Source of the DNA: Owenia fusiformis
Taxonomy: Eukaryota
Direction: 5' to 3'
DNA: 64,000 bases
NCBI GenBank assembly: GCA_903813345.2
Contig: CAIIXF020000001.1
Span: 9,672,001-9,736,000 of the forward strand
Part shown: positions 1 through 64,000 of the stretch, one piece after another
Position numbering within the stretch: position 1 is the first letter of the stretch
Layout: each line of letters opens with the position of its first letter
The notes under the pieces: generated by a model
What the model was told of the DNA's origin: nothing
The model's input: the letters and a program-made list of their open reading frames with translations, nothing else
The model's database searches: none
Made by a program: the position numbers and the translations under genes

Positions 1-499
1 TACTTTCACTAGGTGCGAAATCTCTCTATTGATACACAAGATTGTTTTATGGAGAGATGGGAAGTATCGTGTATGCTTCGACTTTTGTATGCGGATTTTT
101 ACAAAATAATATAAAACCCACGCTCAAGCCTGCACGTAATGAGTTATTATTCATTTCACCTCTCGTATCAACCTAGAAAGGATCATATCTGAGTTATACT
201 TGAAAGTCATAAATAACTCAAGATTCCAGACTTTTTATTTAAAAAGTGATTTTATATCTGATCATCAAATAATCTACTCCAGTTATATTCCCAGCTATGG
301 TCAATTGCCAAGCAATATTTCAAAATGTTTTTTCAATGAAACAAAACAGATACTCATGAAGTAGATTAGTATATTTCAAGTTAAAAAATAAATTGTGTTA
401 AATTATTCCTATTTCTGAGTAAAATTTCATGCTACAGTATTTTATTATTAAAATTATTCGATTACACCCCGTGATTCTTACCAAAATATTGAACAGTAA

Positions 500-1930
500 T
501 GTGGAAATTTCAAAAATTAGGAAAATGACCTTGATTTTGACCCTGACCTTTGACATTCAAAAATGTGAGTTTACTGACTTTTTTAAGTCTTAGATTGCTT
601 AAACTTATTTTAAAGTCAAAACAAAAGATTTTGAAAAGGTGACCTTTTTCAACTTTAAAAGCTCATCAAAGGTCTCAATTTCTATTTCAGATTCTGAATC
701 CAGAGCAAATTTCCTATCTAACTGAAACCTATCTTGGCAGATTTGGAACACTATAAAATGCATCCTTTTTTAAATTAGTAAGAATTTTCATTGTGACTTA
801 GAGTAAGGCAATCATTGAAAATACTAAGAAGAATTAAAAAATTTTAGGTCTTGTTTTATTGTTTTAACTTATTTTAAAGTTGATATAAAGATTTCAAAAT
901 TTGACTTTTTTTCTTAAAAGGTCATAGAAGGTCAACCAGAATTCAGATCTCAATTTAAAGTCCCCGTCTAAAGTTTGAAAATATTATTTTATCATTCATT
1001 TACTATTTGCCAGGACTTCAGAGTGATTTTAGAGATTTTTGAACAAAAATTTTTTTTTGAAAAAAAAGTTGTGAGCATTTCATTTCTCAAATATTCAAAT
1101 TGAAATTTCTTAATCATCAAATATTTCTTAATGCATTTCAAAAAAGATTATATTTTTAACACCAATGCAAAGATTGAACAAAAGACACACTATTTCAATA
1201 ATAAAATGTCATATTTAATGGGCCACTTCAATGTTTTAGCTTATCAAAAATATTTTGAAACATTAGTGATGTCACTAAGGTAACAAAAACTTTTTGAAAA
1301 AAATTGAATTTTTTTTTTCGATGTCAATCTTTTCTAATTATGCTAGACTTTCATAAAAAACCAATGTTGATTGTCTAACCAGGTTAAAAGGAAGAATAAA
1401 TTATGTTTTAGATATCATTGTACCATTGGTTTCTATGAGAACTAAAATTTTGAAATGCATTTTTCTCAGAACCATTTTCATGCACTGACAAGTTCATTTC
1501 TCGCTTGTTTATCAACCGATTTTCTTAATTTTTTCGGCAAAAAACATGGGAGGATGTATGCTATGCATTGGTATGAATTGTGGCTAATTAGAAGATATGA
1601 GTGACCTCTAAAAGTTGGTTTTAAATAAATTCACAAATTTTGGAACAAAAAGTCTATCAAAAAACACTTTTTGAAATTAAAAAAAAAAGTTTCACATATC
1701 ACACTTTGATAACATTGGGTAAGACTACAATATAAGCCAAAGTGGTTTAAACTTTACATGGGGCCTTTAAGAGAAATCAAAAAATGGATGGCACACTCTC
1801 AAAAGCTCTCTATCTGAGCTACACAATGAAAAAAAGATAATAGACAAATTGTAAATTTGACCTAGATTTTGACTACTGACCTAGATAAAAAAAATTGACC
1901 AAATTTCCCAGTAAGCCAGGCACATACCCT
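500..1930. repeat. Diverged repeat related to the TGACCT-rich Helentron-like families
   Basis: AAATTTGACCTAGATTTTGAC...GACCTAGATAAAAA at about 1853-1910 and other TGACCT/AGGTCA modules; termini not identified. Confidence 0.45.
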
Positions 1931-4584
1931 GACTGGCCATATAAATAGAATTCACAACGAAACCCTAATTAACTCATAAATAATTTGCGAACAAACTATA
2001 TCTCTATTCTTATTCAACAAGGTTTGATTCGAAAGCACATACTTAATGATCAATTAATAAAGTTAATCCATAAAAAATAATAACAGCAACGGGCGAAACA
2101 TGAATGTCATAAATGTCATATAAAGGTAACGGTGGCGCCAAGCTTACACGATTACACTACCACGGTCATGGCAAGCATTGCAATATAACGGAGCATTGTC
2201 GCGGTTATACCAGGCTTTCACGATAACACTACCACGGTCATGTCAGGAATCTTGCGCTACTAAAAAGACTGAATAACATGGTGACAGTTACGCCAGGCAT
2301 TAGTCTTGCAGTAGATAGGGTCTCTAGACAAGACTCAATGAACACTACAGTCTGTTAACTGTTAAAAATAACTAGAAATCGAAGATTGCAAGCAATCTTA
2401 AGGAGGCCCCGACCTTTTGACCTTTTGGAGTTCAGCAGGTCGAAGGTCACCGAAGGTCAACCAAAGGTCGGAGGTCAAAAGTAAGGACATATTTGAGTTC
2501 CTGAGATCTTGTAGATGATTTTTAAAAAAAAATCTGGTTTATTTGAAGCAAGTTGAAAAATGACCGATTTTTGCCGATTTTTGACGTCAAATATCTCAAA
2601 AACGGTAAAAAATTAACGCGTACATATAGTGAGCAATTTGTAGAGAATGCTTATATCTAGTTACATTTTAATTCATCGCAAGAAATAATGAAGTATGAGG
2701 ACGAAATCTGAGAAACTTAGAAAACACAGTTTGTGATCTTGTTTGATGACCTTGACCTTTGACCTTAAAAATTTTACTTTTTTAGACCTCAATATATCTT
2801 TTCTGATTGAATAAACTTTAATTTGAATCCAAGAAATCAATTTAAAAAATCAACTTTTTTTACCTTTCGAAGGTCACTGAAGGTCAAGTAAAGGTCAAAG
2901 GTCAAAACTAAGGTCAGATTTGAGTTCCTGAGATCTTGTAGATGCATTTTAAAAAAAAGTTTGGTCAATTTAGAGCAAGTTGAAATTTGACCTTGAAAAA
3001 TTTCGAAATTTGACCTTTTTTCAGTTTTTGAGTTCTAATATCTCAAAACTGGAGCAAAATTTTAATAAATTGTCAATTGCTAATATGTGTAGAACCTTAA
3101 GATGAATATATATTCTGACTTTCAGTAAAAAAAATTGATTTGTAGTCTCCAATTTTGAGAAACTTAGAAAACACAGTTTGTGATTTCGTTTGATGACCTT
3201 GACCTTTGACCTTGCAAATTTTACTTTTTTAGACCTCAGGAGGTCTCTTGTGAATAAATATACCTAAATTTGAATCCAGAAAATCGATTTGAAAAATCAA
3301 CTTTTTTGACCTTTCGGAGGTCACTGAAGGTCAACCAAAGGTCAAAGGTCAAAAGTAAGGTCAGATTTGGAATCCTGAGAATTTGTAGATGAGTTTTTAA
3401 AAAAAATTTGGTCAATTTGAAGCAAGTTGAAAAAAGACCTTTTTTGACCTTTTTTTGACCTTCAATATCTCAAAATCTAGGCAAAATTTCTCTAGACGGC
3501 AAAAGGTTAAGACTAATAGAATCCTAATATCTATCTGTATGCAAAAATTCAGCCAAAAATATTGAAGTGTAGTGTCAGGATTTGAGAAACTTAAAAAAAA
3601 CTTAGATTTGACCAAGATTTTGACCTTTGACCTTGACCTAGATAAAAATTCCTTTCCCGCCAAGTTCAGCCTAGGTCCCTAGTAGGGTTATGTAGTAGCT
3701 AGCTGAAAGCTAGTTGGAAGTAGGAGAAAAAGGTTTAGGAAGAATAAATAAAGAATAACTAGATGTATAAGATTGCAAGCAATCTTACGGAGGCCCCGTA
3801 GGCTTTTTGAACATTTAAAGGTCAGCCAAAGGTCAAATCTTAAATACAAGGTCATATATGAACTCCAGGCATCCTGTAGATGATTTTTAAAAAAAAGTTT
3901 GGTCAATTTGAAGCAATTGGTGCAGAATTTTAATAGATAATCAATTGTTAATACGTGTAAAACCTTTAGAGGAATATATATCCTGACTTTAATTCAAAAA
4001 TATTGATTTGTAGTCACAAACTTTGAGAAACTTAGAAAACACAGTTTGTGATCTTGTTTGATGACCTTGACCTTTGACCTTGAAAATTTTACTGTTTTAG
4101 ACCTCAGTATATCTTTTCTGATTGAATAAATCTAGATTTGAATCCAGAAAATCAATTTGAAAAATCAACTTTTTTGACCTTACAAAAGGTCACTGAAGGT
4201 CAACTAAAGGTCATAGGTCAAAACTAAGGTCAGATTTGAGTTCCTGAAATCTTGTAGATGCTTTTTAAAAAAAAGTTTGGTCAATTTAGAGCAAGTTGAA
4301 ATTTATCCTTGAAAAATTCCGAAATTTGACCTTTTTTCAGTTTTTGAGTTCTAATATCTCACAACTGGAGCAAAATTTTAATAAATAGTCAATTGCTAAT
4401 ATGTGTAGAACCTTTAGAGGAATATATATTCTGACTTTCAGTAAAAAAAATTGATTTGTAGTCTCCAATTTTGAGAAACTTAGAAAACACAGTTTGTGAT
4501 TTTGTTTGATGACCTTGACCTTTGACCTTGCAAATTTTACTTTTTTACACCTCAGAAGGTCTTTTGTAAATAAATGTACCTAAA

Positions 4585-6862
4585 GGGGACATGCCATTAA
4601 GAGGCCATTCTCGGACTTAGTCATTTTTTCAAAAGTGTGAAAATAAAAAACCTCATGAAAAGTTCTTAAAATATCCTGAATAACAAGTTGAATATATATA
4701 TTTAATGATGGCACAAGCAAAAGTCTGAAAATTAACATGAAATGAGGGGTTTTGACTGATGCAAAAAATGGTAGATTTGTGATGAAGAAATAGAAGTTTT
4801 TGCAGTAACAACACAATTACCTCGAAGTTATCAGTTATGAGAGGCTGAGGACTAAACTTGACATAATACTCAATCTCAGATTATCAGTAGTATCATGGGC
4901 TTTCAATCTAGTTGAAAGCCCATGGTAGTATCTAACTTAAGCCGGACAGCCACTCAAAATGTATATGGAGCCCATAAGATACATTTTTCTCAATTGAAAT
5001 CACTATTTCTGTTTTTAGCTTCAGAGGATAGGAAGTACATGAACATGCTAAGTTTACCTAGATCACAAGCCTTACCACAAATATAAAGTATATAGGAATA
5101 GAGTTGATATGTGTGAGAACCTTGAACTTCCCATTTTATTGGGGATGGGACTTGTGATTCATGTGTATTTCGAACTTCTTCACATGTGCATGGATCTAAA
5201 ATTGTGGCAGCCATCTTGGATTTGTCATATATGTGGACATGGTTTTGGTTGTGCTGAATTTGTTTCAAAATAACATTTCTTGTATACATACGATAAGTGA
5301 GATAGGCATTTGAAATTAAATACAGATAGCATACTTGACATTTAATGCAGTAAACAGTATACAATAATTCATTCTTACATAATAAGTGAGTCCAGACAAA
5401 AAGTTGTTATTGTGTTAGTTTAACTGGGCATAAATTACACTCATTGGGCTTGGTTTTCTTAATTGGCTTGGATAAAATGTTGTTCTATTTATTCAGAAAA
5501 GGAGTATAGTTCAATATACAAGTTCACATTCATTCCATCCTCTTGTAGAAATGAATCTCATATTACTTCATCTCGAATATGGAACACAAAAATATAATAA
5601 AAAAACAAGTTTCTATTAATTGTAAAAGTTAGCTTCCATGTCATGACTGAGTTTGGGTTCCGCTTCTAGAGAAAAAAGATATTCCCTCTAGAAATATCGT
5701 ATTGACCATTGCTATACACTCCATATTTAATCCTCCCTGTAAATAACATTGATATACAGTATAAATATGACACCGAGGATCTGGAGTTTGGGTAATGTGA
5801 GACATGAGTTGCTACTTTTGAATCTCATATTCAATATTCTTTCTTTAAAACCTCATATTTAATATTTTTGGAGTGGTAATTCAATTATTTACCTATTTGT
5901 TATTCTTCATCCCATAGTTTGGCTCTGTTCCGCTATGTTAGGTAACATGAAAACATATTTATGATATTTTGCAAATGCGTGGAAAAAGTGATATCTGTGG
6001 AATACGGCAAATATTTCACAGATATCACCTTTGCCAGGGATTTGAAAACTACCACCAATATGATGTGTTTTGTTACATAGTGATTTCATGACATTACGGG
6101 GATGAATGAATAAATAGATGTTGTTTTGATATGTTTTGTTTAGTTTTATAGGTGAACTATGGGATAAATAGAACATCCTATGATTGTTCGTGATATCGTG
6201 TTAATCCACTCATTGATATCAATATCTGCGCTAATTGGCTATACTAACTTGGCAAGATTGATATCAACTCGGAGATAAAGATAAAATCATTTAAAATCAT
6301 ATGATATCCTATACATATCCTTTACTGTGCCACAACTTTCTCATATGTTATATTTGGCACAGGCCATCATTAATTTTCCTTGAATTCATGCTTTTGTTCC
6401 TCGTTTTAGAAATGAGAGGAAATCTTTGATTTTCCTTGTATTTGAGTTGCTTAAATGTTGCCCTGTTATGTGATAAAAGTCAATAGTATCCACTACAGTC
6501 ACAGTTGAAATGTACCCATTGCTAGCCCAGAACCTACCAAAATAGCATTTGCATTTTGCCAATATTGCCCTATGTGCTTTTCCATGAAAATAGTTTTAAT
6601 CGTATCTTTTCTTCAGTATTTCATATATTGCATTTTAATATATTAAATTGGTTTATATTTATATATCATTTACTTAGACTGCAATAAATAAAGATTTTTT
6701 TGTAAAAACTCCAAAAATGGTATATGATCTTTAAATGACATCAAAGCTCAAAATTCGCTGAAATTGTAATTTTATAAAGCACAAATGATTTTTCTTCAAT
6801 ATGATATGCATTATTATCAGATATCTTTGGGGGCTAAAAAGGGCCCTTATTGACACCCGTCC
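4585..6862. mobile_element. Spy-type DNA transposon derivative (inserted at AAA|TTT, no TSD)
   Basis: The host monomer CCTAAATTTGAATCC (intact at about 3263) is split exactly as CCTAAA|GGGGACATGCCATTAAGAGGCC...GGGCCCTTATTGACACCCGTCC|TTTGAATCC. Ends are imperfect TIRs; no intact ORF. Confidence 0.75.
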
Positions 6863-7345
6863 TTTGAATCCAGAAAATCGATTTGAAAAATCAACTTTTT
6901 TGACCTTTCGGAGGTCACTGAAGGTCAACGAAAGGTCAAAGGTCAAAAGTAAGGTCAGATTTAGAATCCTGAGAACTTGTAGATGAGTTTTAAAAAAAAA
7001 TTTGGTCAATTTGAAGCAAGTTGAAAAAAGACCTTTTTTGACCTTTTTTTGACCTTCAATATCTCAAAATCTAGGCAAAATTTCTCTAGACGGCAAAAGG
7101 CTAAGACTAATAGAAGACTAATATCTATCTGTACGCAAAAATTCAGCCAAAAATATTGAAGTGTAGTGTCAGGATTTGAGAAACTTGAAAAAAACTTACA
7201 TTTGACCTAGATTTTGACCTTTGACCTTGACCTAGATAAAAATTCCTTTCACGCCAAGTTTAGCCAAGGTCCCTAGTAGGTGCATATAGTACATAGTTGA
7301 AAGGTAGTTGGAAGTAGGAGAAAAAGGTTTAGGAAGAATAAATAA

Positions 7346-8815
7346 CTAGATTTTGGAAATTGAACGAAGTTCAATTTCAGACTCCAGATCTAGACTTTTT
7401 TTAGCCGAGTCATCCAGAATAAGCCGAGTCATCCAGAATAAGCTGAGTCATCTAGAAAGAGATGGATAAATAAAATAGGAAGGTAGGATAGGATAGAATA
7501 GGAAAGAACGATAGGATAGAATAACAAAGAAGGATAGGATAGAATAGAACAGGAAGAAAGGATAGGATAGGATAGGAAGGAAAAGATATGAGGGAAGGAT
7601 AGATAGGAAGGATAGGGTAGGATGAGAAAGGAAGGATGGATGAATTTTTCAATATTTTCTTCTCTACTCTTGACTTTCTATCAGGATACCATCAGATCGA
7701 TTTTTCTCGAAATTTCAAAACGCTATCACTTCCGAACCGGAAGTCGGATCGAAATTTGGTTTGCAGATTCGGATTCCTGACAAAATTCTACCCCTAATTC
7801 ATAACTCATACGTTAAATATGGAGATTTTTTATTTTGACCTACTTTTCGGACACGCCATAACTTCCGCACCGGAAGTCGGATCGAAATTTGGTTTGCAGA
7901 TTCGGATTCCTGAGAAAATTCTATACTTAATTCATAACTCAAACGTCAAATTTGGAGAACTTTTTATTTTGACCTACTTTTCGGACACCATATCTCAAAA
8001 GTGGGTCAAAATACTTTCTGACGGCAAAAGGCTAACACTATTAGCATATTCTTGGCTACATGTATACACAATTTCGAAGAATATAATTAAAGTGTAGTGT
8101 CAGAATCGAAAAAATAAGGAAAACCTATGAATTTGACCTAGATTTTGACCTAGGCATTTCGGTGTCCAAATTGTGAAGCAAGTAGGCTTTTAAGGTCCCC
8201 TTCTTTTAAAGGCTTTGATTATATGAAGCTGAACTCAGTCTATATTCCGTATTTTTCACTTCAAAAAAATATTTTTTCCCATTGACTTAACATGGGCACC
8301 AAATTTAGCGATTTTTGAGTTTTCAAAACGCCATAACTTCCGGACCGGAAGTCAGATCTAAATTTCGTTTTCAGATTCGGAATCCTGAGAAAATTTCCTA
8401 TAAGAGTAATATCCTGGACATTTGATTCGGAGAACTTTTTTTTGGACCTCGTTTTCGGACACTGATATCTCGAAATCGGTTTGAGATATCAAAAAACTAA
8501 ATCGACCCTGGGTTTCCTACTTTTTTATAAGGAACACAATGAAAAAAACCCGGATAGAAAATATTGAAGGACGACCGAGAAAATCGAAAAAAGTGACAAA
8601 GTACTGGATTTGACCTAGTTCTTGACCTTTGACCTAGATAAAAATTTGACCCAATTTCCGAGGAACTAGATTCTGGACCTAAATTGACCAAATGACTGAC
8701 TTTACTAAAAACCTTATGGTTATTGAGAAAACTGGTTTAGAATAATAATAATAAGAAGAATAAGAATAAGAAAACTGGCGAAAACAATAGACTCCAGATT
8801 TCATCTGGAGTCTAA
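7346..8815 (-). mobile_element. Helentron/DINE-1-like element, family B copy 1
   Basis: CTAG, hairpin GAAATTGAAC-GAA-GTTCAATTTC, subterminal AGACTCCAGA; 5' hairpin AGACTCCAGAT-TTC-ATCTGGAGTCT then (TAA)n. Contains a GGATA-type tract and repeats with ACTTCCG/CCGGAAGT. Confidence 0.82.
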
Positions 8816-8830
8816 TAATAATAATAATAA

Positions 8831-10820
8831 CTAGACTTTGGAAATTGAACGAAGTTCAATTTCAGACTCCAGATCTAGACTTTTTTTAAGCCCAGTCATC
8901 TAAAATAAGCCGAGTCATCCAGAATAAGCTGAGTCATTCAGAATAAGATGGATGGATAAAATAGGAAGGTAGGATAGGATAGAATGGGAAGGAACGATAG
9001 GATAGAATAAGAAAGAAGAATAGGATAGAACAGAATAGGAAGAAAGGATATGATAGGAGAGGATAGGAGAGGATAGGAAGGAAAGGATACGAAGGAAGGA
9101 TAGATAGGAAGAATAGGATAGGATCAGATAGGAAGGATGGATGAATTTTTCAATGTTTTCTTCTCTACTCTTGACTTTCTATCAGGATACCATCAGATCG
9201 ATTTTTCCGAAATTTCAAAACGCCATAACTTCCGAATCGGAAGTCGGATCTAAATTTGATTTAAAGTTTCGGATTCCTGACAAAATTCTACCCCTTATTC
9301 ATAACTCATACGTCAAATTTGGAAACTTTTTATTTTGACCTAGTTTTTGGACACGCCATAACTTCCGAACCGGAAGTCGGATCGAAATTTTAATTGCAGA
9401 TTCGGATTCCTGACAAAATTCTACACCTAATTCATAACTCATCCGTTAAATTTGGAGATTTTTCTTATTTTGACCTACTTTTCGGACACCATATCTCAAA
9501 AGTGGGTCAAAATACTTTCTGACGGCAAAAGGCTAACACTATTAGCACACTATTGGCTACATGTATACACAATTTCGAAGAATATAATTGAAGTGTAGTG
9601 TCAGAAACGCAAAAATAAGGAAAACCTTTGAATTTGACCTAGATTTTGACCTAGGCATTTTGGTGTCCAAATTTTGAAACTAACTGGCTTTTGAGGTCCC
9701 CTTCTTTTGAAGGCTTTCATTAAATTAAGCTGAACTCAGTCTATATTTCGTATTTCTCACTTCAAAAAAATCTTTTTTTCCCATTGATTTAACATAGGCA
9801 CCAAATTTAGGGATTTTTGAGCTTTTAAAACGCCATAACTTCCGAACCGGAAGTCGGATCAAAATTTGTTTTGCAGATTCGGATTCCTGAAAAAATTCTA
9901 CCCCTATTTGATAACTCATACCTTGAATTTGGAGAACTTTTTATTTTGACATACTTTCTGGACGCCATTTTTCAAAATCGGTAAGAGTAATCAAAAAACG
10001 GATGGACACATATGAAAGGGCTGTTTCTAAGCTACATGATGAAAAAAGATGAAGACGTTTCGATAAATAACAACGAAGATAATAGACAGAAGGTTGAAAA
10101 TGTAAGATTTGACCCAGTTCTAGGATAAGATAGGATATAGAATAGGAAGGAAGGATAGGATAGGAAGGAAGGGATAGGAAGGAAGGATAGGATAGGAAGG
10201 AAGGGATAGGAAGGAAGGATAGATAGGAAGGATATGATCAGACAGGATAGGAAGGAAGGATGGATGATTTTTTCTATATTTTCTTCGCTACTCTTCACTT
10301 TCTATAAGGATATCATCAGATCGATTTTTCTTGAAATTTCAAAACGCCATAACTTTCGAATCGGAAGTCGAATCGAAATTTTGTTTGCAGATTCGGATTC
10401 CTGAGTAAATTCTACCCTTAATTCATAACTCAGATGTTAAATTTGGAGAACTTTTCATTTTGACCTACTTTCTGGACGCCATATTTCAAAATCGGTAAGC
10501 GTAATCAAAAATCTAATGTCATATCTTTGCTTTGGCTTTTTTTAAGCTACATGATGAAAAAAAGATTTAGGAGTTACGATAAACAACGAAGAAGATAAAT
10601 GACAGAATGTTGAAAATGTAAGATTTGACCTAGTTCTTGACCTTTGACCTAGATAAAAATTTGACCCAATTTCCGAGGAACTAGATACTGGACATAAATT
10701 GACTGACTAATGATCTTTATTGGAAGCCTTATGGTTATGGAGAAAACTGGGAAAGAATAATAAAGAATAATAAGAATACTGACGAAAACAATAGACTCCA
10801 GATTTACATCTGGAGTCTAA
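8831..10820 (-). mobile_element. Helentron/DINE-1-like element, family B copy 2
   Basis: Same termini as copy 1 and directly adjacent across a (TAA)n tract; two GGATA tracts (about 8945-9143 and 10123-10266). Confidence 0.82.
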
Positions 10821-10884
10821 TAATAATAAGAATATCTATAAAATTAATAGGAGGCCCCCCGTTGGGGCCTCCTAATAATAATAA

Positions 10885-13800
10885 CTAGACTTTTGAAGAT
10901 TGCAAGCAATCTCACGGAGGCCCTCTTAGGCATTTTTGACAATTTGAAGGTCAACTAAAGGACAAATATCAAATCTGAGGTCAGATGTGAACTCCTGAGA
11001 ACTTTTAGATGACTTTCAAAAAAAGATTTTGTCAATTTGAAGCGAGTTTAAATTTGACCTTGAAAAATTTCGAAATTGACCTTTTTCAACTTTTGAACTC
11101 TTATATCTCAAACTGGGACAAAATTCTATTAGATAGTCAATTGCTAATATGTGTACAACCCTTAGAGGAATGTGTATATTTCGACTCCGGATTAAAAATA
11201 TTGGTTTGTAGTCGAACTTTGCGTAACTTAGATAGCACAGTTTGTGACCTAATTTCATGATTTTGACCTTTGACTTTGAAACGTTTTACATTTTTAGACC
11301 TCAGTAGGACTTTTGTAATTAAGCTCACCTAAATTTGAATCCAAAGACTCAATTTGAAAAATCAACTTTTGTTACCTTTCGAAGGTTATCGAAGGTCAAT
11401 TAAAGTTCAAAGGTCAAATCTGAGGTCAGATTTGGACTCCTGGGAACTTGTAGATGAGTTATAAAAAAAGATTTGGTCAGATTGAAGCAAGTTGAAAAAT
11501 GACCTTTTTTGACCGTTTTTTTACGTCAAATATCTCAAAAACGGTAAAAATTTAATGCTGACATATAGTGAACAATTTGTAGAGAATACTAAAATGTAGT
11601 TTCAGTTTAATTCATCGCAAGAAATAATGAAGTATAAGGACAAAGTTGAGAAACTTGAAAAAAATTTAGATTTGACCTAGATTTTGACCTTTGACCTAAT
11701 TTGATAACCGTGACCATTGACCTTGAAAATGTTACTGTTTTAGAGCTCAGTAGGTATTTTATGATTAGGCTAACCCTAAATACTGAAATATGAATCCAAA
11801 CACTCAATTTGAAAAATCAACTTTTCTGACCTTTCGAAGGTCACTGAAGGTCAACTAAAGGTCAAATGTCAAATCTGAGGTTAAATATGAACTCCTGAAA
11901 AGTTGTAGATGATTTTTAAAAAAAAGTTTGGTGAATTTGAAGCAAGTTAAAATTTGACCTTATAAACTTTGAAAAATTGACCTTTTTCAGTTTTTGAGCT
12001 CTTATATCTCAAAACTGGGAAAAAAATTTAATAAATAGTCAATGACTAATATGTGTAGAACCCTTAGAGAAATGTATATCTTGACTTTCAATTAAAAATA
12101 TTGATTTGTAGTTTTGAACTATGAGAAACTTAGATAGCACAGTTTGTGACCTAATTTAATGACATTGACCTTTGACCTTGAAATTTTTACTTTTTTAGAC
12201 CTCAGTAGGCTTTTTGTAATTAGACTGACCTAAATTTGAATCCAAAAACTCAATTTGAAAAATCAACTTTTCTGACCTTTCGAAGGTCACTGAAGGTCAA
12301 CGAAAGGTCAAAGGTCAAATTTGAAGTCAGATTTGGACTCCTGGGAACTAGTAGATGATTTTTAAAAAACAATTTGGTCAGATTGAAGCAAGTTGAAAAA
12401 TGACCTTTTTTGACCGTTTTTTGACGTCAAATATCTCAAAAACTGTAAAAATTTAATGCTGACATATAGTGAACAATTTGTAGAGAATACTTAAATGTAG
12501 TTTCAGTTTAATTCATCGCAAGAAATAATGAAGTATAATGACAAACTTGAGAAACTTGAAAAAAATACAGATTTGACCTAGATTTTGACCTTTGACCTAA
12601 TTTGATAACCGTGACCCTTGACTTTGAATATTTTACTGATTTAGAGCTCAGTGGGTCTTTTATGATTAGGCTTATCTTAAATTTGAAACCAAAAACTCAA
12701 TTTGAAAAATCAACTTTTCTGACCTTTCGAAGGTCACTGAAGGTCCACTAAAGGTCAAATGTCAAATCTGAGGTTAAATATGAACTCCTGAGAAGTTGTA
12801 GATGATTTTAAAAAAAAAGTTGTGTGAATTTGAAGCAAGTTAAAATTTGACCTTATAAACTTTGAAAAATTGACCTTTTTCAGTTTTTGAGCTCTTATAT
12901 CTCAAAACTGGGACAAAATTTTAATAAATGGTCAATGACTAATATGTGTAGAACCCTTAGAGAAATGTATATCTTAACTTTCAATAAAAAATATTGATTT
13001 GTAGTCTTGAACTATGAGAAACTTAGATAGCACAGTTTGTGATCTAATTTGATGACCTTGACCTTTGACCTTGAAATTTTTACTTTTTTAGACCTCAGTA
13101 GGCTTTTTGTAATTAGACTGACCTAAATTTGAATCCGAAGACTCAATTTGAAAAATCAACTTTTCTGACCTTTCGAAGGTCACTGAAGGTCAACTAAAGG
13201 TCAAATGTCAAATCTGAGGTTAAATATGAACTCCTGAAAAGTTGTATATGATTTTTAAAAAAAAGTTTGGTGAATTTGAAGCAAGTTTAAATTTGACCTT
13301 ATAAACTTTGAAAAATTGACCTTTTTCAGTTTTTGAGCTCTTATATCTCAAAAGTGGGAAAAAAATTTAATAAATAGTCAATGACTAATATGTGTAGAAC
13401 CCTTAGAGAAATGTATATCTTGACTTTCAATTAAAAATATTGATTTGTAGTTTTGAACTATGAGAAACTTAGATAGCACAGTTTGTGACCTAATTTGATG
13501 ACTCTGACCTTTGACCTTGAAATTTTTACTTTTTTAGACCTCAGTAGGCTTTTTGTAATTAGACTGACCTAAATTTGAATCCGAAGACTCAATTTGAAAA
13601 ATCAACTTTTCTGACCTTTCGAAGGTCACTGAAGGTCAAGTAAAGGTCAAAGGTCAAATCTGAGGTCAGATTTGGACTCCTGGGAACTTGTAGATGATTT
13701 TTAAAAAAAAAATTGGTCAGATTGAAGCAAGTTGAAAAATGACCTTTTTTGACCGTTTTTTGACGTCAAATATCTCAAAAACGGTAAAAATTTAATGCTG

Positions 13801-14121
13801 ACATATAGTGAACAATTTGTAGAGAATACTTAAATGTAGTTTCAGTTTAATTCATCGCAAGAAATAATGAAGTATAATGACAAACTTGAGAAACTTGAAA
13901 AAAAACTTAGATTTGACCTAGATTTTGACCTTTGACCTTGACCTAGATAAAAAATATTTTCCCCCCTATTCCAGCCCAGGTGTCTAGTAGGAGCATATAG
14001 TAAGTAGTTGAAAGCTAGTTGGAAGTAGGAGAAAAATGCTTTGGAAGAATAATAAATAAAGAATAAAGAATAAAGAAAAGCTACAAAAGCTATAGGAGGC
14101 CCTTTCAGGAGGGCCTCCTAA
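10885..14121 (-). mobile_element. Helentron/DINE-1-like element, family A-related copy 3 with about 7 tandem monomers
   Basis: CTAG plus GATTGCAAGCAATC hairpin and GGAGGCCCTC; 5' hairpin AGGAGGCCCT-ttcagg-AGGGCCTCCT at 14095-14119. The monomer anchor GAAGGT recurs at 11381, 11836, 12282, 12729, 13175 and 13621. Confidence 0.82.
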
Positions 14122-15829
14122 TAATAATAATAATATCTATAAAATTAATAGGAGGCCCCCCGTTGGGGCCTCCTAATAACAACATAACTTCGACATATGA
14201 GTGTTACCTGATGAATGGGACCCTCACGTGCCTTCCAAATGGTAGTACACGAACTCTAGTGTAACTACATCAGCTTATCTTTCCGTCCGATCAACAATAA
14301 GTACAGTTATACAAGAAATGTAAACGAAGTGAAAATATTCCCAAAGATTTTCCGAAAGGCATGGCATTCCGGAAGTTATGATACGTTATGGTGTCACTAC
14401 GGTAAATCATTGAAAAATATTGAAAAAAATCACAAAATTCAAGTTCTGGTGTGAGGTTCCATATCCATCCGCTAAAAGGTATGACACTATAAAGTCCATT
14501 TACAAATTTGTGGTTTTGTTCTAAATAACGCCATAGTTGGCTTCTAGGGTACCTAGTATGCCACTATTTCATCGTATCAAAATAAAGAGGAGGAGTTCAA
14601 CTTTCATTTGAATTACGAAAATAGCGATGTAGGTCAAAATAGTTCCGGCGTGAGCATGTTTACTACGCGTTTGCCCGTCATCTCAGAAATAAGGAAATGG
14701 TAGCAAACGCGAGTTACAATAAATGTACGCTGATATCTCAAAAAGTAACCTGCCTCCCTATAATTTGATGTAGATCAATCGAACCCCTATATGAACAGGT
14801 ACATTTTGATATATAACACTATGGGGGGGGTAAGCGTTTTATAGTTGATCACAAACGCCATATGTGCAAAGTATTGTTCTGAATTTTCGAATTTGGTGTT
14901 GGATTACAATACTCACACCTTCTGGGGTACATATTTCCATTTTTGAACGAATTAGCCCATACAATGACTATATTTTTGCAATATCCTATACATAACCTTC
15001 ATCTTGACGCTATATTTAACATAAGGTTTGCGTCTCGATTTTTAAATATCACTACGCCAACATAGGGACTCATTTTTATGTAAAATCCCTGCTTCAACGA
15101 TGAAAATTAACGAATATTCTTGAGATTTTTTTCTAAAAATGGCACATTTAGAAAGTACTTGGCCTCAGCTTTACATACATACCTCAAATGGCCATAGTGC
15201 ATACACTTAAACCTACTATACACACCATTGAAGTTGGCAAGAATATGGTCCCGTAAACAGGAACTACTTTATTCGTTAATTTTCATCGTTGAAGCAGGCA
15301 TTTTACCTAAAAATTAGTCCCTATGATGGCGTAGTGATATTTAAAATCTAGACGCAAACCCTATGTTAAATATTTTATTTATTTTCTTTATTTTGATACG
15401 ATGATACTAGGTACCCTAGAAGCCAACTATGGCGTTATTTAGAACAAAACCACAAATTTGTTAATGGACTTTATAGTGTCATACCTTTTAGCGGATGGAT
15501 ATGGAACCTCACACCAGAACTTGAATTTTGTGATTTTTTTCAATATTTTTCAATGATTTACCGTAGTGACACCATAACGTATCACAACTTCCGGAATGAC
15601 ATGCCTTCGAAAAATTTTGGGGAATATTTTCACTTCGTTTACATTTCTTGTATAACTGTACTTATTGTTGATCGGACGGAAGAATAAGCTGATGTAGTTA
15701 CACTAGAGTTCGTGTACTACCATTTGGAAGGCACGTGAGGGTCCCATTCATCAGGTAACACTCATATGTCGAAGTTATAGTTATAGTTATTCACTGCTAG
15801 GTCATTCTGACCTGTAGCCGGTCTTACCG

Positions 15830-17440
15830 CAGAGCTGTCAAGTGTCCCGCGAATGGCGGGATTATCCCGCGAATTTGATCAAAATTAGGCTAATTTGCGT
15901 GTCCCGCATTGTCCCGCGAAGTCACGCAAAATGTGGCTTTGACCTCCGCGAATTTTTGAATATCTTGATTATCTTATCTTATATAAGAAGCTAAGTTTTT
16001 GCACTTTTGAGGAGTAAAGTTTACCTAATTTTAAGTACATAGCATCAAAATAAAGGGGAAGGGTTCAACTTTCATTTTAATTACGAAAATAGGGATGTAG
16101 GTCACAAATAGTTCCAACGTTGGCCTTTTTACTACCCGTGTGGCCTTCATCTCAGAACTGAGCAAATGTTAGCAAACGCGAGTTACAATAAATGTACGCT
16201 GATATCTAGAAAGGGTTTGTATAAAAAACCGGGTACCGGGTAGTAAATCCTCCATGCTGGGTTCAAACTTGGTACCCGGTCAAAAAAAACAGGTACCCAA
16301 AAAACGAAAAATACGAATATATAACATAATTAGATTATGAGAAAACGTGTAAGATTTGTTTTGAATTTGCAAAAATGTATGTAACATGATTCAAAATTGA
16401 GCTAGAAGCTTCAAATAAAAAGCATATTTTAAGGCACTTTTCTTCCTCTATCGTTATGGCCATATTTTCATTGGTTATGGGGGGGGGGTGCGATCGCATC
16501 ATCGCACCCTCTCCTGGCTACGCCTATGACATTGTAAGACATAACAATTTACAATTCAGTGGACATTTTGTCATAAATTGGGATAACTTAAATTACGATT
16601 AATAATCAAAATCTTACACGTTGCATCATGCAAATTAACACACGTCACCTCTCTGCTAAAGCAACGATAGCTATTTACAGGTTTTTTATACAAACCCTAT
16701 CTATAAAATTAACCTCATTCCCTATAATTTGATGTAGATTAATCGAACCCCTATATCATGGGCTTTCAATTGAAAGCCCATGCCTACAGTATATGAATAG
16801 GTACATTTTAATATATAACATTATGGGGGTAAGCGTTTCATAGTTGGTCACGACGCCAGAAGTGCAAAGTATTGTTCCGAATTTTTGAATTTCGTGTTAG
16901 ATTACGGTAATCACACCTGAAGCATGGTTTTTGTTTTTGATAAATTACAATAAAGTTTAATAATATTCCTATGCGTATTTTGTGAAATTGTGTTTACGTT
17001 TATTTAAGTTACAATGTAACGGTGCATTATATTTGATTAATCAGTATCTGAAAGTTTGATTTAAGTACTTCTACACGCTTTTACATTAGTCCCAATCACG
17101 CAAATCCCTTGAATGTCCCGGGACATCCTGCAAATTTAGGTGGATGTCCCGCGAAATCCCGCAAATTTAGGGCACTTTGTCTAAAAAATCTGTCCCTCCA
17201 TGAAGTTTTTGGTGGTACACCTGTTAACTGTCCCGCAATTAGGGTGTTTGTCCCTCGAATGGTCCCGCGAAATCCCGCGAATTAAAAAAAAAACCTCCTA
17301 TTAGCGCAATCACGCAAATCCCTTAAATGTCCCGTAAAATCCCGCGAATTTAGTAGATGTCCCACAAAATCCCGCGAATTTTGGGCACTGGGTCTAAAAA
17401 ATCTGTCCCGCGAGAAAATCTTTAGGGGTTGACAGTACTG
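15830..17440. mobile_element. Non-autonomous TIR element with 6-bp TSD and many TCCCGCGAA subterminal motifs
   Basis: TTACCG|CAGAGCTGTCAA...TTGACAGTACTG|TTACCG. Copies at 20519-22129 and 25208-26818. Confidence 0.85.
16212..16698. mobile_element. hAT-like MITE nested in the previous element
   Basis: 19-bp TIR AGGGTTTGTATAAAAAACC; 8-bp near-TSD ATCTAGAA/ATCTATAA; absent from the homologous segment at about 14735. Copies at 20901-21387 and 25590-26076. Confidence 0.8.
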
Positions 17441-17587
17441 TTACCGTTAAGTTATGTTGTTATTATTTTTAACAGTTAACAGACTGTAGGCACTGCTTCG
17501 CCAAGCTAGATCTGTGCCCATGAATATATTATGAATTGAAACGTTATAATGGTCTTCAATGGGATTTTCCACAATCTTGACCCATAG

Positions 17588-18049
17588 TAGTGTTGTTGCG
17601 ATGTGCCATAATCGTACATCGATGCATCGGCAATTTTCAGTAGTAAACAACGATGCACATCGCGATGTACATCGAGAAAAAGTTCGAGAAAAGTGCACTG
17701 AAATACCGAACGCTAATGCACTAAAATATCGAACAGAACAAATTAATAAGAGTACGCTGGTACATCCGGGAACATAGTAACGGTGAAATGAAAGTAAAGT
17801 AATTTTTTGATGGTTCATTTCGACTAGCTAAAACAGTTTTAAAGCGAAAGAATATCAGAAAACATTTGAAAATGAAATAAGACATGAAAAAAGGTAAGCA
17901 ATTTGAGTCAAAATAAGATAAGAAAGGGCGATTTTTAGCAAATTAAAATTTTTTAAAAACATCGATGTTTTGTTTCAGACATCGATGCATCGCCAGAACC
18001 AGCTTTGGCGATGTATATCGCGATGTATCGATTAATCGCGACAACACTA
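17588..18049. mobile_element. hAT-like MITE
   Basis: TIR TAGTGTTGTTGCGAT / ATCGCGACAACACTA, perfect 8-bp TSD ACCCATAG, internal ATCGAT/CATCGCGATG motifs. Copies at 22277-22738 and 26966-27427. Confidence 0.9.
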
Positions 18050-18727
18050 ACCCATAGTGGACTTCCCACAATCCGTGCATTGTTGATGTAGAATAGAAAC
18101 TCAATCTTCTTTATTCTTAGGACATCACCTGATGCCTGACCAGTCAAATGAATGCTTGACAACAAAGAAATGATCCTGTTAACATTATGACAAAAAATGT
18201 TTGCTTACCAAGTCTATACTGCCTCGTTAAATCAATTTTTGGGTCTTTACTTTTCATTTTGTTTTTCAAATCATATTATCGCCCACTCATGGCGGGAGTA
18301 CGTCGCCAATTATTAGGCACTCCATTTGACGTTTAGTGAACAACTGTCTTGCTCTCATATGCTTGTAAGTCTGGTCTTGAAAATGGTGAAAATAGAGATG
18401 TATCAATTAAACTTTTTTAAATTGTTCAATTAGAGATCTATATGTCTCTAGAGTGTGTGACTAAGAAGGGTGTCATATATAATTGACTGTTGATGTCATA
18501 GGCCAAGGGTAAAGTAATAGTAAGCCATATATAGAAGAGACAGGTGAACAACTCTGACTTGGACTACTTGTTAAGATGGAGATTTCAACAATATTTAGTG
18601 TATTATTTTCAAAAAGCCATGGGGAGTTGATAGAAAATTGATAGTTTGTAGCTCTTACCTAAGATTGAAACTCAGTCAGATGATATAGAGTGAATAATGC
18701 TGTCTAAAAGAGAGAATTTCTGAAAAC

Positions 18728-18836
18728 CTGCAATTGCCTGGCAAGTTCATTAGTAAACAAGTGATCTGATTGGTCACTGCTGACCTCCCTGACCTCCAAC
18801 AGTGACAATCAGTTTCAGCTTGCCAGGCAATTGCAG
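18728..18836. repeat. Short inverted repeat (possible MITE relic)
   Basis: 18-bp perfect arms CTGCAATTGCCTGGCAAG / CTTGCCAGGCAATTGCAG; present in each 4689-bp unit. Confidence 0.65.
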
Positions 18837-21800
18837 ATATCCAGAGTTGTTGTTTTATATGCAGTATTATATGCAGTTTTTAGATAAAGATTTGAAAAAA
18901 ACAATGATATAAGTTTGAAAAACACTTTGAAGAAGATTTTGAAGAGATTTGGGAATACAATTTGATTCCAGTAAGGAGAACTAGTGCCAAGACAGTTATA
19001 CAAGAAATGTAAACGAAGTGAAAATATTCCCAAAGATTTTCCGAAAGGCATGGCATTCCGGAAGTTATGATACGTTATGGTGTCACTACGGTAAATCATT
19101 GAAAAATATTGAAAAAAATCACAAAATTCAAGTTCTGGTGTGAGGTTCCATATCCATCCGCTAAAAGGTATGACACTATAAAGTCCATTTACAAATTTGT
19201 GGTTTTGTTCTAAATAACGCCATAGTTGGCTTCTAGGGTACCTAGTATGCCACTATTTCATCGTATCAAAATAAAGAGGAGGAGTTCAACTTTCATTTGA
19301 ATTACGAAAATAGCGATGTAGGTCAAAATAGTTCCGGCGTGAGCATGTTTACTACGCGTTTGCCCGTCATCTCAGAAATAAGGAAATGGTAGCAAACGCG
19401 AGTTACAATAAATGTACGCTGATATCTCAAAAAGTAACCTGCCTCCCTATAATTTGATGTAGATCAATCGAACCCCTATATGAACAGGTACATTTTGATA
19501 TATAACACTATGGGGGGGGTAAGCGTTTTATAGTTGATCACAAACGCCATATGTGCAAAGTATTGTTCTGAATTTTCGAATTTGGTGTTGGATTACAATA
19601 CTCACACCTTCTGGGGTACATATTTCCATTTTTGAACGAATTAGCCCATACAATGACTATATTTTTGCAATATCCTATACATAACCTTCATCTTGACGCT
19701 ATATTTAACATAAGGTTTGCGTCTCGATTTTTAAATATCACTACGCCAACATAGGGACTCATTTTTATGTAAAATCCCTGCTTCAACGATGAAAATTAAC
19801 GAATATTCTTGAGATTTTTTTCTAAAAATGGCACATTTAGAAAGTACTTGGCCTCAGCTTTACATACATACCTCAAATGGCCATAGTGCATACACTTAAA
19901 CCTACTATACACACCATTGAAGTTGGCAAGAATATGGTCCCGTAAACAGGAACTACTTTATTCGTTAATTTTCATCGTTGAAGCAGGCATTTTACCTAAA
20001 AATTAGTCCCTATGATGGCGTAGTGATATTTAAAATCTAGACGCAAACCCTATGTTAAATATTTTATTTATTTTCTTTATTTTGATACGATGATACTAGG
20101 TACCCTAGAAGCCAACTATGGCGTTATTTAGAACAAAACCACAAATTTGTTAATGGACTTTATAGTGTCATACCTTTTAGCGGATGGATATGGAACCTCA
20201 CACCAGAACTTGAATTTTGTGATTTTTTTCAATATTTTTCAATGATTTACCGTAGTGACACCATAACGTATCACAACTTCCGGAATGACATGCCTTCGAA
20301 AAATTTTGGGGAATATTTTCACTTCGTTTACATTTCTTGTATAACTGTACTTATTGTTGATCGGACGGAAGAATAAGCTGATGTAGTTACACTAGAGTTC
20401 GTGTACTACCATTTGGAAGGCACGTGAGGGTCCCATTCATCAGGTAACACTCATATGTCGAAGTTATAGTTATAGTTATTCACTGCTAGGTCATTCTGAC
20501 CTGTAGCCGGTCTTACCGCAGAGCTGTCAAGTGTCCCGCGAATGGCGGGATTATCCCGCGAATTTGATCAAAATTAGGCTAATTTGCGTGTCCCGCATTG
20601 TCCCGCGAAGTCACGCAAAATGTGGCTTTGACCTCCGCGAATTTTTGAATATCTTGATTATCTTATCTTATATAAGAAGCTAAGTTTTTGCACTTTTGAG
20701 GAGTAAAGTTTACCTAATTTTAAGTACATAGCATCAAAATAAAGGGGAAGGGTTCAACTTTCATTTTAATTACGAAAATAGGGATGTAGGTCACAAATAG
20801 TTCCAACGTTGGCCTTTTTACTACCCGTGTGGCCTTCATCTCAGAACTGAGCAAATGTTAGCAAACGCGAGTTACAATAAATGTACGCTGATATCTAGAA
20901 AGGGTTTGTATAAAAAACCGGGTACCGGGTAGTAAATCCTCCATGCTGGGTTCAAACTTGGTACCCGGTCAAAAAAAACAGGTACCCAAAAAACGAAAAA
21001 TACGAATATATAACATAATTAGATTATGAGAAAACGTGTAAGATTTGTTTTGAATTTGCAAAAATGTATGTAACATGATTCAAAATTGAGCTAGAAGCTT
21101 CAAATAAAAAGCATATTTTAAGGCACTTTTCTTCCTCTATCGTTATGGCCATATTTTCATTGGTTATGGGGGGGGGGTGCGATCGCATCATCGCACCCTC
21201 TCCTGGCTACGCCTATGACATTGTAAGACATAACAATTTACAATTCAGTGGACATTTTGTCATAAATTGGGATAACTTAAATTACGATTAATAATCAAAA
21301 TCTTACACGTTGCATCATGCAAATTAACACACGTCACCTCTCTGCTAAAGCAACGATAGCTATTTACAGGTTTTTTATACAAACCCTATCTATAAAATTA
21401 ACCTCATTCCCTATAATTTGATGTAGATTAATCGAACCCCTATATCATGGGCTTTCAATTGAAAGCCCATGCCTACAGTATATGAATAGGTACATTTTAA
21501 TATATAACATTATGGGGGTAAGCGTTTCATAGTTGGTCACGACGCCAGAAGTGCAAAGTATTGTTCCGAATTTTTGAATTTCGTGTTAGATTACGGTAAT
21601 CACACCTGAAGCATGGTTTTTGTTTTTGATAAATTACAATAAAGTTTAATAATATTCCTATGCGTATTTTGTGAAATTGTGTTTACGTTTATTTAAGTTA
21701 CAATGTAACGGTGCATTATATTTGATTAATCAGTATCTGAAAGTTTGATTTAAGTACTTCTACACGCTTTTACATTAGTCCCAATCACGCAAATCCCTTG

Positions 21801-24800
21801 AATGTCCCGGGACATCCTGCAAATTTAGGTGGATGTCCCGCGAAATCCCGCAAATTTAGGGCACTTTGTCTAAAAAATCTGTCCCTCCATGAAGTTTTTG
21901 GTGGTACACCTGTTAACTGTCCCGCAATTAGGGTGTTTGTCCCTCGAATGGTCCCGCGAAATCCCGCGAATTAAAAAAAAAACCTCCTATTAGCGCAATC
22001 ACGCAAATCCCTTAAATGTCCCGTAAAATCCCGCGAATTTAGTAGATGTCCCACAAAATCCCGCGAATTTTGGGCACTGGGTCTAAAAAATCTGTCCCGC
22101 GAGAAAATCTTTAGGGGTTGACAGTACTGTTACCGTTAAGTTATGTTGTTATTATTTTTAACAGTTAACAGACTGTAGGCACTGCTTCGCCAAGCTAGAT
22201 CTGTGCCCATGAATATATTATGAATTGAAACGTTATAATGGTCTTCAATGGGATTTTCCACAATCTTGACCCATAGTAGTGTTGTTGCGATGTGCCATAA
22301 TCGTACATCGATGCATCGGCAATTTTCAGTAGTAAACAACGATGCACATCGCGATGTACATCGAGAAAAAGTTCGAGAAAAGTGCACTGAAATACCGAAC
22401 GCTAATGCACTAAAATATCGAACAGAACAAATTAATAAGAGTACGCTGGTACATCCGGGAACATAGTAACGGTGAAATGAAAGTAAAGTAATTTTTTGAT
22501 GGTTCATTTCGACTAGCTAAAACAGTTTTAAAGCGAAAGAATATCAGAAAACATTTGAAAATGAAATAAGACATGAAAAAAGGTAAGCAATTTGAGTCAA
22601 AATAAGATAAGAAAGGGCGATTTTTAGCAAATTAAAATTTTTTAAAAACATCGATGTTTTGTTTCAGACATCGATGCATCGCCAGAACCAGCTTTGGCGA
22701 TGTATATCGCGATGTATCGATTAATCGCGACAACACTAACCCATAGTGGACTTCCCACAATCCGTGCATTGTTGATGTAGAATAGAAACTCAATCTTCTT
22801 TATTCTTAGGACATCACCTGATGCCTGACCAGTCAAATGAATGCTTGACAACAAAGAAATGATCCTGTTAACATTATGACAAAAAATGTTTGCTTACCAA
22901 GTCTATACTGCCTCGTTAAATCAATTTTTGGGTCTTTACTTTTCATTTTGTTTTTCAAATCATATTATCGCCCACTCATGGCGGGAGTACGTCGCCAATT
23001 ATTAGGCACTCCATTTGACGTTTAGTGAACAACTGTCTTGCTCTCATATGCTTGTAAGTCTGGTCTTGAAAATGGTGAAAATAGAGATGTATCAATTAAA
23101 CTTTTTTAAATTGTTCAATTAGAGATCTATATGTCTCTAGAGTGTGTGACTAAGAAGGGTGTCATATATAATTGACTGTTGATGTCATAGGCCAAGGGTA
23201 AAGTAATAGTAAGCCATATATAGAAGAGACAGGTGAACAACTCTGACTTGGACTACTTGTTAAGATGGAGATTTCAACAATATTTAGTGTATTATTTTCA
23301 AAAAGCCATGGGGAGTTGATAGAAAATTGATAGTTTGTAGCTCTTACCTAAGATTGAAACTCAGTCAGATGATATAGAGTGAATAATGCTGTCTAAAAGA
23401 GAGAATTTCTGAAAACCTGCAATTGCCTGGCAAGTTCATTAGTAAACAAGTGATCTGATTGGTCACTGCTGACCTCCCTGACCTCCAACAGTGACAATCA
23501 GTTTCAGCTTGCCAGGCAATTGCAGATATCCAGAGTTGTTGTTTTATATGCAGTATTATATGCAGTTTTTAGATAAAGATTTGAAAAAAACAATGATATA
23601 AGTTTGAAAAACACTTTGAAGAAGATTTTGAAGAGATTTGGGAATACAATTTGATTCCAGTAAGGAGAACTAGTGCCAAGACAGTTATACAAGAAATGTA
23701 AACGAAGTGAAAATATTCCCAAAGATTTTCCGAAAGGCATGGCATTCCGGAAGTTATGATACGTTATGGTGTCACTACGGTAAATCATTGAAAAATATTG
23801 AAAAAAATCACAAAATTCAAGTTCTGGTGTGAGGTTCCATATCCATCCGCTAAAAGGTATGACACTATAAAGTCCATTTACAAATTTGTGGTTTTGTTCT
23901 AAATAACGCCATAGTTGGCTTCTAGGGTACCTAGTATGCCACTATTTCATCGTATCAAAATAAAGAGGAGGAGTTCAACTTTCATTTGAATTACGAAAAT
24001 AGCGATGTAGGTCAAAATAGTTCCGGCGTGAGCATGTTTACTACGCGTTTGCCCGTCATCTCAGAAATAAGGAAATGGTAGCAAACGCGAGTTACAATAA
24101 ATGTACGCTGATATCTCAAAAAGTAACCTGCCTCCCTATAATTTGATGTAGATCAATCGAACCCCTATATGAACAGGTACATTTTGATATATAACACTAT
24201 GGGGGGGGTAAGCGTTTTATAGTTGATCACAAACGCCATATGTGCAAAGTATTGTTCTGAATTTTCGAATTTGGTGTTGGATTACAATACTCACACCTTC
24301 TGGGGTACATATTTCCATTTTTGAACGAATTAGCCCATACAATGACTATATTTTTGCAATATCCTATACATAACCTTCATCTTGACGCTATATTTAACAT
24401 AAGGTTTGCGTCTCGATTTTTAAATATCACTACGCCAACATAGGGACTCATTTTTATGTAAAATCCCTGCTTCAACGATGAAAATTAACGAATATTCTTG
24501 AGATTTTTTTCTAAAAATGGCACATTTAGAAAGTACTTGGCCTCAGCTTTACATACATACCTCAAATGGCCATAGTGCATACACTTAAACCTACTATACA
24601 CACCATTGAAGTTGGCAAGAATATGGTCCCGTAAACAGGAACTACTTTATTCGTTAATTTTCATCGTTGAAGCAGGCATTTTACCTAAAAATTAGTCCCT
24701 ATGATGGCGTAGTGATATTTAAAATCTAGACGCAAACCCTATGTTAAATATTTTATTTATTTTCTTTATTTTGATACGATGATACTAGGTACCCTAGAAG

Positions 24801-27800
24801 CCAACTATGGCGTTATTTAGAACAAAACCACAAATTTGTTAATGGACTTTATAGTGTCATACCTTTTAGCGGATGGATATGGAACCTCACACCAGAACTT
24901 GAATTTTGTGATTTTTTTCAATATTTTTCAATGATTTACCGTAGTGACACCATAACGTATCACAACTTCCGGAATGACATGCCTTCGAAAAATTTTGGGG
25001 AATATTTTCACTTCGTTTACATTTCTTGTATAACTGTACTTATTGTTGATCGGACGGAAGAATAAGCTGATGTAGTTACACTAGAGTTCGTGTACTACCA
25101 TTTGGAAGGCACGTGAGGGTCCCATTCATCAGGTAACACTCATATGTCGAAGTTATAGTTATAGTTATTCACTGCTAGGTCATTCTGACCTGTAGCCGGT
25201 CTTACCGCAGAGCTGTCAAGTGTCCCGCGAATGGCGGGATTATCCCGCGAATTTGATCAAAATTAGGCTAATTTGCGTGTCCCGCATTGTCCCGCGAAGT
25301 CACGCAAAATGTGGCTTTGACCTCCGCGAATTTTTGAATATCTTGATTATCTTATCTTATATAAGAAGCTAAGTTTTTGCACTTTTGAGGAGTAAAGTTT
25401 ACCTAATTTTAAGTACATAGCATCAAAATAAAGGGGAAGGGTTCAACTTTCATTTTAATTACGAAAATAGGGATGTAGGTCACAAATAGTTCCAACGTTG
25501 GCCTTTTTACTACCCGTGTGGCCTTCATCTCAGAACTGAGCAAATGTTAGCAAACGCGAGTTACAATAAATGTACGCTGATATCTAGAAAGGGTTTGTAT
25601 AAAAAACCGGGTACCGGGTAGTAAATCCTCCATGCTGGGTTCAAACTTGGTACCCGGTCAAAAAAAACAGGTACCCAAAAAACGAAAAATACGAATATAT
25701 AACATAATTAGATTATGAGAAAACGTGTAAGATTTGTTTTGAATTTGCAAAAATGTATGTAACATGATTCAAAATTGAGCTAGAAGCTTCAAATAAAAAG
25801 CATATTTTAAGGCACTTTTCTTCCTCTATCGTTATGGCCATATTTTCATTGGTTATGGGGGGGGGGTGCGATCGCATCATCGCACCCTCTCCTGGCTACG
25901 CCTATGACATTGTAAGACATAACAATTTACAATTCAGTGGACATTTTGTCATAAATTGGGATAACTTAAATTACGATTAATAATCAAAATCTTACACGTT
26001 GCATCATGCAAATTAACACACGTCACCTCTCTGCTAAAGCAACGATAGCTATTTACAGGTTTTTTATACAAACCCTATCTATAAAATTAACCTCATTCCC
26101 TATAATTTGATGTAGATTAATCGAACCCCTATATCATGGGCTTTCAATTGAAAGCCCATGCCTACAGTATATGAATAGGTACATTTTAATATATAACATT
26201 ATGGGGGTAAGCGTTTCATAGTTGGTCACGACGCCAGAAGTGCAAAGTATTGTTCCGAATTTTTGAATTTCGTGTTAGATTACGGTAATCACACCTGAAG
26301 CATGGTTTTTGTTTTTGATAAATTACAATAAAGTTTAATAATATTCCTATGCGTATTTTGTGAAATTGTGTTTACGTTTATTTAAGTTACAATGTAACGG
26401 TGCATTATATTTGATTAATCAGTATCTGAAAGTTTGATTTAAGTACTTCTACACGCTTTTACATTAGTCCCAATCACGCAAATCCCTTGAATGTCCCGGG
26501 ACATCCTGCAAATTTAGGTGGATGTCCCGCGAAATCCCGCAAATTTAGGGCACTTTGTCTAAAAAATCTGTCCCTCCATGAAGTTTTTGGTGGTACACCT
26601 GTTAACTGTCCCGCAATTAGGGTGTTTGTCCCTCGAATGGTCCCGCGAAATCCCGCGAATTAAAAAAAAAACCTCCTATTAGCGCAATCACGCAAATCCC
26701 TTAAATGTCCCGTAAAATCCCGCGAATTTAGTAGATGTCCCACAAAATCCCGCGAATTTTGGGCACTGGGTCTAAAAAATCTGTCCCGCGAGAAAATCTT
26801 TAGGGGTTGACAGTACTGTTACCGTTAAGTTATGTTGTTATTATTTTTAACAGTTAACAGACTGTAGGCACTGCTTCGCCAAGCTAGATCTGTGCCCATG
26901 AATATATTATGAATTGAAACGTTATAATGGTCTTCAATGGGATTTTCCACAATCTTGACCCATAGTAGTGTTGTTGCGATGTGCCATAATCGTACATCGA
27001 TGCATCGGCAATTTTCAGTAGTAAACAACGATGCACATCGCGATGTACATCGAGAAAAAGTTCGAGAAAAGTGCACTGAAATACCGAACGCTAATGCACT
27101 AAAATATCGAACAGAACAAATTAATAAGAGTACGCTGGTACATCCGGGAACATAGTAACGGTGAAATGAAAGTAAAGTAATTTTTTGATGGTTCATTTCG
27201 ACTAGCTAAAACAGTTTTAAAGCGAAAGAATATCAGAAAACATTTGAAAATGAAATAAGACATGAAAAAAGGTAAGCAATTTGAGTCAAAATAAGATAAG
27301 AAAGGGCGATTTTTAGCAAATTAAAATTTTTTAAAAACATCGATGTTTTGTTTCAGACATCGATGCATCGCCAGAACCAGCTTTGGCGATGTATATCGCG
27401 ATGTATCGATTAATCGCGACAACACTAACCCATAGTGGACTTCCCACAATCCGTGCATTGTTGATGTAGAATAGAAACTCAATCTTCTTTATTCTTAGGA
27501 CATCACCTGATGCCTGACCAGTCAAATGAATGCTTGACAACAAAGAAATGATCCTGTTAACATTATGACAAAAAATGTTTGCTTACCAAGTCTATACTGC
27601 CTCGTTAAATCAATTTTTGGGTCTTTACTTTTCATTTTGTTTTTCAAATCATATTATCGCCCACTCATGGCGGGAGTACGTCGCCAATTATTAGGCACTC
27701 CATTTGACGTTTAGTGAACAACTGTCTTGCTCTCATATGCTTGTAAGTCTGGTCTTGAAAATGGTGAAAATAGAGATGTATCAATTAAACTTTTTTAAAT

Positions 27801-28559
27801 TGTTCAATTAGAGATCTATATGTCTCTAGAGTGTGTGACTAAGAAGGGTGTCATATATAATTGACTGTTGATGTCATAGGCCAAGGGTAAAGTAATAGTA
27901 AGCCATATATAGAAGAGACAGGTGAACAACTCTGACTTGGACTACTTGTTAAGATGGAGATTTCAACAATATTTAGTGTATTATTTTCAAAAAGCCATGG
28001 GGAGTTGATAGAAAATTGATAGTTTGTAGCTCTTACCTAAGATTGAAACTCAGTCAGATGATATAGAGTGAATAATGCTGTCTAAAAGAGAGAATTTCTG
28101 AAAACCTGCAATTGCCTGGCAAGTTCATTAGTAAACAAGTGATCTGATTGGTCACTGCTGACCTCCCTGACCTCCAACAGTGACAATCAGTTTCAGCTTG
28201 CCAGGCAATTGCAGATATCCAGAGTTGTTGTTTTATATGCAGTATTATATGCAGTTTTTAGATAAAGATTTGAAAAAAACAATGATATAAGTTTGAAAAA
28301 CACTTTGAAGAAGATTTTGAAGAGATTTGGGAATACAATTTGATTCCAGTAAGGAGAACTAGTGCCAAGACTAAAAAAATTTGAAAAATTTTCAATCTTA
28401 CTTGTGGACCTGTCTCTTCTATATTCAGCTTACTATTACTTTTCCCTTGGCCTATGGTTGATGTACCATGCTCATTACCTCTGGGAATGGTTCCCGGGGA
28501 ATGGTTGTGAGACTCGATTCTTTAATCAGAATCTGAAGTACACGTACACTTTGTATTCT

Positions 28560-28903
28560 CACTGGCGGATTAGGGGGGGGGGCCAGGGGCCCGGGCCCCC
28601 CCCCTTGGGTGGGCCCAGAAAAAAAAAATTGGGCCCAAAAAATTTTTTGGGCCAAAAATTTTTTGGGCCAAACAAGGCCTTCAGGCCCCAAAAAGTGGGC
28701 CTTTTTGGTCATTACTGGGCCTTTTAAGGCCTTATTTGTTAATTTCAGGCCAAATTTTGAAGAAAATGGGCCTCAAAATTTCAAAATTTGGGCCCACTTT
28801 TGGATTTTAGGGGCCCAAAATTTTTTTCCGCGCAAGCGCGGACGTTTTTTCTCTGACCTGAAATTTGGGCCCCCCCCCTTGTTGGTTCCTGGATCCGCCC
28901 CTG
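28560..28903. mobile_element. GC-rich MITE with GGGCCC motifs
   Basis: Ends CACTGGCGGATTAGG / CCTGGATCCGCCCCTG, flanked by ATTCT on both sides; explains the three overlapping spurious ORFs here. Confidence 0.75.
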
Positions 28904-29109
28904 ATTCTATTGTGTTTTAGGCCTATGTTACTGTTCTAATGCGAAAGAATAAAAATGCATATTCAAGGTTCATGTTTGTCAAATGACGATATTCTGGAAT
29001 TCGGGATAGTTGCTAGACTACTGCTAGCCGTTTCTCCGGGCCCCTGCCTGTTTGACTAAAAAAGTAAATGTCAAATGGAGTATACATGCCGCCAAGGGCG
29101 TGATCACCG

Positions 29110-29322
29110 AGCTGTTCCTATTGGTCGATGCAACTTCACATTTTCCCATAGCACGCCATTTTGTTTCTCATTTTCACATATCGTAAAGAAGAAGAAAACG
29201 TGATAAATTACCACTGCAAATAGAACAACTTTTGATATAAGTCGACTACATACCGAATATTGACGATCACACAGTCTATAATCACAGCTATTATTCTGAT
29301 AAGGCTGTTAAATTAGGTAAGA
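29110..29322 (+). promoter_or_regulatory. Putative promoter and non-coding first exon of the ZIP gene
   Basis: Reverse CCAAT box (ATTGG 29120-29124), YY1-type CGCCATTTTG (29154-29163), locally raised CpG, and a good donor AG|GTAAGA at 29316/29317. The first coding exon starts with an acceptor (38163/38164) 19 nt before the ATG, so an upstream exon is expected. Confidence 0.55.
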
Positions 29323-30404
29323 TATAGGCAGACAGTTTCGTGTTTCATTCTTTGTCCAGGACTTATGATCGTCTTTTATGATCACTTTCAACTGTTCATC
29401 CTGATGTAATCGACAAAGGGATACAGTCAGTAATGACATCGTATTCACACCTGAGTTTGGCGTGAGTTATGACAGCGTTTGCCTAAAATACGGACAGTTT
29501 GTAAGTATCGATGTGTACTGTTTATCAATTTAAATTTCTAAACATTTAAGGTATCTCCGTATGTTCAGAAATTTAATGGCTTCCTATTGGAGCACATAAT
29601 ATTTTCAGGTACATATATATCATTTCATACAACGTCTTTATCTTTCAGTCTTGCACAAAGAGTACATAAATGTATGTAGAGTCCTACATTGTTAGTTATT
29701 ATGTTAATAATTTTCTATATGTATGACAATTTAGAATTTAGTGACTGATTTTCAAAATGTAGGTCACTGAGTTTTCCAGAACATTCTTCTCAAATTCAAG
29801 ATGGCCGAAACAGAAAACACATTCTTTAGCATATTTTGTTCATTAAAATGTATGTCTTTCAGTTTGACATCATCTCAATTTTGTTTTTCTAACCTATTGT
29901 TTATATGAGGAAGCTTACTATGGAATTTATAAACAGAAACACTTAACATGTTCTAATGAGAATTTGAGCCCCTCAAAATACAACAGAACAAAGGAGAAAA
30001 AGAATACCATGGGAAAGTTCCATAGACATTTTTGGAAATTTCTTAAAATCATCATTAAAATAAGCCCCCAAAACAAACAAGCTTGAGAATTTTGAGATAG
30101 TTCTTAAAAATTGAAAAAAAGAAAAAACTGTTTTGAGAATTACACATTTTTCCTTTGTTTCCAAAAGTACAAAAAACAGGCCTGACTGAATTTTGTCATT
30201 TTCATACATTCTATATAAAAATCTTCTTTAGACACTTTGAGATACATAAGTGCACTCTTTGTGCAAAACTGAAAAATGTAAATAATTTGGGAAAGGAGGA
30301 TTGAAAAGTAACATGTGACTATGAGGATTGCATCAAAATGGCCGAAAGTATACATTCACCTTACTTGTCATTCTTTTTCATCTTCAGTCGTTTTTAACTA
30401 CTGT

Positions 30405-30690
30405 ATTTGTTGGTTGGTTTGTTAATTGGTTGGTTATTTGGTTTATTGGTTGGTTGTCCGGTTAGTTTGTTGCTTGTCTGTTTGGCTGAGTATCTGAATG
30501 TCTAGTTGCTTGATTTCCTGATTGATTATCTGATTGCTTGCTCAAGGTAAGTGGCTTGCATGGCTACCTTTTCATTTGCTTGCTTGGTTTCGTGCTTGCT
30601 TGTTGGGCTACTTTATTGGTTGCTAATTTAGTTGCTTGCTTCTTTATTCGGTTGTTTGTTTGATTTTTCTTGGTTATTTGCTTGGTTTTT
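30405..30690. repeat. Degenerate tetranucleotide microsatellite (TTGG/TTGC/TTGT)
   Basis: Visible low-complexity TTGN tract. Confidence 0.75.
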
Positions 30691-31120
30691 TGTGAACATT
30701 TCCTGAACTTTCTTGAACTTAGAAACAACAGATTGAGTGTTCTCTTACCCATAATTGGAACTAAAATAGTATTTTATGGGAATTATGAAAGTACGGCAGG
30801 AACCTAATCAATTGTTGCCATAGCAACAATTTCTGAAAAACCTGTTGGTCATAAACTTTTGTTAATTATTGAATACTTTGTTTGACTGGCTTGAAATATT
30901 TTAGAAAAATCAGTGACCATGCAGACTCATTATCACAGTTCGTGAAAAATGGTAATTGAGTCGGGACCTCTGAAGGATTTTATCACCTACATGTGCTTTG
31001 AACTTCAAGAAATGATACACATAAATTACCTCTATTCAATCAATTTAATGATATAAAGAGACATCATAGCACTATTCAAATAAAAATTTATGTATGAACT
31101 CAGACAATAGAGTATCACGC

Positions 31121-31392
31121 GGTACCAACTTTCATAGCGTATCGAAATCTACTACTCCATGAAAAACCGTTAATTTGAATTTTTGACCTACCAGGTGTTT
31201 GGAAATTAGGATTGTGAATCTCATACTGCACTGTTTTTCTTCAAACTCATTTTATTAAAATCAAAACAAAAATGCCTTTCTGTTGGTACATTACTCTTTT
31301 ATACAGAGTCTCTCCATTTAATGGTATTCAAGTCCAAAGCTGTGAGAAACTGCAAATTTCGGTAGGTCTAGATACGCTATGAAAGTTTGACC
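31121..31392. mobile_element. MITE-like inverted repeat
   Basis: AACTTTCATAGCGTATC (31127) and GATACGCTATGAAAGTT (31371) form 17-bp perfect arms; no TSD established. Confidence 0.6.
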
Positions 31393-31420
31393 TATGTGAA
31401 TATTAGTATTATGGAAATAA

Positions 31421-32577
31421 GATTTGATTTGATTTGATTTGATTTGAAAACTATATTTATTCTGGGTAGCTCTATCAGTACAAAAACTGGTCTTCCTAGA
31501 GGCCCAGTAATAATTTACAATTATTTACAATGTGTACAATAAATATAGAAACATACAAATAGATATATAGGACATATAGAACAATTTGATATATATGCAT
31601 CTTCAAAGTATGCATTTACATGAAACATAGAGAACAACTTATAAGAGAATTACATGAATATAAGGAACAATGTCTTTAAATAATGCATTTACATGATTTT
31701 CATTTTCTGATCTGATACACTTGTTTATATGCTTTCTTAAAAGAGTTTACAGAATCAGACTCTTTGACAGTCTTATCAAGCTTGTTCCAAAGATGTGAAC
31801 CACTGTATGATATGCTTTTCTTAAATATTTCAAGTTTTGGTTTTGGTACATAAAGTGAATTTTCCACAACTGCTCTAGTGGCATAATTATGTATGGACTT
31901 TGTCTCTTTGAAACATTTTTGAATATATGGGGGAGAGATGCCTGAAATGGCCTGGTACATTAAAATTGATTTCCTATATCTAATCATTTCCTGAATTGGA
32001 GTCCAATTTAGGGACTGAAATAAAGTGACACTTGAAATATCAAAATTAGCTCTCAGTATAATTCGTGCTGCCATCTTTTGAAGTTTCTCTAGTCTAGTCA
32101 GATAGATTTTATTAGAACATTCTCCCCAGACAATTGAGCAGTAATTAAATTCTGGTAATATGATTGTATTATAAATTGTGATGAGTGCTTCCTTTGAAAC
32201 AAATGGTTTAAGCCTTCTTAAAATACCTATCTTACAAGAAATCTTTGAACAAAGCTTTTCAATATGTACTTTGAATGCTAATTTGTCGTCCACAATAACA
32301 CCTAAATATTTATAAGTTTCAACATTTTCAATCACATTATTTGATATTGTTATGGTATCTTCATCATTTCCATACTTTGAGGTATTTCCTATTTTCATTA
32401 ATTTTGTTTTACTATAGTTTAAATTCATCTTATTACATTTCATCCATTCATCAATACAGTTAATATCATTTTGAAGTAGTGTATGAAGAGATGGTACATC
32501 ACAAGTTGACCTAGTTAAAGTAGTATCATCTGCAAACAGTCTGATGCAATAGCTGCTAAGATTGAGTTGAGGCAAAA
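31421..32577 (-). mobile_element. 5'-truncated non-LTR retrotransposon (CR1/L2/Crack group) with RT C-terminal half, 3' UTR and (AAATC)n tail
   Basis: ORF 31700-32575 has LFADDT, LNYSKTK, YKYLGVIVD and IYNTIILPEFNYCSIVW motifs. AATAAA near the end followed by (AAATC)5 at 31421-31446. Confidence 0.92.
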
Positions 32578-34949
32578 GAAAATAGGTTCATGGAAACATG
32601 TAAAGAAGATTTCAAAATTGAAATAAATTAGATTTGATCTCTATCGCCGAATGTCAGGTGATAAACACCTCATTTAATAGGAAAGTTCAATCAGAAAATG
32701 TTAATTCTTTGCATAATAAATATAAATGTCTAAGTACTAAAAAATAAAATTCATATTGAGAATTCAAATTCTTCTAAAAACTATCAAAAAATATGTAATA
32801 TTTGCTAATGCTAGACTATTGGCTTCTTATAAGTAAAAATAGAAGCCATCATTATTATTCAATGTTTGATAACACCAACTAGTAGTAAGTTTGTCAATGT
32901 AAAAATCATTGGAATCAAATTTTGAATTACTTTCACACATAACATGATGTCAAAATCCAGCCAATTAAAACATAGTAATTCAAATGATCTGCATTTTTGA
33001 TTTATAACAGACAACATGACTATTTTTCAATTCAGTGAAATTGCTAATCTTGATCAATTAATTAAGTTATTATAAGGGCAATGCAGGTGCTTTTGTGGGT
33101 CAGGCTCCTTTATTATAAGTTTGATACAATTACTTTTAAACTGTATATGATTGATTGTGGTAAACATTGTAGCAAACAAATTGATAAGTAAATATTTAAA
33201 GTAAATTTTGAGTTTTGATAAATATAAGTCCACGGTGACAATTTTACACATATGCTGCGTTCACATTACAAGAATATAAAATAGGACAAGGGATTGGTTC
33301 AACCCAATGATAACATTCACATATCAGGCTTTATTTTGTGTTTATGTGAAATGCTTAGCAGCTATTCAATGTAATATCTAACTTCTGGTAAGAAAGTTTT
33401 TATATTTTTTAATTATGAACTATATGTATAATTGTAAAATATTTCTTGTTGTTTAAATGCATTGAAGGACTGTTTATTAAGGTAGATCTTTATGATAGGA
33501 ATTGCTATAATTTTCATGATAATGAAATAAGTAGTGTTTTTCACATTTTTATGGACATCAGCTCTAATGACATTTTATTCTACAAATGCTTACCAAATGG
33601 CTCTTACAAAAGTTATAGTTTACACTTCTCTTTTTATGAAAATCAATGTAACATGTACATAGGTTATAGCGGCTATGACCCCCAGGAGGAAGTATTTGGT
33701 GCCAGATAATGGTACATAAAGATTTATGATGTGTGGTAGGAAATGTACATGGAATTGTATGCAATATTTTAAGTTTGCGCCATGGTAAATAATGATCAAA
33801 ACTAAGTGTTTTAAGGTCAGGATGCACTTCGAGGAAATTTCATGACCATGTGCTATAAACATCACTCCTTCCAAACATCATCTACATCTTTCATTCTTGC
33901 ACAAAAGATGCATTAGTTTACCTAGACTATTAATTGAGGGTTGATAATTCTTCAGAATGTTTGAATAACTAGAATATTCAGTGGTTTACTTTTTAAAATT
34001 GCAAAAAAATTCCTAAGTGCACTCTGGCCTTAATAGAAATGGTTGTTTGTCTCTTCTACAAAAACAGGTGCATAACAATGACATTGGTATGAGAAGTAAC
34101 AGAAATATACCAATATATAATATCAAGATAACATTATAAAATATAAACGGCTAACATATGTGAGGTTTAACAGTAGTCCAAGGAACTAATCTGTCAAGTT
34201 ATAGATTGAAATAAGAATATGTGTTATAAAATACATGTATCTTTGAATTAACACCTGTTTTTTCTAGATTTGGAAATGGATAGGTTTCAATAAAAAATGA
34301 GAGAACCTCGAGTACAGGGCTGGCTGAAGGAATGTTAAGCAAGATGGCGATCTTGTTTCCTCTCTTCTTTCTCTTACTAAAATACAACCCAATCAAAACT
34401 TGCTGCAGTATTTGCAGCAGCTGGCAATTTATAAGGAAATTGAAGCAGCATATGATAAACAGGAAATGGTAATATGCAGATGACATTGGATTTTATCTGC
34501 AGTATTACATTCAAAACCATATGCATCTGAACATCTAGTAGAGTTGTCCTGAAAAGAAAATTTACAGTTGATTTTCTTTTCATCTACTATCTGTTCCAGT
34601 GCCTCTGTTCAAACCTGTGATGTCGCTATTTGCTGAAACCACCTTCACCTAGGACCTTAGTGCTGTGTAAATATTATTAACACACATATGGAAGATTAAA
34701 AGAGTTCAAAATCCAATGAACTCCAAAATCTTGGGACTTGATATAGTTTTTGACAGTGTAGCATAAGAATACCAGTTGAGCAGATTTAACCTTCATGATA
34801 AACCATGACATCTCATTTCTTCTCAGCCTGTAACCATGTTTCAGGTGAAATAGAAAGATGCTATGAGTATCAGAATGCAGATTACCGTACTACTATAAAC
34901 TGAAGTTCGTCCAGCCCTTCTATCCCTCCTTGTGTGGTAGGTTTTATCA

Positions 34950-35123
34950 ATAATGTCACCACCAGAAGTGTTGACATATTTTAATAGTCTCCAACTTTTT
35001 GTGGATGGTGATTGATAGTTGGCATTCAGTGGTTGGTGGTAGGTGTTTGTTAGTTGGTGGTAGGTGGTTGCAAAATGTAACAATTGGCAGGTGGTGACAT
35101 TTTGCATGTTGATGCCTTGTTTA
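34950..35123 (+). mobile_element. Short degenerate Helentron/DINE-1-like element, family C
   Basis: ATGTCACCACC...GGTGGTGACAT subterminal IRs, a TGG-rich tract and a GCATGTTGATGC hairpin followed by CTTGTTT, as in 44396-45848. Confidence 0.7.
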
Positions 35124-35562
35124 TTCTTTGAGGGAGGGTAAATGAGTAGACAATGACACTAGATCTATTTGGGCGAACAGTCTGATATGTGCAGATCATA
35201 TAAGAAGAATTAGCTATACTGTAGATCTGGAGGAGGTGATGAATATACATAAGAATATAGCAATGCTTTTGAACAGTTCTACGAGGCCATAGATAGGACA
35301 ATTTGAGAAAGCCTGCTTTCTATAACCTCAAGTAACCCCCACACACATATCCTACCATCTCTTCACCTCATAAGGTGATAGTTGAATATGTAGTATGTTC
35401 AAACATATCATTTTACAATCTAAAACAGAGAAACTGCAACTCTTTACTGAATGTTAATTCCATATCAGCTCAGCCTTACATAGAGAGTGCAAATGACATA
35501 TTTAATTGTGTGTAGTCTTATAAAAAACAACTTGTAGAACACATATTTGTCTTGAATGTTAA

Positions 35563-36050
35563 AGCTGGACTGCGCTCCGAAACGCAATCTTGGGTTGTTT
35601 CGGGGGTGAACTTTATCATTTTGAGCCTAATGAAAGATTATAGAATGATGAACAAATGGGGCAAATCTTGTGTAGAAATACTTACGATAAATGTGTAATT
35701 TCAAAGATTATTCATTGAATTGCTTCGATCGGCGCCGACGATATGATTTTGGAAAAGTTTCTAAATGAAGAACGTGACGTCACTTCCGAATCATAGCATT
35801 CAAAATAAGTAGCGTTTAATTACTTCTAACATTCATAAGAAGACGGTGGTCTAGGGGTACAATTCACGCTTAGCACGCCGGAGGCCCGGGTTCGAATCCC
35901 GCACTCGCCTTTTTATTTTTTTAACTAAATGATTGTTCTTTGATATAACGCAGAAAAAAACAATTTTTATTTACATAAACTTTATATTAGAGCTTAAAAA
36001 TGTAAAAACAATATATGTCAACATATTGCGTTTTGGAGCGATGTGCAGGT
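35563..36050. mobile_element. TTAA-flanked (Kolobok-like) MITE carrying a tRNA-like sequence
   Basis: TTAA|AGCTGGACTGCGCTCCGAAACGCAAT ... ATTGCGTTTTGGAGCGATGTGCAGGT|TTAA; imperfect TIRs of about 26 bp. Confidence 0.75.
35840..35909 (+). pseudogene. tRNA-Pro-like pseudogene / Pol III cassette
   Basis: A box TGGTCTAGGGG (35847-35857), B box GGTTCGAATCC (35889-35899), intact T arm CGGG-TTCGAAT-CCCG and an oligo-T run right after. Backbone resembles eukaryotic tRNA-Pro, but the acceptor and anticodon stems do not pair properly. Confidence 0.75.
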
Positions 36051-36420
36051 TTAAGATTAAAGCTAAGATGACCAAAAACTCTATACCCACCTATGAAATT
36101 CAAACAGTTTGCTTTTCAATTTCTTTTTTTCAATTGACATACTATAAAAGGATATCATGCAGGTTTCAGACAGGCATATAAATATTTAATAAAAATGGGG
36201 TAAACATTACAATGTGGTCTGATCAACATTTTGAGATTTTCTTTAAGCCATGTTTATACAGGATTTTCTTGAAGCCGTGTTTATACAACATGTGTGTTGG
36301 TATATCCTTTTTACTTTCCTTTTTCCTGCTTTTCATATTTGGTTTACACTCAGCTCCCCAGAATGGGATATGTCCCCATAGCATGTCTAAAGTTTTGTAC
36401 ATATGTATTTTATGAATTAA

Positions 36421-36792
36421 AGAGAGAATCAGATATAGCGAGCAGGCTAAACAAAAAATTGTTTCAATTTTAGAATATTTTTGGCTTATGTCATTCCTTG
36501 TCATGTCTATTTTCTAAAAATCACAAAAGTGCATACTTTATTTCAGGAAAACTAAAGATTTTTACAATAATGTATTATTTTTTTATAAGAATGGTTACCA
36601 TTCTTATTATTTGGGAGAATTTAAACATTTTTCACCCATTTTTGCACTTTGAATCATTAATAACTTCACCAATTTACAACATATTGTGAATCTTTTGGGA
36701 GATATTGTATTTGATATTGTAACAAATAGATTGGTAGGTCAATTATACATGTTGCTTGTAATTTTGTCACCCCTATAGATCAGATTCTGCCT
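36421..36792. mobile_element. TTAA-flanked (Kolobok-like) MITE
   Basis: TTAA|AGAGAGAATCAGATATAG ... CTATAGATCAGATTCTGCCT|TTAA; a related shorter inverted copy at 50381-50598. Confidence 0.7.
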
Positions 36793-38182
36793 TTAAGGTT
36801 AATAATATTTGTTTTTGTGCTTACCAAGTATTACCAAGTATTTATATAATGTTACAATGAGGGTGGATTGTGTTTATATTTATATAATGTTTTAGCCTAG
36901 TCACCCATTTTTAGCAAGGATTGTATATTGAATTCAGCTTTGATAGTTACACTTTTGTAATGGCGGCAACTCATGTCATGATAATTTCCCTCAATTTTTT
37001 GAAAATAATGCTCTGTGATTATCTTTCAACGGATTGCTTCTAACATTTTACAACCTTTGTCCCATCTAATTCCTTTAATGCCTTGTTTAATTATGGCTTC
37101 ACATTTGATTCACATTTTCACATATCGGCCAAGCCTTGATCAATGAGGAGATTAATAATGCAACCGCTTTGTGCCTAAAAGTAAATTCCCTGCATTCCCA
37201 AATTGATTACTCTGAATACAAAAGTAATACTTGGTTAAATCTATTTATAAATACAAAGCGTTAGCAAAAGCAATTGATAAATACTTAGTAGAGTGTTCTG
37301 AATCATAAAGGTGAATAGAGAAATATGCCGAGACTTATATGACATCTGAGCTTTTGTTAAAATGCAAAGATTTCTAAAAAAATTATTTCTTTGCTTCCTT
37401 TATCAAATACATAGAAAATGTTATATTTCATCAAAGGCCTCCACATCTGTAGGTAAAGGTCCTCATAAACTGGTTACCCTGAATGTCACTCTGTCATAGC
37501 TGTATTATTAGGTACAAAAAGTACCTTTAGAACCTTTCTTATGGAGCTGTCAAACTGAGACTGTGTGGGCTCACTGTTCGCCAAGGTGTGAATAATTTTG
37601 GACAGACATCAAACTGTATTAAGTCTAGCTACAAGCTCTTGTGACCCCCCCCCCACTGCTTGACTCCACACCTTCTCACTCAAATGTGGGTAAAGAAACA
37701 GGCTCTTGAAGTAAGACAAGATCAGTGTTCATAGAAGAGGATCTAATGTAGGGTGAATGACTCAAAAGTTCATGACATGTTAAGCATGTATCATTATGGT
37801 GATTTAGTGTTAATTTTAACGTGGTATTTTGGTCCAGACTGAGGTTTTATACAGCATTTTCATATTGATTTATTTCTTTTTAACCTCTTAATGTCATTAA
37901 GACATTTAAGTATTTTACGGCTGCCGACCATAGCGACATTTACGTCATTTACCGCTGCCCACCATAGCGACATTTATGTCGTTTTGACACATGAAATCAT
38001 CAAAAGGAAAATAATCGTCAATAGCTTTATTCTACCAGGTTTTCCTACGTGTTTATCCAACTGGAAAACTCTGGTTCATGATGACATTTCCAATAAATAA
38101 AGCAAACCAGTAAAAGCTAAACAGTTTAATTCATTCATTTCTTTCTATATTTGTACTTTGCAGGTAACCGCAAGACGGCAAA

Positions 38183-41100
38183 ATGTCTTTTACAATGGCA
38201 TATTTTGGTCTACTTCTTCTAATTCTACAAATCCATGTCTCTAAATGTAACGTTGAAACAAATATAACTGTAACAAACACAACTGAATTTTTCCTACAAG
38301 AACTCGTACAAAAGTATGGAGACCCAAAACGTGGTGTGATTACATTAGAAGGGTTCGAACATCTATTAGAGAGTCTTGGCCTGGGGAACATTCATATGGA
38401 TGACCATGATATTCACGATCATCATACAAGCACTGGCTTCAAAGAGTTCCATCTCTCTCATGACCATGATAATGTGGAATTTGGGGAGCATGATGATCAT
38501 GATCATGAACATGAAAAAGCATATTCCATGAAGACTTCACCTGAAGTGGAGGTTCACAATGAGCAATATCATAATGGATCCTTACATAAAGAAGATCATG
38601 CTCATGACACTCAACATGAAACACACAAAGATACTCATCACCATGATGACACATACGATCATGATGACACACACAATCATGATGACACCCATAATCATGA
38701 TGAGCACGATGACACCCATAATCATGATGAGACTCATAATCATGATGACACCCATAATCATGATGAGAATGATGACACCCACAATCATAATGGGCATGGT
38801 GCTACCCACAATCATGATGAACATGATGACTCCCACAATCATGATGTTACTGACCATGGTAAAACTGAAGGTGACAACTCTAAACCAGGTGAAACCTCCT
38901 TAAAGGAAACCACATCACCTAGTTCTGATGTCGATCAGTTCTTAAGTTCCCTTTCTCTTGTTCAAAATCGTGATGATGAGTTTGATGTTAAACCAAAGAG
39001 AAAAAAAGGAAAGGGAAGAAAAAAACAGCGTAAAAATAGGCGCAATAAAATGGCTACAACAGTATCACCAACAAGTAGCATCCCAATCAGGAAGAGAAGA
39101 GAAACTGCAGAACACAATCATGGGACTGATGAGCACAGCCATGGAGACGATGAACACAACCATGGGAATGAGGGACATAAACATGAAGAACATACACATG
39201 GACTTGAAAGGACTGATCCTAAGAAATTATTGAAAAAGGTATATTCCATACCATACTTTATTATTAGCTGTTTAATTCACAGTAATTTAATTCATGCATC
39301 ATGTTCTATTGTAGTGTTGTTTTGTACAAAATTCAAACTTAATAAAATATATATGAATCTGAGCCACTTAACTGGTGAAGGCTTGTGAGTCTCTGACTTG
39401 TAGCGACACCCTTGTTAGAAGGTAATGTGTCATACCGTAAGTCAATTTACATCTTATATGTTTGATCCAGAATTTTCCCTAATGTCTTTTCCAGTGTCTC
39501 ACTGCTACAGAAATGATGGCAACCTTTAATGTCCCAGCAGAAGGTATTCATGTAGTGGAATTTCTCAGGCTCTCCCCAGCTATCATATACCAACTAGATA
39601 GCCAGATTTGCATACCCCAGTCACATAGGAGGATAGACCATTTCCATGACCATGCACACCATAACAGCAGTCAAAAGTCATTTGATTTAGGAAACATTCC
39701 AGCAAAGGGTGAGTTTTGGTTCGAAATGTAATAGGGTTGTTGTCTCGTCCGTAATAGAATTATATAAGTGAAAGAAACCCACATTTTCAAAATATCGATT
39801 ATCAGAGTCTTTTTGACACAACAGCTTGGTGTCACAATGTTAACCATAATGAACTTCTAGAATTGGCTAGAACAATTTTCATTCTAGCCATGATATCAGA
39901 TGAAATAGGTACAACTTCCAGGCAATCATGTTAAAGTTTAATGTATACATCTGTGTGTTTTGTATTTCAGTGTGGGGTTTCTCCAGCTTGGCTGTGTTGA
40001 TCATCAGTCTGGTTGGCCTTTTAGGAGTAGCAATTGTACCCCTCATGCAGAAGGTCTTTTATAATCACCTGCTTCAGTTCCTGGTTGCCTTGGCAGTGGG
40101 TTCTCTGACAGGCGATGCTTTGTTGCATCTTTTGCCTCATGTGAGTATATATATCTTTTATTGACTCTTCAGATGTCATGCTCTTCTAAGCTTTTATAAT
40201 ACAGACAATTTATACAAAGAAACTTGTTATTTACATATTTTACAATATACTTTGCGTGTGATGCACCCAAAATGCTAATCTCGATGCAAGTTTAAGTTTT
40301 TGAATGATTTTGTAATAAAACTTCCAACTTGCTTACTGCTCATAATGTGCTCTCTTATTTTATTTTATTTTTATGAAATCAAACATGATAAAAGACATTT
40401 TGCAAACCGTTAAGCTCAACCACTTTCACACCACCTCAATTCATTCAGACATTTGCAACAGTCATACCCAAAAGCTCTGGTTCATTATTTATTTTGATGG
40501 GAAGCATTTTCTGCAAAGCAAAATTTTATTGGTTAGGCTGTTTCATTGAGTGAAGTTCTTCTTGGGTTTTAATGAACTTATTATTATGCCCAAAATATGA
40601 AAGTAAACCAGGTCACCTTAAAAATGATAAAATACTTTATACTCACTTTTTCTGAATGGTTGACCTCACTATTGAATGAATTTAACTGTATAAATATGAC
40701 AAAAAGCAGTTGAATGAAAGAATGATAAGTTTTGTACAATAAAAGTGCTAATAGGCCCTTTATAGTTTCTTTATTTTGTTTCATCAAAATATTTCAAGAA
40801 CTATGAATACTTGTTACTCTAAATGTTTCACTCTGAGTAAAACAGGACAAAAGCATTCATCTTGTACAAGTGCATTTTATCTTATGAACTAAGGTTTGCA
40901 TGAGACAATTATAGTAAACCTGTGTCTATTGAACATTTTTTTGCCAAGAAATGTTGGTAGGTGTTTGCTACAGAGAGGGTAATTTATAAAGATGTCAGTA
41001 AAGATTTGTGTGGTGATCACTAAGACAGGTTTTACCGTACATAGTTTACATTTCGAGATTTAGCTGATAAAACGTTTACACCTTTTAATTTGTGATTTTA

Positions 41101-44100
41101 GCTCGTAGCAATAATTTTTTTAAAATTGATATTATATGTGTATTCCCGCTATTTATATTTATTATAAATAAAATTCAAGATATTATTTTGTTGCAATGAA
41201 GCAATATGATTTAACCTCATTTTTCTAAAAAGGTTTTTGAGAGAAAGTTCAATACTGGTGGTAGTAAATAGCAGACTCAGCCAATGGAAGAGTGAGAAAC
41301 AATCAAATGATATAATATAAATGAATATCATCCTCTTATTTCAGGCAATGATGTCATCAGATGGCCACGATCATTCCGATGGGGAAGGACATGACAAATC
41401 AAATGCATGGAAGGGCATGATGGCACTCGGTGGACTATATTTCTTCTTCCTAATGGAACGTATCATGGCCATATGTACCGATATGAGGCGAAACAGGAAA
41501 AACAAGAAAACAAGAGTGAAGGTAAATTTTATATTCAAATTAATTTTATGTTTCTTGAGTCTTAACTGTTCATTTCTAGATAAATCACTTAATGGATTTA
41601 TTTGATATGTTTCTTGTTGTGGATTGGAAATCTAGAACTGATTTGTTCTGATTGGGTATCCAAGCCTGAGTGAATTTTAAATGGCCATTTAGTTAGCAAA
41701 TGTTACGCCTTCGTGTATAGGTCACATATAGTGATGTAATGTGCTACTCAAGTATTCACTGTTATTAGGGATTTAAGCCCTGGTCTCAGTGCAATGTGGA
41801 ATGACCATTTCTAGAAGGTGTTGATTTCCAAAACTTGCACAAGATGTCGAGCACATTCCTGAAAGGAATGGTCATTACACAGCGTTGGGTCTTGGGCATT
41901 TTACTAATTGTAAAATATTTTTTCCAAAATCATCTTAAAGATACGAAATCACCAAAAGAACATATTTTCAATGAAACCTTTTGCAAGGGTCAAGCTGGCA
42001 AAGTATCAGTTTCAATTTGCAGAGTCCAGTCATCACCATGCCAACCATTTAACTAGTAACCTTGAGTTTGTTATTGGTTATATAACGGAATGCAGTTAGT
42101 GAAATCGCATGTTCTGATTTGCCAAGCTATATGTGGATGATTGTTTTAGTCTCAAACTTTCTTTCGGATGACAGTCAGTCTGTAACAAATGACAGGTGTT
42201 GACATTTTGCATGGTAATGCCTTGTTGCAATTATTGTTACACAAGATTGTTTTGAAAGATCCTGATGTTCAGGCATCTATTTTCCAGGAAGCTGACACAA
42301 GTAAAAGCTCAGGTACAGAGCTGCAAGCTATAGGGGCTAAACTCTCTGAATATCAGGCACCAGCAAAGGATTGTGAAGACTTCATCATGGTGGTACATGG
42401 AAATAAAGGTATGCATATAATGTATAACAACAGTAACAACTTTCTTAAACAACCTATATTTCTTATTTATTTAGTGAGAACATTTCAGAACCTTGTTATT
42501 ATTATTATTATTATTATTATGTCACCACAAGAAGTGTTTACATATTGTAATAGTCTCCACTTTTTGGGAATGGTGTTTGGTATTCGGCAGATGGTGTTCG
42601 GCGTTTGTAATAAATATGGCAAGTGGTGACATTTCGCATATTAATGCTTACTCTCCTTAAAATAAATAAATATAGGTTGTGAGGAAAATTGTTTTGATGT
42701 TGATTATAATCGAACCTGACAGAAGTGCTTAGGACATAATGTAGTGATCTCCCCAGGATTTTTTCTCAAATGGGTGCAAAATTCTCATATTCACAATTCA
42801 GACCAAAATTGATCAAAATATCAATTTTTCATGATTTTTCTCATTTTCAAGTGGGTGCAAATGGATTTTCAGGTGGGTGCAAAATCTCAAGTGGGGGCTG
42901 CGCCCACTTGCTTTAATGCTGGGGAGATCACTGTAATGCATGTTGTGATTGTAATGCATGTTCAAGTCTAGTCAAGCTAGCTAAAATACTGAAGAATTGA
43001 GTAAGGATTGTTTTCAGTTTTCATGATGTTGTTATGTATAATTGAGTACCTAGTTGTAGTTTATTCGCATGTTTGCATACTTGTTGTATTATTTGTTTTA
43101 GTTTCAAGCTGTTCTTGTTAACAAGTTACTCAGTTCTGAATTTTTATTCTAATAAAACTCAAGATTGATATTACTATGTCTAACTTACTCGACCAATTGC
43201 CTTATTTTTTCAGTAAATATGAATTTATTAGGGAGGTCAAGCTACATGTATTTTAATACAACTTGAACTTGAACATGTAGAATTATGGTCCTATAGGGTT
43301 AGCTCTCCCCTTGGAAGTAATTACTTGCCCAATTGAGTATAAAGGTATAAGGGAAATAGTTGAAATTAGGTCCCTGGAAAAATCAATTGTGGGAGGAGTC
43401 GAGGACAGAATTCCTTGTGTGTCATAATATTACACATTCCATACAAGTTCTCTTAAAAACATGTAGCCTAACCAATTACCTCCCTATTATTAAGATCAGA
43501 ATAAGAGAATGTGTCTCTTTTTGATTGAATTGTATGTAAGTGCATGTTGATATTGATATTTATTACTTTACCCAGAACAACTTAGCATAAATCACGAAAA
43601 TAAAATCACCTGAGTAAATTAGTCTCTGTTTCAAGGATGATTTGAACTGTTTTTTTATTGCATGATTTTTATTATAGATGAAGAGAATAATTATAAAGAA
43701 AAACATAGATTACGCTATAGTGGAATATTTGCTCAGCGATTTGAGATTGAACCAGGTATTTGATCCAGATGTCAGCACCTTCTCATGCTTGCCTCATTGC
43801 TATGACAATATTCCAATACTATCGCTATGGTTGCCACTATTCTAGTGATACAGAAATATTGTCATTCTGGAAAATAAAGCTTTTTATTGACAAAACAAAT
43901 ACTAAGGATGATTAACATAGTCATATAACAAACATTGTAATTTCATTATATTGGTATATTTCAAGCTGACATGGGTATGTATGTACAGACTGCAGATATA
44001 CATGTACCTCTAATGTGCACTGCACATGGGTTATTGAAACACTATATTACATCACTTTCTTAAATGCAAAACAACTCACTAAATCTATTTTCTTTCAAGT

Positions 44101-47100
44101 AAACCACCACCATAACAATTAGTATAAGGTCTCTGGGAAGAACTCTGCAATAAAATGCATTATACATCAGTTAATATTCTCTGTAGCTTTTCTATATTGT
44201 ATGAAGGTTTTGGCTGGTACATAGAATGACGTGTTATTCAGTATATACTAGAATACCCGACTCTATGCCATTTGGATAATATGATATTGCTTCATTTATT
44301 AAAATACTTAGCTAACTTATTTAGTAAGCATAGAGCATGCTTAATAACTTATAACGCATATAACTCCATTTTGAAATTATCTTCTCCACAATTATTTTTA
44401 TGTCACCACCAAAAGTGGTGACACAAAAGTGGTGACATATTGTTATGGTCTCCGTTTTTTTGCGACGGCGGTTGGTGGTTGGCGTCCGGCGGTTGGCGTC
44501 CGGCGTCTGTAACAATTTCTTACAACTTCCTATAACTTAACAAATACTGTTTAGACTGACTTCAATTTTTTTCTAAATCATCTACATGTTCTCAGAAGTT
44601 CAAATCTGACTTTAGATTTGACATTTGACCTTCAATGACCTTCTCAAGGTCAAAAAGGTCTTTTTTCAACTTGCTTCACATTGAATAAATTTTTTTTCAA
44701 AATCATCTACATGTTCTCAGAAATTCAAATCTGACTTTAGATTTGACATTTGACCTTCAAATCTGACTTAAGATTTGACATTTGACCTTCAATGACCTTC
44801 TCAAGGTCAAAAAAGGTCAAAAAGGTCTGTTTTCAACTTGCTTCAAATTGACTAAATTTTTTTTTCAAAATCATCTACATGTTCTCAGAAATTCAAATCT
44901 GACTTAAGATTTGACTTAAGATTTGACATTTGACCTTCAATGACCTTCTCAAGGTCAAAAAAGGTCAAAAAGGTCTGTTTTCAACTTGCTTCAAATTGAC
45001 TAAAAAAAATTTTCAAAATCATCTACGTGTTCTCAGAAATTCAAATCTGACTTTAGATTTGACATTTGACCTTCAATGACCTTCTCAAAGTCAAAAAAGG
45101 TCAAAAAGGTCTTTTTTCAACTTGCTTCAAATTGACTAAATTTTTTTTTCAAAATCATCTACATGTTCTCAGAAATTCAAATCTGACTTTAGATTTGACA
45201 TTTGACCTTTAATGACCTTCTCAAGGTCAAAAAAGGTCAAAAAGGTCTGTTTTCAACTTGCTTCAAATTGACTAAAAAATTTTTTCAAAATCATCTACGT
45301 GTTCTCAGAAATTCAAATCTGACTTTAGATTTGACTTAAGATTTGACATTTGACCTTCAATGACCTTCTCAAAGTCAAAAAGGTCAAAAAGGTCTTTTTT
45401 CAACTTGCTTCAAATTGACTAAATTTTTTTTCAAAATCATCTACATGTTCTCAGAAATTCAAATCTGACTTTAGATTTGACATTTGACCTTCAATGACCT
45501 TCTCAATGTCAAAAAAGGTCAAAAAGGTATTTTTTCATCTTGCTTCAAATTGACTAAATTTTTTTTCAAAATCATCTACATGTTCTCAGAAATTCAAATC
45601 TGACTTTAGATTTGACTTTAGATTTGACATTTGACCTTCAATGACCTTCTCAAGGTCAAAAAAGGTCAAAAAGGTCTTTTTTCAACTTGCTTCAAATTGA
45701 CTCATTTTTTTTTTCAAAATCATCTACATCTTTTCAGAAGTTCAAATTTGACTTTACAAGTTCTCAGAAATTCAAATCTGACTTAAGTTTGAACTCATAA
45801 TATTGTGAGCAACTAGGTGGTGACATTTTGTCATGTTAATGCCTTGTTTTACCTTTCATGTCTCCTGCTTTTTTAATCCCAAAGAACTTGTCTGATAGGG
45901 ATATCGTGAAGTCCTTCGTCCCGTTTTCCAGCATAAGAGTCTTGTTCCTAAATTCCATCCTTTAAACCCAGGCCTCCAGAATTCGTACCTCATTCTTCAA
46001 GAAAAAGGAAGGAATGTAGTAAATGATTTCTGGAGGATGCTTAAATCCTTAAATAGAAATATAATATGTAGTAAAATAAAAAATAAAATTAAATACTTGA
46101 GCTCACTTCGATGAAAAAAGAACAATAAGTCAACTACATGTAAATAAGTCTACTACAGCTTTGTAAATAGAATTCAGTTCTGTATTTTTGTATCTAAATC
46201 ATCATTCTATTTCCAGCTGTGAGAGGCTATGCAGATGAAGTACATAACGATGAGTATGGTGCAGATTGTGAGATAGAAGAAGTTGTAGGACATAGTCATC
46301 AGCAGTCCCATGGACACGGACATGGGCACAGTCATGGTCCTATTCCCACTACAGTCAGTGCAATTGCCTGGATGGTCATCATGGGAGATGGCCTGCATAA
46401 CTTTTGTGATGGTCTTGCCATAGGTAAACAATAAAACGATGCTGCATGATAAATGATTCACACGTTGAATGTCACATTTGACAAATCGGAAGTTTTCTGT
46501 TGAAGATGTCAATTTTTGCCCACCCTGTATAATAATAGAGTGGCTACCCAGTAACAACCTTTTTAGTAGACATTTTGGTGCCTTTCAGGGTTTTTAACTT
46601 TTCAAAAAAATTATATATTTTCTTATCTTGGAAAGTAGTGATCTTACTTCTATAAACATTCCTTCAGCTTTTTTCCATTTTATGAAATGATATTCACAAC
46701 TTATAAGTATAATACATTTATCATGAATTTGAATCCCCGCATGATTTTAATCAAACTAAAATTGATACATGAAATCATAGGTACATTTGTATCACTTCAG
46801 GTGCTGCGTTTGCCAATAGTATGAGTGGAGGTCTTAGCACTTCAGTTGCCGTATTTTGCCATGAATTGCCACATGAATTAGGTAGGTACTCAATAGGGTT
46901 TTCAGTATTTCGATAGTACAGGGCGATTCCAAATTTTTGATAAAATGCTCTCTTTTGTTTTTGGATGATATTTGCTTGTTTTGTGTATAAAAATCCAGGT
47001 TCCCCTGAGAGGAAATATCCCATAATTTATAGCTTCATTTATGAACTTTTGGGTGTTTCCCCATTTGTTTCCTAAAAACCTCCAGTGTATTTGTAATATG

Positions 47101-49231
47101 ATTAATTATCCCATCGAACGAAGTTCGGAGGGATATAGGGAACGCCTCCGTCCGTCCGTCCGTCCGTCCGTCCGTACGTCCGTCCGTCCGTCCGTCCGTA
47201 CGTACGTCCGTCCGTCCGTCCGTCCGGGCAATAACTCAAATACCGTTGGCCCGATTTTGTTCATATTTTGTACACATATACCCTATGGGGGTAGAAGTTC
47301 TGCTCGAAAGCCGATTTTCAAAATGGCCGCTCATTTCAAAATGGCGGCCATTTTAGTGCCGAATTTACAGTAATTTAGGTGCAATATGTAAAACTGTAAT
47401 AGCAATACGTTTTAGATGTAAAAAAATTATATAGGACATTAATAAAGCTAGAAATGTAGATATTAAAGAAGCACATGGCAGCCATCTTGAAAAATGGCGG
47501 TCTTTACTCGTTATTTTACGATTTTTGCTGTAACTCGAAAAGTAGTGGAGCGATTTTGTTCATATTTGGTATGTGAATACTATAAACATTGCACACTGTC
47601 TAAAGACACTTTTAGTAGAAGGTGGCCATTTTGAAAAATGGCCACCATTTTTCAAAATGGCCGCCATTTTAATGTATTTTACCATTTGAAAAGTAGTGGA
47701 GCGATTTTGTTCATATTTGGTATGTGAATACTATAAGCATGACACACTGTCCTATGACACTTTTGGTAGAAGGCGGCCATTTTGAAAAAAATTTTTTCAA
47801 AATGGCCGCCATTTTAATGTATTTTACCATTTGAAAAGTAGTGGAGCGATTTTGTTCATATTTGGTATGTGAATACTATAAGCATGACACACTGTCCTAT
47901 GACACTTTTGGTAGAAGGCGGCCATTTTGAAAAAAATTTTGAAAAATGGCCGCCATTTTAACGTATTTTACTATAACTCGAAAAGTAATGAAGCGATTCT
48001 GTTCATATTTGGTATGTGAATACTGTAAGTATGGCACACTGTCTAATGACACTTTTGGTAGAAGGTTGCCATTTTGAAAAATGGCCGCCATTTTAACGTA
48101 TTTTACTATAACTTGAAAAGTAGTGGAGCGATTTTGTTCATATTTGGTATGTGAATACTATAAGCATGGCACACTGTCTAATGACACTTTTGGTAGAAGG
48201 TTGCCATTTTGAAAAATGGCCGCCATTTTAACGTATTTTACTATAACTTGAAAAGTAGTGGAGCGATTTTGTTCATATTTGGTATGTGAATACTATAAGC
48301 ATGGCACATGGTCTAATGACACTTTTGGTAGAAGGCGGCCATTTTGAAAAATGGATGCCATTTTTGCTATATCCTTTGTTTGTAAAAATGCCATCCATGG
48401 CTGTTCGATGGGATTTGCTACGCTTTGGCGTTGCCGTTGTTCTGGTTTGAAAATGTGAAGTAGAATGCGAAATCTGGCTTATCAAAAAGGATATCCTATT
48501 AACAACATGTCCAAACTGCTCCAACATCTCGGCATGTAGTAAACTTGAACATATGAATTATCTGTGATTTTCAGGTGATTTCGCCGTGCTCCTGAGAGCT
48601 GGTATGTCTGTTAAGCAAGCTCTCACATACAACATTGTCTCATCGGTGCTCTGTTTCGTGGGTATGCTCATAGGTGTCTCGATTGGCAATGTCGGGGATG
48701 CCAGTCTTTACATCTTTGCAATGATGGCTGGTGTGTTCATATATATAGCCTTAGTTGATATGGTAAGTGGTTTTATTTTGCACAAACAAATATACATTTA
48801 CTGTCATAATTATTTCAACACCTTAAAATTTGTCTAATAAAGTCAATTTCTGTCTTAGTGGTTTTATCTTTGAATGTTGGTGAAATTGTGTCATGATTGT
48901 GTCAGTGTCCTATTTTACATGGTCAAAATACCAACCAATTTGGTGATGATATAATCCTAATCTCCAGCAGACCAAGCAGTTAGTCTGGATTTGAACTAAA
49001 AAACACTGAATAACTTTTAACTGAACTGAATATATTTACATATTGAACAATTAATAGAATGTGATATATTTTTCCTTCCAGCTTCCGGAGATGAATGCAG
49101 TAACACCAAAAGCTGGTGAAAATCCATTTTGTCATTTGATATTCCAAAACTTTGGTTTACTTACTGGCATCAGCATCATGGCTCTAATAGCCATGTTCGA
49201 GGACAAAATCACAGTGAATGTAGGATCCTAG
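38183..49231 (+). CDS. SLC39A10: LIV-1 subfamily ZIP zinc transporter (ZIP10/ZIP6/fear-of-intimacy-like), spliced, about 787 aa
   Basis: Nine GT-AG coding exons with consistent phases: 38183-39238, 39495-39708, 39971-40140, 41345-41521, 42288-42408, 46217-46423, 46801-46881, 48575-48762, 49082-49231 (TAG); total 2364 nt. The protein has a signal peptide, His-rich ectodomain, PAL-type motif ([13 protein letters not shown]), [18 protein letters not shown], His-rich cytosolic loop, TM4 [14 protein letters not shown] and the LIV-1 signature [15 protein letters not shown]. The invertebrate gene is probably co-orthologous to SLC39A6 and SLC39A10. Confidence 0.95.
38636..38850 (+). repeat. Coding minisatellite encoding (T-H-N-H-D-D/E)n
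   Basis: Repeated GACACCCA(T/C)AATCATGAT units of 18 or 27 nt inside the first coding exon of the ZIP gene. Confidence 0.9.
42515..42652 (+). mobile_element. Short degenerate family C Helentron-like element
   Basis: (TTA)n then ATGTCACCAC...GTGGTGACAT and hairpin GCATATTAATGC; another isolated 3' end lies at about 42192-42226. Confidence 0.65.
42742..42933. mobile_element. MITE with 5-bp TSD
   Basis: TAATG|TAGTGATCTCCCCAG...CTGGGGAGATCACTG|TAATG with internal TGGGTGC motifs; a diverged relative at about 61892-62176. Confidence 0.75.
44396..45848 (+). mobile_element. Helentron/DINE-1-like element, family C, with about 10 tandem monomers of about 120-130 bp (ZIP intron)
   Basis: 5' ATGTCACCACC plus inverted GTGGTGACA, a GGCGTCC/GGTTGG microsatellite, a tandem array at 44575-45790, 3' GGTGGTGACAT, short hairpin and T-run. 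Confidence 0.85.
47105..48448 (+). mobile_element. Helentron/DINE-1-like element, family D, with (CCGT)n and about 120-bp tandem monomers (ZIP intron)
   Basis: Subterminal IR ATCCCATCGAAC / GTTCGATGGGAT (48403-48414), (CCGT)n at 47146-47226, about 7 monomers with AAAATGGCCGCCATTTT, 3' hairpin ACGC-TTTG-GCGT. Confidence 0.88.
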
Positions 49232-50380
49232 TACAGTATTTCCTTCCATCAGCTTGTATATACTTTTCCTTGGTATTTATTTGAAATATGATCCAAGTAT
49301 TTAGAGTTGAATGACTAGACTTGATGTCCAATAAACATGATGTGGATTGAAGTTTCCAATAGGACTATTTTTGGGTTTTTGAGGTGGATTCACAGTGGTT
49401 TCGGATGTATAAAAATTAGGGGGTCCCCACAATACATTATCTAATTATCAATATGTTTATAAAAACATGTATTTAGGTAAGGATTGGCATGTAGAGAAAC
49501 AATATGTTTTCAATGAAAAAACCATACTCAGAATTTGATGGACCGTGATATGGTCTTAAATGAACATCAAATGAGCAATTTTTTCAATACATGTACTATG
49601 ATGTATCTTGGGATCCCCACTTCACATGTATTGCCTATGTGCTTGGTTGTGGCTTGTGTACAGTTATAACTGTTATGAGTGATGTGCAGTTATGCGTGTA
49701 TGTTTCATTCTCATTACATGTACAAGTACCTCTGTATTTAGATAGAGAGGACTTTGATACGCACCAGGCCGTTCCATGTTTCTGATTAATCAGTGTCTGA
49801 GTCGAGTCAATGTATAGATTGGATGTCTCAAAATAGAAAAGAACGTTCACTTGGTGTTGAAAGAGCTTTAAATATCCCATGCTTGCTCAACAGTTCCATC
49901 TGCCTCATTTGAAAAGAAATTATTTGCTCATATGGGATTTTTCAGTTTCGGCCAACAGCTTGTAAGGGATTCAAATAGTCCAGGAATGAATCATACAGAA
50001 TATTCCACACTACTATACCTTGCATTTGGTGTTCATAAGCAACCCATTTGGCTTATTAGTATTGATTATGTTAATTGTTTTTATGTGTCTGTTCCTTATG
50101 AATGGTTTATCGGATAACTGTTATATGTTAATAAGGTACTTTCAAAACTATATGAAACAATACAGACAAACAGAGTATCTTATGCATTTCTAGGGGTTAG
50201 GTATAGCAGAGTGTATTCATCTCATATGAAATACTAAAACATATAGAAACAACAGAGCAAAATGAGATCTGATTATTTATGCTTCAATGTGTGTTCATTT
50301 CAGCTCTGCTTGTTTTGATGTAAATACATAATAGACTGTTGCTTATATTCATGTATATAAGCTGAAAAGTGTCAAGTTAA

Positions 50381-50598
50381 AGGCAGGATCAGATCTATAG
50401 GAGTGATCAATTTGCAAGAAACATGTACAATTGACCAATCTATTAATTGCCATCTCAAAATATCTCCCAAATAGTATATTATTGTTAAAATCTTAAGTTT
50501 TCCTGAATAAAATACATGTCATGACATGAGCCAAAAAAATTCTAAAATTCGAGAAACAATTTTTTTATTTAGCTTGCTCGCTAGATCTGATTCTCCTT
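50381..50598. mobile_element. TTAA-flanked MITE, same family as 36421-36792
   Basis: TTAA|AGGCAGGATCAGATCTATAG ... CGCTAGATCTGATTCTCCTT|TTAA. Confidence 0.65.
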
Positions 50599-51068
50599 TT
50601 AATACAATTCAAACTATCAGAGACTAATCTATTTTTCTACTCCGTTGTTATTTGAGTTTGTGAACAAAATAATTTATAGTAATATGAGATCTAAACAAGC
50701 AGTGATAATTAACATATGTTTAGGCTGCATATTTGAACTGCCCTGCACTGTTATTGGCTAAGCAGCAATGCCTGTTGGTCATGTTACTATGGAGATAACT
50801 CATATAAATATTACACAATGGACTTATGCCACAGGAGTCAAAAACCAGGGGTTTCACTAGAATTTCTCACAACAGGCTAAATAAATGAAAACAACGGGCA
50901 AGATTAATGGAAATCATAAATTTAACAAACAACAGGCGATTTTGTGAAAACAATTGGCGAAAACTGCCTGTTGCCTCGTGCTAATGAAACCCCAGAAAAT
51001 GCAGCCTAATTGTAATTGTATTCATAATGCATGCTTTTTACAACAAATAGCACAAATGCTTAAGTAAA

Positions 51069-51431
51069 GGTTCACGTAGGTTATCGCAAACAATTTCAGA
51101 CAGTTATATCTTCATTCATTTTGGTCATCCAAAATCAACTTTTCCTTTAAGGAAATAGAACATGTCTCAAAACACTTTCTAATTATGCATTCAACAATAT
51201 AATAAAAGGTTCCATTTTTTGTGAAAATTAGGTCAACATTTTTAAAAAAGTATGTTGATTGGTCCATTGCCCCTTTATATCACTTAGGTCTGATTAACTA
51301 AATCATCATTATATCCACTTTTCTTGAAGATGACAGATAGGTCTAAAAGATACATCCATTTTCATGATCAGAAAATATTCAATATTCAAGTTAAAATTAT
51401 CTGAAATTGTTTGCGATAACCTATGTGCTCC
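51069..51431. mobile_element. Spy-type MITE (AAA|TTT flanks)
   Basis: AAA|GGTTCACGTAGGTTATCGCAAACAATTTCAGA ... TCTGAAATTGTTTGCGATAACCTATGTGCTCC|TTT; TIR of about 32 bp. Confidence 0.7.
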
Positions 51432-52143
51432 TTTCAGCTGATGACAATCAGTGGAGTAAAAGTCCTGGTTTATCCAGTTAATAAAAATATGTTTACATTC
51501 AATGATTAGATCGAGGAAGAATTTATTTGATTGTACATTCATAATTCAGAATCAAGTGATGCTCATCAGAAAGTCTGTTAAGTATTTTAGTTACATTTTT
51601 TCAACCATTTACAAGAAAATATAAAAGGTTGCGTCTTCAATGAGCGAATGGTTCTGGTTCAGTCCATATGTCTGTCCAGATAAGTAAAATTTTGATGAAT
51701 TAAAAGTATAAACTGTATTTATCCTCATGCAGAAGTGTGTCAGTATTTTCATTAAAAATTCCTGATATGCTAGCCACTTTGAAAATTTATAGCTACTTTT
51801 GAATCAAATCTTTTTAATTGGATTTTGAAATTAATTGAACATTTCATATTGAACTTGTTTAAAAGTGGGGTCAGTATGGCCTCGGCCTTTTCCAGGTCAA
51901 CCTATGTTTCTGTATAAATATTCTTGCTTCTAGCTAGCTTTATTCTACTAACAGTCCATGCAACGGACATATGTGCCAGCACAGTGCTATGTAATGCGTA
52001 TTGTTTATGTGTACCAGTCAGATGCATTAAATAAGAAAGATGTGTTTTCCATTGGCAATTAATTGTACATGTGTGTGGAAAGTTGGAAACCAACATGTTC
52101 TTTTTTATTTTTTGACATTTGCCAAATATGTGTTGTCAAGTAG

Positions 52144-53623
52144 TTAGACTCCAGATGTCAATCTGGAGTCTATTGTTTTTGCCAGTATTCTTCTTTATTA
52201 TTATTATTCTTCTACCTACGTTTTCTCCTTAACTAGAAGACATTGAGTCAAGTCCTGTATATGTTCAATTTAGGTCCAGTATCTAGTTTCTCGGAAATTG
52301 GGTCAATTTTTTATCTAGGTCAAAGGTCAAGAACTAGGTCAAATCTTACATTTTCAACATTCTATCAATTATCTTCGTCATTATTTATCAAAACGTCTTC
52401 GTCTTTTTTTCATCATGTAGCTTAGGAAAAGCCCTTTCATAAGTGTCCCTGTTTTTTTTTAATTACTCTTACCGATTTTGAAATATGGCGTCCAGAAAGT
52501 AGGTCAAAACAAAAGTTCTCCAAATTCAGGGTATGAGTTATGAATTAGGATTAGAATTTTGTCAGGAATCTGAATCTGCAAACCAAATTTTGATCCGACT
52601 TCCGGTTCGGAAGTTATTTCGTTTTAAAAGTTCAAAAATCGCTAAATTTGGTGCCCATGTTAAGTCAATGGGAAAAAAGATTTTTTTGAAGTGAAGAATT
52701 CGAAATATAGACTGAGTTCAGCTTAATTTAATGAAAGCTTTTAAAAGAAGGGGACCTAAAAAGCCATCTAGCTTCAAAATTTGGACACCAACATGCCTAG
52801 GTCAAAATCTAGGTCAAATTCAAAGGTTTTCCTTATTTTTGCAATTCTGACACTACACTTCAATAATATTCTTTGAAATTGTGTATACATGTAGCCAAGA
52901 GTGTGCTAATAGTGTTAGCCTTTTGCCGTCAGAAAGTATTTTGATCCACTTTTGAGATATGGTGTCCGAAAAGTAGGTCAAAATAAAAAGTTCTCCAAAT
53001 TTAACGTATGAGTTATGAATTAAGGATAGAATTTTCTAAGGAATCCGAATCTGCAAACGGAATTTCGATCCGACTTCCGGTCCCGAAATTATGGCGTGTC
53101 CAAAAAGTAGGTCAAAATAAAAGTTCGCCAAATTTAACGTATGAGTTATGAATTAGGGGTAGAATTTTGTCAGGCATCCGAATCTTTAAATCAAATTTCG
53201 ATCCGACTTCCGGTTCGGAAGTTATGGCGTTTTGAAATTTCGGAAAATCGATCTGATGGTATCCTGATAGAAAGTCAAGAGTAGAGAAAAAAATATTGAA
53301 AAATTCATTCATTCTTCCTATCTGATCCTATCCTATCATATCCTTCCTATCTATCCTTCCTTCGTATCCTTTCCTTCCTATCCTTCCTATCATATCCTAT
53401 CATATCCTTTCTTCCTATTCTGTTCTATCCTATCCTTCTTTCTTATTCTATCCTATCGTTCCTTCCCATTCTATCCTATCCTACCTTCCTATTTTATCCA
53501 TCCATCTTATTCTGGATGACTCAGCTTATTCTGGATGACTCGGCTTATTTTAGATGACTGGGCTTAAAAAAGTCTAGATCTGGAGTCTGAAATTGAACTT
53601 CGTTCAATTTCCAAAGTCTAGTT
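52144..53623 (+). mobile_element. Helentron/DINE-1-like element, family B copy 3
   Basis: Reverse orientation relative to 7346-10820: AGACTCCAGAT-gtca-ATCTGGAGTCT start, (TCCTA)-type tract at 53310-53505, GAAATTGAACTTCGTTCAATTTC hairpin, CTAGTT end. Confidence 0.85.
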
Positions 53624-53783
53624 GTTTTTCCCGTCTCATGAATATTCTCAGTGGCATATCAACAATTGTGTTAAGGGGGTTAGAATTGATGAAGTGATGT
53701 GCAAGATGCAAATGTTTCTCAATATAAGATTTCCAAAATATCCCTGTCATATACATATCTGTGAGACCCAAGACATTACATTT

Positions 53784-55244
53784 TTATTAGGAGGCCCCAA
53801 CGGGGGGGCCTCCTATAGATTTTATAGATATTATTTATTATTCTTTATTATTATTTATTCTTCTCTGCACTTTTTCTCCTACTTCTAACTAGATTTCAAC
53901 TATCTACTATATGAACCTACTAGGGACCTAGGTTGAACTTACCGGGAAAGGAATTTTTATCTAGGTCAAGGTCAAAGGTCAAAATCTAGGTCAAATCAAA
54001 GTTTTTTCTAAGTTTCTCAGATTTCGTCCTCATACTTCATTATTTCTTGCGATAAATTAAAATGTAACTAGATATAAGCATTTCCTACAAATTACTCACT
54101 ATATGTTCGCGTTAATTTTTTACCGTTTTTGAGATAATTGACGTCAAAAAACGGTAAAAATTGGTCATTTTTCAACTTGCTTCAAATTAACCAATTTTTT
54201 TTTTAAAAATCATCTACAAGTTCTCAGGAACTCAAATCTGACCTTAGTTTTGACCTTTGGTTGACCTTCAGTGACCTTCGAAAGGTCAAAAAAGTTGATT
54301 TTTCAAATTGATTTTCTGGATTCGAATTTAGGTACATTTGATCACAAAAGACCCACTGAGGTCTAAAAAAGTAAAATTTGCAAGGTCAAAGGTCAAGGTC
54401 ATCAAACTAAATCACAAACTGTGTTTTCTAAGTTTCTAAGTTTTGGTGACTACAAATCAATATTTTTTCATGAAAGTCAGGATATATATTCCTCTATAGG
54501 TTCTACACATATTAGCAATTGACTATTCATTAAAATTGTGTACCAGTTTTGAGATATTAGAACTCAAAAACTGAAAAAAGGTCAAATTTCGAAACTTTTC
54601 AAGACTAAATTTCAACTTGCTTCAAATTGACCAAATGTTTTTTAAAAATCATCTACAAGTTCTCAGGACCTCAAATCTGACCTTAGTTTTGACCTTTGAC
54701 CTTTGGTTGACCTTCAGTGACCTTCTAAAGGTCAAAAAAGTTGATTTTTTAAATTGATTTTCTGGATTCAAATTTAGGTATATTTGATCACAAAAGACCC
54801 ACTGAGGTCTAAAAAAGTAAGACTTGCAAGGTCAAAGGTCAAGGTCATCAAACTTAATCACAAACTGTGTTTTCTAAGTTTCTAAGTTTTGGTGACTACA
54901 AATCAATATCTTTTCATGAAAGTCAGGATATATATTCCTCTATAGGTTCTACACATATTAGCAATTGACTATTTATTAAAATTGGGTACCAGTTTTGAGA
55001 TATTAGAACTCAAAAACCGAAAAAAGGTCTAATGTTGAAATTTTTCAAGGTCAAACTTCACATTGCTTCAAATTGACCAAACTTTTTTTTTAAAATCATC
55101 TACAAGATGCCTGGAGTTCATATATGACCTTGTTTTTAAGATTTGACCTTTGGCTGACCTTTAAATGTTCAAAAAAGCCTACGGGGCCTCCGTAAGATTG
55201 CTTGCAATCTTTATACGATTGCTTGCAATCTTATACATCTAGTT
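53784..55244 (+). mobile_element. Helentron/DINE-1-like element, family A copy 4
   Basis: TTATTAGGAGGCCCC...GGGGCCTCCT start; about 3 monomers; GGGGCCTCC, duplicated GATTGCTTGCAATC hairpin, CTAGTT end. Confidence 0.85.
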
Positions 55245-55570
55245 ATATCAAAATAGATGAACTTCCGTCAGATGAATTATTTATTTTCATCATTTTCCCC
55301 AAGAAGGAGGTCTATTTGTATCCAAATATTTATTTTAATAGCGACATCCAGTTACTGAAAAGCGAATCCGTCATGAGTATATACAACCAAGGCCTCCAAC
55401 AATGCAGTGAGGATTCCTCACTTTGATTATTGAAGCTGTTGAATATATTTGTGACTGACTAGCTTTTCTGGAACCAGATGTTACTATTAAAATACTTGGA
55501 TACAAATTGACCTCCTTCTTGGTGAAAATAAAAATTTCTTCCGACAGTGGTCTATCTATTATTTGTTATA
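55245..55570. repeat. Imperfect foldback (MITE relic) with arms of about 110 bp
   Basis: CCAAGAAGGAGGTCTATTTGTATCCAA (about 55299) vs TTGGATACAAATTGACCTCCTTCTTGG (about 55496), with further flanking complementarity. Confidence 0.65.
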
Positions 55571-58500
55571 AAGACTTTGAAACCAGGTCAGGACTAGTCC
55601 AGGGACAAGATGTTTGATGAGATTTGCTATGCCCCGGTGTCATTGTATATATTGTTGAAATGCAAATGTATATATACGAAATGTTGAAAACATACTGTGG
55701 GTACTTTTTGTGAAAAATATGCCAATGAAAAGGTGCAATTGCTACATATAGACTTAAGAAACCATAAAAGGTGCTATAGGAGTATGATGAGAAAAGTGCA
55801 TTTGTTAAAGTAGCAAAATTTTTGATGTCAATAGAACACGCTTTTTTTTGTGTAATATCGGACACATTATGTTAAATGAATGTGTAATGTTAGTAAGGGA
55901 GTGTAGGAATTTGTGTCTGTGCTATGACTAGTGTTAAAATCTTCAATGTACAGAATGTTCATCTCAGTTAAATAAGAAAGAACAAGAAATGTAATGGATG
56001 ACATCATATCACTAATCAGGTACAAGAAAAATCTTAAATGGCAGAGAGAATCCAAGATGTCCAGCCAAAACCTCATGAACTCTAATACTTGTCATCTAAA
56101 ATTTGTACAAATATAAGTAAATCTCGTTAGCATTTTTTTTCTCGATTCAAAATGTCAAAAAAAGTGTGATGTCACAGTCATGTCAATGAAATATCAAGAA
56201 AAAGAATATGATAATGGGATAAATTATTGCACTAAGATTGCAAATTAGACAGAATGTTTCATAAAACTAACAGAAAAATATTTAAACATTGTTATTACTG
56301 TATTTTTATAAAATTCAATTTGTACACAGAAGAGAAATCATTCTTACATGTTTTTATTCAATGAACCATAAAATTGTACGCAGTTATATGGAAATCATGA
56401 ATTACATGTATCCATTTAATAAATGATATTGTACGCAATTATATGGAAATCATGAATTACACTAAATTTTGATTCATACAGAAATAGCTGGCACCAACAT
56501 TGGTTGTATAAAATAATATAAAAATATTGTGATGACAATACAATAGATGTGAATACTAGCACTGAATAGGAAAAGTTGCACTGAATCAAACCCCTAAAAA
56601 CAATGACAAATGTTGTGCTACATACAATCCTTCAATGGTGAATATTGCATTACGTACATTCACTCACTATGACGATGAATGTTGGTTACTGATTAGTGAT
56701 CTCAATGATATTTCATTTGACATGTATCTACATTGTATAAATGTAGCATCTTGTGTATCTTACGTATATGAGGGAATATGGTATTTCCATTTGTTATGAT
56801 AGTTCAATTATTCAAATTGAAATAAATGCTTTCTGAAGCACCAAATTATGTGTTATGTTTATGCTAACTGGCAGATCTAGATTCCCAAATGAAAAACTGG
56901 GAAATTACCTTGAAAATTCCAACGAACAGCAAAAAGTCTAGCATGGTAAACTGACATTCGTTTTACAATATTTCAGAAGTTCTAATAAAAAGCCCTTTGT
57001 ATATATACATTCATGTTTTATCATAATGTATACAACATGAAGTGAGGCATTAGATATTATATTTATAGTTGCACATTTGTGTTGTCAGCTGAATTCAACA
57101 TGTGATGAATAAAATAGTTCACAAACTGAATAAATATGTGTAAATACAGTGTATAAGTAGTAAATGATAATAATATTGTTCAATACAATTACTGTAATAT
57201 AGGTCACAAAATCATTTCTAATTGCTCTACATGGTAGACATTCACTTAATTTTTATCTAAACCAAATTGCTAATATTTCATTGTGTACTGAAGCAGCTTA
57301 CATGTACATGTATATAACGATAAAAATGAGCAAGAATATGAGATTTGCTCCAAAATTGATCCAAGTCATTCCAGCACTGTACAACCAGCCATTTTCAGAA
57401 CATCCATGATCTTCAGTGTATTATTTTATTTTTATTGAAATCTAAATTCATGTAGCATAGCTATTATATAATCATTCTACCATCTAATCAATCCTACTGC
57501 ACTGCTCTATTTTTTACACTACATACTAGTATTTATATGTGTCATTTACATGCTATACAAATTCATTCCTAATCTAATGGCACCTCACACAATAGCCTTC
57601 AAATAAGAGGAAGGAAAACCCCAGAGCTTAGAGATGACAGACAATTACATCTCTTGCTTACCAACTTGGTTTGTTTGAATTTTCACCGGCAAGTTTCTGA
57701 ATAATACAACGTCGTTGTGATGTTTCAATCGATGTTAGCATATTCCTAACATCTTTCTTTGTCTTGATGTGAAATAACAAGCAATTATATTGGTTAAAAT
57801 GCCAGAAATTAACATAATATTATTTGAAGCATTTTTAGAAAATTCTGAAATCGCTAGCGAATGACATGATTTGTCTGTCGATTTGACCAATCAGGGAGAA
57901 TGTCTTCTCGATGCACATTTTGTGTCTTCTCTGAACCCTTGGATATTCCCCCTCTTCTTTTAAATGTAGGTGTTAAATCTCATGGAGCCCATCTTGACCT
58001 AATGACCAAATATAAATTACTGTTGAAAATGTTCAACTTTGGTCCTAGACTCCTAGCTAGGTTTTATATTGACACACATTTGAATCAAATCCCTACATGT
58101 TGTGAGGACTGAATGCTTTTAAATACTGGGACATTGACAGCTTATATGAATTTCAAGATATGACATGCAATCTCACTGTTAAAACTGTAATAGGCTATAC
58201 ATCAATGTTTGTATATCAATGCATATTGTAAGCCAATGTTAATGCTCACAAATGACAATTAAAATAAATTGAATTTTTCAATTAGTTAAGAGATCACACT
58301 GACCTGTAATATTGATATGTATCGATATGTTAAAACAGTATTTTTACACCCATCTGAATACTTAAGATGATGTACTTTGACCTGACTACCCCCCCCCACA
58401 CACACACACAGTTTATCATGAACATATTAGTGAAATTCTCAAGCATACAAACCATATAACCTCGAACAGCTCTGAGAATGTTTTAATAAACCAACAGCCT

Positions 58501-58961
58501 TTGGGATCAGGTCAAAATCCACCAAGATGTTTTGGTGGAAATATTGATCATTCATAAATATCAATACATTTACATGTATTGATTTCCTAAAATTATATGA
58601 AGGAGATTTTGTAGAATTGGAAACATGGATCTTTTGATACAATCCCTTATACAATTAAATAAACCACCAAGGACACTCAATACTTGATCTTAAGTGGTTT
58701 TGTTTCAGTAAAATGTGCGTATGTTGCCTTTGTAAAAATTGAAGTGTTCATTAAAACTTGAGATGTGCATAATTTGAACGTGACTTCTTGAACCCGAACC
58801 TTTAAATATCTTTGATGTGTGTTAGCCTAATCAGAATGACACAAATACACAACTCAAGATTGTACTTTTAGTTTATATTGCCAAACTCCCAATTGTCTGC
58901 ATCTTTCTTTCCTCTGTTTTTGAAATAATTGAAATCAGTTCTGATTTAGAGATGTGGTTGG

Positions 58962-60098
58962 TTAATAGGTACGTTGGTACTGTGCTGGTTGGTTTGATTG
59001 GTAGGGTGAGTACTGAGCCTGGGGGGAGTACTGTTGTTGGTACTGCTGATTAGATTGCTGACCCTGGGGCTGACCCCCCTTCTGCTGCATCTGCGGGACC
59101 CCCTTGCGGTACACCAGCATGTTCAATGTTGATTTACGCTGGATGTAATCTATGGCTTTCTTGTGTGTCACTACTGTGTAGTCATGACCATTTACCTGGA
59201 GGAAAATAAGTTGGGGAAATGGAGATGTAGGCAAACATTTAGACTTAAAACATGCCTTACAGAAAGGCATTTTCTGTAAATGCTAATGCATGATAAAAAG
59301 GTCCTTGCCTATAAGTGCATTTTTAAATGGTGTACTTTAGGATCAGAGAAGCACAGAGCACCTTTACTATATGAAGTACAGATAGGTTATTACTAGAGAA
59401 GATACTCTCTCCAAAATGTCTCTTCATTTAAATCAAATCAATTTTGTTGGGAAAATGGAAAGGGGAGAAATGTACATGTATTACAATAAATTATTGCTCA
59501 TAATTAAAGGTAAGGTCAAACATGAAATAATCCATTCTTACCTCTAGAAAGCAGGGTGAATTATGTGAACACTCACCTGTAATATTTTGTCATGGATCTG
59601 TAGACCTGCCCTTGCAGCAGGGCTGTTGTCATAGATATAGGTAATGTAGACACCCTACAAGTATAGTAGTATCATGTACCATGTGATATTAAATTCACCA
59701 TTCAACAAAGTGACACTAGAGAGTAAGAGTCGGAACCTGATACTAAAATAAGTACAGTAGATGAATATGATGTGGATACCAGTGTAAAAATAGGGTGCAC
59801 TGATTAAAATACACACTCTTTATACAGTAACAGAAAACATGCACTATGGTGGTATAGAACTTGTTCGTTTGTTTGTTATTTTGTTTGTTTCCTTGTTTGT
59901 TTGTTTGTTTGTTGAGCAAAGCCATGAAGGTTTTACTTGCTATACCTTATCTGGGTATCCTTGGGGACTTTTAGTTGGGTCTTGGTCAATGCCACCACCT
60001 ATCTTGAACCCGCATCTGAACTGTTGCTTTCCCTCCCTGTCAAACACTGTGTTACCATCTGGGTCTGTAGCAGGATCCTTCTGTAGAACCAGGGGGAT
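58962..60098 (-). CDS. TAX1BP3: Tax1-binding protein 3 (TIP-1)-like PDZ protein, 5'-partial (last three coding exons)
   Basis: Phase-0 GT-AG exons on the minus strand: 60098-59946 (IPLVLQKD...CGFKIGGGIDQDPTKSPQGYPDK), 59654-59577 (GVYITYIYDNSPAARAGLQIHDKILQ) and 59195-58962 (VNGHDYTVVTHKKAIDYIQ...QRTY*). GFxIGGGIDQD is the TIP-1 PDZ signature. I did not find the start exon in the window. Confidence 0.92.
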
Positions 60099-60920
60099 CT
60101 GCAGATAAACAAGTATAAGAAAAATCAAATCATTTTACAACTTTTCATTTTTCAACTTTTTTTGTTGGAGAAGTATGATGAATAAAATACACATATGCAG
60201 TACATAAAAACAAAAACAAAAAACGAACAATTACAAATTTTACCATTCAATGCAGCCTACTCTTGTCATGTTATACATACATGGACACTCTAATTTAACC
60301 ATTCTGTCATTAATTACATCATATATTGATCAATGATTTCAATCGTCATTTTGAAAAATAGGGAAAATCCTAATGACAGGAATCCTAAGAAACCTGTGAT
60401 GTATTTTCATGTACATGTAAATCCACTTAAAATAGTGAAATGCTGAATCACTATTTGAAAGCATGGACTACTGAACAGCATGCTATATAAAATAAGATAT
60501 CAAATTATACCAAACAGGAGAGAACCATAAATCATCAAATTAGACATTTATAAAACAAACAGCAATCAGTTAAGTGTAAGTTTGTAAATATAGAAGCTTT
60601 TTATCTTAAAACATCCGTGGGTTAAAAATACCCTACTGACTGCATTGAAGTATCTTCAATCAGCTACTGCTGATAAAATTGGGAAAAAGAGTATTTCACT
60701 TTTAACAGGATTCATGTAAAGAAACATGATCAGTATTGTATAGCCTTATTGTACATGGTTACATTACAAAAATAAGAGAATATCAGTAGATTTTTGGATG
60801 GCTTTTGTCCAAATAATTCATTGTTTCAAAAAATGTCATGATGGGATCATTATTGACTTTGATGTCGAACTTTCCCTTTGACTGACAAATTAACATTCCG
60901 ACTAATGATGCCAGGTCTTA

Positions 60921-61593
60921 TGGCCTAGTCACATAGCCCGGCCGATGTCTGGCATCGGTAGAGCTCGGTGGATTTTTTTGGTGCCACCGAGCTCTCCTCA
61001 TCGGAAGTAGAGCTCGGTGATGTGAACGGACTCCGTCCGGACATCTTCAGGCGACCGACCGAACATCGGCCGGTGACCGTACGGAGTCTGTCTCAAAATG
61101 GTAGTTTTTTTCTGCCGATGTGGCAGCAACTACCGGCCGGAGGTCGGCCGGACATCGGAAGGAATACGGCCGGTACCCGAGCAGGTAACAGGACACCGTG
61201 CGATCGCCGGCCGGGTTGTTAACGGGCTTTGAACAGTGACCGGCCGATGCTCTGTCCCACATCGGCCGGAGCTCGGTCGGAGCTCGGCCGCTGTCCGTTA
61301 AAAAACCTCGTCCTCTGGTTGTCTCAGATGCACGGGACACCGGCCGATACTCGGCCGTGCACCGGCCGACATGTTTTCCGATGTGGTTACGATGGTGCTG
61401 CGATGACATGATGAGGGAGCTCGGTGAGAGCCCGGTGAAATTTAACTCCGAAGTTAAAATTTCACCGAGCTACCACCGATGCGGTTTTAAGCAACAAACG
61501 CCACGGATGTACGGCCGGTGTTCGGCCGAGTTCAGTGAAAATTGCATCGCTGGCTCATCGTAACCTCATCGGCCGGGCTATGTGACTAGGCCA
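60921..61593. mobile_element. GC-rich MITE (PIF/Harbinger-like) in the TAX1BP3 intron
   Basis: Perfect TIR TGGCCTAGTCACATAGCCCGGCCGATG with TTA/TAA flanks; many CGGCCG and GAGCTC motifs; explains four spurious ORFs. Confidence 0.85.
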
Positions 61594-64000
61594 TAACTGA
61601 AAAACTGATTCAGCATCAAAAAGGGTGATTGCGAAAATCTATCTGCACAGGGATTCCTAGATTTTATTTGTGATAAGGATGGTAAACCAGTCCACCTTGT
61701 CTTTCTTATTGGTCTCAATTAACTCTCTATGCTTTTAATTTTTTAACAGAGAGTATAATAGAGTAGCCACCATACATATATTGTTTCTGATAGACTGTTA
61801 GAAACATCTATATGGTTCTAATTTTATGGGGCATAACTAAACCACTGTAAAATAATAACATCAAATATTATCGGGTAGTTTTTTCACATCCCAGTGATAT
61901 CTCCAGGATTTTTTCAAACTGGGTGCAACTTTTTGTCGTAAAAAAATTACTGCAAGAGCATTCTATTCTAAGCTCAGTGCTTTATACCATGATATTCAAC
62001 ACTGGTAAAATTAACATTAAGCAATTATAAACTCTATTGTCTGGTTGTTATGAATGGAATTAGAATCATTCCTGTGAGGCAGACAGATGTTTTCAAATAG
62101 GCGCATTTCATCATCTGGGCGCACCTTTAGGTCCAACTGGGTGCGCCGCATGGAGAAAAGTGGCTGGGGATATCATACCACCCCTATTAAGTATTAACTG
62201 TTCACCTCATTTAAATACCGCTATAAATACATGTATGGTTATGCCAGGGATCGATTGTATAATTGCCTGCTGCAATCACTGTGAAAATGAGATGTGTGAG
62301 GCTGATCCGAGAATTATAAGTCTTAATTAACACAAGTTTCAAAAAAATTGATCAAATTAAATTATATTAGATTCAGAATGAAAGTGCCCCATCCATATTT
62401 CATATTCAATTTAAAATATTTACTGCATTAGGCAAGTACATATATAGTCCTTTTTATTGAAATTCTCTCAAAGTGTTCATATTTTGTCTGTACTAACTCA
62501 TCAAAACTTTCACCTGTTGATGAATATGACATTGATATAACAGTGTCTACTGAATGATAATAGAAAATCTCAAGTACTTTTAAAGGGCACCTACTCATTA
62601 TTTCTTAGGAAATTCTGTTTTATTGATGTCTTAAACAATGGTTGCATGGCAATAGTTTCATCTAAATATAGCTTGCTTTTCTAATGAATAAAGAATACAA
62701 TATAGAACAAAGTAATCAATGATACAGAATTTCTAATATAGAATGCAACAGAATTTCTTATTGCAATTTAAACATAAGCTGGACCAGTTAATTTTTTAGA
62801 AACAGGGGTGCTTAGTTACAATTGATGTCCTGTGAAAACTATTTAGAATATATTATTTATCAAAATGTTATAATCAGGAAAAAGAAATTATTGATTCGAT
62901 GCTGAAGTCTGCAGAAAAATTGTAAAAACCTAGTTGGAAAATCATGACATTGACTGATGACTAAGAGGGACAATAACTCCAGGATTCAAAGAAGACATTT
63001 ATAATATAAATCTGTATTGAGAAGACATCCTCGCTGATTGGTCACCTAGACAGACAAACAATGGCAGTTTCAAAATTGTCTAAACACACTTCGAATAATA
63101 TTATATTAATTTCTGGCATGTTAATTAATATCATACCTTGTTATTTTACATCAAGATAAAAAAAGATGTAAGTAATATGCTAACATCGATTAAAATATCA
63201 AGACAACATGTTGTATTCATAAACTAGCCGGAGAAAATTCTGACAAATGAAGGTGGTAAAGAAGAGACGTAATTATGTGTGTAATCTCTTTAAGTTCTGG
63301 GGTTTTTCCTACTCTTGCATTGACTGAAATCACAACATTGGTGATAAAGCATCACCCGTTTACAAGAACAATATTGCTCAACCAGTTCATTATAACAAAA
63401 TGAAATGCAGACAAATAATCATTTATCCGCATAAACTGACAAATTAACGCACTGAAATGCTCTAAGCTGATTGGCTGAGACACACTTGGTATGTTCGAAT
63501 AGCTTGTAACAACCCTGAAATTGTTGAGCTTGTGTACATGCAGCTAATTAACATTGCAACCAAAAGGTTGTAAATATCAACTACAAACAATTACCGGGAT
63601 TACAAAAATATTTGCTGATTAACAAATATTACTAATTCAGCAGACATGTCCCCAATAGTCGTAACTGATAGGACTTATTACAATCTCGAGAAGTAAAATG
63701 CTTATGCTATTACATATCGCTGGTAATTTGGATAAATAGGACATCGTAAAAGGGAAACACAAAGTTGAATAATTAAATAAGTTTGGAAAAGGGCAAAATG
63801 AAAAAGAAAACATTGGGACTCTTTTTCCTGACTTGTAACATTGCAGTATGTTTATTACTATACATGATATTGCAAATACACAAGTTTGGAAAACAAATTC
63901 ACAACATCGATAGTAACAGATATACACATGACTTAAGCGGCTCATCATATCAAAAACCTGCTGTCGTATATCCGCGGATTAATCAAGATTTTATTTACCG

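Follow-up and report, generated by a model that had tools for sequence, protein, structure and literature searches.

The window, which is the whole 64,000-nucleotide stretch of Owenia fusiformis DNA that was analysed, contains copies of repeat families A to D, which are non-autonomous Helentrons (HINEs). The copies are located as follows.

2371-3757, minus strand: family A HINE copy, with the 3' end CTAGT at 2371 and a 3' hairpin at 2382-2398
3758-4584, minus strand: 5'-truncated family A copy, with a 3' hairpin at 3769-3785
6863-7344, minus strand: family A fragment
7345-8815, minus strand: complete family B HINE, with subTIR AGACTCCAG, a (GGATA)n microsatellite and 133-bp monomers
8830-10820, minus strand: family B HINE with an internal duplication
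10884-14176, minus strand: long family A HINE of about six 446-bp units, with 5' hairpins at 14093-14120 and 14149-14175
44398-45847, plus strand: family C HINE, with subTIR ATGTCACCACC and 136-147-bp monomers, inside a ZIP transporter gene region
47106-48446, plus strand: family D HINE, with subTIR ATCCCATCGAAC, a (TCCG)n microsatellite and 135-145-bp monomers, in an intron of the ZIP zinc transporter gene
52144-53622, plus strand: complete family B HINE
53787-55243, plus strand: complete family A HINE, with subTIR GGAGGCCCC, a 3' hairpin and a CTAGT end

The 446-bp units of the family A copy at 2371-3757 consist of three sub-monomers with nuclear receptor (NR) half-sites, and no 5' hairpin belongs to this copy, whose microsatellite tail directly adjoins the next one. 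The 5' hairpin of the fragment at 6863-7344 is probably the one located at 10848-10874, displaced by two family B insertions. Monomers of the B element at 7345-8815 combine an ETS-like inverted pair with an AGGTCA half-site, those of the C element are homologous to sub-monomer 1 of family A and have NR half-sites mostly in DR4 and ER5 arrangement, and the D element has three YY1-like sites per monomer (23 matches to GCCATNTT and 6 to GCCGCCATTTT).

The rolling-circle, non-autonomous identity proposed in the initial annotation was borne out by the termini, the TT target and the presence of Helentron-type Rep in the genome. The subTIRs, taken from about 30 loci per family, have the placement typical of HINEs, within a few bases of the 5' end and some tens of bases inward of the 3' end, and those of A and B, read by eye, are 9 bp long as against 12-15 bp for mite HINEs. 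A 3' stem-loop was clear in A, B and D and was short and imperfect in C. Directly after the 3' end stood TT in every D copy (30 of 30) and every B copy (43 of 43), in 34 of 37 A copies and in 20 of 28 C copies, a T being present there in all 28 C copies. One D copy located within a monomer array (L308) was inserted between two T with zero duplication, as judged by eye against the neighbouring empty monomers. None of the 15 stop-to-stop frames of at least 120 aa in the window fell inside an A-D copy.

Intact Helentron-type replicases are present in the genome, which has 63 PF14214 matches including 35 in stop-free frames of at least 2,000 aa. The sequence EFQMRGSPH occurred in 20 of 20 fetched replicases and includes the S between G and P in motif 2 described as the Helentron Rep signature (PMC4067079). 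These replicases were diverse (47-98% identity). In the flanks of one replicase gene (3.2 kb downstream and 4.7 kb upstream) no A-D terminus was assignable and the element's own ends were not reached with certainty; the search for the ends of the autonomous element identified a separate HINE upstream and, just 3' of the intact Rep-helicase frame, an array of fifteen 154-bp repeats with zero YY1, NR or ETS motifs. Families A-D are young and abundant: identity between copies reaches 99%, a first look gave 2441-4065 candidates per family, and the families make up about 2% of a random genome sample (7,855 of 400,000 bp). Most copies of A and C escaped a strict de novo search for HINE ends, which returned few new families, and further families were therefore chosen by eye from motif contexts.

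HINE or DINE-1-like non-autonomous Helentrons (PMC4067079), including the oyster Cg_HINE with satellite-like central repeats (PMC7492417), have been described. They share with families A-D a 5' subTIR in a hairpin, a microsatellite, central monomers of ~140-180 bp, a 3' subTIR with a stem-loop, the TT target and exchange of central repeats between flanks. Those papers treat the central repeats as satellite-like cargo, whereas the Owenia monomers keep YY1-, NR- and ETS-like sites; the term 'transcription factor' has no occurrence in the main text of PMC7492417.

The initial annotation had described A and C as rich in AGGTCA/TGACCT, B as repeating ACTTCCG followed by CCGGAAGT, and D as repeating AAAATGGCCGCCATTTT. 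Window counts were 105 for AGGTCA and 142 for TGACCT, the B pair was located at 7737, 7870, 8345 (given earlier as 8346), 9370 and 9847, and the D repeat occurred five times on the plus strand (47654-48213) and once on the minus strand (47338). The proposed comparison with dinucleotide shuffles, undertaken with one non-redundant consensus unit per family and 300 shuffles, placed the motifs far above chance: ten NR half-sites in the A unit (0.22 expected), four in the C unit (0.04), two ETS sites in the B unit (0.02) and three YY1 sites in the D unit (0.01). Since this enrichment is within a single non-redundant unit, the motif excess reflects more than tandem amplification alone.

The claim of a different motif for each family held only in part, since A and C share a monomer and B is mixed. 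The A and C monomers were 73-84% identical over 150-180 bp (Z 14-23 with motifs masked), and A and B have a further piece in common (Z 8-11, masked). Given this kinship, the independent origins represented in the window number about two, one NR-type and one YY1-type, with an ETS addition in B. Homotypic arrays of one motif per family were not upheld, the whole B element having eight NR half-sites and five ETS sites, and all of 100 listed ETS pairs in the genome resembled family B by eye; the ETS-like pair is of single origin in this genome. NR spacings were DR1 8, DR6 5, ER5 5, DR4 4, DR5 4 and DR0 2 in A, DR4 12 and ER5 5 in C, and DR6 4 and DR1 2 in B. On the usual assignment of receptors to spacings, the mixture of putative half-sites points to no single receptor. 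The modularity that had been proposed for the elements was evident in a YY1 array that has taken up an NR module, and exchange of modules between families at short homologies was seen as one junction, at two loci.

The YY1-like sites are the strongest of the motif signals. Five or more monomers (D, E, F, G and H) contain them, and with motifs masked none of the 20 directed comparisons among these reached a Z of 3. The probability that a 150-bp monomer has the 14-mer pattern by chance is 2.7e-6. Published YY1 sites include GCCGCCATTTTG and GTCGCCATCTTG (PMC11602158) and CGCCATNTT (PMC7481187), and the consensus from these two sources, GCCATNTT with GCC/CGC flanks, is matched by the GCCATNTT and GCCGCCATTTT sites of the D copy and by flank enrichment in a wider sample. 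Among 86 family-deduplicated putative sites from a 400-kb sample, the unselected flanks were enriched in C at positions -1 (34 sites), +10 (36) and +11 (28) and in G at position +9 (28), against a background of 0.17 (P 9e-8 to 5e-4). Same-strand pairs numbered 1683 at 134-164 bp, 24 at 74-104 bp and 36 at 199-229 bp, with none in the reversed controls, and sites were also found singly or as direct repeats. The flanks, the recurrence in unalignable monomers, the spacing and the occurrence in other species make chance an unlikely source of the motifs.

The motifs of A, B, C and D are also the arms of 17-bp palindromes, and the A-D monomers had a modest folding advantage over shuffles (z -1.5 to -3.6). 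Both features would accord with replication, template switching and amplification having left palindromes and slippage repeats, or with a single old monomer underlying the families, the likeness to transcription factor sites then being a matter of chance and ascertainment, an explanation that we consider unlikely. Slippage repeats of 6-7 bp and G+C-rich palindromes would then have their source in single-stranded replication. The kinship of A, B and C, the one ETS origin and the near-neutral private mutations given below also favour this by-product explanation, and weakly shared middle segments among monomers (top EM motif LL 97 vs 32-36 for the null) permit deep common descent. It leaves unexplained a 12-14-bp site with YY1-like flanks persisting amid unalignable spacers, and the single and direct-repeat forms of that site. 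Monomers E and H, moreover, folded no better than shuffles (z 0.4 and -0.7), and compensatory changes were absent among the commonest palindrome variants, which by eye break pairing on one arm and so weaken a reading as hairpins only. Single monomers had no consistent peak of 10-bp AA/TT periodicity.

In public contigs the YY1 motif was located in about 70 unrelated monomer types. Of 72 unrelated spacer clusters, from metagenome contigs selected on YY1 alone, 9 contained TGACCT/AGGTCA where 3.6 were expected, and 2 contained ACTTCCGG where 0.1 was expected, with a similar result on re-analysis, and 11 of 11 control transcription factor words were unenriched in these clusters. A 23-bp minisatellite (L204) was excluded from the cluster tests and 2 of 179 spacers with N from the re-analysis. 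By hexamer rank in the metagenome clusters AGGTCA was only 53rd and CGGAAG 114th of 1817 classes. Another 39 spacer clusters, taken from genome_contigs, were unenriched (NR 0.8 vs 1.2, ETS 0 vs 0.2), and only 2 of 126 foreign loci were convincingly whole HINEs. Published oyster HINE arrays featured NR, ETS and variant-YY1 words, each in different families: TGACCTTG 2059 times and AAGGTCA 2263 times (cluster CL6 in 30 of the 30 rows viewed), ACTTCCTG/CAGGAAGT 753/715 times, seen in CL3 monomers, and GCCATATT/AATATGGC 744/889 times, seen in CL4, the ETS and YY1 variants being picked post hoc from rows already viewed. Canonical YY1 words were at or below chance in the oyster arrays (47, 4, 69 and 3 vs 37-66 expected).

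GAGATAT/ATATCTC, a word unlike transcription factor sites, was enriched in the metagenome clusters as well (13 of 72 vs 1.2 expected) and flanked the YY1 site on either side at fixed distances. This pattern, together with the diversity of the replicases, would suit words read in an iteron-like manner by the element's own Rep-helicase through zinc fingers, or by another element protein, with only superficial likeness to host sites. We regard this as improbable, as three separate words each fit a known host consensus, flanks included, and the sole array read beside a replicase gene was without the words.

These patterns suggest that the elements may use host proteins, above all YY1, for their own spread. 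The account that we favour, tentatively, is that HINEs are mobilised in trans and that their central monomers are selfish modules with host-factor sites aiding that spread. Autonomous Helentron Rep-helicases would move the HINEs, any pairing of replicase with family being conjectural, and the central monomers of ~135-160 bp would be selfish cis-modules. In each there is a short cluster of putative host-protein sites, recurring about once per nucleosome-core length, in which YY1 is the most robust and NR and ETS are alternatives or additions. YY1, NR and ETS factors are broadly expressed, and their genes are presumably present in this genome. When bound, they would hold a donor copy open in the germ line, giving the replicase access to the termini, and more daughter copies would descend from copies with intact sites. 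Sites would consequently be kept along source lineages and in diverged monomers, and most inserted copies would decay nearly neutrally. Counting against this account are the one ETS origin in the genome, the oyster arrays in which canonical YY1 words do not exceed chance, and the motif-free array by an intact replicase. HINEs are non-coding and move without a transcript, for which reason the sites would serve access or replication and not transcription of the element.

Comparison of motif and spacer conservation gave a divided result. Lineage-shared variant columns were rarer in motifs (ratios A 0.68, C 0.32, B 0.63 and D 0.30; combined P about 0.004, and 0.004 without C), with P below 0.05 in B (0.049) and D (0.024) only (A 0.057, C 0.19), in a test biased by the leaning of reader-noticed motifs towards conserved words. 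Private substitutions were near neutral, at 0.70 (A), 0.74 (C), 0.88 (B) and 0.94 (D) of the matched non-motif rate, and under the stricter definition of private none of these ratios was significant by permutation (P 0.06-0.45 per family, combined about 0.11). Total divergence at D motif columns was not reduced (P 0.62), CpG decay inside D motifs equalled that at other CpG (0.031 vs 0.031), and rare variants under 5% were lower in the motif columns of A (P 0.0002) and D (P 0.006). Equal decay of motifs and spacers, put forward earlier as grounds for refutation, is indecisive because selection at the level of the element predicts near-neutral decay after insertion.

The 'regulatory toolkit' of the initial annotation, a dispersed modular enhancer set under host selection, found no support in the private mutations and we judge it very unlikely. 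The private ratios were below 1 in all four families, the rare variants point the same way, and Caenorhabditis Helitron-borne heat-shock elements are known to rewire genes (PMC6927752). The lack of significance under the stricter definition argues against it, and at about 2% of a random sample the copies are too many for the host to use them in general. A handful of co-opted copies is conceivable, such a subset being below the reach of the private-substitution test. Lineage-shared sparing of the putative sites with no clear private sparing fits the element's own spread, not host co-option.

The sites might alternatively recruit repressive complexes, so that copies insert harmlessly and persist, which seems to us quite unlikely. 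Repressive complexes are recruited by YY1/Pho with Polycomb and by COUP-TF or TR2/4-type receptors with co-repressors. The location of C and D within a host gene and the DR1-type as the commonest A spacing are in keeping with such self-restraint, but the post-insertion constraint that it predicts is weak and the families are young and abundant. Also in favour of self-restraint, lancelet YY1 binds GCCATCTTG in the ProtoRAG termini and suppresses transposition (PMC7481187). That system resembles the present one as an invertebrate DNA transposon in which a YY1 site, in TR5, affects transposase loading and transposition; it differs in being cut-and-paste, with one site per terminus and YY1 lowering transposition.

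For the favoured reading of selfish, host-factor-bearing monomers there are further precedents. Helitrons with transcription factor motifs are already known and the class is not new: those of Caenorhabditis have repeated host motifs, including heat-shock-element arrays (PMC6927752) and LSY-2/LSL-1 sites (PMC8896005), and the authors speculate on a selfish origin with motifs promoting mobilisation. There, binding and gene induction were measured for annotated Helitrons and a stress-inducible factor, whereas the putative Owenia sites are for broadly expressed factors and occur once per ~150-bp monomer, in unrelated monomers and in other species. The mouse LINE-1 Tf 5' UTR consists of tandem monomers, each with one GCCATCTTG-type YY1 site, and synergy between monomers serves the element (PMC11602158), in that case as a retrotransposon promoter, unlike the access or replication role that HINE sites would have. 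In C. elegans, Helitron-minisatellite PATC insulators are internal repeats that shape chromatin and may be selfishly retained, acting through DNA mechanics (10-bp periodicity) and not short motifs (10.64898/2026.08.08.743475).

In the literature searched no prior report was found of the same few factors recurring, at the spacing of the monomers, in unrelated families and in different phyla. Much of the dispersed satellite DNA of invertebrates has its main source in HINE central repeats. It is possible, if on balance doubtful, that in a wide range of animals the mobilisation of Helentron-type elements depends on a host-factor module in each nucleosome-length monomer, acting as a replication enhancer and made up of one cluster of YY1 sites, or of NR or ETS sites in their place. 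If true, this would account for the presence of ~150-bp 'satellite-like' repeats in these elements, for short conserved boxes amid spacer turnover, and for the nucleosome-sized monomers and transcription factor sites of many dispersed satellites. If the recurrence of host-factor sites holds, about 2% of the genome is a source of potential YY1, NR and ETS sites in their thousands, and these could act as decoys or give rise to enhancers and could distort motif calls in chromatin studies.

Families A, B, C and D are members of the HINE (non-autonomous Helentron) group. At about 30 loci per family, the anatomy defined in PMC4067079 was seen, in the order T-rich start, subTIR within a hairpin, microsatellite, central monomers, 3' subTIR and stem-loop, and the elements terminated in CTAGT, CTGGT or CTTGT. 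TT followed the 3' end directly in 30/30 copies of D, 43/43 of B, 34/37 of A and 20/28 of C; a D copy lying within another array (locus L308, by eye) was flanked by two T with duplication absent. First-look searches of the 499.5-Mb genome gave candidates for D (4065), A (3456), B (2441) and C (3036), numbers which are not copy numbers, and in 40 stretches chosen regardless of content A-D covered 7,855 of 400,000 bp, with no match to B in that sample. The Helitron Rep model had 63 genomic matches, 35 of them in frames that run 2,000 aa or more without a stop, and the Helentron signature GSPH was present in 20/20 fetched Rep sequences. Intact Helentron-type replicase frames (L161-L180) were plentiful, with lengths reaching about 3,400 aa and identities of 47-98%, and clustered on small contigs (C13, C809 and others) and near a contig end (the start of C3), possibly as subtelomeric arrays. 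Ends shared with A-D were sought in the flanks of one replicase gene and none was assigned. Other features of the window were:

14184-15778, two inverted arms of about 405 bp, 95% identical, of another abundant repeat (1975 first-look candidates), with one CCGGAAGT per arm
14303-28371, where a unit of 4,689 bp is present three times (100.0% identity across 9,380 bp), through a tandem duplication of very recent date or as an artefact of assembly
31700-32587 (-), a frame of 295 aa whose RVT_1 match is weak and below cut-off, probably a LINE fragment
38168-49230, a ZIP zinc transporter gene with a PF02535 match on exon 48577-48762, family C and D copies between its exons and a long His/Asp-rich frame (38168-39388) that probably belongs to it
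60900-61600, an element rich in G+C and CpG that has inverted ends and numerous CGGCCG/GAGCTC palindromes

The initial annotation had assigned each family an array of its own transcription factor-like motif, a proposed modular mobile regulatory toolkit. The words were located where it placed them, including 247 AGGTCA/TGACCT nuclear-receptor (NR) half-sites in the window, CCGGAAGT at 7737, 7870, 8345, 9370 and 9847, and six copies of AAAATGGCCGCCATTTT in 47338-48229. As tandem amplification inflates any word, excess was counted within a single consensus unit per family against 300 dinucleotide shuffles, and was real in all four: 10 NR half-sites in A (0.22 expected), 4 in C (0.04), 2 ETS-like words in B (0.02) and 3 YY1-like words in D (0.01). 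That each family has a motif of its own held only in part, as A sub-monomer 1 was homologous to the C monomer (Z 14-23, motifs removed) and an entire B element held 8 NR half-sites beside 5 ETS sites. A sub-monomer 3 also matched part of B (Z 8-11).

Across a 400-kb sample, AA[AG]ATGGC occurred 134 times (111 beyond A-D), where shuffles gave 36-50 and seven neighbouring words 14-59; AGGTCA occurred 290 times (211 outside A-D) against 153-181, and CCGGAAGT 5 times against 1-4. By eye, many YY1-like sites lay in further repeats whose ends are of HINE type and whose units measure 127-157 bp (L126, L128, L129, L136/L147 and L140). With motifs removed, D and four further YY1-bearing monomer types (E, F, G and H) gave Z below 3 in 20/20 directed comparisons; monomer I was related to D. 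Genome-wide, a 14-letter YY1 pattern formed 1683 pairs at a 134-164-bp period, compared with 24 at 74-104 bp, 36 at 199-229 bp and 0 for the reversed control; at least six monomer types were seen by eye among the first 100 pairs listed. NR pairs numbered 3238 (control 12), nearly all C-type among 100 listed, and ETS pairs 1032 (control 152), with 100/100 listed appearing B-like. From these pair counts and monomer types, YY1 is the recurrent motif in this genome, NR is less so and ETS is of single origin.

Modules were also exchanged between families. L362 carried an A-type NR module, 82-86% identical to the window copies, joined into a YY1-type array, L024 carried the same junction, and the array upstream in L308 combined YY1-like and TGACCT words within one unit of about 158 bp. 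An element with terminal inverted repeats in L124 (6530-7620), not obviously a HINE, also held a TGACCT cluster, so NR arrays occur outside Helentrons as well. In L133 (400-1300), each inverted arm paired an ETS-like with a YY1-like word, about 20 bp apart.

Flanking bases were compared at 86 of 131 YY1 sites kept after family deduplication. Bases outside the searched word (-1 C in 34, +9 G in 28, +10 C in 36, +11 C in 28 and +12 A in 42) fit the published YY1 site (P 9e-8 to 1e-3), as its consensus appears in PMC7481187 and PMC11602158, while +13 T was not significant at these sites. Recognition of the words by the element's own protein is considered improbable. Immediately 3' of one intact replicase frame lies a 154-bp x 15 array that held no YY1, NR or ETS words, which counts against generality.

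The YY1-pair pattern was located in at least 127 stretches of metagenome contigs. Among the matches listed, 126 loci formed 73 spacer clusters, with 66 tandem at 65% identity or more, and one cluster only matched O. fusiformis loci, over a short 42 bp. Prokaryotic genomes (596 billion bases) held 53 stretches. Two Sedimenticola bins accounted for 41, and short contigs from bins for most of the rest; this distribution led us to infer animal DNA carried along, and suggests host DNA in the Sedimenticola bins, whose spacers (L309-L359) were nearly all mutually unrelated. Of the listed metagenome loci, most of them only putative HINEs, four passed a both-ends filter (shuffles 0-2), and two (L215 and L233) were convincing HINEs by eye. 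In 72 listed metagenome clusters chosen on YY1 alone, TGACCT/AGGTCA occurred in 9 (3.6 expected, P 0.02), ACTTCCGG in 2 (0.1 expected, P 0.005) and GAGATAT in 13 (1.2 expected), while 11 control transcription factor words were unenriched; the co-enrichment was not repeated in 39 clusters from the prokaryotic-genome contigs. In unrelated monomers (L181-L306), GAGATAT/ATATCTC followed the YY1 site by about 15-19 bp or preceded it by about 24-36 bp, and the top de novo motif of these spacers was a TTTTGGGGTCA-like word.

The Pacific oyster HINE array supplement of PMC7492417 (3.35 million characters) contained 2059 TGACCTTG and 2263 AAGGTCA, and 30/30 places viewed belonged to cluster CL6, whose 146-bp monomers have several half-sites each. 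ACTTCCTG/CAGGAAGT (753/715) were seen in CL3 monomers and GCCATATT/AATATGGC (744/889) in CL4, while canonical YY1 words (47, 4, 69 and 3) and ACTTCCGG (6) were at chance level or lower in that supplement. Its Cg170-type monomers (CL1, CL2) had GGGTGGGGC beside a TGACCCC-GGGGTCA palindrome, and the CgiSat21 consensus in the supplement of PMC8268682 was likewise AGGTCA-rich. These counts cover all clusters together, two word variants were picked after rows were viewed, and any single word has a 3-8% chance of occurring in one of the 13 monomers; the oyster, of another phylum, is suggestive of different motifs in different families. The GGGTGGGGC word resembles a KLF/SP site.

Conservation was compared in aligned monomers (A 80, C 421, B 208, D 120), after matching the columns by base class and CpG. 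The expectation that motifs are more conserved than spacers was borne out for shared variants in the combined test and not clearly for private substitutions. Columns with a shared variant of at least 5% were rarer in motifs (ratios A 0.68, C 0.32, B 0.63, D 0.30; permutation P 0.057, 0.19, 0.049, 0.024; combined 0.004), while private-substitution ratios of 0.70, 0.74, 0.88 and 0.94 were not significant (P 0.12, 0.06, 0.39, 0.45; combined 0.11). In a looser first pass, total divergence was lower in motifs of A (P 0.0002) and B (0.001), not of C (0.11) or D (0.62), and A and D motifs had fewer rare variants. The evidence is moderate because alignments used the best-scoring copies per query, A and C do not count as independent families, and the motifs that catch a reader's eye tend to be conserved words. 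With that reservation, the pattern agrees better with selection acting among source elements than with host selection on copies already inserted, and host co-option of the elements appears very unlikely. The motifs of A-D form 17-bp palindromes, whose common variants disrupt one arm with compensation absent, and families beyond A-D also have single sites or direct repeats; that the motifs are a by-product of palindromes and descent seems unlikely. CpG decay in D motifs equals that of other CpG, so most copies are not visibly protected by bound protein. Self-restraint, in which the sites recruit repressors as for ProtoRAG, is quite unlikely.

HINE central repeats carrying YY1, NR or ETS motifs were described nowhere in the literature searched, which included few subscription journals. 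Viral rolling-circle origins, at which host factors assist, offer an analogy. The families may work like the HSE-bearing Caenorhabditis Helitrons, as described in PMC6927752 and PMC8896005, and like the YY1-bearing monomers of mouse L1 Tf, but are distinct from both. Our tentative preference is for HINE monomers as selfish cis-modules using host factors. The anatomy, motif matches, spacing, recurrence and exchange of modules are observations, and binding at the predicted sites, together with any effect on mobilisation, is inferred. Host factors bound once per about 150 bp would keep donor copies accessible to the Rep-helicase, and sites would then be retained in source lineages and would decay in copies once inserted.
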